This document shows positions 1 to 64,000 of a stretch of DNA of 64,000 nt, piece after piece. The position numbers were made by a program, and so were the translations under genes. Where the stretch lies: contig NC_086108.1 of the NCBI RefSeq assembly GCF_963921235.1, positions 46,502,001 to 46,566,000 on the forward strand. The letters are read 5' to 3'. This stretch comes from Mobula hypostoma (lineage: Eukaryota). The notes beneath the pieces were generated by a model, which ran no database searches, was not told the origin of the DNA, and was given only the letters and a program-made list of their open reading frames with translations. Positions within the stretch are counted from its first letter, which is position 1. The number at the start of each line of letters is the position of its first letter.

Positions 1-2172
1 GAAGGGAACAATCACTCTATTGGGAACATTCTGGAGGCCCACCATTAGCAATTGAGAGGAGCAGATAAGTAGACAGATTTTAGAAAGGTTAATAACAAGA
101 AGATAGCTGCCATGGGTGGCTTCAACTTCCCTAAAATTGTTTGGCACCTCCTTAGTGAAAAAGGTTTCGATGGGGCAGAATTTCTTAAGTATATCCAGCA
201 AGGGTTCCTGGCAGAGTATGTGGATGAGCCGACTAGAGGAGAGGGCATACTGGATCTAATACAAGACAATTAGCCTGGTCAGGTGACAGATCTCTCAGTG
301 GGTGAGCATTTCAGAGATAGTGATCACAACTCCCTGACCTTTAGCATAGCCATGGATAAAGATAACGGTAGGTGGTACTGGGAATTATTTCATTGAGGGA
401 AGACTAATTGCAAGCATATTAGGCAGGAACATGAGAATGTAAATTGGGAGCAGATATTCTCATGGAAATGTGGAGGTTGTCTAATGAGCACTTGCTAGGA
501 TAGGATTGTCCCATTCCAAAAGGGTAACAACGGTAGGGTGAAGGAAGCATGGTTGACTGAAGAGGTGAAACATTTAGTTAAGAGAAAGAAGAAAACAAAA
601 GTCAGTTACAAGGTATCTAGGAAATATCTTAGGAGATTTCGAAGTGGATATGACAAGGCTTTGGCAAGTAGGATTAAGAAAATTCCAAAAGGCATTCTAT
701 ATGTATGAGAAGAACAGGAGGATGACTAGAATGAAGGTAGAAATGCTCAGGGATAAAGGCAGAAACACACTTGGAGTCAGAGGAGGTCCTTAGTGAACAC
801 TTGCTTCAGAGTTCACCAGAGAGAAGGACCCTGTCAAATATGCAGTCAGTGTAGAAGAGACTAAAGTTCTGGAGTGTGTTGAGGTTAAAAAAAGAGGCAG
901 TGTTGTAAAGCATTAGGATAGATAAATCCCTGGGGATGGATGGGAAAAGCCCTAGGTTACTAAGTGAAATAGGAGAAGAGATTGCTAGGGTGTTAATGAT
1001 CTTTGCATTCTGACTGGCCACAAAAAGATTGGAGGATGGCAAGCATTATCCTTTTGCTCAAGAAAGGTAACATGGATAATGCTAGGAATCATAGACCAAC
1101 GAGTCTTGCATCAGTGATAGTCAAACTGATGGAGAGGATTCTTACAGACATAACTTATAAGCATTTTGAGAAGCACAGTCTTATTAGGGATAATCGGCTT
1201 GGCTTTGTATGGTGTAGGTTGTGTCGCACAAGCCTTATTGACATTTTTGGGAAGGGATGAAGATGGACCACTGGGAGTAGTGCATATTGATTTGAGTAAG
1301 GCTCAAAGAAACTTAGCAGTGTGGATTTGGAATTTCATGCTCACAGAAAGCTGAGGGTAGTAGTAAAATAAGTGTAATCTGCCTGGATGTCCGTGGCCAA
1401 TGGTTTGCTGCAGAGATCTGTTCTGAGAACCCCATTCTTCAGGAATTATAAATAATATGGATGAGAAAGGGGAAGAGTGGATTAGTAAATCTGCAGATGA
1501 TACTGAGGTCGGTGTTGTAGTATATAGTGAAGAAGATTGTTGTCGTTTACAATGTGACATTGATAGGATGCAGAGCTGGGAAGAGAAGTGGCAGGTGGTG
1601 GTCAATCTGGAAAAATGTGAAGTGATATACTTTGGAAGAGTGAATGTGAATGCAGAGTACAAGATTTGAATGCAGACTACAAGAAAGCACTGAAGGAGGA
1701 GTCTGATAGGAGGGGACAGTAGACCATGGAAGAAAGGGAAAGTGGAGGGAGAACTTCCATTATTTTTAAACACCCTCCCCTACTCACTTACCTTATCCCT
1801 CACCTAGTTTCATCTAACACCTGCCAGCTTGCACCCTTTACCCTCTCCCCGCTTCTTATTCCGGCTTTTTCCACTTTCCTTTCTGATCATAATGAAGGTT
1901 CTTCTGCCCATAAAGTCAATTGTTTATTCCTCTCCATAGATGCTACTTGGAGTATCATGGTCAGTTCCAGTCACCTCACTACAGGAAGGATGTGAAGGTG
2001 CAGAGGAGATTTACTAGCAAGCTAGCTGGATTATAGATCATGTCTTATGAAGAAAGGTTGATCAAAGCTAGGGCTTTTCACTTTGGTATGAAGAATGATG
2101 AGAGGCAACTTGATAGAAGTGCGCAGTATATGGGAAAAGGCACAGATAGTGGCCAGACAGTACCTTTTTCAG
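1..2172 (+). mobile_element. Old, degraded CR1-type LINE, ORF2 (endonuclease-RT) remnant; runs in from the window edge
   Basis: Collinear with the younger CR1 at 4230-6450. Fragments include DNARNHRPTSLASVIVKLMERI, ISKSADDTEVGVVVYSEEDCCRLQCDIDRMQSW and VHIDLSKA. Many stops and deletions. Confidence 0.9.
1665..1950. mobile_element. Penelope-like 3' terminal fragments in opposite orientations, inserted in the old CR1
   Basis: 1690-1750 resembles 24001-24050. 1770-1950 is a C/T-rich tail ending ...tgtttattcctctccatagatgct, the same terminal motif seen at 23764-23870 and 24625-24735. Confidence 0.6.
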
Positions 2173-2427
2173 GGTATATATCTGAACCTTCTCTCCTAGA
2201 TAGCCCTTAATCCTGGGTTTTTCTTTCATTTGTGTGTATGTGTATATTGTGGAATAGGTTACAAAGTTGGCACAGCATTGTGGGCCAAGTGGACCTGTAC
2301 TGTACTGTCCTATGTATTGTACTCTGTACAGTTTTAATAAAGCAGATTAGCAATAGATATCTGACATTTGTTTTGATAATTAATAATAAATATTCAAAGT
2401 GAAAACTAGTGGAAATTAGCCCAGTAC

Positions 2428-2613
2428 CTTTACAGTTGGGAATGGGTGCTGTCCATTGTCCATTGGCTTCACACTGAAGCACTTCTGACCCCTGTAGCAG
2501 AAACCCTTCTGTGCAGTCAAAGGTGCACTTTGAGCTGTAATTGAAGTCTCCAAAGGGATGGGTGCAGTCTAACATCCCTCGTTCTGGCTGTGTTATTGTC
2601 TGGCAGGTTACAG
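2428..2613 (-). CDS. Selectin sushi/CCP exon 8 (AVTCQTITQPERGMLDCTHPFGDFNYSSKCTFDCTEGFLLQGSEVLQCEANGQWTAPIPNCK)
   Basis: 186 bp, phase 1-1, acceptor tttcag, donor AAG|gtactg. Six-Cys selectin-type CCP. Confidence 0.95.
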
Positions 2614-2646
2614 CTGAAATGCAATTTTGAATTTCACCATTCAATT

Positions 2647-5600
2647 TCTTCAGCAGTTTGATAGGGGCACAACTGTGCAAGCGCGAGTACATCAGCCAGG
2701 TAGAATACCAAGAAGAGTTTAAAAGGAGACAGCTTTATAGAGCGGGCATCCGAGGAGCAGGTGTCAGAGTAGAGGGAGTCAGAGTAGGAGGACTTTGGCT
2801 CAACGGGGCTTCGGCATTAACGGGTCAAAGCGAGGTAAGTTGCCTGTGTAGAATACAGACAGGAAGTATGTGTGAGAGGCTGATGTTCTGTGCTCGGTGT
2901 CAGATGTGTGAAGTTCGGGAGACTCCCAGCCTCTCGGACGGCCACATCTGCACCAGGTGCGTCGAACTGCAGCTCCTTAGGGACGGTGTTAGTGAACTGG
3001 AGATGCAGCTCGATGACCTTCGTCTGGTCAGGGAGAGTGAGGAGGTGATAGAGAGGAGCTATAGGCAGGTAGCCACTCTGGGGCCTCAGGAGACAGATAA
3101 GTGGGTAACAGTCAGGAGAGGGAAGGGCAGGAGTCAGATGCTAGACAGTACCCCTGTGGCTGTCCCCCTTAACAATAAGTACTCCTGCTTGAGTATAGTT
3201 GGGGACTCTGTAGTTATGGCCTACCTGGAGGAAGCAACAGTGGCCACGTTTCTGGCACAGAGTCTCGCCTGTGGCTCAGAAGGGTAGGGAAAGGAAGAGG
3301 ATGGCAGCAGTGATAGGGCACTCTATAGTTAGGGGGTCAGACAGGCAATTCTGTGGACGCAGGAAAGAAACACGTTTGGTAGTTTGCCTCCCAGGTGCCA
3401 GGATGTTTCTGATCATGTCCACGACATCCTGAAGTGGGAAGGAGAACAGCCAGAGGTTGTGGTACTTATTGGTACCAATGACATAAATAGGAAAAGGGAG
3501 GAGGTCCTGAAAGGAGGCTACAGGAGTTAGGAAGGAAGTTGAGAAGCAGGACCACAAAGGTAGTAATCTCAGAATTACTGCCTGTGCCACGTGACAGTGA
3601 GTATAGGAATAGAATGAGGTGGAGGATAAATGCGTGGCTGAGGGATTGGAGCAGGGGGCAGGGATTCAGATTTCTGGATTATTGGGACCTCTTTTGGGGC
3701 AGGAGTGACCTGTACAAAAAGGATGGGTTGCACTTGAATCCCGGGGGACCAATATCCTGACAAGGAGGTTTGCAAAGGCTATTGGGGAGAGCTTAAACTA
3801 GAATTGCTGGGGGGGTGGGAACCAAACTGAAGAGACGGAGGAAGAGGTGGTTGGCTCACAAATAGAGAAAGCTTGGAGACAGTGCGAGAGGGCGTATAGA
3901 CAGGTGATAGAGAAGGGGCGCGCTCAGACCGATGGTTTGAGATGTGTCTATTTTAATGCAAGGAGTATTATGAACAAAGTGGATGAGCTTAGAGCATGAA
4001 TCAGTACTTGGAGCTATGATGTTGTGGCCATTACAGAGATTTGGATGGCTCAGGGGCAGGAATGGTTACTTAGAGTGCCAAGCTTTAGATGTTTCAGAAA
4101 GGACAGGGATGGAGGCAAAAGAGGTGGGGGTGTGGTACTGCTGATCAGAGATCATGTCAAAGCTGCAGAAAAGGAGGCAGTCATGGAGGGATTATCTACG
4201 GAGTCTCTGTGGCTGGAAGTTAGGAACAGGAAGGGGTCTATAACTCTTCTGAGTGTTTTTTTTTCATAGACCACCCAATAGTAACAGGGACATTGAGGAG
4301 CAGATGGGGAGACAGATTCTGGAAAGGTGTAATAATAACAGGGTTGTTGTGGGGGGAGATTTTAATTTCCCAAATATCGATTGGCATCTCCCTAGAGTAA
4401 GGGGTTTAGATAGGGTGGAGTTTGTTAGGTGTGTTCAGAAAGGTTTCTTGACACAATCCGTAGATAAACCTACAAGAGGAGAGGCTGTACTTGATCCGTA
4501 TTGGGAAATGAACCTGGTCAGGTGTCGGATCTCTCAGTGGGAGAGCATTTTGGAGATAGTCATCACAATGCTATCTCCTTTACCATAGCTTTGGAGAGGG
4601 ATGGGAACAGACAAGCTAGGAAAGCGTTTAATTTCCCCTTACTCCAATATGAGGCTATCAGGCAGGAACTTGGAAGCATAAATTGGAAACAGATTTTCCT
4701 CAGGGAAATGTGCAGAAGAAATGTGGCAAATGCTCAGGGGATATTTGTGTGGAGTTCTGCATAAGTACATTCCAATGAGACAGGGAAAGGATGGTAGGGT
4801 ACAGGAACCATGGTGTACAAAGGCTGTTGTAAATTTAAAGAAGAAAAGAAGAGCTCACAAAAAGTTCAAAAAACTAGGTAATGATAGAGATCGGGAAGCT
4901 TATAAGGCTAGCAGGAAGGAGCTTAAGAATGAAATTAGGAGAAGCAGAAGGGGCCATAAGAACATCTTGGCAGGCAGGATTAAGGAAAACCCCAAGGCAT
5001 TCTACAAGTATGTGAAGAGCAAGAGGATAAGATGTGAGAAAATAGGACCAATCAAGTGTGACAGTGGAAAGTGTATATGGAACCGGAGGAGATAGCAGAG
5101 GTTTAATGAATACTTTGCTTCAGTATTCACTACAGAAAAGGATCTTGGCGATTGTAGGGATGACTTACAGTGGACTGAAAAGCTTGAGCATATAGATATT
5201 AAGGAATAGGATGGGCTGGAGCTTTTAGAAAGTATCAAGTTGGATAAGTCACCGGGACTGGATGAGATGTATCCCAGGGTACTGAGGGGGGCAAGGGAGG
5301 AGATTTCTGAGCCTCTGGCGATGATCTTTGCAGAGGATTGGACGTTTGTGGATGTTGTTCCCTTATTCAAGAAAGGGAGTAGAGATAGCCCAGGAAGTTA
5401 TAGACCAGTGAGTCTTACTTCAGTGGTTGGTAAGTTGATGGAGAAGATCCTGAGAGGCAGGATTTATGAACATTTGGAGAGGCATAATATGATTAGAAAT
5501 AGTCAGCATGGCTTTGTCAAAGGCAGGTTGTGCCTTACGAGCCTGACTGAATTTTTTGAGGATGTGACTAAACACGTTGATGAAGGTAGAGCAGTAGGTG

Positions 5601-6755
5601 TAGTGTATATGGATTTCAGCAAGGCATTTGATAAGGTACCCCATGAAAGACTTATTGAGAAAGTAAGGAAGTATGGGATCCAAGGAAACATTGCCTTGTA
5701 GATCCAGAAATGGCTTGCCCACAGAAGGCAACGAGTGGTTGTAGACTGGTCATATTCTGCATGGAGGTCAGTGACTCACACTCTTCGTGATTTTCATAAA
5801 TGACCTGGATGAGGAAGTGGAGGGACAGGTTTGTAAATTTGCTGATGACATAAAGGTTGGGGGTGTTGTGGATAGTGTGGAGGGATGTCAGAGGTTACAG
5901 CTGGACATTGATAGAATGCAAAACTGGGCTGAGAAGTGGCAGATGGAGTTCAACCCAGATAAGTGTGAAGTGGTTTATTTTGGTAGGTCAAATATGATGG
6001 CAGAATATAGTATTAATGGTAAGACTCTTGGCAGTGTGGAGGATCAGTGGGATGTTGGGGTCTGAGTCCATCGGACACTCAAAGCTACTGCACAGGTTGA
6101 CCGTGTGGTTAAGGCGGCATACAATGCATTGGCCTTCATCAATCATAGGATTGAGTTTAGGAGCCAAGAGGTAATGTTGCAGCTATATGGGGCCCTGGTC
6201 AGATCCCACTTGGAGTACTGTGCTCAGTTCTGGTTGCCTCACTACAGAAAAGATGTGGAAACCATAGAAAGGGTGCAGAGGAGATTTACAAGGATGTTGC
6301 CTGGATTGGGGAGCATGCCTTTATGAGAATAGGGTGAGTGGACTCAGCCTTTTCTCCTTGGAGCGACGGAGGATGAGAGGTGACCTGATAGAGGTGTACA
6401 AGATAATGAGAGGCATTGATCATGTGGATGGACAAAGACTTTTCCCAGGGCTGAAACGGCTAGCACGAGAGGTCACAGTTTTAAGGTGCTTGGAAGTAGG
6501 TACAGAGGAACTGTCAGGGGCAGGTTTTAAAAATATATGCAGAGTATGGTGAGTGCATGGAATGGATTGCCAGCGACGGTAGGGGAGGTGGATACGATAG
6601 GGTCTTTTAAGAGACTCCTGGATAGGTACATTGAGCTTAGAAAAATAGAAGGCTATGGGTAACCCTAGGCAATTTCTAAAGGTAAGGACATGTTAAGGCA
6701 TAGCTTTATGGGCCGAAGGGCCTGTATTAGCTGTAGGTTTTCAATGTTTCTATGT
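2647..6755 (+). mobile_element. Near full-length CR1 LINE, inactivated: 5' UTR, ORF1 (zinc finger/leucine zipper + SGNH esterase), ORF2 (APE endonuclease + RT)
   Basis: ORF1 from ATG 2868: CARCQM..HICTRCVELQLL, VIGHSIVRG, GTND, DGLHLN. ORF2: YFNARSI, GDFNFPNIDW, YRPVSLTSVVGK, MDFSKAFDKV, KFADD. Tail (tttcaatg/tttctatg). Candidate TSD ttcaatt at 2640-2646 and 6756-6762. Frameshifts and stops throughout. Confidence 0.95.
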
Positions 6756-6866
6756 TTCAATTGTGAGTCCACGGCATACTATTTTTAAGGGACAGGCATA
6801 AGTAACTATAGCTATAGAAATTGAAAGAAGTTTCACAAGCTTGCTTTGCTTTGATGAATACAATAC

Positions 6867-7052
6867 CTCTACATGTGGGTATTTCTGCTGTCCACTGTCC
6901 AGAATCTCTGCATTCAAGTCTGCGTGATCCCACTAACATGAACCCTTCTGCACAGCTGAAGTCACAAGACGAATTGTAACTGTAGTGATCGATGGGATGG
7001 GTGCAGTTATGGGATCCTCTGTCTGGATTTCTCAGCATATCACATTTCATGG
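6867..7052 (-). CDS. Selectin sushi/CCP exon 7 (AMKCDMLRNPDRGSHNCTHPIDHYSYNSSCDFSCAEGFMLVGSRRLECRDSGQWTAEIPTCR)
   Basis: 186 bp, acceptor tttcag, donor GAG|gtattg, phase 1-1. Confidence 0.95.
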
Positions 7053-7471
7053 CTGAAATATTAGTGATAGTATTCACATTGATTCTGTTAACATGCATGT
7101 AACCTAACTTTTCTTGATTTCTACACTCAAAATCACGCCACATTGTGGAAGTGACAGAAGGACAAATTTCTTAATATCAAGGGTTGAAAATAGATGGAAT
7201 TTATTTTCCTCAGAATGCTGGAGGATGATAATCAGTCCAGTGTGTTTATGGCTTCAATTGGTAGGTTTATGATCACGTGGGAATCGGATGTGGATTTTCA
7301 CTAGAATAATCACCCATGCTCTTATTACGTTCAATAGCTGTTCGTACTCTAGTTCTAATCAGAATTGCTTATGCAAAGTGTTCTTGGCCATAAATCAAAG
7401 CACTGAAGGTGCTCAGATGTTTCAGCCTGAGAAAATAGTGTATACATGTACTTTGTGACTAGAGACTTGGA

Positions 7472-9397
7472 CAGTGACGGCGCCAGAGATTTTTTTCTTG
7501 CTGGTGCTACAGGGGTGTGGGGGGGGGGTGGCTGAATTATTCAGTGATGGTGCTGAGGGATGCACTGTATGGTAATATGTATTCGCAAGGCCAGACATGA
7601 GGTGTTAAAGAGTCAGTTTCAAGTATTATGTGCCTGCTATAAATGCCTCTGTTGATTCACAAGCAACAGCAATTGACAGATCTAATATAGAAGTGAACTG
7701 TTACAGTGCCAACAGCATCAGAGACAACCTGGGCTACACGGAGCATCAACAAACCAACAGAGCATCTGAGCAACAGCGGACAACGTGAATCACGCACCAA
7801 TCCCGCAATCAGTGTCAAATGCATGCTTTTCAACTGACAGACACAAAACGAACCCACTGCTATTCGCATTACATACACAGCAATGCCAGAAGATACACCG
7901 TTATTAAAGTCAAATAAGGCAAACAACAGATGCAAGGCTTTACCAGGAGTTGGACAAATCGTACTCTGATCATGCAATACCTCAATTAATTCAGCTATTG
8001 AATTTAAAACAAAAATCAACAGAATCACTGCTTGGAAGTCTAAACGAAGTCAGTAGGCTTAATAGCCATATCAACCATATCTGACCATATCTGCCATAAT
8101 ACCCATAATTTCATTTTGGATATCGTGATGGGTGTTTTTTGCATTTCCAGGATCGTCCTCTATTTTTTTTTTAGCTACAGTCTTATCAAACTTTCCAATT
8201 ACACTGAGCAACTCAACAAAGTTTCCCCTATTGCCAGATCCATCATTCTCCCGGTGTCCTCGCTGGGCAATGCCTTGGCACGCAGTATAGCATAGAGACT
8301 CAACCACATCTCTCATATACTCATGATTTTCTTTGACAATCTTTGCATGTCCTTTATCAGCATATTTCCCAATCTTGAACCATTTTGTTTTCTCAATCTG
8401 AATTCGGCCCACGCCTCCATCGCAAACTTATGAGCTGCATTTACATGGTGGATTATGAAAGCTGTTGTAGCTTTCCGCCAGTTGCGGTAACCGGTGACAA
8501 TGGAGGTAGACTCAGAATGGAACCCATGTCCTCCACACAGGAAATGCCTGCATGCGAAGCAGAATGTAGCATCTTTCGTGATCGAGTATTCCAGCCAGGA
8601 GTACAGGTGAAACCAGCCACGAAAACTCCTTTGCTGATTGGCAAACTGTTGCGAAGGGTACTTTTTCCAGTGCTAGCCAACAGGGTCCTTCCTCAGGCTG
8701 CTGGCTAACATCACTAACAGTATTCCCAGTCGCACTAAGAGCAGCTTCATCCACGTTCTCTTCCGAATCCCGCTCCATTTCTTGTTCCTCTATTTCGCCC
8801 TCACACTTCTTCAATGAACTGCTGTTGTCCTCATCCCCACTTACTTCTTTCTGCAGGTCATTTTCAATTAAGACATGCTCAGGCTGAGACACCACTGATT
8901 CCTCTGGATGAGGTCGTTTTCTGACCAAAAATCAATCCATTTTTCACGCTGGCCAAAATAATGCACGTGCCAGGCCCACGCTGGCTTGTAAAAGCACTGT
9001 GTGTGTGTGGCATCCGTTAGTCTCGCGAGACCATGGATCTGCGCCTGGATGTATACTATCAATCTCTCGCGTGAGTGAGAGTGAGTGACATCACCACCTT
9101 AAGTGATCTTAGATCAGCTTAACTGATCTGAGGACAGCAACGGCAAGACATTGACAACGAACGAATAAGCAGAAGTGTCGAGTGGATCTGACAGAGTTTA
9201 TAACTTTATTGCTGCATGGGTGCTATGGTAATTGGGGGCGCTATTTCACTAGATCAGCTGGAGAAATAAGCTGTATTCAAAACTATACAGAGAAAGCAAA
9301 GCAGCTGCAGTTAATTTCTTGGTGGTGCTATGGTGGGGCTATTGCAATTTCTGCTGGGGCTATAGCCCCAGCTAGCACCACCTTAGTGCCGCCCCTG
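7472..9397 (-). mobile_element. hAT-superfamily DNA transposon, internally deleted (ZMYM1-like/TTF zinc finger transposase remnant)
   Basis: Perfect 8-bp TSD gacttgga (7464-7471 and 9398-9405). Imperfect TIRs cagtgacggcgcca / tagtgccgcccctg. Minus-strand remnants WFHLYSWLEYSITKDATFCFACRHF and QGIAQRGHRE..NRGNFVELL..HDIQNEIM. No catalytic core visible. Confidence 0.92.
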
Positions 9398-9702
9398 GAC
9401 TTGGAGCATTTTAATTAAAACTTTGGGGAAAAACATGACACATTATATTGCAGGTATTACTATCTTGCTAAGGTAAGGGTATTGTTGACTTGGTAAATTG
9501 CAAGGTATCAAGATCAGCAAATTCAATCTGCTGCTGCTTTTGCTTTGTTACTCAATGTGCAAAATATTAAGTGCAAAAGTTGTTTTTGGTGTATTGATAG
9601 CTTGATTTTTACCATCAGTGTGGTGTTAAAATTCTAACAGGGCCTTTCAATAGTTGAGATGGTAAAGAATCAACTTAACAAAGCACTACTAATAGATCTG
9701 CC

Positions 9703-9792
9703 AAATTCAAAGTTCAAAGTAAAATTTGTTATCGGAGTACATTCATGTCACTACATACAACCCAGAGATTCTTTCTTTCTGGGCATACTCAG
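9703..9792 (-). mobile_element. 3' tail of a Rex1/Babar-type LINE
   Basis: Approximate reverse complement of 10710-10793, including the (ctttgaa)n tail. Confidence 0.7.
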
Positions 9793-10394
9793 TGAAATCA
9801 TTGCATACACATTTACAAATGAACTGAATTATGGGGAGGGATGATAATCCTGGAGAATGTATTGCAGTTTAAGTACACTGCAACAGTGTGAACATTTGCC
9901 AACGATTCCCACGACAATATTAACTAGATCAAAATCTTTCCAAAAAGTAAAATTTCAAAATGCATTGAGTAATTTAAGAAATAAACATTGAAAAGTGCTG
10001 CTTACTTGGGATGAACAGATGACATTGTACTCAAATTTTCTAAAGCCTTCCACTACAAATAATTTCTCTGTCAACTAGTTGGTGAACAATTCAATTACAG
10101 TTTCTATATTATAAATGTCAATAAAGAATCTAATAATATTGTTGTTCTGCTTATATTTAACAACATGATTAATGCTGATTAAATGCCACCTATATTAACT
10201 CAACATCCTCTAATTACAGTTTAAAATAATGAAATTACACTAATCAAAAACAGAGATTCATATCTGCATCTACTTCTGCTAAATCCAGGCCATTTTGAAA
10301 ATACGGTCCTGTAATAATTGAACAATAGCTGCTGTTGATAGCTGAAGGGTAGTGAATTTAGCCCAGTATATCACGGATAAAGCTCTTCCAACCA

Positions 10395-10793
10395 TGGATC
10401 ACATCTAGTTTGTACATGAAACACCGTGGTAGAAAAGCAGCACCTATCAAAGATCCTCTCCACCCGGACCATGCTCTTTTCTCAATGTTGCTGACAGGTA
10501 GAAAGTACAGGTGCCTCAGGACTCACACCACCAGGTTCAAGGGCAATGACTGACCCTCAACCATCAGCTCCTCAAACAAAAGGAGATAGCCGCACTCATT
10601 CATGGACTCTGTTGTATTGTTATTTCATGCTCGCTATGTGTTGCTATTTATTTATATCTGCATTAGCACAGTTTGTTTACAGTTTACAGTTACTGTTCTA
10701 TTGCTTCTTATGTATGCCCACGGAAAAAGAATCTCAGGGTTGTACGAGGTAACATGTATGTACTCTGATAATGAATTTTACTTTGAACTTTGA
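10395..10793 (+). mobile_element. 5'-truncated Rex1/Babar-type LINE 3' end
   Basis: Remnant KAAPIKDPLHPDHALFSMLLTGRKYRCLRTHTTRF, followed by a 3' UTR and the tail ctttgaactttga. Confidence 0.75.
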
Positions 10794-11126
10794 ATTACTC
10801 CCTGACACAATAACCAGTGACAGTGACAGACTGGACCTTGACATCGAGACTCCAAATTAATAGTGCTTATCAAAAGATTTTAATTCACACTGACAATGTA
10901 AACAGAGCAACTTTCAATGTGCCTATACATTTACTTCCTGGAAACCAATTGCTGTGTGGCTCTACAAACATACTGATCAAATAATCAAACATTGAACTAA
11001 ATTACAAAGTACCACCTACAAACAACAGAGCATCTTCCAATTGCAAGACTATTTCTACGGCATGAAATACTTAAGGCAATTGTATAATCTCTAAAGGCAT
11101 AAATAAACCATTAAATTGAATGGTAC

Positions 11127-11312
11127 CTTCACAGGAGGGTATTTGTGGTGTCCATTGTCCAAAGGCTCCACACCGAATGGTTTCTGATCCATTTAATACA
11201 AAGCCCCTTTCACACTTGAAGTCACATGTTGCATGGTAAGAGAAAGGCCCAAGGGGATGGGAGCAGTTTATCCACCCTTGCTCAGGATCCTCCAGTGCTG
11301 TGCATTTTGCAA
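11127..11312 (-). CDS. Selectin sushi/CCP exon 6 (VAKCTALEDPEQGWINCSHPLGPFSYHATCDFKCERGFVLNGSETIRCGAFGQWTPQIPSCE)
   Basis: Not in the ORF track; translated by hand. 186 bp, acceptor tttcag, donor AAG|gtacca. Confidence 0.95.
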
Positions 11313-11660
11313 CTGAAATGATGATTTAGTGATATTTTGAAACAATTCAAATTTAATCTTACAGATTTTACTTCTATCCTAAAACACCTTGTGCAATTAT
11401 CAATGTCTCTGAAATAAAAATGGACCCATTTGTTCTAAATATTGATACTATGAAAGATAGCAACATTTATTATTTTTTTCCAAAAATAGTGACAAGGTTG
11501 ATTTAATTTAAATCGTTGCCAGTGCTGTTCAACACACAATTTGGTTTGAAATGTTATTATTTAGCATGTCTTCCATTTGACATACTCTATATTACAATAT
11601 AATGGAAAAGAGCTGCCAGATGAAATATTGGACAGTCAATCCAATAAACTATTTTTATAT

Positions 11661-11807
11661 AACAACAAACAACAGGAATTCTGCAGATGCTGGAAATTCA
11701 AGCAACACACATACAAGTTGCTGGTGAACACAGCAGGCCAGGCAGCACCTTTTCCTAGAGATGCTGCCTGGCTTGCTGCATTCACCAGCAACTTTTATGT
11801 CTGTTGC
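11661..11807. mobile_element. 147-bp fold-back insertion built from Penelope-type terminal sequence
   Basis: 46-bp inverted arms at 11702-11747 and 11762-11807. Perfect 14-bp direct repeat aactatttttatat at 11647-11660 and 11808-11821. Confidence 0.85.
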
Positions 11808-12309
11808 AACTATTTTTATATTGTCAGCAAATTTTACAGTGTTGCAGAATCATGTTTTAACCCTCCATTTAGGTTGGTGCCCCAATGAAGAGTACAGTCT
11901 CAAATTCAAGGGCTGAGACATTCTCAGTATAGGAAGGTGTAGTCTTTCTTATCTGCTTAGTCGCTTATTCATCATTTAGCTTTCCATGGGACCTTTACGT
12001 AGATCAGCATTACGTCTCTACAGAACCTACGTGACCAAAAACAATTAAGTGACTGCATTCAGGACTGATAAACATGTGATTATGAAAAGTATGAAACAAA
12101 TCCAAGGTTTTATATACTGGGTGTTCAAAAATACTAATACATTTAAAGCTATTGTTTTCACATTTTCTCTTCAGTTGTACATTAATTGTGGTTCTTAATC
12201 TGCAACTACAACTAGATTATAAATTGTAGAGTGACTAAGTATTAGTTAATCAGAAACAAAACATGCATGCAGTTATAAATCTGATAGTGACTGATTCAGA
12301 GGCAGGAAC

Positions 12310-12630
12310 TGTCAGGCCTGCACAGGCAAGCAGCTCCCAGTCTCCACCCAGCTAAAAGGAACCACCTGCCACTCGTTTCCAACTCATCACCTGCAGCCTA
12401 TTTAAACCCAGCTTCATCCACAGCACTTGTTCACTCTTCAAACCAGCCAGCCTCAACTAGTTGCTCCGAGTCTTCAGTAACCTTGTTGCCTGCAGTGTTT
12501 AATATATGTTCTCTCTGATGTTGTGGTCCTCGTGGCTTGTTATTTTTGCGGTCTATTATTAAAGTGACCTTCCATCGCTGATTGATCTTCGATGCCCTGC
12601 TTTTGGGTCAAGCCTCTACATTCCCTGACA
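12310..12630 (+). repeat. 5' LTR of the Gypsy element
   Basis: TG..CA ends, TATA-like tatttaaa, attaaa signal. Homologous to 19353-19572. Confidence 0.9.
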
Positions 12631-14395
12631 GGATGAGTGATCCCAACAGAACATGTTCACCTTAAGGAATTTGTCTGTCCACATGATTCAGAAGCAGTGG
12701 GAAACCTCTGACCATCTGCTCACCACTCTCTTTCAACTCTCCGTCACCATACAGCAACCCTGCAACAGTCAGCCTCCCCCATCTGTGCCCAGACTCCAGT
12801 ATCCAAATGCTCTGACAGATCCCCAACCCGTTGGCTGCAGCCTTCCGTCCCAATGCACCTTCTATTTCGAGCTTGAGCCTTCTCGGTATGTAATGGACCG
12901 AGCCCAGATTGCCTTCATCATCTCTCTTGACTGGGCAAGCTCTGAAATGGGCCACTTCTAAATGGGACAATAAACCCACCAGCTGCAATAACTGAGAATT
13001 TTCTGCTGAGGAGCACTGGGTTTTCACCCATCCACAATGGAAGTGGGGCAGTGGACTGGATAGATTGCCTTTGTCAATGTTCATGCTCAGTGTGGGATTA
13101 CACCGTGGAATTCAGGACACTTGGGCAGAGAGCAGCTGGAATGCAGAAGTGCTGCTGGCCCAGTACCATTACAGCCTCTACGATTGCTTCAAAGACAAGC
13201 TGTCTTCCCAGGAGACACCCACCAACCTCGAAATCCTCATCACTCTGGCCCTCTGTGTTGACAACTGTCTTATGGAATGACCTAGATTACCAGCAAGCAT
13301 TCCAGTTCTGTTCCCACTACCATTTCAGTTTGCAGGACCCGCTTCATCAATGCCTCCAGATCCCATGCAGTTAAGGAGAGCTCTCTTAACCACCCCCTCC
13401 CTCCACAAGAGCATGAGCGTTGGTAGAGAAACAACGTGTATTTACTGCAGATCTGCTGATCACTCGTGCATCAAATACCCACTGCACCCGGAAAAACAAC
13501 ATCACCAGATAGAGATGAGGGGCTTTCTATCTGGTAAGCTCCATCCAGCTTCTCATTCCAGCACCATAACCCAACTCACTCTCTTTACCCTCCCCGACAC
13601 CCCGAGGACTCTACACAAACAGGAGATTCTGGTGGATTCTGGGGCACAGGTAACTTTCTGGACCGGACGCTGTGTGTAGCTTGGACACCCTATCAAGCCC
13701 ACTTCTTGTCCCTTCTGCATCACGGCCATTGGCAGATGCCCCTGGGGTCTGAGATGGTCAGAGTGCACCCACAGCCTGTGCACATGCGCATCAGAGAGTG
13801 CTCTGAGTCCATCCAATTCCTCCTGATTGACTCACCCAACACTTCTCCCACCTTGGGTTAGCCCCGGCTCTGCTCTCACGAACTTCACCTAGCCTGGTCA
13901 TCTAGCTCACTGCGTAGGATTCTACCTGCAACTTCAGTTGACCTCACTCTGTTAAATCCATGGAGATGGAGGAAGCCTTCAACCTCACCAAACTCCCAAG
14001 GAACACCAATGCCTTCAATAAAGGTCCTCACAGACCACAACTGCACAATCAACCTCCTCCTGGGCACCTTCCTTCCCCAAAGCCGTCTGTTCTCCCTTTC
14101 TCCTCAAGATTCAAACCATGAATGACTACATTCTGAGGTAATGCCGCATGGCTTCATTTGACCATCCCAGTTCACAGCCAGTACAGGATTCTTTGTCAAA
14201 AAGAAATATGAGGGTCTCCACCCCAGCATTGGCTACCAAGGACTTAACTAAATCCACTAAGAACCGTTACCCTCACCCCTCAATAGATAGTGCATTCGAA
14301 ACGCTTGTAGAGTACAGATCTTCACCAAACTGATCAATGGAGTTCATACAACCTGATCTGCCTCCACCAGGGGGGATGAGTGGAAGGCGGTGTAT

Positions 14396-14566
14396 GGGGT
14401 GTCAGGGAGGGGTAGCTTCTCTGGTGGGGGAACATGTTGCGTCCTTTTCAGGGTGGTTTGCCCACCTTTGGTCCCCACCTGGCACTCCCCGTAGCTGTTT
14501 GCATGCGACAGCGGCCACACCCCGGGCAACGGCTTCGACAAGCCGGCTAAACCAGCTGAGGGTAGC
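14396..14566 (+). ncRNA. Candidate HDV-like self-cleaving ribozyme at the RTE 5' end (P2 looks damaged)
   Basis: P1 GGGGUGU (14396-14402) pairs with ACACCCC (14517-14523). Then GGG, a P4 hairpin CGGCUU-cgac-AAGCCG, and J4/2 GCUAA (C14547). P3 UGGC/GCCA is possible. Confidence 0.6.
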
Positions 14567-17500
14567 CGACGGGTCTCAAACCCTCGGTGAGATAGGGAGT
14601 TGTCTATCCCAGCATGTGATGACAGACTCCGGCGGATTGAGCAGACAAGACCAATGGAAGGTCCAACGATCAAGAAGGCGGTCTCTGCGAGCGTGTTGGA
14701 ACGTGTAAGAGTACGACAAGACACAGAAGATGTCCTGGTCATCCACTGCACTTAGTCCCATCTTCAGCCATCTCGACCCTTGTTTTCCCAGTGGATCCAG
14801 ATGGGAATTGGGAAGAGAGAGTGAGGCTGACGCTGCACAACTCTCCCTCACTTAAATCCAAATCAAGCACTAGTCTCCACACCATCATCATCAGCACCAC
14901 CCTCAACCTTTGAAGTCCTGTGCCGATAGGGGAGCGACGAAGCAGCAGGTGTGGATACACTGGAAGCTGTAGTCACGGACCTGCACATAGGCGGCTCGGG
15001 TCTAATGGTGGCTTTTCGCTGACTGAAGCAGCAGTGAAACCTGGCGTCCAGCTGGGCGACTGAGCAGCCCTCTTCAGGAATGCACTGCTCATCTCTGTAG
15101 AATGAGGAAGGGGCTAGAAAAGGTGCCCTGAACATTGCCTGCCTCATTACACCCTGGCCAGTTTACCACGGCTGGCGGGGATTCTATCTTGGCAGTCGAA
15201 CAAACACAACAAAAGGCAAAGTGACACCGCTCACCACAGGCACTTGGAAGGTGCGCACACTATTGGACACCCCACAGCAAACAGACGGGAGAGAAGAACA
15301 GCCTTAGTTGCCAGAGAGCTTGCAAGATACAACGTTGACATTGCAGCCCTGAGTGAGTCTCGTCTTGCCAACGAAGGTCAGCTGACTGAAACTGGAGATG
15401 AATGCACTTCCAGCGATGAGCGTCATGATGCTGGAGTTGGATTCGCCGTCAGGAGTCACCTTGTTCGGAAATTTGCCAGTCTCTCCAAGGGTGTGAACGA
15501 CCGGCTCATGACACTACAGCTTCCGCTACAGAACAGAAGTCAAGCCACCCTGATCAGCGACTATGCCCCCACAATGACTAACCCGGATGAGACGAAAGAC
15601 AGGTTCCATGAAGAGCTAGACGCCCTACTATCAGCAGTGAGCAGCACCGACAAGCTGATCTTGCTCTGCGACTTCAATGCAAGAGTAGGGTGCGACTCTG
15701 CAGCCTGGCAGGGAGTCATTGGGAGTCATGGAGTGGGCAAATATAACAGTAACGGTCTACTCTTACTGAAGATCTGTACAGCACACGACCTCCTCATCAC
15801 CAACATAACTTTCTGCCTACCTACCCATAAGAAGTCCTCCTGGATGCACCCCCACTCTAAGCATTGGCACCTTATCGACTATGCCATTGTTAGGAGAAAA
15901 GACAGGCAGGATATCAGCTTGACCAAGACCATGTGTAGTGCTGACTGCTGGAAGATCACAGGCTCTGTCTCCAAAATGAAGCTCCGCATCAGACCCAAGA
16001 GGCGACCACAAGGAAGCAAGGCTATGAAAAGAATTAATGTGGCCAGGCTGAAGAACCCAGCATAGCTTCAGCACTAGCTGAAGACTTAGAAACCAAGCTT
16101 GCTGACCTACACCTTGCAGGCAGCGCTGTGGGCAACTGGGAACGCTTCAGGGATGCTGTCCATTCATCAGCACTGAAGATGCTAGGGCTCTCTACCCGCA
16201 AGCAGCATGACTGGTTCGATGAGAATGATGAGGAGACACAGGCTCTACTTGTTGAAAAGCACCGCCTTCATCGTGCCCATCAGAACGACCCATCATCAGC
16301 TGCCAAGATAAACGCCTTTACCAGTGCTCGCAGGACAGTCCAGAATAAACTGCGTAAAATGCAAGATACCTGGCTGAGCACCAAGGCAGATTAAATACAG
16401 GGATATGCTGGCAGAAATGACTTGAAACGATTCTATGAAGCCATCAACACTCTCTACGGACCTCAGTCTCTCGGGAGCTCCCCCCTCCTGAATATAGATG
16501 GTACAACACTCATTACAGAGAAGCTCAGATCCTACAGAGATGGGCTGAACACTTTGAAGCCGTCCTCAACCGACCTTCATCTATTAACGATGAGGCGATA
16601 GACAGGATTCTCCAGGTCGACATCAACAGCGCCATGGATGACCCACCGGTAGTAGCTGAAGTCACAAAAGCTGTCACCCAACTATCCAGTGGCAAAGCCC
16701 CAGGGGCAGACGCCATACCAGTAGAAATCTACAAAGCCGGTGGTCCCATACTTAGAGAAGCTCACCGAGTTGTTCCAGTCTTTTTGGAAGCAAAGATCCA
16801 TTCCTCAGGAACTTAAAGATGCATCCATTGTACACCTCTACAAGAGGAAGGGCAATCGACAAGTATGTGACAACCACTGAGGAATCTCGCTGCTCTCCAT
16901 CGCAGGAAAAACCCTTGCATGAGTCCTGTTAAATTGTCTGGTCACTCATCTGGAGCTGGGCCTGCTGCCAGAGTCACAGTGTGGCTTTCACAAAGGTCGT
17001 GGGATTATTGACATGACTTTTGATCACGCGCCAACTTCAGGAGAAGTGTCAGGAGCAGAATCGCGAACTCTACGCAACTTTTGTTGACCTCACGAAAGCC
17101 TTCGACACTGTCTGCCGACAAGGCCCGTAGAGGATCATGTCAAAGTTCGGCTGCCCCGCCAAATTCATTCAGATGGTAAGTCAGTTCTATGATGGCCAGA
17201 GTGCTGGGCGGCGGAGAATCCTCTGAGGCATACCCAGTCTCCAATGGCATCAAACAGGGCTGTGAGCTCGCACCCACACTGTTCAGCATGATGTTTTCTG
17301 CCATGTTGAATGATGCCTTCCAGGACAGTGATGCTGGAATCAGCCTCAAGTACGGAGTGGATGGGAAGCCCTTCAACCTGAGGAGACTTCAAGCTATTCC
17401 CAAAGTGAAGGAGACTGTTCTGTTACCAAAGTGAAGGAGACTGTTCTGAGAGACTTCCTCTTTGCCGATGACTGCGCCCTGTATGCTGGCTCAGAGCAAG

Positions 17501-18450
17501 AGATACAAGTCAATATGGACAAACTCTCCGCGGCTTGTGACAACTTTGGACTCACCATCAACATCAAGAAGACCGAAGTCATGCACCAGCCTGCCCCTCA
17601 TGCACAGTACACAGAACCGAAAATCACAATCAGAACTACAGGCAGTGGACCAGTTTACTTACCTTGGCAGCACCCTCTCACGCGCAGTGACTATTGATAC
17701 AGAAGTTAACTGCAGAATAGCAAAGGCAAGTTGTGCTATCGGTAGACTGCGCTCCACTGTATGGGAAGGTCGAGGAATCAGTCCAACAACAAAACTGAAG
17801 GTCTACAGAGCCGTGGTACTCACTACCCTCCTGTATGCCTGTGAAATGTGGACTGTGTATCGACGGCATGCAAGACAGCGCAACCATTTCCACATGACTG
17901 GTCTTTGCAGAATATTAGACATCAGATGGCAAGACAAAGTACCAGACACTGAAGTTCTCTCTAGAGCAAGTCTACCATCAGTCCACACACTGCTGATGAG
18001 AGCACAGACCAGCTGGGCAGGTCATGTCATCCGCATGCCGGACGAGCGCATACCCAAGCAGCTCCGTTTTGGGGAACTCTCTGCTGGAAGACGCTCGCAT
18101 GGAGGGCAGAAGAAATGTTACAAACACACTAAAGGCCTCCCTGAAGTCGCTTGACGTAGACACAACCTCCTGGGAAACGCTGGCACAAAACCGCCCTACC
18201 CGGCGCAGCCTCATCCACAAGGGCTGTCAAGCTTACGAAGCAAGGCGCATTGCTGAAACACAACATAAGCGCGAGCTGCGCAAGTCCAGAGCCACCAGCA
18301 CAACAACTGCAGTGCCTACACATGTCTGCCCGACATCTGCCAGGACATTCCTTACCCGAATTGGCCTGACCAGTTCATCTTCAGACACACCGCATCCAGT
18401 CTCAAAGTGACTAATGGTGTCGAGGTCTTCATCGACGACGATGGACGAAC
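14396..18450 (+). mobile_element. Full-length RTE-clade LINE (long 5' UTR, APE endonuclease, RT, C-terminal zinc finger remnant), frameshifted
   Basis: Motifs GTWKVRTLLD, ELARYNVDIAALSESR, CDFNARVG, WHLIDY, KQGCELAPTLFS, FLFADDCAL, HVCPT..TRIGL. Candidate TSD tgtat/tggat. Removing the element restores Gypsy RT GDEWKAVYTAPTGYYEYL in frame. 23-bp tandem duplication near 17399-17447. Confidence 0.93.
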
Positions 18451-19352
18451 TGGATACAGCACCCACTGGCTATTATGAATACTTGCTTTTTGGACTTTCC
18501 AACAGTCTAGCCATTTTTCAAACCTTCATTATCAAGATCCAAGGCATGCTACACAGGTATGTGGCTGTCTACCACAACAATATCCTCATTTTCTCCAAGG
18601 GCCCCCGAGACCACGTCTGTCACGTCCGTTCAGTCCTTCAGCACCTTCTCGAAAACCAACAGTACTGCAAGTTAAAAGGATAACAGTCCACACCCCGGTC
18701 ATTTCCTTCCTGGAGTAGATTCTTTCACCCCAAGGCGTAGACCCAGGGAAAGTGTACGCCATCATTGAATGGTCCCAACCATGCCCCCTCAAAGTGTTCC
18801 TTGGGCTTCTCCAACTTGTACTGCTGACTCATCCAGGCCAACTGTTGGTGACATCCAGCCAGACTACTCTGACCTGGGGGTCACGCCTTGCCATCCACCC
18901 AAGATTGAAGCCGCCCCTACCCCCCCCTCCCACCCCTGCCATTCACTGGCTCCTGCTCTGGTTCATGATTACCCATATTCCCTTCAAAATTTCCCATTGC
19001 ATCAATCCTGTTATCTGCCATCTCCATTTGCCACCATCCCTCAGGTTCACAATGTACCTTCCTTGTGTCTTGCCTCAAGCCCGTTGTCCATGGATCACTC
19101 AACCTACCTGAGCCCGTACCTCCAGGACCTCGGATGGTGGAAGGTGGTCCAACATACATGGTTCACTGGTTGATAGATTCACTTCATCAAGGATGGGGTT
19201 TACAGTACCTGGTCAATTGGAAAGGGTACAGCCCAGAGGAGAGATCTTGGGTGACATCTAGTTTCATCTTGGATCCAATACTCAGAGGAATTCCACCAGA
19301 TTGATCAGGCACACCATGGTCTGTCAGGTGCCAGCTGTATGAGAGGCAATCC

Positions 19353-19572
19353 TGTCAGGCCTGCATTGGCAGGTAGCTCCCAGTCTCCACCCAGCTAACA
19401 GGAGTCACCTCCCACATGTTTCCATCTCATCACCTGCAGCCTATTTAAACCCAGCTCTCATCCACAGTCCTTGTTCACTCATTGAACCGGCATTTGATAT
19501 TGTCTTGTGGCCCCTTGTGGCTTATTGCTGTTGCTCTTCCTTTGGGCCTAGACTCATTTAAGTTTTCTGACA
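19353..19572 (+). repeat. 3' LTR of the Gypsy element (shorter, diverged)
   Basis: Homologous to 12310-12630, ends TGACA, followed by TSD ggaac. Confidence 0.9.
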
Positions 19573-19798
19573 GGAACCTTCATATCAACTATAAAGGTAT
19601 TGGTCAGTAGCCATCATATAATTTAGTGAGTTTATACAAAATGTTTTCTGATCATGAAGTCCATGATGTGAATTAGCCTCACAATGCTTGAATTGGTGAG
19701 CATATAGAGGAAAAACAAAATCCATTGCTATAGAGGAATTATAATACATATAATGCTCTGAAGTAACAACTGAGGCAGCTTATCAGCTTTATGGACTC

Positions 19799-20470
19799 CT
19801 TTCTTTTTAAATCTTTTTATTAAATTAGTGCACAAAAGGTAAACCATGTAGACACTAATACACTGTTGCAATATAAATTTGCAAGAGATATTGATACACA
19901 AAAAAGTTAGTACAAACAATGCAGTTTAGATATAAAATAACAAGGTAATATAATAGTATACTAATTTTCCATACATATCAATAAAGAGAAGAAAAAACCC
20001 CAAACCCCCCCCCAAAAAAAACCCACCGTGCAACTAATCTAAAAAGCAAAGCAAAGCAATGGGCTAACTAGGTATCAAGTAGACTTAAACAACTTAAAAC
20101 AATCACATCCTCAAACCCGACCTCCATTAAAAACAGTTAAAAAAGCAAGAAGGGAATGTAAATATGGGCAAAGAGAAAAAAAAATTACATTAAATGAAAA
20201 TGTTGAATAAAAGATCTCCAAGTCTGTTCAAATTTAACTGAAGTATCATAAAGATTACTTCTGATTTTCTCCAAATTTAAACATAATATCGTCTGAGAAA
20301 ACCAAAAGAATGTAGTTGGGGCATTAATCTCCTTCCAATGTTGTAAAATGCATCTTTTCACCATTAAAGTAAGAAATGCAATCATTCTACGGGCTGAAGG
20401 GGAAAGATTACTGGAAATTTTAGGTAATCCAAAGATAGCAGTAATAGGATGGGGAGAAATATCTATATTC
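19799..20470 (-). mobile_element. 5'-truncated L1-clade LINE (ORF2 C-terminus, 3' UTR, A-rich tail)
   Basis: IAFLTLMVKRCILQHWK..W..LNLEKIR..FEQTWRSFI. AATAAA at 19821-19816 followed by an A-rich tail on the minus strand. Confidence 0.8.
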
Positions 20471-20564
20471 CTAACACATTATGAATGACCTCTTGAGAAA
20501 ATATGCAGCTGACCAATAGCTGCTTGCACAATAATCAGTGACTTTAGAAGAAAGTAAAAGAGAA

Positions 20565-20962
20565 GGAGGCTAGGAGCAGCTAGTTGAGGCTGGCTGGTTC
20601 AAAAAGTGAACAAGTGCTGTGGATGAGAGCTGGGTTTAAATAGGCTGCAGGTGATGAGTTGGAAACGAGTGGCAGGCAGTTCCTATTAGCTGGGTGGAGA
20701 TTGGGAGGCGCCTACCTGTGCAGGCCTGACAGTTCCTGCTTCTGAGTCAATCACTATCAGATTTATAACTGCATGCATGTTTTGTTTCTGATTAACTAAT
20801 ACTTATTCACTCTACAATTTATTTCTGGTAGCAGATTAAGAAACACTATTAATGTACAACTGAAGAGAAAATGTGAAAACAGTAGCTTTAAATATATTAT
20901 TTTTGAACACCCAGTATATTTAAAAAGGAACTTGGATTATCTAGTACTTTTCATGGTCACAG
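20565..20962 (-). repeat. Inverted duplicate of ~12075-12475 (unique flank + TSD + first half of the 5' LTR)
   Basis: For example gcaggcctgacagttcctgc..tcactatcagatttataactgcatgcatgttttgtttctgattaactaatactta is the reverse complement of ~12236-12322. Confidence 0.92.
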
Positions 20963-20969
20963 TGATCAC

Positions 20970-21508
20970 TGTGAACAGGTTTGGGCCCCTTATCTTAGAA
21001 AATGTGCTGAAACTGGAGAGGATTCAAAAAAAGGTTCACAAAAATGATTTCAGATTGAATGGCTTTTTATATGAAGAGCATTTGATGACTCTGGGCCTGT
21101 ATTCACTAGAATTCAGAAGAATGAGAGGTGACCTCATTGAAACCTATTGAATGGTGAAAGGCCTTGATAGAGTCGATGTTGAGAAGATGTTTCCTATGGT
21201 GGGAGAGTCTATGACCAGAAGACAGTCTCAAAATAGAGGGGCATCCTTTTAGAACAGATGAGGAGAAATTTCTTTAGCCAGAGAGTGGTGAATCTGTAGA
21301 ATTCTTTGCGACAGGCAGCTCTGGAAGCCAAGTTTTTATGCATATTTAAGACAGAAGTTGATAGATACTTGATTGGTCAGGGCATGAGGAAATATAGGGA
21401 GAAAGCAGGAGATTGGGGCTGAGAAGAAAATTGGATCAGGCATGTTGAAATGGCAGAGCAGACTAGATAGTCCAAATGACCTAATTCTGCTCCTATATCT
21501 TATGGTCT
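20970..21508 (+). mobile_element. 5'-truncated CR1 3' fragment
   Basis: LERIQ..LGLYSLEFRRMRGDLIETY, ending in the tail ctaattctgctcctatatcttatggtct. Confidence 0.88.
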
Positions 21509-21559
21509 AGGAAATACTGTCCTCATGTTTCATAAATCAATGACTTCATACTTTGATAC

Positions 21560-21745
21560 CTTCACAAGTGGGGACTTCTGCTGTCCACTGACGAGAGGCT
21601 TCACACTGAAGATTGTTAGATCCATTTACTGCAAACCCTTCAATGCAGCTGAACACACATGTCGAGTTGTAACTGAAATCTCCATATATATTTTTGCAGT
21701 CCATGTTACCTCGCTCAGGAATTTTCAGTGGTGTACATTGAACAG
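21560..21745 (-). CDS. Selectin sushi/CCP exon 5 (AVQCTPLKIPERGNMDCKNIYGDFSYNSTCVFSCIEGFAVNGSNNLQCEASRQWTAEVPTCE)
   Basis: Translated by hand. 186 bp, acceptor ttttag, donor AAG|gtatca. Confidence 0.95.
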
Positions 21746-21914
21746 CTAAAACATGAAATCACACTTGTAAAACATTTAAGTGTAGTCCATCAACATTTTT
21801 AACCAGCATTATCATCAAAATGGCTTATGATTTAAATCAGTGATAAAAGGGCATTGATTTTTAAATTAATCAAACTAACTGAGCAACATTGACTGGAATG
21901 ATTTTTGGTTGAAT

Positions 21915-22006
21915 TCCAGGGGGTGGGAAGCGCAGAATCAAATATCGCTGTGATGATTGTACGTTCCTGGTATCAATTGTTTGGCGACAATAAAGTATAA
22001 AGTATA
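21915..22006 (+). mobile_element. Short LINE 3' end remnant
   Basis: Ends caataaagtataaagtata (polyA signal plus tandem tail). Family not assigned. Confidence 0.5.
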
Positions 22007-22997
22007 CTCTGTGATGAGTTAATCCTTTAATCCTAGCTCAGTGTCATTTGAACTATTACAATTGTTGTCAGTAATTCTAAACTAAACAGAAATAAAATCA
22101 GCTATGATTCCCATTCTGATTTACTATTTAAAAGCATATGTTGAGAACAGCTTCTATGGACAGAACAGGGAGGATAGGGTTGCCATTTTTGTGTCTGTTC
22201 AGGACGTAGGTGGTGATATCAGAGGGCTAGCCTCACAATAGAACCATATCCCAGGAGATAGGGGGGCCTAATGGAAAAGCATTTTTGGAGACAAATCCTA
22301 ACTAATTTACAGGAATTGATCAAAATATTTGACCTCTCAAAATCTGTTTGGAGCAAAGATAAAAATGAATTATTGACATATTTGACCAAAGCATCATTCA
22401 CCAAAGCATGTCATTTTAAAGCTTGAAGACTTTAAAATCTAGTGAATTTATAATTTGACAAAGTGTTATATGAAAATACAATTTCTGAATAGTTTTTAAA
22501 TAGAGATTCTGCTTTCACTTTTAAAGGTACATGGTCCATTAGAACTAAATTAAAGAACTTGGAAGGCTGGTTTTTTTTAAAAAATATTGTGGTGAGCATT
22601 TGGTCCATAATGACAGACGATGAAGCTTGTTAAACTCAGTCGTTTATTGCGATAAACACAAAAAACAGACTGGGCACCATAACCTGGGTAGAGAACTCTC
22701 TCAGTCACATACAGACAGGAGAGGTGACCATCACACACCCCAGTTACAGTCATGGTGACCCACAAATAAACAAGTGAATAAATGTATAACCCAAGCAAAA
22801 ATGAAACAATAAATGAACTTGAACTTCCTACCATAATCCCGCAAAAGCATTTTATCACCGGAACAATAAGCGGTACTAGTCATTAGAAATACAGGGGTGG
22901 GCTGTCAACCACGCTGTCAATATCCTACATTATCTTCTGTAATTTCCTCTCCAATTTCTTGCAGCAAAACTTTCAGGTAAAGACAATTTCCATGATC

Positions 22998-23385
22998 ATG
23001 TTCAAAGGTTCATTTTAATTGTCAAAGTATGCATATACAATATAACTCTGATATTCATCTTCCCCAGAAAGCCATGAAATACAGATAAACCATGGGAGCT
23101 GTTGAAAGAAAAGATGTCAACTCCCTCCCCCACCCCCTCCCTCGCACCAAAAACTAACAGATCGCCCACTTGGAAAGTGACAGCTGGAACATCAAAAACC
23201 CCAAACCCCCAACCCCTTCCCTCACAAAAAAAAAGTGACCATAACAGCAAACACCCTACCCAACAAGAACATTAGACCCCAACTCCTCGCACAAAAAGTA
23301 ATATATTGCCCAGCCGCCAATCAGCAATAGAAAGAAAACACAGAAAGCTAAAGGAGACCAATATAAAGTACAGTTCAATATCATT
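22998..23385 (-). mobile_element. Probable LINE/SINE 3' remnant
   Basis: On the minus strand it ends in a ...ttgacaattaaaatgaacctttgaac tail like the other LINE tails here. No coding motif recognised. Confidence 0.45.
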
Positions 23386-23437
23386 AACAACTAACAAATG
23401 TGATAGTAGAGTAGAAACATTCAGTTACTTAGCATAC

Positions 23438-23623
23438 CTTTACAGACGGGTATCTCTGACGTCCACTGCCCAGAAACTTCACACTTCAGTCTGTCTGACC
23501 CCTGTAAGGTAAATCCATCCTCACAGAGAAAGTCACATACTGAGCCATAACTGAAACTTCCAAAGGGGTCTGAGCAATTCATGGAGAGATTAGGAAGGCC
23601 CTTCAGTTCATTGCATTTCACCG
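23438..23623 (-). CDS. Selectin sushi/CCP exon 4 (AVKCNELKGLPNLSMNCSDPFGSFSYGSVCDFLCEDGFTLQGSDRLKCEVSGQWTSEIPVCK)
   Basis: 186 bp, acceptor ttgcag, donor AAG|gtatgc. Confidence 0.95.
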
Positions 23624-23763
23624 CTGCAATGAAGAAGGACTGAGAGGTTATTTTGTGTTACACATGTCAATCATTTTTCTTAAGCTTAGATTGTATGTAA
23701 AAACAAGGAATGCAATTTAGTTGAATCTGTGTATGTTTGTGAGGTCAGAGGTCATGATTAAAC

Positions 23764-24735
23764 AGCAACACAGACAAAATATTGGAGGAAGTCAGCAAAT
23801 CAGGCAGCATCTATGAAGGGGAACAAACTATCAATGTTATAGGCTGAGACCTTTCTGCAAGACTGGAAAGGAAGGGAGCAGAAGCCAGGAATTTTAAAAA
23901 GTGCGGGCAGGGAAAAGAGTACAAACTAGCAGGAGATGAGTAGGCAGGTGGGTGAAGTAAGAAACTGGGAGGTGATGTAGAAAAGGTAAAGGGCTGAAAA
24001 AGAAGGAATCTGATAGAAGAGGAGAGTGAACCATGGAAAAAAGGAAAGGAGGACAGGAAGAGGAAGGTGATAAGCAGGTGAGGAGAAGGGTGAGAGAGGA
24101 ACCAGAAAAAAGAGAGAGTAGGAAGAGGGAGGAGGAATTACTAGAAGCTATTTTCATGCCATCGGGTTGAAGGATACCCAGATGGAATATGTGGTTTTAC
24201 TCCTCTAACCTGCATTTGTGGCAGTAGTGGAAGCATGGACCGACATATTGGAATGGAAATGAGAAGTCCAATTGAAATGGGTGGTGGATGGAGAGCAGGC
24301 GCTTGTAAAAGTGGTCCCCCAATCCCCATTGGATTTCACCGATGTAGAGGAGTCCACGCTGGGAGCACTGGATTCAGTAAATGACCCCAACAGGCTGCAG
24401 GGGAAGTGTTCACTCACCTGGATGGACTGTTTGGGGTCCTGAATGATGGTGAGGGAGGAGGGAGGAGGTGTAGGGGAAGCTGTAGCATTTGTCACAGTTT
24501 CAGGGGAAAGTGCCAGATCAGTGAGGAGGGATGTGTGAACACGAGAGTCATAAACAAAGCAGAAAGTGGAGAGTTGGGAGGGGGGTTGGTGGGGAAGGAA
24601 AGATGTGCTCTGTGGTAGTGATTAAGTGTTGACATTTTACCCCCCTCCATAACTGCTGCCTTACTTGCTGAGTTCCTCCAGCATTTTCTGTGTGCTGCTC
24701 AAGAATTCCAACATCTGCAGAATCTCTTGCGTTTA
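23764..24735 (-). mobile_element. Penelope-like element fragment (GIY-YIG endonuclease remnant) with an inverted terminal repeat
   Basis: Minus-strand SSLTIIQDPKQSIQVSEHF..HFNWTSHFHSNMSVH. The terminal motif (atgctgcctg..tgctgagttcctccagcatttt) is on the minus strand at 23764-23870 and on the plus strand at 24625-24735. Confidence 0.8.
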
Positions 24736-24762
24736 TAAATAAACTACATTACCACAGAGGAG

Positions 24763-24997
24763 TGTTTTGTACTTTATATTCAGAAATACTTGAGTAATAT
24801 TGTAAATATATTGTTTGATTAAACATTCTTTGTTTAAATAATTAATTTTAGGTTTCTATGTAAAGGTATACATCTTTACTTCACGTCTTAAGTGCGTGGC
24901 TCGCTAAAAGTAAAAATAAAGTTTACATATTCTCCTGCTCTCCCTGAGTTGTTTTTATTCAATTAGTTTTTACATTTTGGAGTTGCAAAACATAACA
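24763..24997 (+). repeat. Probable solo LTR
   Basis: TGTTTTGT...CAAAACATAACA termini, internal AATAAA, flanks aggag/aggaa (near-TSD). Confidence 0.55.
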
Positions 24998-25507
24998 AGG
25001 AAAATTGGTTGAATTTTAGAAAGGTGATATTAATATACTGATATTAATCAGCCAAAAAGGAAATGGTTTGAGGATTTTCAATTGAGAACATTCGTGCATA
25101 TTTTGGTTTAATGTCAGGCAGCCTGATCACCACATCAAAGTGGTGGATGTAGATCTGCAGGAAAATGTAGATGTGAAAAGCAGAGATAGACTTCGAAGTT
25201 CACACAACCTAATCCTGTCTCCAGCCAAATAACATGCAAAACCAAGCATACAAGCATGCTGTTTGAATGGATGCACAGTGAGGAAAGATTGAAAAAATGG
25301 ACATGGGCAGATGGCTATAGACATGCCTTGAAATTTTTACCACACCCATTTGACCTTTTTGTTCTAGGCTTCCAGCATTTATACAGTCCCTTCAAAGAGA
25401 TGCCTGTCTTTTGTAGTTCCCCCCCCCCACCCCCACAGTTATCCATCATTTTTTTCTGAAAACTGCAAACAAATGTGAATAAAACTGTCAATTTATCTAC
25501 ACAGTAC

Positions 25508-25693
25508 CTTCACATGTTGGTGTTTGGGCTGACCATTGCCCAGAAATTTTACACTGGAGCCTGCTTAGTCCATTTAACAAAAATCCTTCAGAGCAGTTGA
25601 AATCACATGTTGAGTTGTATCCAAAATCTTGAAAAGGATCAATGCAATTCATCGTGCCATGCTCTGGAGTTGCCAAAGTTTCACATTGTTGAA
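25508..25693 (-). CDS. Selectin sushi/CCP exon 3 (VQQCETLATPEHGTMNCIDPFQDFGYNSTCDFNCSEGFLLNGLSRLQCKISGQWSAQTPTCE)
   Basis: Translated by hand. 186 bp, acceptor tttcag, donor AAG|gtactg. Confidence 0.95.
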
Positions 25694-25774
25694 CTGAAAG
25701 GAATTAAGCGAAAACCAATAAGGAAGTTGTTTCATTGAAAAATGGTATGCCACTATCTTAAAATAGAAACATGC

Positions 25775-25960
25775 CTTTGCATCTGGGTGGTTGCTCTGTC
25801 CATTGACCAGAAGCTAAACACTGGATTCTCTCTGCTCCATTCACCACATATCCTTCTCTGCAGCCAAAAGTACAGGTTGAATTGTAGCGGAATTTTCCAA
25901 ATGGATCAGAGCAGTTCATGACATCCTTTCTGGAAACCTCCACCCCTCTGCACCTGTTAG
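25775..25960 (-). CDS. Selectin sushi/CCP exon 2 (ANRCRGVEVSRKDVMNCSDPFGKFRYNSTCTFGCREGYVVNGAERIQCLASGQWTEQPPRCK)
   Basis: 186 bp, acceptor gttcag. Donor is non-canonical AAG|gcatgt. Confidence 0.92.
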
Positions 25961-26404
25961 CTGAACAATATGAGCAAATAAAAAAGCTGTTTGTACAAAA
26001 TTCAACAATTACTTATCATTATCAGCTTTAATTTTGAGTTCTTTTTACAATAAAAAGGAAATCATGGTCATTTTACTCTCCAGTGTAGTGCTTCCCAACC
26101 TGGGCAAGTGAGCCTATTATGAAGGCAATAAGAATTGAAGTGAGGCTTTATTAAGAAAGATTTTAGGTAAAGTTCACAAATAGAGTATAATTAATGAATA
26201 ATGATTTGGTAATACCACTTCCAGCAGTCCCAAGTTTTTCTGGAATAGCTCCAGGACCTGAAGTAGCAGTTCACAATGTTATTCGGTATTTCTTGGTTAG
26301 GGAATCGGGTGCCCACTTGCATTTTGTTGAGTGTAAAAGTATTAGGTGTCTCACTCAGAAAGCTTCCAGTGAATGGAAATTGAGAATATAAACATGGATT
26401 ATAC

Positions 26405-26596
26405 CTTCGCACTTGGGTACAGGTGCAGCCCAGTTTGCAGAAGCAGTACATCGCAGCCTCTTTTCCTTGTCTTCTTGTATTGAAAATCCTTCAACACAAC
26501 TAAAGTCACAAGTTGAGTTGTAGCTGAAAGTTCCGTAAGGATCAGAACAGTTCATAATGCCGTGGTCATGAGTCTCCAGTCTGAGGCACTTAAGAA
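26405..26596 (-). CDS. Selectin sushi/CCP exon 1 (VLKCLRLETHDHGIMNCSDPYGTFSYNSTCDFSCVEGFSIQEDKEKRLRCTASANWAAPVPKCE)
   Basis: 192 bp (two codons longer than the others), acceptor taaag, donor AAG|gtataa. Confidence 0.93.
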
Positions 26597-27315
26597 CTTT
26601 ATATAAAAAAAAAGTAACGCCGATATAATTTAAGAAAGTTTGGGTGTTTCATTCTCAAGACTCTTATAACCCAAATATGAAGCACTTCTGCTGATTTTGA
26701 CTGTATTTTTCCAAAATTCATTTTACATCGAGCATCTGAAGTTTTTGTAAAATTCTTATTTATACATGAAATTATTACAAAGTTAAAATATCACAAAAGC
26801 AACAACGTCATCCCCAAAATGTGTCAAAGAGTAATAAACCAAAAAAAAAGTTGGAGGAGTTGTATAAAAGGCATTGTCAGTCACCATTCAAACACTGCAT
26901 CATTAGGTAGGCACCCTGACCTGCTAAGTTTATTATTCTCTCACCTTTGGGAATTTTCAAAATGCCAGTGTGGCAAAGGGAAGCCCACAGTGGTATTATG
27001 GTTTACCAGGTTCAAACCAAACAATGGTAAGCCTAGGATCTTCAGTGCAGCTGATTGGCTGTACCACGTTCTGGAGTGTCATATCACTCACACTGGCAGT
27101 TCTAAAGAAATCTTTCACCACACCTGAACCATTAGCTCCTTTTTCTTCTCTCGACAGAATCTGCCTAACCTGCTGAGTCCACAGCTTGCTTTATTTCAGA
27201 TTCCCAAAAAAAACATTCTTTTTATATTTTCCATTTCCTACCAGGTTTCCTTCCCTAAAGAGCACTAATAAACCAGATTATTTTCAAGCAATATTGAGTT
27301 GTATTAAGAGCTCAC

Positions 27316-27423
27316 CATCTTGGCATAGTTTTCCATAGAATCCCTCATAGCAAACACACTTAAATGAACCAATTGTTTCCACACATTCACCATGGCCATT
27401 GCAACTGTCTGGAGCGCATGAAG
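27316..27423 (-). CDS. Selectin EGF-like domain exon (SCAPDSCNGHGECVETIGSFKCVCYEGFYGKLCQD)
   Basis: Not in the ORF track. 108 bp, acceptor tttcacag, donor ATG|gtgag. Selectin signature CxGHGECVETIxxxxCxCxxGFYGxxC. Confidence 0.95.
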
Positions 27424-27674
27424 CTGTGAAAAGATATAGCATATTTACTTTGTGCAAAGAAACAATATTAAAGGCTGATCAATACTTGTCCTCAGCTGTC
27501 ACAAGATTGCCAGTTTGATTCCAAAGATACGTTTGGCCACTGTTGTTTTATCTGTCCAGGATGACCCCAAATTCTCACATTATGTCATTTCATTGGGACC
27601 TCAGATACTCGACCGTTCTACCTGAGATATAATTTCACATATTGATCGTTTTTTGAATGAAGAACATGAAGTAT

Positions 27675-28190
27675 ATTCAGTGGCCACTTCATTAGAAGAC
27701 TCCTGTAGCTACTAAACTACATGATGTGTTGTGCCTTCAGACATGCTCTTCTGCACACCACTGTTGTAGTGCAATGGTTATTTGAGTTCATGTCACTGAC
27801 CTGGCAGCTTGAATTGAACCAGTCTGGCCATTGTTCGCTTACCTCTCTCATTAACAGGGCGTTTTTGCCCACAGAATCATTGCTCCTTGGATTTTTTTCC
27901 TTTTGTTTATTTGCACCGTTTTCTGTAAACTCTACAGATGGTTGTGCGTGAAGATCCCACGCGAGCAGCAATTTCTGTGATACTCAAACCACCCTAACTG
28001 GCAACAACAATCATCCTATGGTCATGGTCATTTAGATCACATTTCTTCTCCATTCTGATGTTTAGTCTGAACCTCGTGACCATGTTGGCATGCTTTTATG
28101 CATTGAGTTGCTGCCGTTTGATTGGCTAATCAGCTATGTACATTAACAAGCAGATGTACAGATGTAACTAATAAAGTGGCCACTCCACTG
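27675..28190 (-). mobile_element. Tc1/mariner-derived non-autonomous element
   Basis: TIRs cagtggccacttcattag (27678-27695) and ctaataaagtggccact (28168-28184). Degraded Tc1 N-terminal sequence lies between them. Confidence 0.8.
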
Positions 28191-28519
28191 TGTCTAAGGA
28201 AGAACATTGTATAAAATTTGCTTTTTCCTGTCTTGCATATTGATTATTCACAAGTCTTTTTTTTTTGCTTTTACCTTACACATTCCACTTATTTCAAATT
28301 ATAAATATGATGTCTATTAGATCACTTCAAGTTCCTCTTTAGCACATCCTAATGAGCCAGTTCAGCATTGTTGTGGCCTGGATATATATTTTAAATTGTT
28401 AATACTCATTTAAAATCTGCTTGATTGGCATTTGAAAGGGCATAAATTAGAGAAATGGATTAATATCAGAACACTGTCAGATAATCAATTTTAAACAACT
28501 TTAAATGGATCCCCCAAGA

Positions 28520-29247
28520 TTGACCCTCATGTAACAGGGTGGGCAGCACACTGACTAAATAGAGTGCCCCCAACTCTGTACCTGGGACTCACTGCTCCCC
28601 AACCATCACATGAGGCTCCTGATGGTCTTCCCCTGCTACTGATCATGCTACACCCCACCTCCACAAATCACTGGTATCATATCCCACCCTGCAAAACCAA
28701 ACACCACCCCACCCTTCCTCTCCCTCCTCTCCTCCAAGTCCCTATCTCCCTATAGTACTACCTCTCCACAAGCCCATCATGTTACCCTCTTCTAATGCCA
28801 TGCCTGGCCCCAGCTTTAACCACTACAATGTATTTAGTATCCGCTCAGGCCTCCCTCTCTCTGACACTGAGGGGTTTGTTCCCAAAGAAAGCCTCGCCTT
28901 TCTGTTCCTGAGCCCACACCTCTTTCAGTTCTGAGCCTGTCATCGTGTCAAGCTAAGTTTTGGTCAGCTCCACCTCAGTGCCCCATTCCTTGGGAGAGAG
29001 TTTTAATTCCACTTCCAACACTGAGCTGTCTGTCCTCTGCCTTCCCCACTGCCAAGATGATCCAAAGGGCAATCTGGAAGAACAGCAGCTCATATTCCTC
29101 CTATGCTCTCTACAAACCAAATGACATGAACACTGAATTACTCAATATCATGTAAACTACACGCTTTCTGCCTCTCTACCCAGATCTGTTTCCTTATCTC
29201 CACCTCCAAAGACCTCTATCTGTTTCTTTCCCCTTCCAAACCTACTT
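28520..29247 (+). mobile_element. Old Penelope-like remnant (GIY-YIG C-terminus and C/T-rich 3' tail) running directly into the satellite
   Basis: FNSTSNTELSVLCLPHCQDDPKGNLEEQQLIFLLCSLQ..DMNTEL at ~29000-29150, homologous to the minus-strand copy at ~24140-24280. The 5' boundary is approximate. Confidence 0.7.
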
Positions 29248-32200
29248 CATCTGCCCTTCACCCTCACACTCCCACTGTTCCCATCTACCCTTCACCCTCA
29301 CACTCCCACTGTTCCCATCTACCCTTCACCCTCACACTCCCACTGTTCCCATCTGCCCTTCACCCCCACACTCCCACTGTTCCCATCTGCCCTTCACCCT
29401 CACACTCCCACTGTTCCCATCTGCCCTTCACCCCCACACTCCCACTGTTCCCATCCACCCTTCACCCTCACACTCCCACTATTCCCAAGTGCCCTTCACC
29501 CGCACATTCCCACTGTTCCCATCTACCCTTCACCCTCACACTCCCACTGTTCCCATCTGCCCTTCACCCTCACACTCCCACTGTTCCCATCTGCCCTTCA
29601 CCCTCACACTCCCACTGTTCCCATCTACCCTTCACCCGCACATTCCCACTGTTCCCATCTGCCCTTCACACTCACACTCCCACTGTTCCCATCTGCTCTT
29701 CACCCCCACACTCCCACTGTTCCCATCTATCCTTCACCCCCACACTCCCACTGTTCCCATCTACCATTCACCCTCACACTCCCACTGTTCCCATCTGCCC
29801 TTCACCCTCACACTCCCACTGCTCCTATCTGCCCTTCACTCTCACACTCCCACTGTTCCCATCTGCCCTTCACCCTCACAGTCCCACTGTTCCCATCTAC
29901 ACTTCACCCTCAAACTCCCACTGTTCCCATCTGCCCTTCACCCTCACACCTCCACTGTACCCATCTGCCCTTCACCCTCACACTCCCACTGTTGCCATCT
30001 GCCCTTCACCCTCACAGTCCCACTGTTCCCATCTACCCTTCACCCCAACACTCCCACTGTTCCCATCTACCCTTCACCCTCACACTCCCAGTTCCCATCT
30101 ACCCTTCACCCTCACACTCCCACTATTCCCATCTACCCTTCACCCCCACACTCCCACTGTTCCCATCTGCCCTTCACCCCCACACTCCCACTGTTCCTAT
30201 CTGCCCTTCACCCTCACACTCCCACTGTTCCCATCTGACCTTCACCCTCACACTCCCACTGTTCCCACCCGCCCTTCACACTCACACTCCCACTGATCCC
30301 ATCTACCCTTCCCCCCACACTACCACTGTTCCCATCTACCCTTCACCCTCACACTCCAACTGTTCCCATCTGCCCTTCACCCTCACAGTCCCACTGTTCC
30401 CATCTGCCCTTCACCCTCACACTCCCACTATTCCCATCTGACCTTCACCCTCACACTCCCACTGTTCCCACCCGCCCTTCACACTCACACTCGCACTATT
30501 CCCATCCACCCTTCACCCCCACACTCCCACTGTTCCCGTCTGCCCTTCACACTCACACTCCCACTTATCCCATCTACCCTTCACCCGCACACTCCCACTG
30601 TTCCCATCTACCTTTCACCCTCACACTCCCACTGTTCCCATCTGCCCTTCACCCGCACACTCCCACTGTTCCCAAGTGCCCTTCACCCGCACATTCCCAC
30701 TGTTCCCATCTGCCCTTCACCCTCACACTCCCACTGTTCCCATCTACCCTTCAACCTCACACTCCCACTGTTCCCGTCTGCCCTTCACCCCCACACTCCC
30801 ACTGTTCCCATCTGCCCTTCACCCTCACATTCCCACTGTTCCCATCTACCCTTCAACCTCACACTCCCACTGTTCCCGTCTGCCCTTCACCCCCACACTC
30901 CCACTGTTCCCATCTGCCCTTCACCCTCACACTCCCACTGTTCCCATCTACACTTCACCTTCACACTACCACTGTTCCCATCTACCCTTCACCCCCACAC
31001 TACCACTGTTCCGATCTGCCCTTCACCCCCACACTCCCACTGTTCCCATCTATCCTTCACCCCGACACTCCCACTGTTCCCATCTACCCTTCACCCTCAC
31101 ACTCCCACTGTTCCCATCTGCCCTTCACCCCCACAATCACACGGTTCCCATCTGCCCTTCACCCTCACACTCCCACTGTTCCCATCTACCCTTCACCCGC
31201 ACATTCCCACTGTTCCCATCTGCCCTTCACCCTCACACTCCCACTGTTCCCATCAACCCTTCACCCTCACACTACCACTGTTCCCATCTATCCTTAACCC
31301 CCACACTCCCACTGTTCCCATCTACCCTTCACCCTCACACTCCCACTGTTCCCATCTGCCCTTCACCCCCACACTCCCACTGTTCCCATCTACCCTTCAC
31401 CCTCACTCCCACTGTTCCCATCTACCCTTCACGCTCACACTCCCACTGTTCCCATCTGCCCTTCACCCTCACACTCCCACTGCTCCCATCTGCCCTTCAC
31501 CCTCACACTCCCACTGTTCCCATCTGCCCTTCACCCTCACATTCCCACTGTTCCCATCTACCCTTCACCCTCACAATCCCACTGTTCCCATCTGCCCTTC
31601 ACCCCCACACTCCCACGGTTCCCATCTGCCCTTCACCCCCACACTCCCACTGTTCCCATCTACCCTTCAGCCCCACACTCCCACTGTTCCCATCCACCCT
31701 TCACCCTCACACTCCCACTATTCCCAAGTGCCCTTCACCCGCACATTCCCACTGTTCCCATCTACCCTTCACCCTCACACTCCCACTGTTCCCATCTGCC
31801 CTTCACCCTCACACTCCCACTGTTCCCATCTGCCCTTCACCCTCACACTCCCACTGTTCCCATCTACCCTTCACCCGCACATTCCCACTGTTCCCATCTG
31901 CCCTTCACCCTCACACTCCCACTGTTCCCATCTGCTCTTCACCCCCACACTCCCACTGTTCCCATCTATCCTTCACCCCCACACTCCCACTGTTCCCATC
32001 GACCATTCACCCTCACACTCCCACTGTTCCCATCTGCCCTTCACTCTCACACTCCCACTGTTCCCATCTGCCCTTCACCCTCACATTCCCACTGTTCCCA
32101 TCTACACTTCACCCTCAAACTCCCACTGTTCCCATCTGCCCTTCACCCTCACACCTCCACTGTACCCATCTGCCCTTCACCCTCACACTCCCACTGTTCC

Positions 32201-35200
32201 CATCTGCCCTTCACCCTCACACTCCCACTGTTCCCATCCGCCCTTCACCCTCACACTCCCACTGATCCCATCTACCCTTCACCCCCACACGACCACTATT
32301 CCCATCCACCCTTCACCCTCACACTCCCACTGCTGCCATCTGCCCTTCACCCTCACAGTCCCACTGTTCCCATCTACCCTTCACCCCAACACTCCCACTG
32401 TTCCCATCTACCCTTCACCCTCACACTCCCAGTTCCCATCTACCCTTCACCCTCACACTCCCACTATTCCCATCTACCCTTCACCCCCACACTCCAACTG
32501 TTCCCATCTGCCCTTCACCCCCACACTCCCACTGTTCCCATCTGCCCTTCACCCTCACACTCCCACTGTTCCCATCTGACCTTCACCCTCACACTCCCAC
32601 TGTTCCCACCCGCCCTTCACACTCACACTCCCACTGATCCCATCTAACCTTCCCCCCACACTACCACTGTTCCCATCTACCCTTCACCCTCACACTCCCA
32701 CTGTTCCCATCTGCCCTTCACCCTCACAGTCCCACTGTTCCCATCTGCCCTTCACCCTCACACTCCCACTATTCCCATCTGACCTTCACCCTCACACTCC
32801 CACTGTTCCCACCCGCCCTTCACACTCACACTATTCCCATCCACACTTCACCCCCACACTCCCACAGTTCCCTTCTGCCCTTCACACTCACACTCCCACT
32901 GATCCCATCTACCCTTCACCCGCACACTCCCACTGTTCCCATCTACCTTTCACCCTCACACTCCCACTGTTCCCATCTGACCTTCACCCTCACACTCCCA
33001 CTGTTCCCATCTACCCTTCAACCTCACACTCCCACTGTTCCCGTCTGCCCTTCACCCCCACACTCCCACTGTTCCCATCTGCCCTTCACCCTCACACTCC
33101 CACTGTTCCCATCTACCCTTCACCCTCACACTCCCACTGTTCCCATCTACCCTTCACCCCCACACTACCACTGTTCCGATCTGCCCTTCACCCCCACACT
33201 CCCACTGTTCCCATCTATCCTTCACCCCCACACTCCCACTGTTCCCATCTACCCTTCACCCTCACACTCCCACTGTTCCCATCTGCCCTTCACCCCCACA
33301 CTCCCACGGTTCCCATCTGCCCTTCACCCTCACACTCCCACTGTTCCCATCTACCCTTCACCCGCACATTCCCACTGTTCCCATCTGCCCTTCACCCTCA
33401 CACTCCCACTGTTCCCATCTACCCTTCACCCTCACACTACCACTGTTCCCATCTATCCTTCACCCCCACACTCCCACTGTTCCCATCTACCCTTCACCCT
33501 CACACTCCCACTGTTCCCATCTGCCCTTCACCCCCACACTCCCACTGTTCCCATCTACCCTTCACCCTCACTCCCACTGTTCCCATCTACCCTTCACCCT
33601 CACACTCCCACTGTTCCCATCTGCCCTTCACCCTCACACTCCCACTGCTCCCATCTGCCCTTCACCCTCACACTCCCACTGTTCCCATCTGCCCTTCACC
33701 CTCACATTCCCACTGTTCCCATCTACCCTTCACCCTCACAATCCCACTGTTCCCATCTGCCCTTCACCCCGACACTCCCACGGTTCCCAACTGCCCTTCA
33801 CCCCCACACTCCCACTGTTCCCATCTACCCTTCAGCCCCACACTCCCACTGTTCCCATCTACCCTTCACCCTCACACTCCCACTGTTCCCATCTGCCCTT
33901 CACCCCCACACTCCCACGGTTCCCATCCGCCCTTCACCCCCACACTCCCACTGTTCCCATCCACCCTTCACCCTCACACTCCCACTGTTCCCATCCACCC
34001 TTCACCCTCACACTCCCACTGTTCCCATCCACCCTTCACCCCCACACTCCCACTGTTCCCATCGACCATTCACCCTCACACTCCCACTGTTCTCATCTGC
34101 CCTTCACTCTCACACTCCCACTGTTCCCATCTGCCCTTCACCCTCACATTCCCACTGTTCCCATCTACACTTCACCCTCAAACTCCCACTGTTCCCATCT
34201 GCCCTTCACCCTCACACCTCCACTGTACCCAGCTGCCCTTCACCCTCACACTCCCACCGTTCCCATCTGCCCTTCACCCTCACACTCCCACTGTTCCCAT
34301 CTGCCCTTCACCCTTACACTCCCACTGATCCCATCTACCCTTCACCCCCACACGACCACTGTTCCCATCTACCCTTCACCCTCACACTCCCACTGTTGCC
34401 ATCTGCCCTTCACCCTCACAGTCCCACTGTTCCCATCTACCCTTCACCCCAACACTCCCACTGTTCCCATCTACCCTTCACCCTCACACTCCCAGTTCCC
34501 ATCTACCCTTCACCCTCACACTCCCACTATTCCCATCTACCCTTCACCCCCACACTCCCACTGTTCCCATCTGCCCTTCACTCCCACACTCCCACTGTTC
34601 CCATCTGCCCTTCACCCTCACAGTCCCACTGTTCCCATCTGACCTTCACCCTCACACTCCCACTATTCCCACCCGCCCTTCACACTCACACTCCCACTGA
34701 TCCCATCTACCCTTCCCCCCACACTACCACTGATCCCATCTACCCTTCACCCTCACACTCCCACTGTTCCCATTTGCCCTTCACCCTCACAGTCCCACTG
34801 TTCCCATCTGCCCTTCACCCTCACACTCCCACTATTCCCATCTGACCTTCACCCTCACACTCCCACTGTTCCCACCCGCCCTTCACACTCACACTCGCAC
34901 TATTCCCATCCACACTTCACCCCCACACTCCCACTGTTCCCGTCTGCCCTTCACACTCACACTCCCACTGATCCCATCTACCCTTCACCCGCACACTCCC
35001 ACTGTTCCCATCTACCTTTCACCCTCACACTCCCACTGTTCCCATCTGCCCTTCACCCTCACACTCCCACTGTTCCCATCTACCCTTCACCCTCACACTC
35101 CCACTGTTCCCATCTGCCCTTCACCCTCACACTCCCACTGTTCCCATCTGCCCTTCACCCTCACACTCCCACTGTTCCCATCTACCCTTCACCCTCACAC

Positions 35201-38200
35201 TCCCACTGTTCCCATCTACCCTTCACCCCCACACTACCACTGTTCCGATCTGCCCTTCACCCCCACACTCCCACTGTTCCCATCTATCCTTCACCCCCAC
35301 ACTCCCACTGTTCCCATCTACCCTTCACCCTCACACTCCCACTGTTCCCATCTGCCCTTCACCCCCACAATCCCACGGTTCCCATCTGCCCTTCACCCTC
35401 ACACTCCCACTGTTCCCATCTACCCTTCACCCGCACATTCCCACTGTTCCCATCTGCCCTTCACCCTCACACTCCCACTGTTCCCATCTACCCTTCACCC
35501 TCACACTACCACTGTTCCCATCTATCCTTCACCCTCACACTCCCACTGTTCCCATCTACCCTTCACCCTCACACTCCCACTGTTCCCATCTGCCCTTCAC
35601 CCCCACACTCCCACTGTTCCCATCTACCCTTCACCCTCACACTCCCACTGTTCCCATCTACCCTTCACCCTCACACTCCCACTGTTCCCATCTGCCCTTC
35701 ACCCCCACACTCCCACTGTTCCCATCTACCCTTCACCCTCACACTCCCACTGTTCCCATCTACCCTTCACCCTCACACTCCCACTGTTCCCATCTACCCT
35801 TCACCCCCACACTCCCACTGTTCCCATCGCCCCTTCAGCCACACACTCCCACTGTTCCCATCTACCCTTCACCCCCACACTCCCACTGTTCCCATCACAC
35901 CCTTCACGCTCACACTCCCACTGTTCCCATCCACCCTTCACCCTCACACTCCCACTGTTCCCATCTACCCTTCACCCCCACACTCCCACTGTTCCCATCT
36001 ACCATTCACCCTCACACTCCCACTGTTCCCATCTACCCTTCACTCTCACACTCCCACTGTTCCCATCTACCCTTCACCCTCACACTCCCACTGTTCCCAT
36101 CTACCCTTCACCCTCACACTCCCACTGTTCCCATCTACCCTTCAGCCCCACACTCCCAGTGTTCCCATCTACCCTTCACCCTCACACTCCCACTGTTCCC
36201 ATCTACCCTTCACCCTCACACTCCCACTGTTCCCATCTACCCTTCAGCCCCACACTCCCACTGTTCCCAGCTGCCCTTCACCCTCACACTCCCACTGTTC
36301 CCATCTACCCTTCACCCTCACACTCCCACTGTTCCCATCTACCATTCACCCTGACACTCCCACTGTTCCCATCTGCCCTTCACACTCACACTCCCACTGT
36401 TCCCATCTGCCCTTCACCCTCACACCTCCACTGTACCCATCCGCCCTTCACCCTCACACTCCCAATGTTCCCATCTGCCCTTCACCCCCACACTCCCACG
36501 GTTCCCATCTGCCCTTCACCCTCACACTCCCACTGTTCCCATCTACCCTTCCCCCCACACTCCCACTGTTCCAATCTACCATTCACACTCACACTCCCAC
36601 TGTTCCCATCTACCCTTCACCCTCACACTCCCACTGTTCCCATCTGCCCTTCACCCCCACACTCCCACTGTTCCAATCTACCATTCACACTCACACTCCC
36701 ACTGTTCCCATCTGCCCTTCACGCCCACCCTCCCACTGTTCCCATCTGCCCTTCACACTCACACTCCCACTGATCCCATCTACCCTTCACCAGCACACTC
36801 CCACTGTACCCATCTGCCCTTCACCCGCACACTCCCACTGTTCCCAAATGCCCTTCACCCGCACACTCCCACTGTTCCCAAGTGCCCTTCACGCACACAT
36901 TCCCACTGTTCCCATCTGCGCTTCACCCTCACACTCCCACTGTTCCCATCTACCCTTCAACCTCACACTCCCACTGTTCACATCTGCCCTTCACCCCCAC
37001 ACTCCCACTGTTCCCATCTACCCTTCACCCTCACTCCCACTGTTCCCATCTACCCTTCACCCTCACACTCCCACTGTTCCCATCTGCCCTTCACCCTCAC
37101 ACTCCCACTGCTCCCATCTGCCCTTCACCCTCACACTCCCACTGTTCCCATCTGCCCTTCACCCTCACATTCCCACTGTTCCCATCTACCCTTCACCCTC
37201 ACAATCCCACTGTTCCCATCTGCCCATCACCCCGACACTCCCACGGTTCCCATCTGCCCTTCACCCCCACACTCCCACTGTTCCCATCTACCCTTCAGCC
37301 CCACACTCCCACTGTTCCCATCTACCCTTCACCCTCACACTCCCACTGTTCCCATCTGCCCTTCACCCCCACACTCCCACGGTTCCCATCCGCCCTTCAC
37401 CCCCACACTCCCACTGTTCCCATCCACCCTTCACCCTCACACTCCCACTGTTCCCATCCACCATTCACCCTCACACTCCCACTGTTCCCATCCACCCTGC
37501 ACCCCCACACTCCCACTGTTCCCATCGACCATTCACCCTCACACTCCCACTGTTCTCATCTGCCCTTCACTCTCACACTCCCACTGTTCCCATCTGCCCT
37601 TCACCCTCACATTCCCACTGTTCCCATCTACACTTCACCCTCAAACTCCCACTGTTCCCATCTGCCCTTCACCCTCACACCTCCACTGTACCCATCTGCC
37701 CTTCACCCTCACACTCCCACTGTTCCCATCTGCCCTTCACTCCCACACTCCCACTGTTCCCATCTGCCCTTCACCCTCACAGTCCCACTGTTCCCATCTG
37801 ACCTTCACCCTCACACTCCCACTGTTCCCACCCGCCCTTCACACTCACACTCCCACTGATCCCATCTACCCTTCCCCCCACACTACCACTGATCCCATCT
37901 ACCCTTCACCCTCACACTCCCACTGTTCCCATTTGCCCTTCACCCTCACAGTCCCACTGTTCCCATCTGCCCTTCACCCTCACACTCCCACTATTCCCAT
38001 CTGACCTTCACCCTCACACTCCCACTGTTCCCACCCGCCCTTCACACTCACACTCGCACTATTCCCATCCACACTTCACCCCCACACTCCCACTGTTCCC
38101 GTCTGCCCTTCACACTCACACTCCCACTGATCCCATCTACCCTTCACCCGCACACTCCCACTGTTCCCATCTACCTTTCACCCTCACACTCCCACTGTTC

Positions 38201-41200
38201 CCATCTGCCCTTCACCCTCACACTCCCACTGTTCCCATCTACCCTTCAACCTCACACTCCCACTGTTCCCGTCTGCCCTTCACCCCCACACTCCCACTGT
38301 TCCCATCTGCCCTTCACCCTCACACTCCCACTGTTCCCATCTACCCTTCACCCTCACACTCCCACTGTTCCCATCTACCCTTCACCCCCACACTACCACT
38401 GTTCCGATCTGCCCTTCACCCCCACACTCCCACTGTTCCCATCTATCCTTCACCCCCACACTCCCACTGTTCCCATCTACCCTTCACCCTCACACTCCCA
38501 CTGTTCCCATCTGCCCTTCACCCCCACAATCCCACGGTTCCCATCTGCCCTTCACCCTCACACTCCCACTGTTCCCATCTACCCTTCACCCGCACATTCC
38601 CACTGTTCCCATCTGCCCTTCACCCTCACACTCCCACTGTTCCCATCTACCCTTCACCCTCACACTACCACTGTTCCCATCTATCCTTCACCCCCACACT
38701 CCCACTGTTCCCATCTACCCTTCACCCTCACACTCCCACTGTTCCCATCTGCCCTTCACCCCCACACTCCCACTGTTCCCATCTACCCTTCACCCTCACT
38801 CCCACTGTTCCCATCTACCCTTCACCCTCACACTCCCACTGTTCCCATCTGCCCTTCACCCTCACACTCCCACTGCTCCCATCTGCCCTTCACCCTCACA
38901 CTCCCACTGTTCCCATCTGCCCTTCACCCTCACAATCCCACTGTTCCCATCTACCCTTCACCCCCACACTCCCACTGTTCCCATCTACCCTTCAGCCCCA
39001 CACTCCCACTGTTCCCATCTACCCTTCACCCTCACACTCCCACTGTTCCCATCTGCCCTTCACCCCCACACTCCCACGGTTCCCATCCGCCCTTCACCCC
39101 CACACTCCCACTGTTCCCATCCACCCTTCACGCTCACACTCCCACTGTTCCCATCCACCCTTCACCCTCACACTCCCACTGTTCCCATCTACCCTTCACC
39201 CCCACACTCCCACTGTTCCCATCTACCATTCACCCTCACACTCCCACTGTTCCCATCTACCCTTCACTCTCACACTCCCACTGTTCCCATCTACCCTTCA
39301 CCCTCACACTCCCACTGTTCCCATCTACCCTTCACCCTCACACTCCCACTGTTCCCATCTACCCTTCAGCCCCACACTCCCAGTGTTCCCATCTACCCTT
39401 CACCCTCACACTCCCACTGTTCCCATCTACCCTTCACCCTCACACTCCCACTGTTCCCATCTACCCTTCAGCCCCACACTCCCACTGTTCCCAGCTGCCC
39501 TTCACCCTCACACTCCCACTGTTCCCATCTACCCTTCACCCTCACACTCCCACTGTTCCCATCTACCATTCACCCTGACACTCCCACTGTTCCCATCTGC
39601 CCTTCACCCTCACACTCCCACTGTTCCCATCTGCCCTTCACCCTCACACCTCCACTGTACCCATCCGCCCTTCACCCTCACACTCCCAATGTTCCCATCT
39701 GCCCTTCACCCCCACACTCCCACGGTTCCCATCTGCCCTTCACCCTCACACTCCCACTGTTCCCATCTACCCTTCCCCCCACACTCCCACTGTTCCAATC
39801 TACCATTCACACTCACACTCCCACTGTTCCCATCTACCCTTCACCCTCACACTCCCACTGTTCCCATCTGCCCTTCACCCTCACACTCCCACTGTTCCCA
39901 TCTACCCTCACCCTCACACTCCCACTGTTCCCATCGACCCTTCACCCTCACACTCCCACTGTTCCCATCTACCATTCACCCTCACACTCCCACTGTTCCC
40001 ATCTACACTTCACCCCAACACTCCCACTGTTCCCATCTGCCCTTCACCCCCACCCTCCCACTGTTCCCATCTGCCCTTCACACTCACACTCCCACTGATC
40101 CCATCTACCCTACACCAGCACACTCCCACTGTACCCATCTGCCCTTCACCCGCACACTCCCACTGTTCCCAAATGCCCTTCACCCGCACACTCCCACTGT
40201 TCCCAAGTGCCCTTCACGCACACATTCCCACTGTTCCCATCTGCCCTTCACCCTCACACTCCCACTGTTCCCATCTACCCTTCAACCTCACACTCCCACT
40301 GTTCACATCTGCCCTTCACCCCCACACTCCCACTGTTCCCATCTGCCCTTCACCCTCACACTCCCACTGTTCCCATCTACCCTTCACCCTCACACTCCCA
40401 CTGTTCCCATCTGCCCTTCACCCCCACACTCCCACGGTTCCCATCTGCCCTTCACCCTCACACTCCCACTGTTCCCATCTACCCTTCACCGGCACATTCC
40501 CACTGTTCCCATCTGCCCTTCACCCTCACACTCCCACTGTTCCCATCTGCCCTTCACCCCCACACTCCCACTGTTCCCATCTATCCTTCACCCCCACACT
40601 CCCACTGTTCCCATCTACCATTCACCCTCACACTCCCACTGTTCCCATCTGCCCTTCACCCTCACACTCCCACTGTTCCCATCTGCCCTTCACCCTCACA
40701 TATCCACTGTTACCATCTACACTTCACCCTCACACTCCCACTGTTCCCATCTGCCCTTCACCCTCACACCTCCACTGTACCCATCCTCCCTTCACCCCAA
40801 CACTCCCACTGTTCCCATCTGCCCTTCACCCCCACACTCCCACGGTTCCCATCTGCCCTTCACCCTCACACTCCCACTGTTCCCATCTACCCTTCACCCC
40901 CACACTCCCACTGTTCCCATCCACCCTTCACCCTCACACTCCCACTGTTCCCATCCACCCTTCACCCTCACACTCCCACTGTTCCCATCTATCCTTCACC
41001 CCCACACTCGCACTGTTCCCATCTACCATTCACCCTCACACTACCACTGTTCCCATCTACCCTTCACCCTCACACTCCCACTGTTCCCATCTACCCTTCA
41101 CCCTCACACTCCCACTGTTCCCATCTACCCTTCACCCTCACACTCCCACTGTTCCCATCTACCCTTCAGCCCCACACTCCCAGTGTTCCCATCTACCCTT

Positions 41201-44200
41201 CACCCTCACACTCCCACTGTTCCCATTTACCCTTCACCCTCACACTCCCACTGTTCCCATCTACCCTTCAGCCCCACACTCCCACTGTTCCCATCTGCCC
41301 TTCACCCTCACACTCCCACTGTTCCCATCTACCCTTCACCCTCACACTCCCACTGTTCCCATCTACCATTCACCCTCACACTCCCACTGTTCCCATCTGC
41401 CCTTCACCCTCACACTCCCACTGTTCCCATCTGCCCTTCACCCTCACACCTCCACTGTACCCATGTGCCCTTCACCCTCACACTCCCAATGTTCCCATCT
41501 GCCCTTCACCCCCACAGTCCCACTGTTCCCATCTGCCCTTCACCCTCACACTCCCACTGTTCCCATCTACCCTTCACCTCCACACTCCCACTGTTCCCAT
41601 CTACCATTCACCCTCACACTCCCACTGTTCCCATCTACCCTTCATCCTCACACTCCCACTGTTCCCATCTGCCCTTCACCCTCACACTCCCACTGTTCCC
41701 ATCTACCCTTCACCCTCACACTCCCACTGTTCCCATCTACCCTTCACCCTCACACTCCCACTGTTCCCATCTACCATTCACCCTCACACTCCCACTGTTC
41801 CCATCTACACTTCACCCCAACACTCCCACTGTTCCCATCTGCCCTTCACCCCCACACTCCCACTGTTCCCATCTAACCTTCACACTCACACTCCCACTGA
41901 TCCCATCTACCCTTCACCCGCACACTCCCACTGTACCAATCTGCCCTTCACCCGCACACTCCCACTGTTCCCAAATGCCCTTCACCCGCACACTCCCACT
42001 GTTCCCATCTGCTCTTCACCCCCACACTCCCACTGTTCACATCTGCCCTTCACCCGCACACTCCCACTGTTCCCATCCACCCTTCACCCTCACACTCCCA
42101 CTGTTCCCAAGTGCCCTTCACCCACACATTCCCACTGTTCCCATCTGCCCTTCACCCTCACACTCCCACTGTTCCCATCTACCCTTCAACCTCACACTCC
42201 CACTGTTCCCATCTGCCCTTCACCCCCACACTCCCACTGTTCCCATCTGCCCTTCAACCTCACACTCCCACTGTTCCCATCTACCATTCACCCTCACACT
42301 CCCACTGTTCCCATCTGCCCTTCACCCTCACACTCCCACTGTTCCCATCTGCCCTTCACCCTCACATTCCCACTGTTCCCATCTACACTTCACCCTCACA
42401 CTCCCACTGTTCCCATCTGCCCTTCACCCTCACACCTCCACTGTACCCATCTACCCTTCACCCCAACACTCCCACTGTTCCCATCTGCCCTTCACCCCCA
42501 CACTCCCACGGTTCCCATCTGCCCTTCACCCTCACACTCCCACTGTTCCCATCTACCCTTCACCCCCACACTCCCACTGTTCCCATCCACCCTTCACCCT
42601 CACACTCCCACTGTTCCCATCCACCCTTCACCCTCACACTCCCACTGTTCCCATCTATCCTTCACCCCCACACTCGCACTGTTCCCATCTACCATTCACC
42701 ATCACACTACCACTGTTCCCATCTACCCTTCACCCTCACACTCCCAGTGTTCCCATCTACCCTTCACCCTCACACTCCCACTGTTCCCATCTACCCTTCA
42801 CCCTCACGCTCCCACTGTTCCCATCTACCCTTCAGCCCCACACTCCCACTGTTCCCATCTGCCCTTCACCCTCACACTCCCACTGTTCCCATCTACCCTT
42901 CACCCTCACACTCCCACTGTTCCCATCTACCATTCACCCTCACACTCCCACTGTTCCCATCTGCCCTTCACCCTCACCCTCCCACTGTTCCCATCTGCCC
43001 TTCACCCTCACACCTCCACTGTACCCATCTGCCCTTCACCCTCACACTCCCAATGTTCCCATCTGCCCTTCACCCCCACAGTCCCACTGTTCCCATCTCC
43101 CCTTCACCCTCACACTCCCACTCTTCCCATCGACCCTTCACCTCCACACTCCCACTGTTCCCATCTACCATTCACCCTCACACTCCCACTGTTCCCATGT
43201 ACCCTTCACCCTCACACTCCCACTGTTCCCATCTACCCTTCACCCTCACACTCCCACTGTTCCCATCTACCATTCACCCTCACACTCCCACTGTTCCCAT
43301 CTACACTTCACCCCAACACTCCCACTGTTCCCATCTGCCCTTCACCCCCACACTCCCACTGTTCCCATCTAACCTTCACACTCACACTCCCACTGATCCC
43401 ATCTACCCTTCACCCGCACACTCCCACTGTACCCATCTGCCCTTCACCCGCACACTCCCACTGTTCCCAAATGCCCTTCACCCGCACACTCCCACTGTTC
43501 CCAAGTGCCCTTCACCCACACATTCCCACTGTTCCCATCTGCCCTTCACCCTCACACTCCCACTGTTCCCATCTACCCTTCAACCTCACACTCCCACTGT
43601 TCCCATCTGCCCTTCACCCCCACACTCCCACTGTTCCCATCTGCCCTTCACCCTCACACTCCCACTGTTCCCATCTACCCTTCACCCTCACACTCCCACT
43701 GTTCCCATCTGCCCTTCACCCCCACACTCCCACGGTTCCCATCTGCCCTTCACCCTCACACTCCCACTGTTCCCATCTACCCTTCACCCGCACATTCCCA
43801 CTGTTCCCATCTGCCCTTCACCCTCACACTCCCACTGTTCCCATCTGCCCTTCACCCCCACACTCCCACTGTTCCCATCTATCCCTCACCCCCACACTCC
43901 CACTGTTCCCATCTACCATTCACCCTCACACTCCCACTGTTCCCATCTGCCCTTCACCCTCACACTCCCACTGTTCCCATCTGCCCTTCACCCTCACATT
44001 CCCACTGTTCCCATCTACACTTCACCCTCACACTCCCACTGTTCCCATCTGCCCTTCACCCTCACACCACCACTGTACCCATCTGCCCTTCACCCTCACA
44101 CTCCCACTGTTCCCATCTGCCCTTCACCCTTACACTCCCACTGTTCCCATCTGCCCTTCACCCTCACACTCCCACTGATCCCATCTACCCTTCACCCTCA

Positions 44201-47200
44201 CACTCCCACTATTCCCATCTGACCTTCACCCTCACACTCCCACTGTTCCCACCCGCCCTTCACACTCACACTCGCACTGTTCCCATCCACCCTTCACCCC
44301 CACACTCCCACTGTTCCCATCTACCCTTCACCCGCACATTCCCACTATTCCCATCTGCCCTTCACCCTCACACTCCCACTGTTCCCATCTGCCCTTCACC
44401 CCCACACTCCCACTGTTCCCATCTATCCTTCACCCTCACACTCCCACTGATCCCATCTACCCTTCACCCTCACACTCCCACTATTCCCATCTGACCTTCA
44501 CCCTCACACTCCCACTGTTCCCACCCGCCCTTCACACTCACACTCGCACTGTTCCCATCCACCCTTCACCCCCACACTCCCACTGTTCCCATCTACCCTT
44601 CACCCGCACATTCCCACTATTCCCATCTGCCCTTCACCCTCACACTCCCACTGTTCCCATCTGCCCTTCACCCCCACACTCCCACTGTTCCCATCTATCC
44701 TTCACCCTCACACTCCCACTGTTCCCATCTGCCCTTCACCCCCACACTCGCACGGTTCCCATCAGCCCTTCACCCTCACACTCCCACTGTTCCCATCTAC
44801 CATTCACCCTCACACTCCCACTGTTCCCATCTGCCCTTCACCCCCACACTCCCACTGTTCCCATCTATCCTTCACCCCCACACTCCCACTGTTCCCATCT
44901 ACCCTTCACCCTCATACTCCCACTGTTCCCATCTGCCCTTCACCCCCACACTCCCACGGTTCCCATCTGCCCTTCACCCTCACACTCCCACTGTCCCCAT
45001 CTACCCTTCACCCTCACACTCCCACTATTCCCATCTACCCTTCACCCTCACACTCCCACTGTTCCCATCTGCCCTTCACCCTCACACTCCCACTATTCCC
45101 ATCTGACCTTCACCCTCACACTCCCACTGTTCCCACCTGCCCTTCACACTCACACTCGCCCTGTTCCCATCCACCCTTCACCGCCACACTCCCACTGTTC
45201 CCATCTGCCCTTCACACTCACACTCCCACTGATCCCATCTACCCTTCACCCGCACACTCCCAGTGTTCCCATCTGCCATTCACCCTCACACTCCCACTGT
45301 TCCCATCTGCCCTTCACCCCCACACTCCCACTGTTCCCATCTATCCTTCACCCTCACACTCCCACTGTTCCCATCTGCCCTTCACCCCCACACTCCCACG
45401 GTTCCCATCTGCCCTTCACCCTCACACTCCCACTGTTCCCATCTACCCTTCACCCGCACATTCCCACTGTTCCCATCTGCCCTTCACCCTCACACTCCCA
45501 CTGTTCCCATCTGCCCTTCACCCCCACACTCCCACTGTTCCCATCTATCCTTCACCCCCACACTCCCACTGTTCCCATCTACCCTTCACCCTCACACTCC
45601 CACTGTTCCCATCTGCCCTTCACCCCCACACTCCCACGGTTCCCATCTGCCCTTCACCCTCACACTCCCACTGTTCCCATCTGCCCTTCACACCCACACT
45701 CCCACTGTTCCCATCTACCCTTCACCCTCACACTCCCACTGTTCCCATCTACCCTTCACCCTCACATTCCCACTGTTCCCATCTACCCTTCAGCCCCACA
45801 CTCCCACTGTTCCCATCTACCCTTCACCCTCACACTCCCACTGTTCCCATCTACCCTTCACCCTCACACTCCCACTGTTCCCATCTACCCTTCAGCCCCA
45901 CACACCCACTGTTCCCATCTGCCCTTCACCCTCACACTCCCACTGTTCCCATCTACCCTTCACCCTCACACTCCCACTGTTCCCATCCACCATTCACCCT
46001 CACACTCCCACTGTTCCCATCTGCCCTTCACCCTCACACTCCCACTGTTCCCATCTGCCCTTCACCCCCACACTCCCACGGTTCCCATCTACCCTTCACC
46101 CTCACACCTCCACTGTTCCCATCTGCCCTTCACCCTCACACTCCCTCTGTTCCCATCTGCCCTTCACCCCCACACTCCCACGGTTCCCATCTGCCCTTCA
46201 CCCTCACACTCCCACTGTTCCCATCTACCCTTCACCCCCACACTCCCACTGTTCCCATCTACCATTCACCCTCACACTCCCACTGTTCCCATCTACCCTT
46301 CACCCTCACACTCCCACTGTTCCCATCTGCCCTTCACCCTCACACTCCCACTGTTCCCATCTACCATTCACCCTCACACTCCCACTGTTTCCATCTACAC
46401 TTCACCCCAACACTCCCACTGTTCCCATCTGCCCTTCAGCCCCACACTCCCACTGTTCCCATCTGCCCTTCACACTCACACTCCCACTGATCCCATCTAC
46501 CCTTCACCCTCACACTCCCACTGTACCCATCTGCCCTTCACCCGCACACTCCCACTGTTCCCAAATGCCCTTCACCCGCACACTCCCACTGTTCCCCAGT
46601 TCCCTTCACCCGCACATTCCCACTGTTCCCATCTACCCTTCAACCTTACACTCCCACTGTTCCCATCTGCCGTTCACCCCACACTCCCACTGTTCCCATC
46701 TACCCTTCACCCTCACACTCCCACTGTTCCCATCTGCCCTTCACCCCCGCACTCCCACTGTTCCCACCCGCCCTTCACACTCACACTCGCACTGTTCCCA
46801 TCTACCATTCACCCTCACACTCCCACTGTTCCCATCTGCCCTTCACTCCCACACTCCCACTGTTCCCATCTGCCCTTCACCCTCACAGTCCCACTGTTCC
46901 CATCTGACCTTCACCCTCACACTCCCACTGTTCCCACCCGCCCTTCACACTCACACTCCCACTGATCCCATCTACCCTTCCCCCCACACTACCACTGATC
47001 CCATCTACCCTTCACCCTCACACTCCCACTGTTCCCATTTGCCCTTCACCCTCACAGTCCCACTGTTCCCATCTGCCCTTCACCCTCACACTCCCACTAT
47101 TCCCATCTGACCTTCACCCTCACACTCCCACTGTTCCCACCCGCCCTTCACACTCACACTCGCACTATTCCCATCCACACTTCACCCCCACACTCCCACT

Positions 47201-50200
47201 GTTCCCGTCTGCCCTTCACACTCACACTCCCACTGATCCCATCTACCCTTCACCCGCACACTCCCACTGTTCCCATCTACCTTTCACCCTCACACTCCCA
47301 CTGTTCCCATCTGCCCTTCACCCTCACACTCCCACTGTTCCCATCTACCCTTCAACCTCACACTCCCACTGTTCCCGTCTGCCCTTCACCCCCACACTCC
47401 CACTGTTCCCATCTGCCCTTCACCCTCACACTCCCACTGTTCCCATCTACCCTTCACCCTCACACTCCCACTGTTCCCATCTACCCTTCACCCCCACACT
47501 ACCACTGTTCCCATCTGCCCTTCACCCCCACACTCCCACTGTTCCCATCTATCCTTCACCCCCACACTCCCACTGTTCCCATCTACCCTTCACCCTCACA
47601 CTCCCACTGTTCCCATCTGCCCTTCACCCCCACAATCCCACGGTTCCCATCTGCCCTTCACCCTCACACTCCCACTGTTCCCATCTACCCTTCACCCGCA
47701 CATTCCCACTGTTCCCATCTGCCCTTCACCCTCACACTCCCACTGTTCCCATCTACCCTTCACCCTCACACTCCCACTGTTCCCATCTATCCTTCACCCC
47801 CACACTCCCACTGTTCCCATCTACCCTTCACCCTCACACTCCCACTGTTCCCATCTGCCCTTCACCCCCACACTCCCACTGTTCCCATCTACCCTTCACC
47901 CTCACTCCCACTGTTCCCATCTACCCTTCACCCTCACACTCCCACTGTTCCCATCTGCCCTTCACCCTCACACTCCCACTGCTCCCATCTGCCCTTCACC
48001 CTCACACTCCCACTGTTCCCATCTGCCCTTCACCCTCACATTCCCACTGTTCCCATCTACCCTTCACCCCCACACTCCCACTGTTCCCATCTACCCTTCA
48101 GCCCCACACTCCCACTGTTCCCATCTACCCTTCACCCTCACACTCCCACTGTTCCCATCTGCCCTTCACCCCCACACTCCCACGGTTCCCATCCGCCCTT
48201 CACCCCCACACTCCCACTGTTCCCATCCACCCTTCACGCTCACACTCCCACTGTTCCCATCCACCCTTCACCCTCACACTCCCACTGTTCCCATCTACCC
48301 TTCACCCCCACACTCCCACTGTTCCCATCTACCATTCACCCTCACACTCCCACTGTTCCCATCTACCCTTCACTCTCACACTCCCACTGTTCCCATCTAC
48401 CCTTCACCCTCACACTCCCACTGTTCCCATCTACCCTTCACCCTCACACTCCCACTGTTCCCATCTACCCTTCAGCCCCACACTCCCAGTGTTCCCATCT
48501 ACCCTTCACCCTCACACTCCCACTGTTCCCATCTACCCTTCACCCTCACACTCCCACTGTTCCCATCTACCCTTCAGCCCCACACTCCCACTGTTCCCAG
48601 CTGCCCTTCACCCTCACACTCCCACTGTTCCCATCTACCCTTCACCCTCACACTCCCACTGTTCCCATCTACCATTCACCCTGACACTCCCACTGTTCCC
48701 ATCTGCCCTTCACCCTCACACTCCCACTGTTCCCATCTGCCCTTCACCCTCACACCTCCACTGTACCCATCTGCCCTTCACCCTCACACTCCCAATGTTC
48801 CCATCTGCCCTTCACCCCCACACTCCCACGGTTCCCATCTGCCCTTCACCCTCACACTCCCACTGTTCCCATCTGCCCTTCACCCTCACACTCCCACTGT
48901 TCCCATCTGCCCTTCACCCTCACATTCCCACTGTTCCCATCTACACTTCACCCTCACACTCCCACTGTTCCCATCTGCCCTTCACCCTCACACTCCCACT
49001 GTTCCCATCTGCCCTTCACCCTCACACTCCCACTGTTCCCATCTGCCCTTCACCCTCACACTCCCACTGTTCCCATCTGCCCTTCACCCTCACACTCCCA
49101 CTGTTCCCATCTACCCTTCACCCTCACACTCCCACTGTTCCCATCTGCCCTTCACCCTCACACTCCCACTGTTCCCATCTGCCCTTCACACTCACACTCC
49201 CACTGTTCCCATCTGCCCTTCACCCCCACACTCCCACTGTTCCCATCTGCCCTTCACCCGCACACTCCCACTGTTCCCATCTGCCCTTCACCCTCACACT
49301 CCCACTGTTCCCATCTGCCCTTCACCCCCACACTCCCACTGTTCCCATCTATCCTTCACCCTCACACTCCCACTGTTCCCATCTGCCCTTCACCCCCACA
49401 CTCCCACTGTTCCCATCTGCCCTTCACCCTCACACTCCCACTGTTCCCATCTACCCTTCACCCTCACACTCCCACTGTTCCCATCTGCCCTTCACCCCCA
49501 CACTCCCACTGTTCCCATCTACCCTTCACCCTCACACTCCCACTGTTCCCATCTACCCTTCACCCTCACACTCCCACTGTTCCCATCTGCCCTTCACCCC
49601 CACACTCCCACTGTTCCCATCTGCCCTTCACCCTCACACTCCCACTGTTCCCATCTACCCTTCACCCTCACACTCCCACTGTTCCCATCTACCCTTCACC
49701 CTCACACTCCCACTGTTCCCATCTGCCCTTCACCCTCACACTCCCACTGTTCCCATCTGACCTTCACCCTCACACTCCCACTGTTCCCACCTGCCCTTCA
49801 CACTCACACTCGCCCTGTTCCCATCCACCCTTCACCGCCACACTCCCACTGTTCCCATCTGCCCTTCACACTCACACTCCCACTGATCCCATCTACCCTT
49901 CACCCGCACACTCCCAGTGTTCCCATCTGCCATTCACCCTCACACTCCCACTGTTCCCATCTGCCCTTCACCCCCACACTCCCACTGTTCCCATCTATCC
50001 TTCACCCTCACACTCCCACTGTTCCCATCTGCCCTTCACCCCCACACTCCCACTGTTCCCATCTGCCCTTCACCCTCACACTCCCACTGTTCCCATCTAC
50101 CCTTCACCCTCACACTCCCACTGTTCCCATCTGCCCTTCACCCTCACACTCCCACTGTTCCCATCTGCCCTTCACCCCCACACTCCCACTGTTCCCATCT

Positions 50201-53200
50201 ATCCTTCACCCCCACACTCCCACTGTTCCCATCTACCCTTCACCCTCACACTCCCACTGTTCCCATCTGCCCTTCACCCCCACACTCCCACTGTTCCCAT
50301 CTGCCCTTCACCCTCACACTCCCACTGTTCCCATCTGCCCTTCACCCTCACACTCCCACTGTTCCCATCTACCCTTCACCCTCACACTCCCACTGTTCCC
50401 ATCTACCCTTCACCCTCACATTCCCACTGTTCCCATCTACCCTTCACCCCCACACTCCCACTGTTCCCATCTACCCTTCACCCTCACACTCCCACTGTTC
50501 CCATCTACCCTTCACCCTCACACTCCCACTGTTCCCATCTACCCTTCAGCCCCACACACCCACTGTTCCCATCTGCCCTTCACCCTCACACTCCCACTGT
50601 TCCCATCTACCCTTCACCCTCACACTCCCACTGTTCCCATCCACCCATTCACCCTCACACTCCCACTGTTCCCATCTGCCCTTCACCCTCACACTCCCAC
50701 TGTTCCCATCTGCCCTTCACCCCCACACTCCCACGGTTCCCATCTACCCTTCACCCTCACACTCCCACTGTTCCCATCTGCCCTTCACCCTCACACTCCC
50801 ACTGTTCCCATCTGCCCTTCACCCCCACACTCCCACTGTTCCCATCTGCCCTTCACCCTCACACTCCCACTGTTCCCATCTACCCTTCACCCCCACACTC
50901 CCACTGTTCCCATCTACCATTCACCCTCACACTCCCACTGTTCCCATCTACCCTTCACCCTCACACTCCCACTGTTCCCATCTGCCCTTCACCCTCACAC
51001 TCCCACTGTTCCCATCTACCCTTCACCCTCACACTCCCACTGTTCCCATCTACACTTCACCCCAACACTCCCACTGTTCCCATCTGCCCTTCACCCCCAC
51101 ACTCCCACTGTTCCCATCTGCCCTTCACCCTCACACTCCCACTGTTCCCATCTACCCTTCACCCTCACACTCCCACTGTTCCCATCTGCCCTTCACCCTC
51201 ACACTCCCACTGTTCCCATCTGCCCTTCACCCGCACACTCCCACTGTTCCCATCTGCCCTTCACCCTCACACTCCCACTGTTCCCATCTACCCTTCACCC
51301 TCACACTCCCACTGTTCCCATCTGCCGTTCACCCTCACACTCCCACTGTTCCCATCTACCCTTCACCCTCACACTCCCACTGTTCCCATCTGCCCTTCAC
51401 CCCCACACTCCCACTGTTCCCATCTGCCCTTCACCCTCACACTCCCACTGTTCCCATCTACCCTTCACCCTCACACTCCCACTGTTCCCATCTGCCCTTC
51501 ACTCCTCACACTCCCACTGTTCCCATCTGCCCTTCACCCTCACAGTCCCACTGTTCCCATCTGACCTTCACCCTCACACTCCCACTGTTCCCACCCGCCC
51601 TTCACACTCACACTCCCACTGATCCCATCTACCCTTCACCCCCACACTCCCACTGTTCCCATCTACCCTTCACCCTCACACTCCCACTGTTCCCATCTGC
51701 CCTTCACCCTCACACTCCCACTGTTCCCATCTGCCCTTCACCCTCACACTCCCACTGTTCCCATCTGACCTTCACCCTCACACTCCCACTGTTCCCACCC
51801 GCCCTTCACACTCACACTCGCACTATTCCCATCCACACTTCACCCCCACACTCCCACTGTTCCCGTCTGCCCTTCACTCTCACACTCCCACTGTTCCCAT
51901 CTACCCTTCACCCGCACACTCCCACTGTTCCCATCTACCCTTCACCCTCACACTCCCACTGTTCCCATCTGCCCTTCACCCTCACACTCCCACTGTTCCC
52001 ATCTACCCTTCAACCTCACACTCCCACTGTTCCCGTCTGCCCTTCACCCCCACACTCCCACTGTTCCCATCTGCCCTTCACCCTCACACTCCCACTGTTC
52101 CCATCTACCCTTCACCCTCACACTCCCACTGTTCCCATCTACCCTTCACCGTCACACTCCCAATGTTCCCATCTGCCCTTCACCCCCACACTACCACTGT
52201 TCCCATCTATCCTTCACCCCCACACTCCCACTGTTCCCATCTACCCTTCACCCTCACACTCCCACTGTTCCCATCTGCCCTTCACCCCCACACTCCCACT
52301 GTTCCCATCTGCCCTTCACCCTCACACTCCCACTGTTCCCATCTACCCTTCACCCTCACACTCCCACTGTTCCCATCTGCCCTTCACCCACACACTCCCA
52401 CTGTTCCCATCGACCCTTCACCCTCATACTCCCACTGTTCCCATCTATCCTTCACCCCCACACTCCCACTGTTCCCATCTACCCTTCACCCTCACACTCC
52501 CACTGTTCCCATCTGCCCTTCACCCCCACACTCCCACTGTTCCCATCTACCCTTCACCCTCACACTCCCACTGTTCCCATCTACCCTTCACCTTCACACT
52601 CCCACTGTTCCCATCTGCCCTTCACCCTCACACTCCCACTGCTCCCATCTGCCCTTCACCCTCACACTCCCACTGTTCCCATCTGCCCTTCACCCTCACA
52701 CTCCCACTGTTCCCATCTGCCCTTCACCCCCACACTCCCACTGTTCCCATCTACCCTTCACCCTCACACTCCCACTGTTCCCATCTACCCTTCACCCTCA
52801 CACTCCCACTGTTCCCATCTGCCCTTCACCCCCACACTCCCACTGTTCCCATCTGCCCTTCACCCCCACACTCCCACTGTTCCCATCCACCCTTCACCCT
52901 CACACTCCCACTGTTCCCATCTACCCTTCACCCTCACACTCCCACTGTTCCCATCTGCCCTTCACCCCCACACTCCCACTGTTCCCATCTACCATTCACC
53001 CTCACACTCCCACTGTTCCCATCTACCCTTCACCCTCACACTCCCACTGTTCCCATCTACCCTTCACCCTCACACTCCCACTGTTCCCATCTACCCTTCA
53101 CCCTCACACTCCCACTGTTCCCATCTACCCTTCACCCTCACACTCCCACTGTTCCCATCTACCCTTCACCCTCACACTCCCACTGTTCCCATCTACCCTT

Positions 53201-56200
53201 CACCCTCACACTCCCACTGTTCCCATCTACCCTTCACCCCCACACTCCCACTGTTCCCATCTGCCCTTCACCCTCACACTCCCACTGTTCCCATCTACCC
53301 TTCACCCTCACACTCCCACTGTTCCCATCGACCATTCACCCTCACACTCCCACTGTTCCCATCTGCCCTTCACCCTCACACTCCCACTGTTCCCATCTGC
53401 CCTTCACCCTCACACCTCCACTGTACCCATCTGCCCTTCACCCTCACACTCCCACTGTTCCCATCTGCCCTTCACCCCCACACTCCCACTGTTCCCATCT
53501 GCCCTTCACCCTCACACTCCCACTGTTCCCATCTACCCTTCACCCCCACACTCCCACTGTTCCCATCTACCATTCACCCTCACACTCCCACTGTTCCCAT
53601 CTACCCTTCACCCTCACACTCCCACTGTTCCCATCTGCCCTTCACCCTCACACTCCCACTGTTCCCATCTACCCTTCACCCTCACACTCCCACTGTTCCC
53701 ATCTACCCTTCACCCTCACACTCCCACTGTTCCCATCTACCATTCACCCTCACACTCCCACTGTTCCCATCTACACTTCACCCCAACACTCCCACTGTTC
53801 CCATCTGCCCTTCACCCCCACACTCCCACTGTTCCCATCTGCCCTTCACACTCACACTCCCACTGTTCCCATCTACCCTTCACCCGCACACTCCCACTGT
53901 ACCCATCTGCCCTTCACCCGCACACTCCCACTGTTCCCAAATGCCCTTCACCCGCACACTCCCATTGTTCCCAAGTGCCCTTCACGCACACATTCCCACT
54001 GTTCCCATCTGCCCTTCACCCTCACACTCCCACTGTTCCCATCTACCCTTCAACCTCACACTCCCACTGTTCCCATCTGCCCTTCACCCTCACACTCCCA
54101 CTGTTCCCATCTGCCCTTCACCCTCACACTCCCACTGTTCCCATCTACCCTTCACCCTCACACTCCCACTGTTCCCATCTGCCCTTCACCCCCACACTCC
54201 CACTGTTCCCATCTGCCCTTCACCCTCACACTCCCACTGTTCCCATCTACCCTTCACCCTCACATTCCCACTGTTCCCATCTGCCCTTCACCCTCACACT
54301 CCCACTGTTCCCATCTGCCCTTCACCCCCACACTCCCACTGTTCCCATCTATCCTTCACCCCCACACTCCCACTGTTCCCATCTACCATTCACCCTCACA
54401 CTCCCACTGTTCCCATCTGCCCTTCACCCTCACACTCCCACTGTTCCCATCTGCCCTTCACCCTCACATTCCCACTGTTCCCATCTACACTTCACCCTCA
54501 CACACCCACTGTTCCCATCTGCCCTTCACCCTCACACCTCCACTGTACCCATCCTCCCTTCACCCCAACACTCCCACTGTTCCCATCTGCCCTTCACCCC
54601 CACACTCCCACGGTTCCCATCTGCCCTTCACCCTCACACTCCCACTGTTCCCATCTACCCTTCACCCCCACACTCCCACTGTTCCCATCTGCCCTTCACC
54701 CTCACACTCCCACTGTTCCCATCCACCCTTCACCCTCACACTCCCACTGTTCCCATCTACCCTTCACCCCCACACTCCCACTGTTCCCATCTACCCTTCA
54801 CCCTCACACTCCCACTGTTCCCATCTACCCTTCACCCTCACACTCCCACTGTTCCCATCTACCCTTCACCCTCACACTCCCACTGTTCCCATCTACCCTT
54901 CACCCTCACACTCCCACTGTTCCCATCTACCCTTCACCCCCACACTCCCACTGTTCCCATCTACCCTTCACCCTCACACTCCCACTGTTCCCATCTACCC
55001 TTCACCCTCACACTCCCACTGTTCCCATCTACCCTTCACCCCCACACTCCCACTGTTCCCATCTGCCCTTCACCCTCACACTCCCACTGTTCCCATCTAC
55101 CCTTCACCCTCACACTCCCACTGTTCCCATCTACCATTCACCCTCACACTCCCACTGTTCCCATCTGCCCTTCACCCTCACACTCCCACTGTTCCCATCT
55201 GCCCTTCACCCTCACACCTCCACTGTACCCATCTGCCCTTCACCCTCACACTCCCACTGTTCCCATCTGCCCTTCACCCCCACACTCCCACTGTTCCCAT
55301 CTGCCCTTCACCCTCACACTCCCACTGTTCCCATCTACCCTTCACCCCCACACTCCCACTGTTCCCATCTACCCTTCACCCTCACACTCCCACTGTTCCC
55401 ATCTACCCTTCACCCTCACACTCCCACTGTTCCCATCTGCCCTTCACCCTCACACTCCCACTGTTCCCATCTACCCTTCTCCCTCACACTCCCACTGTTC
55501 CCATCTACCCTTCACCCTCACAATCCCACTGTTCCCATCTACCATTCACCCTCACACTCCCACTGTTCCCATCTACACTTCACCCCAACACTCCCACTGT
55601 TCCCATCTGCCCTTCACCCCCACACTCCCACTGTTCCCATCTGCCCTTCACCCTCACACTCCCACTGTTCCCATCTACCCTTCACCCGCACACTCCCACT
55701 GTTCCCATCTGCCCTTCACCCGCACACTCCCACTGTTCCCATCTGCCCTTCACCCGCACACTCCCACTGTTCCCATCTGCTCTTCACCCCCACACTCCCA
55801 CTGTTCCCATCTGCCCTTCACCCGCACACTCCCACTGTTCCCATCTACCCTTCACCCTCACACTCCCACTGTTCCCATCTGCCCTTCACCCACACACTCC
55901 CACTGTTCCCATCTGCCCTTCACCCTCACACTCCCACTGTTCCCATCTACCCTTCACCCTCACACTCCCACTGTTCCCATCTGCCCTTCACCCCCACACT
56001 CCCACTGTTCCCATCTGCCCTTCACCCTCACACTCCCACTGTTCCCATCTACCATTCACCCTCACACTCCCACTGTTCCCATCTGCCCTTCACCCTCACA
56101 CTCCCACTGTTCCCATCTGCCCTTCACCCTCACACTCCCACTGTTCCCATCTACCCTTCACCCTCACACTCCCACTGTTCCCATCTGCCCTTCACCCTCA

Positions 56201-59200
56201 CACTCCCACTGTTCCCATCTACCCTTCACCCTCACACTCCCACTGTTCCCATCTACCCTTCACCCTCACACTCCCACTGTTCCCATCTACCCTTCACCCT
56301 CACACTCCCACTGTTCCCATCTACCCTTCACCCTCACACTCCCACTGTTCCCATCTACCCTTCACCCTCACACTCCCACTGTTCCCATCTGCCCTTCACC
56401 CCCACACTCCCACTGTTCCCATCTGCCCTTCACCCTCACACTCCCACTGTTCCCATCTACCCTTCACCCTCACACTCCCACTGTTCCCATCTACCCTTCA
56501 CCCTCACACTCCCACTGTTCCCATCTGCCCTTCACCCTCACACTCCCACTGTTCCCATCTGCCCTTCACCCTCACACCTCCACTGTTCCCATCTGCCCTT
56601 CACCCTCACACTCCCACTGTTCCCATCTGCCCTTCACCCCCACACTCCCACGGTTCCCATCTGCCCTTCACCCTCACACTCCCACTGTTCCCATCTACCC
56701 TTCACCCCCACACTCCCACTGTTCCCATCTACCATTCACCCTCACACTCCCACTGTTCCCATCTACCCTTCACCCTCACACTCCCACTGTTCCCATCTAC
56801 CCTTCACCCTCACACTCCCACTGTTCCCATCTACCATTCACCCTCACACTCCCACTGTTCCCATCTACACTTCACCCCAACACTCCCACTGTTCCCATCT
56901 GCCCTTCACCCCCACACTCCCACTGTTCCCATCTTCCCTTCACACTCACACTCCCACTGTTCCCATCTACCCTTCACCCGCACACTCCCACTGTTCCCAT
57001 CTGCCCTTCACCCGCACACTCCCACTGTTCCCATCTGCCCTTCACCCGCACACTCCCACTGTTCCCAAGTGCCCTTCACCCACACATTCCCACTGTTCCC
57101 ATCTGCCCTTCACCCTCACACTCCCACTGTTCCCATCTACCCTTCACCCTCACACTCCCACTGTTCCCATCTACCCTTCACCCTCACACTCCCACTGTTC
57201 CCATCTGCCCTTCACCCTCACACTCCCACTGTTCCCATCTGCCCTTCACCCTCACACTCCCACTGTTCCCATCTGCCCTTCACCCTCACACTCCCACTGT
57301 TCCCATCTACCCTTCACCCTCACACTCCCACTGTTCCCATCTGCCCTTCACCCTCACACTCCCACTGTTCCCATCTGCCCTTCACCCCCACACTCCCACT
57401 GTTCCCATCTTCCCTTCACCCCCACACTCCCACTGTTCCCATCTACCCTTCACCCTCACACTCCCACTGTTCCCATCTGCCCTTCACCCTCACACTCCCA
57501 CTGTTCCCATCTGCCCTTCACCCTCACACCTCCCACTGTTCCCATCTACCTTCACCCTCACACTCCCACTGTTCCCATCTGCCCTTCACCCTCACACCAC
57601 CACTGTACCCATCTGCCCTTCACCCTCACACTCCCACTGTTCCCATCTGCCCTTCACCCTCACACTCCCACTGTTCCCATCTGCCCTTCACCCTCACACT
57701 CCCACTGATCCCATCTACCCTTCACCCTCACACTCCCACTATTCCCATCTGACCTTCACCCTCACACTCCCACTGTTCCCATCTGCCCTTCACCCTCACA
57801 CTCCCACTGTTCCCATCTACCCTTCACCCTCACACTCCCACTGTTCCCATCTACCCTTCACCCGCACACTCCCACTGTTCCCATCTGCCCTTCACCCTCA
57901 CACTCCCACTGTTCCCATCTGCCCTTCACCCCCACACTCCCACTGTTCCCATCTATCCTTCACCCTCACACTCCCACTGTTCCCATCTGCCCTTCACCCC
58001 CACACTCCCACTGTTCCCATCAGCCCTTCACCCTCACACTCCCACTGTTCCCATCTACCATTCACCCTCACACTCCCACTGTTCCCATCTGCCCTTCACC
58101 CCCACACTCCCACTGTTCCCATCTATCCTTCACCCCCACACTCCCACTGTTCCCATCTACCCTTCACCCTCATACTCCCAATGATTCCCATCTGCCCTTC
58201 ACCCCCACACTCCCACTGTTCCCATCTGACCTTCACCCTCACACTCCCACTGTTCCCATCTACCCTTCACCCTCACACTCCCACTGTTCCCATCTACCCT
58301 TCACCCTCACACTCCCACTGTTCCCATCTGCCCTTCACCCTCACACTCCCACTGTTCCCATCTGACCTTCACCCTCACACTCCCACTGTTCCCACCTGCC
58401 CTTCACACTCACACTCCCACTGTTCCCATCCACCCTTCACCGCCACACTCCCACTGTTCCCATCTGCCCTTCACACTCACACTCCCACTGTTCCCATCTA
58501 CCCTTCACCCGCACACTCCCACTGTTCCCATCTGCCATTCACCCTCACACTCCCACTGTTCCCATCTGCCCTTCACCCCCACACTCCCACTGTTCCCATC
58601 TATCCTTCACCCTCACACTCCCACTGTTCCCATCTGCCCTTCACCCCCACACTCCCACTGTTCCCATCTGCCCTTCACCCTCACACTCCCACTGTTCCCA
58701 TCTACCCTTCACCCGCACATTCCCACTGTTCCCATCTGCCCTTCACCCTCACACTCCCACTGTTCCCATCTGCCCTTCACCCCCACACTCCCACTGTTCC
58801 CATCTATCCTTCACCCCCACACTCCCACTGTTCCCATCTACCCTTCACCCTCACACTCCCACTGTTCCCATCTGCCCTTCACCCCCACACTCCCACGGTT
58901 CCCATCTGCCCTTCACCCTCACACTCCCACTGTTCCCATCTACCCTTCACCCCCACACTCCCACTGTTCCCATCCACCCTTCACCCTCACACTCCCACTG
59001 TTCCCATCCACCCTTCACCCTCACACTCCCACTGTTCCCATCAACCCTTCACCCCCACACTCCCACTGTTCCCATCTGCCCTTCACCCTCACACTCCCAC
59101 TGTTCCCATCTGCCCTTCACCCGCACACTCCCACTGTTCCCATCTGCCCTTCACACCCACACTCCCACTGTTCCCATCTACCCTTCACCCTCACACTCCC

Positions 59201-62200
59201 ACTGTTCCCATCTACCCTTCACCCTCACACTCCCACTGTTCCCATCTACCCTTCACCCCCACACTCCCACTGTTCCCATCTACCCTTCACCCTCACACTC
59301 CCACTGTTCCCATCTACCCTTCACCCTCACACTCCCACTGTTCCCATCTACCCTTCACCCTCACACTCCCACTGTTCCCATCTGCCCTTCACCCTCACAC
59401 TCCCACTGTTCCCATCTACCCTTCACCCTCACACTCCCACTGTTCCCATCCACCATTCACCCTCACACTCCCACTGTTCCCATCTGCCCTTCACCCTCAC
59501 ACTCCCACTGTTCCCATCTGCCCTTCACCCCCACACTCCCACTGTTCCCATCTACCCTTCACCCTCACACTCCCACTGTTCCCATCTGCCCTTCACCCTC
59601 ACACTCCCACTGTTCCCATCTGCCCTTCACCCCCACACTCCCACTGTTCCCATCTGCCCTTCACCCTCACACTCCCACTGTTCCCATCTACCCTTCACCC
59701 CCACACTCCCACTGTTCCCATCTACCATTCACCCTCACACTCCCACTGTTCCCATCTACCCTTCACCCTCACACTCCCACTGTTCCCATCTGCCCTTCAC
59801 CCTCACACTCCCACTGTTCCCATCTACCATTCACCCTCACACTCCCACTGTTCCCATCTACACTTCACCCCAACACTCCCACTGTTCCCATCTGCCCTTC
59901 AGCCCCACACTCCCACTGTTCCCATCTGCCCTTCACCCTCACACTCCCACTGTTCCCATCTACCCTTCACCCGCACACTCCCACTGTTCCCATCTGCCCT
60001 TCACCCGCACACTCCCACTGTTCCCATCTGCCCTTCACCCGCACACTCCCACTGTTCCCATCTACCCTTCACCCTCACACTCCCACTGTTCCCATCTACC
60101 CTTCACCCTCACACTCCCACTGTTCACATCTGCCCTTCACCCCACACTCCCACTGTTCCCATCTACCCTTCACCCTCACACTCCCACTGTTCCCATCTGC
60201 CCTTCACCCCCGCACTCCCACTGTTCCCACCCGCCCTTCACACTCACACTCGCACTGTTCCCATCTACCATTCACCCTCACACTCCCACTGTTCCCATCT
60301 GCCCTTCACCCTCACACTCCCACTGTTCCCATCTACCCTTCACCCGCACACTCCCACTGTTCCCATCTGCCCTTCACCCTCACACTCCCACTGTTCCCAT
60401 CTGCCCTTCACCCCCACACTCCCACTGTTCCCATCTATCCTTCACCCCCACACTCCCACTGTTCCCATCTACCATTCACCCTCACACTCCCACTGTTCCC
60501 ATCTGCCCTTCACCCTCACACTCCCACTGTTCCCATCTGCCCTTCACCCTCACACTCCCACTGTTCCCATCCTCCCTTCACCCCAACACTCCCACTGTTC
60601 CCATCTGCCCTTCACCCCCACACTCCCACGGTTCCCATCTGCCCTTCACCCTCACACTCCCACTGTTCCCATCTACCCTTCACCCCCACACTCCCACTGT
60701 TCCCATCCACCCTTCACCCTCACACTCCCACTGTTCCCATCCACCCTTCACCCTCACACTCCCACTGTTCCCATCTATCCTTCACCCCCACACTCCCACT
60801 GTTCCCATCTACCCTTCACCCTCACACTCCCACTGTTCCCATCTACCCTTCACCCTCACACTCCCACTGTTCCCATCTACCCTTCACCCTCACACTCCCA
60901 CTGTTCCCATCTACCCTTCACCCTCACACTCCCACTGTTCCCATCTACCCTTCAGCCCCACACTCCCAGTGTTCCCATCTACCCTTCACCCTCACACTCC
61001 CACTGTTCCCATCCACCCTTCACCCTCACACTCCCACTGTTCCCATCTACCCTTCAGCCCTCACACTCCCACTGTTCCCATCTGCCCTTCACCCTCACAC
61101 TCCCACTGTTCCCATCTACCCTTCACCCTCACACTCCCACTGTTCCCATCTACCCTTCACCCTCACACTCCCACTGTTCCCATCTGCCCTTCACCCTCAC
61201 ACTCCCACTGTTCCCATCTGCCCTTCACCCTCACACTCCCACTGTTCCCATCTGCCCTTCACCCTCACACTCCCACTGTTCCCATCTACCCTTCACCCCC
61301 ACACTCCCACTGTTCCCATCTGCCCTTCACCCTCACACTCCCACTGTTCCCATCTACCCTTCACCCTCACACTCCCACTGTTCCCATCTACCATTCACCC
61401 TCACACTCCCACTGTTCCCATCTACCCTTCACCCTCACACTCCCACTGTTCCCATCTGCCCTTCACCCTCACACTCCCACTGTTCCCATCTACCCTTCAC
61501 CCTCACACTCCCACTGTTCCCATCTACCCTTCACCCTCACACTCCCACTGTTCCCATCTACCATTCACCCTCACACTCCCACTGTTCCCATCTACACTTC
61601 ACCCCAACACTCCCACTGTTCCCATCTGCCCTTCACCCCCACACTCCCACTGTTCCCATCTAACCTTCACCCTCACACTCCCACTGTTCCCATCTACCCT
61701 TCACCCTCACACTCCCACTGTTCCCATCTGCCCTTCACCCGCACACTCCCACTGTTCCCATCTGCCCTTCACCCGCACACTCCCACTGTTCCCATCTGCC
61801 CTTCACCCCCACACTCCCACTGTTCCCATCTGCCCTTCACCCGCACACTCCCACTGTTCCCATCCACCCTTCACCCTCACACTCCCACTGTTCCCATCTG
61901 CCCTTCACCCACACACTCCCACTGTTCCCATCTGCCCTTCACCCTCACACTCCCACTGTTCCCATCTACCCTTCAACCTCACACTCCCACTGTTCCCATC
62001 TGCCCTTCACCCCCACACTCCCACTGTTCCCATCTGCCCTTCAACCCCACACTCCCACTGTTCCCATCTACCCTTCACCCTCACACTCCCACTGTTCCCA
62101 TCTGCCCTTCACCCTCACACTCCCACTGTTCCCATCTGCCCTTCACCCTCACACTCCCACTGTTCCCATCTACACTTCACCCTCACACTCCCACTGTTCC

Positions 62201-64000
62201 CATCTGCCCTTCACCCTCACACTCCCACTGTTCCCATCTACCCTTCACCCCAACACTCCCACTGTTCCCATCTGCCCTTCACCCCCACACTCCCACTGTT
62301 CCCATCTGCCCTTCACCCTCACACTCCCACTGTTCCCATCTACCCTTCACCCCCACACTCCCACTGTTCCCATCCACCCTTCACCCTCACACTCCCACTG
62401 TTCCCATCCACCCTTCACCCTCACACTCCCACTGTTCCCATCTATCCTTCACCCCCACACTCCCACTGTTCCCATCTACCCTTCACCATCACACTCCCAC
62501 TGTTCCCATCTACCCTTCACCCTCACACTCCCAGTGTTCCCATCTACCCTTCACCCTCACACTCCCACTGTTCCCATCTACCCTTCACCCTCACGCTCCC
62601 ACTGTTCCCATCTACCCTTCAGCCCCACACTCCCACTGTTCCCATCTGCCCTTCACCCTCACACTCCCACTGTTCCCATCTACCCTTCACCCTCACACTC
62701 CCACTGTTCCCATCTACCATTCACCCTCACACTCCCACTGTTCCCATCTGCCCTTCACCCTCACACTCCCACTGTTCCCATCTGCCCTTCACCCTCACAC
62801 TCCCACTGTTCCCATCTGCCCTTCACCCTCACACTCCCAATGTTCCCATCTGCCCTTCACCCCCACAGTCCCACTGTTCCCATCTCCCCTTCACCCTCAC
62901 ACTCCCACTCTTCCCATCGACCCTTCACCTCCACACTCCCACTGTTCCCATCTACCATTCACCCTCACACTCCCACTGTTCCCATGTACCCTTCACCCTC
63001 ACACTCCCACTGTTCCCATCTACCCTTCACCCTCACACTCCCACTGTTCCCATCTACCATTCACCCTCACACTCCCACTGTTCCCATCTACCCTTCACCC
63101 ACACACTCCCACTGTTCCCATCTGCCCTTCACCCCCACACTCCCACTGTTCCCATCTAACCTTCACACTCACACTCCCACTGATCCCATCTACCCTTCAC
63201 CCGCACACTCCCACTGTACCTCATCTGCCCTTCACCCGCACACTCCCACTGTTCCCAAATGCCCTTCACCCGCACACTCCCACTGTTCCCAAGTGCCCTT
63301 CACCCACACATTCCCACTGTTCCCATCTGCCCTTCACCCTCACACTCCCACTGTTCCCATCTACCCTTCACCCTCACACTCCCACTGTTCCCATCTGCCC
63401 TTCACCCCCACACTCCCACTGTTCCCATCTGCCCTTCACCCTCACACTCCCACTGTTCCCATCTACCCTTCACCCTCACACTCCCACTGTTCCCATCTGC
63501 CCTTCACCCCCACACTCCCACTGTTCCCATCTGCCCTTCACCCTCACACTCCCACTGTTCCCATCTACCCTTCACCCGCACACTCCCACTGTTCCCATCT
63601 GCCCTTCACCCTCACACTCCCACTGTTCCCATCTGCCCTTCACCCCCACACTCCCACTGTTCCCATCTATCCCTCACCCCCACACTCCCACTGTTCCCAT
63701 CTACCCTTCACCCTCACACTCCCACTGTTCCCATCTGCCCTTCACCCTCACACTCCCACTGTTCCCATCTGCCCTTCACCCTCACATTCCCACTGTTCCC
63801 ATCTACACTTCACCCTCACACTCCCACTGTTCCCATCTGCCCTTCACCCTCACACCACCACTGTACCCATCTGCCCTTCACCCTCACACTCCCACTGTTC
63901 CCATCTGCCCTTCACCCTCACACTCCCACTGTTCCCATCTGCCCTTCACCCTCACACTCCCACTGTTCCCATCTACCCTTCACCCTCACACTCCCACTGT
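29248..64000. repeat. 34-bp tandem satellite, about 1,020 units; consensus CCCATCTRCCCTTCACCCYCACACTCCCACTGTT; continues past the window end
   Basis: Read directly. Three units give the 34-aa period seen in the ORF track. The C-rich plus strand has only 1-2 G per unit. Confidence 0.99.

What the first reader, a model, noticed from the sequence alone, without database searches (positions are those of the whole stretch)
14396..14566. HDV-like ribozyme at the exact 5' end of the RTE retrotransposon
Seen: the element boundary is fixed independently, because rejoining 14395 to 18456 restores the Gypsy RT frame W-K-A-V-Y-T-A-P-T-G-Y-Y-E-Y-L. The first seven bases, GGGGUGU, pair perfectly with ACACCCC 121 nt downstream. 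That strand is followed by GGG, a 6-bp P4 hairpin and GCUAA, the J4/2 motif of the antigenomic HDV ribozyme (candidate catalytic C14547). Known: HDV-like ribozymes process the 5' ends of R2, RTE and other LINEs, cleaving just 5' of P1. Inference: the predicted cleavage site coincides with the insertion junction. The fold would have a long J1/2 and an extra hairpin (GCUGU..ACAGC, 14494-14512) inside L3, which is unusual. No good P2 5' partner is visible, so this copy may be damaged.
Basis: partly seen in the sequence, partly recalled or inferred. Interest (0 to 1): 0.7.

Follow-up and report, generated by a model that had tools for sequence, protein, structure and literature searches.

The report
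Broken copy of retrotransposon self-cutting RNA
This is the damaged front end of a jumping gene whose family begins with a hepatitis-delta-type RNA fold, predicted to cut itself free and carrying an unusual extra hairpin; the family starts nine bases earlier than first proposed, and this copy has lost parts of two essential helices.

Summary
The motifs are real, but the boundary and the P1 pairing are misplaced by 9 nt. The first GGGGUGU is P1; the one at 14396 closes the long J1/2 stem. Intact copies form the full HDV-like double pseudoknot with C14547 in J4/2, supported by compensatory changes in sister families and distant relatives. The hairpin inside L3 is family-wide and occurs in three distant elements; their nearest relatives have a 7-nt L3. 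This copy is likely dead: a private 18-nt deletion (1 copy versus 1805 intact) removes the 5' strands of P2 and P3, and P1 and P2 carry further mismatches. The restored host frame is coincidence; the 5' junction is a 5-nt microhomology. RTE 5' ribozymes are published; I found no L3 hairpin in print but could not read the two key surveys. The scan noted this family before, here and in other genomes. Cleavage is untested.

The parts
14387..14393 (+). P1 5' strand position (family GGGGUGU, here GCGGUGU, C-C mismatch at pair 2). Predicted cut site of the family lies just 5' of 14387. 14389-14393 is a microhomology shared by host and element.
   Evidence: C14388 agrees with 9 of 12 host copies and 4 of 77 family copies; 14389-14393 agree with 68-75 of 77 family and 4-10 of 12 host copies
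14394..14396 (+). Short AUG linker between P1 and the J1/2 domain
14397..14487 (+). Structured J1/2 domain; closing stem (P1.2) 14397-14406 with 14478-14487 uses the second GGGUGU
   Evidence: 2 of 6 scored pairs change on both sides
14485..14488 (+). Site of an 18-nt deletion private to this copy (at a CTC microhomology); removes P2 5' strand and P3 5' strand
14486..14493 (+). Canonical part of L3 (UCCCCGUA); C14487-C14488 are the P1.1 5' side
14494..14512 (+). Extra hairpin inside L3 (5-6 bp), family-wide
   Evidence: at least 4 of 5 pairs in 99 of 100 and 18 of 18 copies; part of its 5' arm lay in the selecting pattern for the 100
14514..14516 (+). P3 3' strand (partner deleted here)
14517..14523 (+). 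P1 3' strand
14524..14525 (+). P1.1 3' side (GG)
14530..14545 (+). P4 hairpin, 6 bp
   Evidence: 5 of 6 pairs change on both sides
14546..14550 (+). J4/2 with candidate catalytic C14547
   Evidence: G and C invariant in 16 of 16 rows; catalytic role inferred from HDV
14553..14562 (+). P2 3' strand (10-11 bp in the family); G to C change at 14556 in this copy, partner deleted
14387..18450 (+). Full-length but decayed RTE-type non-LTR element (endonuclease + reverse transcriptase, frame broken), no target-site duplication
14875..14885 (+). 5' UTR stretch complementary to 18414-18424 in the 3' UTR; short derivatives are joined here
   Evidence: seen in the 3 printed ~560-nt copies

Best explanation
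The region is the broken 5' end of an RTE-type retrotransposon whose family begins with a complete HDV-like double-pseudoknot fold that likely cuts itself just before the family's first base (14387 equivalent), while this copy, lacking 18 bases of the core, likely cannot cut. Shown: the fold's helices and their compensatory changes, the family start, the deletion. Inferred: the element is transcribed inside host RNAs; P1 and a long P2 are pinched together by the structured J1/2 domain as in the mosquito drz-Agam-2 ribozyme; C14547 acts in catalysis; cleavage leaves an uncapped 5' end that is copied to its last base, so that new insertions start at G1 with a few extra or missing bases and with microhomology joins. 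The L3 hairpin would project from the 3' side of L3 and be tolerated. Short two-ended derivatives keep the same head and are predicted to use the long element's protein.
For: Start positions 55 of 100 at nt 1 versus 4 of 100 at nt 9-11. Duplications: 27 of 33 copies with both ends have one of 7 nt or more, 19 of 27 end at 0 to +5, none at +9 (control 69 of 1056 mismatched pairs); in 50 new copies, 43 with both ends, 26 with 8 nt or more, 16 end at 0 to +5, 6 at -2 to -4, one at +8, none at +9 (control 20 of 1806). A hand-written HDV descriptor finds one full fold in intact copy L102 with P1 at nt 1 and none in the window copy; it hits 8 of 52 upstream regions of related elements, 0 of 52 reverse complements and 0 of 50 ORF regions. 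92.8% of cells paired and 11 of 38 pairs changed on both sides against a shuffle mean of 4.0, 0 of 500 shuffles as high. P1 and P3 covary in wider relatives. Nested fold with P1 from nt 1 is 12 kcal/mol better than from nt 10. Published activity of ribozymes at RTE 5' ends (PMC3774820 section 17; PMC6765202 passages) and of the P1.2 plus long P2 design (PMC4908430 part 1).
Against: No cleavage data. L3 is 28 nt rather than 7-8. In the 16-row alignment P3 never varies and P1.1 shows no compensatory change; rows are related and some are misregistered, so the shuffle count is not a probability. One of the 8 descriptor hits (L202) looks spurious and three (L166, L194, L211) are one element. A profile made only from short-L3 cores finds the L102 core weakly (E 0.025) and misses the window copy. 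No Rfam HDV-type model scores. A fixed internal transcription start at nt 1 would give the same 5' ends. Only 32 of 100 and 4 of 18 copies keep all core helices, as expected for old copies.
Confidence: 0.82

Rival explanations
1. The fold is kept for another job (translation start, protein binding, promoter) and the L3 hairpin has switched cleavage off; the 5' end is set by an internal promoter.
For: L3 is far outside the canonical length; sister families read UCCAAGU in L3 and some CCAA in J4/2; HDV-like folds are proposed to help translation (PMC6765202 passages).
Against: Catalytic C, G-C of J4/2, U-C and G of L3 are invariant in 16 of 16 aligned rows; the 5' end matches the P1 start to the base; hairpin-bearing elements spread to thousands of copies.
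Confidence: 0.1
2. Different register: P3 closes right after an 8-nt L3 (GGC with GCU) and the insert lies between P3 and P1, or the RNA toggles between the two pairings as an off/on switch.
For: The alternative 3-bp pairing is possible in families A, B1, B2 and in L154, L164; short-L3 relative L152 uses GCU as its P3 3' strand.
Against: Subfamily B3 (3 copies) changes the hairpin's first pair to A-U, which breaks the alternative P3, and L192 weakens it to two G-U pairs; the hairpin register keeps P3 stacked directly on P1.
Confidence: 0.05
3. One reading: P1 starts at 14396 and the cut site equals an insertion junction at 14395/14396.
For: The second GGGGUGU pairs perfectly with the P1 3' strand; 4 of 100 copies start at nt 9-11; duplicated P1 sequences can both be used in R2 (PMC3774820 section 17).
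Against: 14394-95 match the family, not the host; no duplication ends at +9; energy favours nt 1; the second repeat covaries with the J1/2 closing stem.
Confidence: 0.03

Closest known systems
drz-Agam-2-type large HDV-like ribozyme (PMC4908430, part 1 of 4 read; its link to RTE elements is recalled)
   Same: 7-bp P1, short linkers, stable J1/2 domain with P1.2, P2 extended to 10-11 bp, J4/2 C
   Different: 19-nt hairpin inside L3; G-C rather than G-U at the first P1 pair in family A (G-U as usual state is recalled; sister family B1 has G-U); activity not measured
HDV-like ribozymes at 5' ends of RTE, R2, R4, L1Tc elements (PMC3774820 sections 9 part 2, 16, 17; PMC6765202 passages; Ruminski 2011 not held, seen only as cited)
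   Same: Predicted cut site at the element's first base; variable 5' junctions with microhomology and extra bases
   Different: Vertebrate, non-site-specific element; no L3 stem described in the parts read
Bipartite ORF-absent non-autonomous RTE LINEs such as Bov-A, RTESINE, WALLSI3 (PMC5786205 passages and section 23)
   Same: Most family copies are 530-710 nt, made of the 5' UTR and the 3' end, and keep the 5' end
   Different: The window copy itself is full length; the paper only suggests ribozymes at such heads

Membership tests
HDV-like ribozyme (family, intact copies) | Nested double pseudoknot P1, P1.1, P2, P3, P4 in HDV order | tested here: met
   P1.1 rests on conservation, not covariation
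HDV-like ribozyme (family, intact copies) | Catalytic C and conserved A in J4/2; conserved U, C, G in L3 | tested here: met
   invariant or nearly invariant columns; positions taken by analogy with HDV (recalled numbering)
HDV-like ribozyme (family, intact copies) | Short L3 of 7-8 nt | tested here: not met
   26-28 nt with a hairpin in own families and L192, L154, L164; 7 nt in L152, L153, L166, L173, L177, L201, L212. Filed as a variant for this reason
HDV-like ribozyme (family, intact copies) | P1 start coincides with the RNA 5' end | tested here: met
   DNA-level only: copy starts and duplications
HDV-like ribozyme (family, intact copies) | Mg2+-dependent self-cleavage lost on C-to-U | not testable with these tools
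   needs a bench assay; public runs were contigs only
HDV-like ribozyme (this window copy) | P2 and P3 can form | tested here: not met
   18-nt deletion; P2 0 of 8, P3 1 of 3, P1 6 of 7 mapped pairs; descriptor finds nothing
Rfam HDV-type models | Score to a curated model | tested here: inconclusive
   no hit, but none for canonical-core relatives either
RTE-clade non-LTR retrotransposon | Single ORF with AP endonuclease and reverse transcriptase, short-repeat 3' tail | tested here: met
   Pfam PF03372 and PF00078 in fragments; relatives are single proteins of about 1060 aa with both domains; AAC-type tails
RTE-clade non-LTR retrotransposon | Placement within RTE on an RT tree with named reference elements | not tested
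   trees held unnamed relatives only; the RTE label rests on architecture and recall

The most novel reading that the evidence does not exclude
An active sub-class of HDV-like ribozymes carries a hairpin inside the catalytic loop L3 that serves as a handle or switch, and this ribozyme head moves between RTE lineages as an exchangeable module: hairpin-bearing heads sit on endonucleases that do not form one clade (p-AU 0.0002). Fixed-length L3 searches would have missed thousands of such ribozymes per vertebrate genome, each intact one able to cut host transcripts that read through it.
Probability: 0.25. Interest if true: 0.7.

Novelty: new variant of a known kind. Interest (0 to 1): 0.38.

Why it matters
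The general biology is published. What this adds: a base-exact match between predicted cut site and insertion start in a vertebrate element with thousands of copies; natural pairs of near-identical ribozyme scaffolds with and without a hairpin in L3 (L153 versus L192 or L102), a ready test of how much the HDV core tolerates; and a reminder that about a third of sampled copies still keep all core helices and could cut host pre-mRNAs. The copy in the window is of little consequence itself.

Tried and rejected
Rfam scans: no HDV-type hit, uninformative because canonical relatives also failed. Plain folding of the window copy: z -0.50, cannot show pseudoknots. Viral contig scan: nothing. Sequencing runs: no RNA holder on record; four runs laid were contigs only, so no start, strand or expression could be read; they only hinted at sister families, later confirmed. 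The many deletions around P2 in the first hit list looked like a hot spot but were selection by the deleted query; copies picked on a downstream region keep the stretch in 18 of 18. Rescue of the window copy by the upstream CACCUGG repeat was considered and rejected: it competes with P1.2 and P3, shifts L3 by 2 nt and meets the 14556 mismatch (sequence inspection; descriptor negative). Dropped rows: 7 of 40 and 7 of 50 lacked one end; 7 of 19 host copies had weak anchors; 11 of 29 long copies did not reach the 5' end; 24 of 76 metagenomic loci were not scanned by the descriptor because the match began far inside the ORF. Literature searches for an L3 insertion gave no such report; Ruminski 2011 and Webb and Luptak 2011 were not held.

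Full report
Observation. The element downstream has fragments of an AP endonuclease and a reverse transcriptase; its closest named relatives are shark and turtle proteins at 72-76% identity over the endonuclease, and many unnamed single-ORF proteins of about 1060 aa. It ends at 18450. I call it RTE-type from this architecture; a tree with named references was not made.

The 5' boundary is 9 nt further upstream. An internal 24-mer of the intact form has 1805 exact matches, control 0. In the first 100 listed on contig C1, alignment to the head starts at nt 1 (14387 equivalent) in 55, at nt 1-5 in 77, at nt 9-11 in 4. Target-site duplications end at or just inside nt 1: 19 of 27 and, in 50 new copies, 16 of 26, with none at +9; mismatched-pair controls gave 69 of 1056 and 20 of 1806. 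Long copies picked on 14900-15300 behave alike: 18 of 29 reach the 5' end.

The host junction. Each flank was compared separately with uninterrupted copies of the host LTR element (12 of 19 usable). Host agreement is high up to 14386 and from about 18456. A14394 and T14395 match 0 of 12 host copies and 72 and 77 of 77 family copies; C14388 matches 9 of 12 host and 4 of 77 family copies; 14389-14393 match both. Microhomology joins with small deletions are what is described for R2 elements that cleave at their own 5' end (PMC3774820 section 17).

The family fold. In intact copies P1 is nt 1-7 with the 14517-23 equivalent; an AUG linker leads into a structured J1/2 domain whose closing stem uses the second GGGUGU; then P2 (10-11 bp), P3, L3, P1.1, P4 and J4/2. 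My descriptor finds exactly this in L102. The nested part is 12 kcal/mol more stable with P1 from nt 1 than from nt 10. Short linkers, P1.2 and a long P2 are the features that speed up drz-Agam-2-1 (PMC4908430 part 1).

Comparative support. Related elements from metagenome contigs (76 loci) gave descriptor hits in 8 of 52 upstream regions, 0 of 52 reverse complements, 0 of 50 ORF regions; one hit looks spurious and three are one element. A profile search added L152, L154, L164, L173, L177, L185. A second pattern found sister families in the own genome (1297 matches). On 16 natural sequences 92.8% of cells pair, and 11 of 38 pairs change on both sides (shuffle mean 4.0; slid controls 38-50% paired); P4 covaries in 5 of 6 pairs, the L3 hairpin in 1 of 4 with 2 more one-sided, P3 is invariant, P1.1 has no compensatory change. 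The wider set shows four different P3 pairings and five different P1 pairings. The rows are related and two are misregistered at the 5' end, so the shuffle count is not a probability.

The L3 hairpin. It is present in all four own families and in L192, L154, L164, with varied loop and stem; L153 and L152 have the same scaffold with a 7-nt L3. On the endonuclease tree the 5 hairpin-bearing rows do not form a clade against 8 short-L3 rows (p-AU 0.0002; labels were set before the first tree). That fits head exchange or repeated loss; metagenomic contigs could also be chimeric. From memory, the 3' side of L3 is extruded and tolerates deletion in HDV, which makes an insertion there plausible; this was not checked in a paper.

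This copy. An 18-nt deletion at 14485-14488 removes the P2 and P3 5' strands; its junction 20-mer occurs once in the genome, and 18 of 18 long copies keep the stretch. 14556 breaks P2, 14388 breaks P1. P1 mismatches were linked to loss of activity in other HDV-like ribozymes (PMC3774820 section 9 part 2). It is very likely inactive. Core helices are complete in 32 of 100 selected and 4 of 18 long copies.

Short derivatives. None of 40 copies fetched to 6 kb was full length; of 43 further copies with both ends, 36 are 533-566 nt and 7 are 672-710 nt. They are two-ended non-autonomous elements of the kind described in PMC5786205.

What is known. Ribozymes at RTE 5' ends are published (PMC6765202 passages; PMC3774820; PMC5786205). 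Five searches showed no report of an L3 stem, but the two surveys most likely to hold one were not available, and no supplements were read. PMC4870747 was seen as passages only. The scan's own notes list 126 similar findings in at least 34 genomes, two shown from this genome; these are unchecked AI notes, read after my analysis, and not evidence.

Verdict. A real but broken member of a retrotransposon family whose head is an HDV-like fold with a non-canonical L3; boundary corrected to 14387; cleavage predicted, not shown. New variant of a known kind, modest interest.

Noticed in passing
window 14875-14885 and 18414-18424: The 5' UTR and 3' UTR hold an 11-nt complementary pair; the ~560-nt derivatives are joined at this stem (3 printed copies), suggesting end-to-end pairing of the RNA and template skipping.
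   Followed up: partly
L051-L080, L101-L120, L258-L307, base before G1: T precedes G1 in 44 of 60 copies that start at nt 1-2: biased untemplated addition or target preference.
   Followed up: partly
L228-L257: Sister families B1, B2, B3 (1297 pattern matches) share the scaffold but read UCCAAGU in L3, and B2 has CCAA in J4/2; older and more decayed.
   Followed up: partly
L102, L192, L166, L201 5' ends: The P1 5' sequence is repeated in tandem in several unrelated heads (offsets 9, 9, 5 and multiple), recalling the P1-duplication model for R2.
   Followed up: no
L075, L068/L069, L258/L259: Copies lying close together or inverted next to one another (L075 is preceded by the reverse complement of its own P4 region).
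   Followed up: no
window 18451-18455: Five bases between the element's 3' end and the host sequence match neither the usual AAC-type tail nor, at 18453-55, the host.
   Followed up: no
window about 12600-14393 and 18456-19300: Decayed LTR-type (Gypsy-like) element hosting the insertion; at least 646 candidate relatives in the genome at about 76-82% identity.
   Followed up: partly

What the first reader, a model, noticed from the sequence alone, without database searches (positions are those of the whole stretch)
29248..64000. 35-kb array with one canonical G-quadruplex motif per 34-bp unit, G-rich on the selectin sense strand
Seen: on the minus strand the unit reads GGG-aacagt-GGG-agtgtga-GGG-tgaa-GGG-cagat. 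That is exactly four G3 tracts with 4-7 nt loops, so the array holds about 1,000 consecutive G4 motifs, with C3 (i-motif-type) tracts on the plus strand. The two commonest polymorphisms sit in loops, and one of them lengthens a G-run. Known: transcribed repeats with a G-rich non-template strand form R-loops/G-loops and are recombinogenic (immunoglobulin switch regions, human G-rich minisatellites such as CEB1). Inference: if the lectin exon lies beyond the array, the pre-mRNA carries over 34 kb of G4-forming RNA. That would be a switch-region-like structure inside an immune adhesion gene, able to slow transcription or drive instability.
Basis: partly seen in the sequence, partly recalled or inferred. 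Interest (0 to 1): 0.75.

Follow-up and report, generated by a model that had tools for sequence, protein, structure and literature searches.

The report
Giant G-rich repeat inside selectin intron
A 56,000-base run of one 34-base G-rich repeat fills almost all of one intron of an immune adhesion (selectin) gene and is spliced out of the assembled messages; it likely grew in place from a dead jumping gene, and its predicted four-stranded folds are likely a weak by-product rather than an antibody-switch-like device.

Summary
The array is real and larger than reported: 55,941 bp, 1,647 units, single-locus (878 of 878 genome matches). It fills 96.5% of the 57,942-nt lectin–EGF intron of a selectin gene and is G-rich on the sense strand. 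Contigs from two species join the lectin exon directly to the EGF exon, so it is transcribed through and spliced out. The G4 count was overstated: 832 motifs in the window, 72% of units intact, longest intact run 27 units. Nothing shows selection for G4: G-tracts vary as much as loops, and loops of 4–7 nt predict weak folds. The switch-region reading fails: AGCT is 0.09/kb against 4.9/kb in the flank, and there is no partner region. The array starts in the 3′ UTR of a decayed Penelope-like element lying antisense to the gene. The unit matches that UTR (≤1 of 1,000 shuffles), which likely explains the strand bias. R-loops are plausible but untested. The scan noted this array's other end and similar giant arrays in this genome before. 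Side finding: between two species, all 15 changed lectin codons listed alter the amino acid. Verdict: a new, very large member of a known kind.

The parts
29248..64000 (-). 34-bp G-rich minisatellite, window part. It continues 21 kb beyond the window (whole array G000:C50:46531248-46587188; 55,941 bp, 1,646.6 copies, 254 distinct units). Beyond its far end, outside the window, lie a short high-copy repeat fragment (about C50:46587190-46587333, resembling a CR1 LINE 3' tail; label recalled, not tested) and the intact 387-nt selectin C-type lectin exon (C50:46587366-46587752, minus), whose 5' splice site is 177 nt from the array.
   Evidence: TRF; unit decomposition; lectin exon; repeat fragment
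28940..29247 (+). Decayed Penelope-like retroelement end: GIY-YIG endonuclease C-terminus followed by about 90 nt of C/T-rich 3' UTR that runs into the array. It lies antisense to the selectin gene; the remnant may extend further left.
   Evidence: tblastx/nhmmer to other copies; 39 other genomic matches among 40 scored; a related copy has weak RVT_1 and GIY-YIG Pfam hits below the curated cut-offs
27316..27423 (-). Selectin EGF exon. Its 3' splice site is 1,824 nt from the array end.
   Evidence: Pfam EGF E 2.5e-7; spliced contigs; sequence
2207..26596 (-). Eight sushi (CCP) exons of the same gene inside the window; more follow to the left of the window.
   Evidence: Pfam Sushi for 8 of 8; five of them joined in spliced contigs; tblastn

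Best explanation
This is a single-locus giant minisatellite that fills the lectin-EGF intron of a selectin gene and is spliced out of the assembled messages; it likely grew in place from the C-rich 3' UTR of a dead Penelope-like element, and it is likely a tolerated passenger whose predicted G4 and R-loop capacity is an unselected by-product. Steps: (1) a Penelope-like element lies antisense in the intron (remnant shown; insertion inferred). (2) A stretch of about 34 nt of its pyrimidine-rich tail was duplicated and amplified by slippage and by multi-unit duplication or unequal exchange (unit homology and higher-order periods shown; mechanism inferred). (3) Because the element is antisense, the sense strand is G-rich (shown). 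(4) The array has no AATAAA/ATTAAA and no pyrimidine tract of 8 nt or more on the sense strand, so it likely offers no polyA site or 3' splice site and is skipped by the spliceosome (motif counts and lectin-EGF junction shown; cause inferred). (5) Weak long-loop G4s and R-loops probably form transiently during transcription (predicted, untested) without having been selected.
For: The array starts about 90 nt behind the endonuclease-like end. Summed local alignment of the unit to the 3' regions of the 14 nearest element copies scores 416, reached by 0 of 1,000 base shuffles and 1 of 1,000 dinucleotide shuffles. The same core is tandemly repeated at 3 other loci, 2 of them just downstream of an endonuclease end. 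All 878 exact genome matches of a 29-nt pattern are in this array. Tract sites vary as much as loop sites (median 2.0% vs 1.9%, Mann-Whitney p 0.30-0.74). 549 of 1,200 variant copies fall in tracts, which are 37.5% of the sites counted. The three paralogous lectin-EGF introns are about 0.3, 2.2 and 4.3 kb, with 0-1 G4 motifs. Run X16 has lectin at contig 468-855 and EGF at 854-961. Run X8 has lectin at 240-627 on the contig whose sushi-3 exon is at 1114-1299. Rare variants recur at lags of 268, 582, 137 and 61 units (best 35 matches; at most 15 in 20 order shuffles).
Against: The four-tract arrangement is unusual for the unit's dinucleotide content (0.7% of shuffles), and only 3 of the 14 element tails hold a G4 motif, so a G4-bearing seed may have been favoured in amplification. 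A profile-HMM test of unit homology was weak (11 of 1,000 shuffles as good). ViennaRNA prefers G4 in the RNA (6 units: -28.9 vs -13.8 kcal/mol without G4). A related 34-bp-period repeat is in organism B, so it has persisted. The array-side flank is more diverged between A and B than more distant pieces (4.8% vs 1.9%). None of 60 evenly spaced 10-kb samples fell in an array over 2 kb, so arrays of this size are not commonplace per base. The spliced contigs come from other samples than the genome, and their array length is unknown.
Confidence: 0.7

Rival explanations
1. The array began as a passenger but acts as a length-dependent brake on selectin output: co-transcriptional R-loops and G4s over 56 kb, starting 177 nt after the 5' splice site, slow elongation or change splicing, as shown for TERT VNTR6-1.
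For: The sense strand is 53% G with G3 clusters every 4-7 nt. In switch constructs a high-G elongation zone lowered transcription (PMC4245955, passages). Deleting a sense-strand G4 VNTR in TERT changed isoform ratios (PMC11830802, abstract and passages). The array lengthens this intron 13- to 170-fold relative to the paralogues.
Against: No conservation of tracts. Correctly spliced contigs in 3 of 3 RNA-type runs laid on the downstream exons and 2 of 2 laid on the lectin exon. No expression, allele or R-loop data.
Confidence: 0.16
2. The array is a local mutation or recombination hot spot that raises variation in its flanks, including the lectin exon 177 nt away, and uncouples lectin alleles from the rest of the gene.
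For: A versus B: lectin exon 21 of 388 differences against 14 of 1,045 in EGF and five sushi exons (p 5e-5). EGF-side flank 52 of 1,086 against 98 of 5,267 further off (p 1e-7). G>T on the G-rich strand is the commonest tract-breaking change by copies.
Against: All 15 changed lectin codons listed (17 of 21 differences were shown) alter the amino acid, which fits selection on the protein better than raised mutation. Linked balancing selection or decay of element DNA could explain the flank. Only the longest contig pieces were listed. The lectin piece is also more diverged than upstream intron pieces in organism D (8.6% vs 5.3%), where no array was seen next to it.
Confidence: 0.07
3. It is a functional switch-region-like element that targets AID or programmed recombination in an immune gene.
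For: Long, repetitive, transcribed, with a G-rich non-template strand.
Against: AGCT is about 50-fold and WGCW about 40-fold rarer than in the flank. No partner array at exact match, and none in the paralogous introns. No promoter of its own was tested.
Confidence: 0.03
4. The length is an assembly artefact (an expanded repeat).
Against: No N gap in 264 kb. 254 distinct units. The longest exactly duplicated block is 21 units, 714 bp. Divergence changes smoothly along the array. A related repeat of the same period is seen in organism B.
Confidence: 0.04

Closest known systems
Human TERT intron 6 VNTR6-1 (PMC11830802; abstract and passages read)
   Same: Intronic minisatellite (38-bp unit) predicted to form many G4s on the sense strand.
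   Different: 24-66.5 units there, with an effect on splicing shown by deletion and ligands. Here 1,647 units, canonical but long-looped motifs, and no effect shown.
Human CACNA1C intron 3 VNTR (PMC11118589; passages read)
   Same: Single-locus intronic array of a roughly 30-bp unit with many unit variants and internal multi-unit duplications; alleles up to 61 kb.
   Different: No G4 is mentioned in that text (0 occurrences), and typical alleles are about 6-8 kb. Here the seed is traceable to a retroelement tail.
Human G4 minisatellites CEB1 and CEB25 (PMC5491262; passages read)
   Same: G-rich tandem unit with G-triplets.
   Different: Instability there needs single- or zero-nucleotide loops and high thermal stability. 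Here all loops are 4-7 nt.
Mammalian immunoglobulin switch regions (PMC4245955; passages read)
   Same: Repetitive, transcribed, G-clusters and over 46% G on the non-template strand.
   Different: No AGCT/WGCW density, no partner region, no known recombination.
Transposon-derived minisatellites (class recalled; also named in earlier scan notes e1-8038371, e1-8033915, e1-9055229)
   Same: Array born inside a decayed element, from a part of its sequence.
   Different: Size, and a four-G-tract unit. Searches listed no paper on Penelope-seeded minisatellites in cartilaginous fish (titles and abstract starts only).

Membership tests
Single-locus intronic minisatellite (VNTR) | Head-to-tail unit of 10-100 bp | tested here: met
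   34 bp, 1,646.6 copies, 92% matches
Single-locus intronic minisatellite (VNTR) | Confined to one locus | tested here: met
   878 of 878 exact matches of a 29-nt pattern lie in the array; diverged relatives are not counted by this test
Single-locus intronic minisatellite (VNTR) | Lies within a spliced intron | tested here: met
   GT-AG intron of 57,942 nt; lectin-EGF junction in X8 and X16 contigs
Single-locus intronic minisatellite (VNTR) | Copy number varies between alleles | not testable with these tools
   One assembly only; contigs of other runs do not span the array
Transposon-derived minisatellite (Penelope-like 3' UTR) | Array abuts or lies within an element remnant at the matching position | tested here: met
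   Starts about 250 nt from the start of the endonuclease-end match; the best core matches in related copies mostly lie at 242-343. No element sequence was found on the far side.
Transposon-derived minisatellite (Penelope-like 3' UTR) | Unit homologous to the element | tested here: met
   0 and 1 of 1,000 shuffles reach the summed score; the HMM version is weaker, 11 of 1,000
Transposon-derived minisatellite (Penelope-like 3' UTR) | Element has RT followed by a GIY-YIG endonuclease | tested here: inconclusive
   A related broken copy gives RVT_1 E 0.0024 and GIY-YIG E 0.022, both below cut-off; the window remnant itself has no Pfam hit
G4-destabilised minisatellite (CEB1 type) | G4 motif in the unit | tested here: met
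   1,159 of 1,602 units; mean G4Hunter 1.21, with 54% of 25-nt windows at or above 1.2 and 11% at or above 1.5
G4-destabilised minisatellite (CEB1 type) | Short (0-1 nt) loops and high stability | tested here: not met
   Loops 6, 7, 4, 5; one unit folds at -3.5 kcal/mol in the ViennaRNA model
G4-destabilised minisatellite (CEB1 type) | G4 shown biophysically and G4-dependent instability | not testable with these tools
   Needs CD/UV melts and a cell assay
Immunoglobulin switch region | G-clusters and 35-50% or more G on the non-template strand of a transcribed repeat | tested here: met
   52.7% G, 5% C; criteria
Immunoglobulin switch region | Dense AGCT/WGCW AID targets | tested here: not met
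   0.09 and 0.52 per kb against 4.9 and 22 per kb in the flank
Immunoglobulin switch region | Partner switch region in cis | tested here: not met
   No comparable array in the 464 kb fetched around the locus; single-locus pattern
Immunoglobulin switch region | R-loops and AID-dependent recombination in vivo | not testable with these tools
   No chromatin or somatic data

The most novel reading that the evidence does not exclude
A retroelement-born 56-kb G-loop array 177 nt from the ligand-binding exon acts as a length-tunable brake on selectin expression and as a local mutation or recombination hot spot. It would feed a lectin domain that, unlike mammalian selectin lectins, is under diversifying selection.
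Probability: 0.08. Interest if true: 0.75.

Novelty: new member of a known kind. Interest (0 to 1): 0.3.

Why it matters
As a passenger, it shows that a vertebrate gene can be transcribed and correctly spliced across about 56 kb of near-continuous G4/R-loop-prone sequence, and that Penelope-like tails can seed such arrays. That makes it a natural extreme test case for whether predicted G4 density matters in vivo, but not a new mechanism. It would matter more if allele length tuned selectin output, or if the array drove the excess divergence seen in its flank and in the lectin exon.

Tried and rejected
Selection for G-tracts: rejected by per-site and frequency-class tests (only the singleton class leans away from tracts, 2 of 13, p 0.15). 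Genome-wide satellite family: rejected at exact match. Coding potential: the long plus-strand open frames into the array are a consequence of a stop-free C-rich unit on the antisense strand and were not pursued. Run search: no listed holder is on record as RNA; the RNA label is a guess, and I rely only on splice joints. Depth on the array end in other runs could not be read because the adjoining high-copy repeat swamps the bin. In organism D a contig runs 439 nt past the lectin-side match without fitting the flank or the unit: a weak hint only. Default blastn missed the element remnant; tblastx and nhmmer found it. The lectin comparison used a wrong frame and was discarded (redone). Paralogue extraction failed (redone). 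The literature search on shark minisatellites listed nothing relevant. Supplements of the papers were not opened.

Full report
Observation. TRF finds one 34-bp array from 29248 to the window end (1,022.9 copies, 92% matches) with GC skew of about -0.83. The window is G000:C50:46502001-46566000. With 200 kb of neighbouring sequence the array ends at C50:46587188: 55,941 bp, 1,646.6 copies, no N gap. The minus-strand unit has four GGG tracts with loops of 6, 7, 4 and 5 nt. There are 832 non-overlapping canonical motifs in the window part and 1,333 in the whole array; 1,159 of 1,602 34-nt units keep all four tracts, and the longest intact run is 27 units. All copies descend from one unit, so the chance test is on the unit: 9.3% of 20,000 base shuffles and 0.7% of 20,000 dinucleotide shuffles give a motif per unit, while the G4Hunter score is ordinary for the composition.

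Host gene. One EGF and eight sushi exons lie on the minus strand of the window (Pfam, 9 of 9). A C-type lectin exon lies at C50:46587366-46587752, with L-, P- and E-selectin as best PDB matches; I cannot assign a subtype. The lectin-EGF intron is 57,942 nt, 96.5% array. The array starts 177 nt after the 5' splice site and ends 1,824 nt before the 3' site. Three paralogues in the cluster have introns of about 0.3, 2.2 and 4.3 kb with 0-1 G4 motifs.

Transcription. No listed run is on record as RNA. However, X8 and X11 (organism A, other samples than the genome) and X16 (organism B) each hold one contig that joins EGF and five sushi exons at splice-site dinucleotides. Contigs of the same length and depth carry the lectin exon. 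In X16 lectin is at 468-855 and EGF at 854-961, overlapping by the shared AG. In X8 lectin is at 240-627; its EGF position (626-735) I derive from the listed sushi-3 piece and the joints. So the intron is spliced out. That polymerase crosses the array is an inference, and those samples' array lengths are unknown. The sense strand of the array has no AATAAA or ATTAAA and no pyrimidine tract of 8 nt or more, though it has 1,051 GTRAG words.

Origin. The plus-strand flank at about 28940-29247 matches the C-terminal coding end of an abundant element. A related broken copy gives weak RVT_1 and GIY-YIG hits below cut-off, so the Penelope-like label rests partly on recall and on earlier scan notes. 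The array begins in the element's pyrimidine-rich tail. The unit aligns to the tails of the 14 nearest copies better than 1,000 of 1,000 base shuffles and 999 of 1,000 dinucleotide shuffles. A profile-HMM version is weaker (11 of 1,000), and several single copies show no match. The same core is tandemly repeated at 3 other loci (4 matches), 2 of them 60-190 nt behind an endonuclease end. The element is antisense to the gene, which by itself makes the sense strand G-rich. The array is single-locus: 878 of 878 exact matches. Rare variants recur at lags of 61 to 582 units, beyond order shuffles, which points to multi-unit duplication. The longest exact duplicate is 714 bp, arguing against an assembly artefact. 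In organism B's DNA a contig joint on the array end has 18 unit-like letters and implies a 68-nt (2 x 34) step, so a related repeat probably predates the A/B split; its size is unknown.

G4 and switch readings. Tract sites are as variable as loop sites, and 549 of 1,200 variant copies hit tracts, which are 12 of 32 sites; copies are not independent events. One unit folds as a G4 at -3.5 kcal/mol in ViennaRNA, and six real units at -28.9 against -13.8 without G4: weak per motif but little competition. PMC5491262 (passages) reports that only short-loop, stable G4s destabilised CEB25 and CEB1 in yeast. PMC4245955 (passages) gives G-clusters plus 35-50% G as R-loop criteria, which are met (52.7% G), and uses AGCT/WGCW sites as AID targets, which are nearly absent here. 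No partner array lies in the 464 kb fetched. R-loops are therefore plausible; switch function is not.

How ordinary. In 60 evenly spaced 10-kb samples there were 6 arrays of 200 bp or more (period 10 or more, 5 or more copies), 2 of 1 kb or more, none over 2 kb, and 1 of 6 held G4 motifs. So giant arrays are not commonplace per base. Earlier, unchecked scan notes list four others of 15 to 57 kb in this genome, three tied to Penelope-like elements. Known analogues are TERT VNTR6-1 and the CACNA1C VNTR with alleles up to 61 kb. Searches listed no paper on this locus or on such arrays in cartilaginous fish; I saw titles and abstract starts only.

Evidence against pure neutrality. Between A and B the EGF-side flank differs at 52 of 1,086 sites against 98 of 5,267 further away, and the lectin exon at 21 of 388 against 14 of 1,045 in the other exons. 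Only the longest contig pieces were listed. The 17 listed lectin differences fall in 15 codons, all amino-acid changing, against 4 of 8 listed in EGF and sushi exons. For the 14 single-change codons the neutral probability is 0.037. This fits selection on the lectin better than a mutagenic array. PMC10329266 (passages) found little positive selection in mammalian selectin lectin domains.

Verdict. A real, very large, intronic G-rich minisatellite, most likely an element-born passenger (0.70). A regulatory brake (0.16), a local hot spot (0.07), an assembly artefact (0.04) and switch-like function (0.03) are the rivals. New member of a known kind; interest 0.3.

Noticed in passing
L011:1366-1752 (G000:C50:46587366-46587752, minus): The lectin exon diverges about four times faster than the EGF and sushi exons between organisms A and B (21/388 vs 14/1,045). 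All 15 changed codons among the 17 listed differences alter the amino acid, and organism D shares B's base at 11 of 17. This suggests diversifying selection, unlike mammalian selectins.
   Followed up: partly
window 28155-29240: The array-adjacent flank is 4.8% diverged from organism B against 1.9% for more distant pieces, and B's contigs at both flanks have lower depth than most unique pieces (3.2-4.6 vs 6-8), possibly heterozygous.
   Followed up: partly
G000:C50:46475302-46528591 (minus): About 17 sushi exons plus one with a stop follow the EGF exon with no other lectin or EGF exon between. If they are one gene, it is far longer than mammalian selectins (P-selectin has nine, recalled).
   Followed up: partly
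G000:C50:46407085-46407432 (plus; L029): The lectin exon of one of the three paralogues has an in-frame TGA, possibly a pseudogene. Its lectin-EGF intron holds a different 80-bp x 10.4 tandem repeat, C-rich on the sense strand.
   Followed up: no
window 25694-25774 (minus): An 81-nt intron between two sushi exons reads as GC-AG in all three spliced contigs.
   Followed up: no
window 29248-64000 and beyond: G>T on the G-rich strand is the commonest tract-breaking change (312 of 549 copies), and unit divergence alternates between homogeneous and diverged blocks along the array.
   Followed up: partly
window 23800-24700 (minus) and 2800-6460 (plus): Other decayed retroelement fragments lie in the gene's introns: a second Penelope-like end in sense orientation, and LINE-like endonuclease/RT frames (labels recalled).
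   Followed up: no
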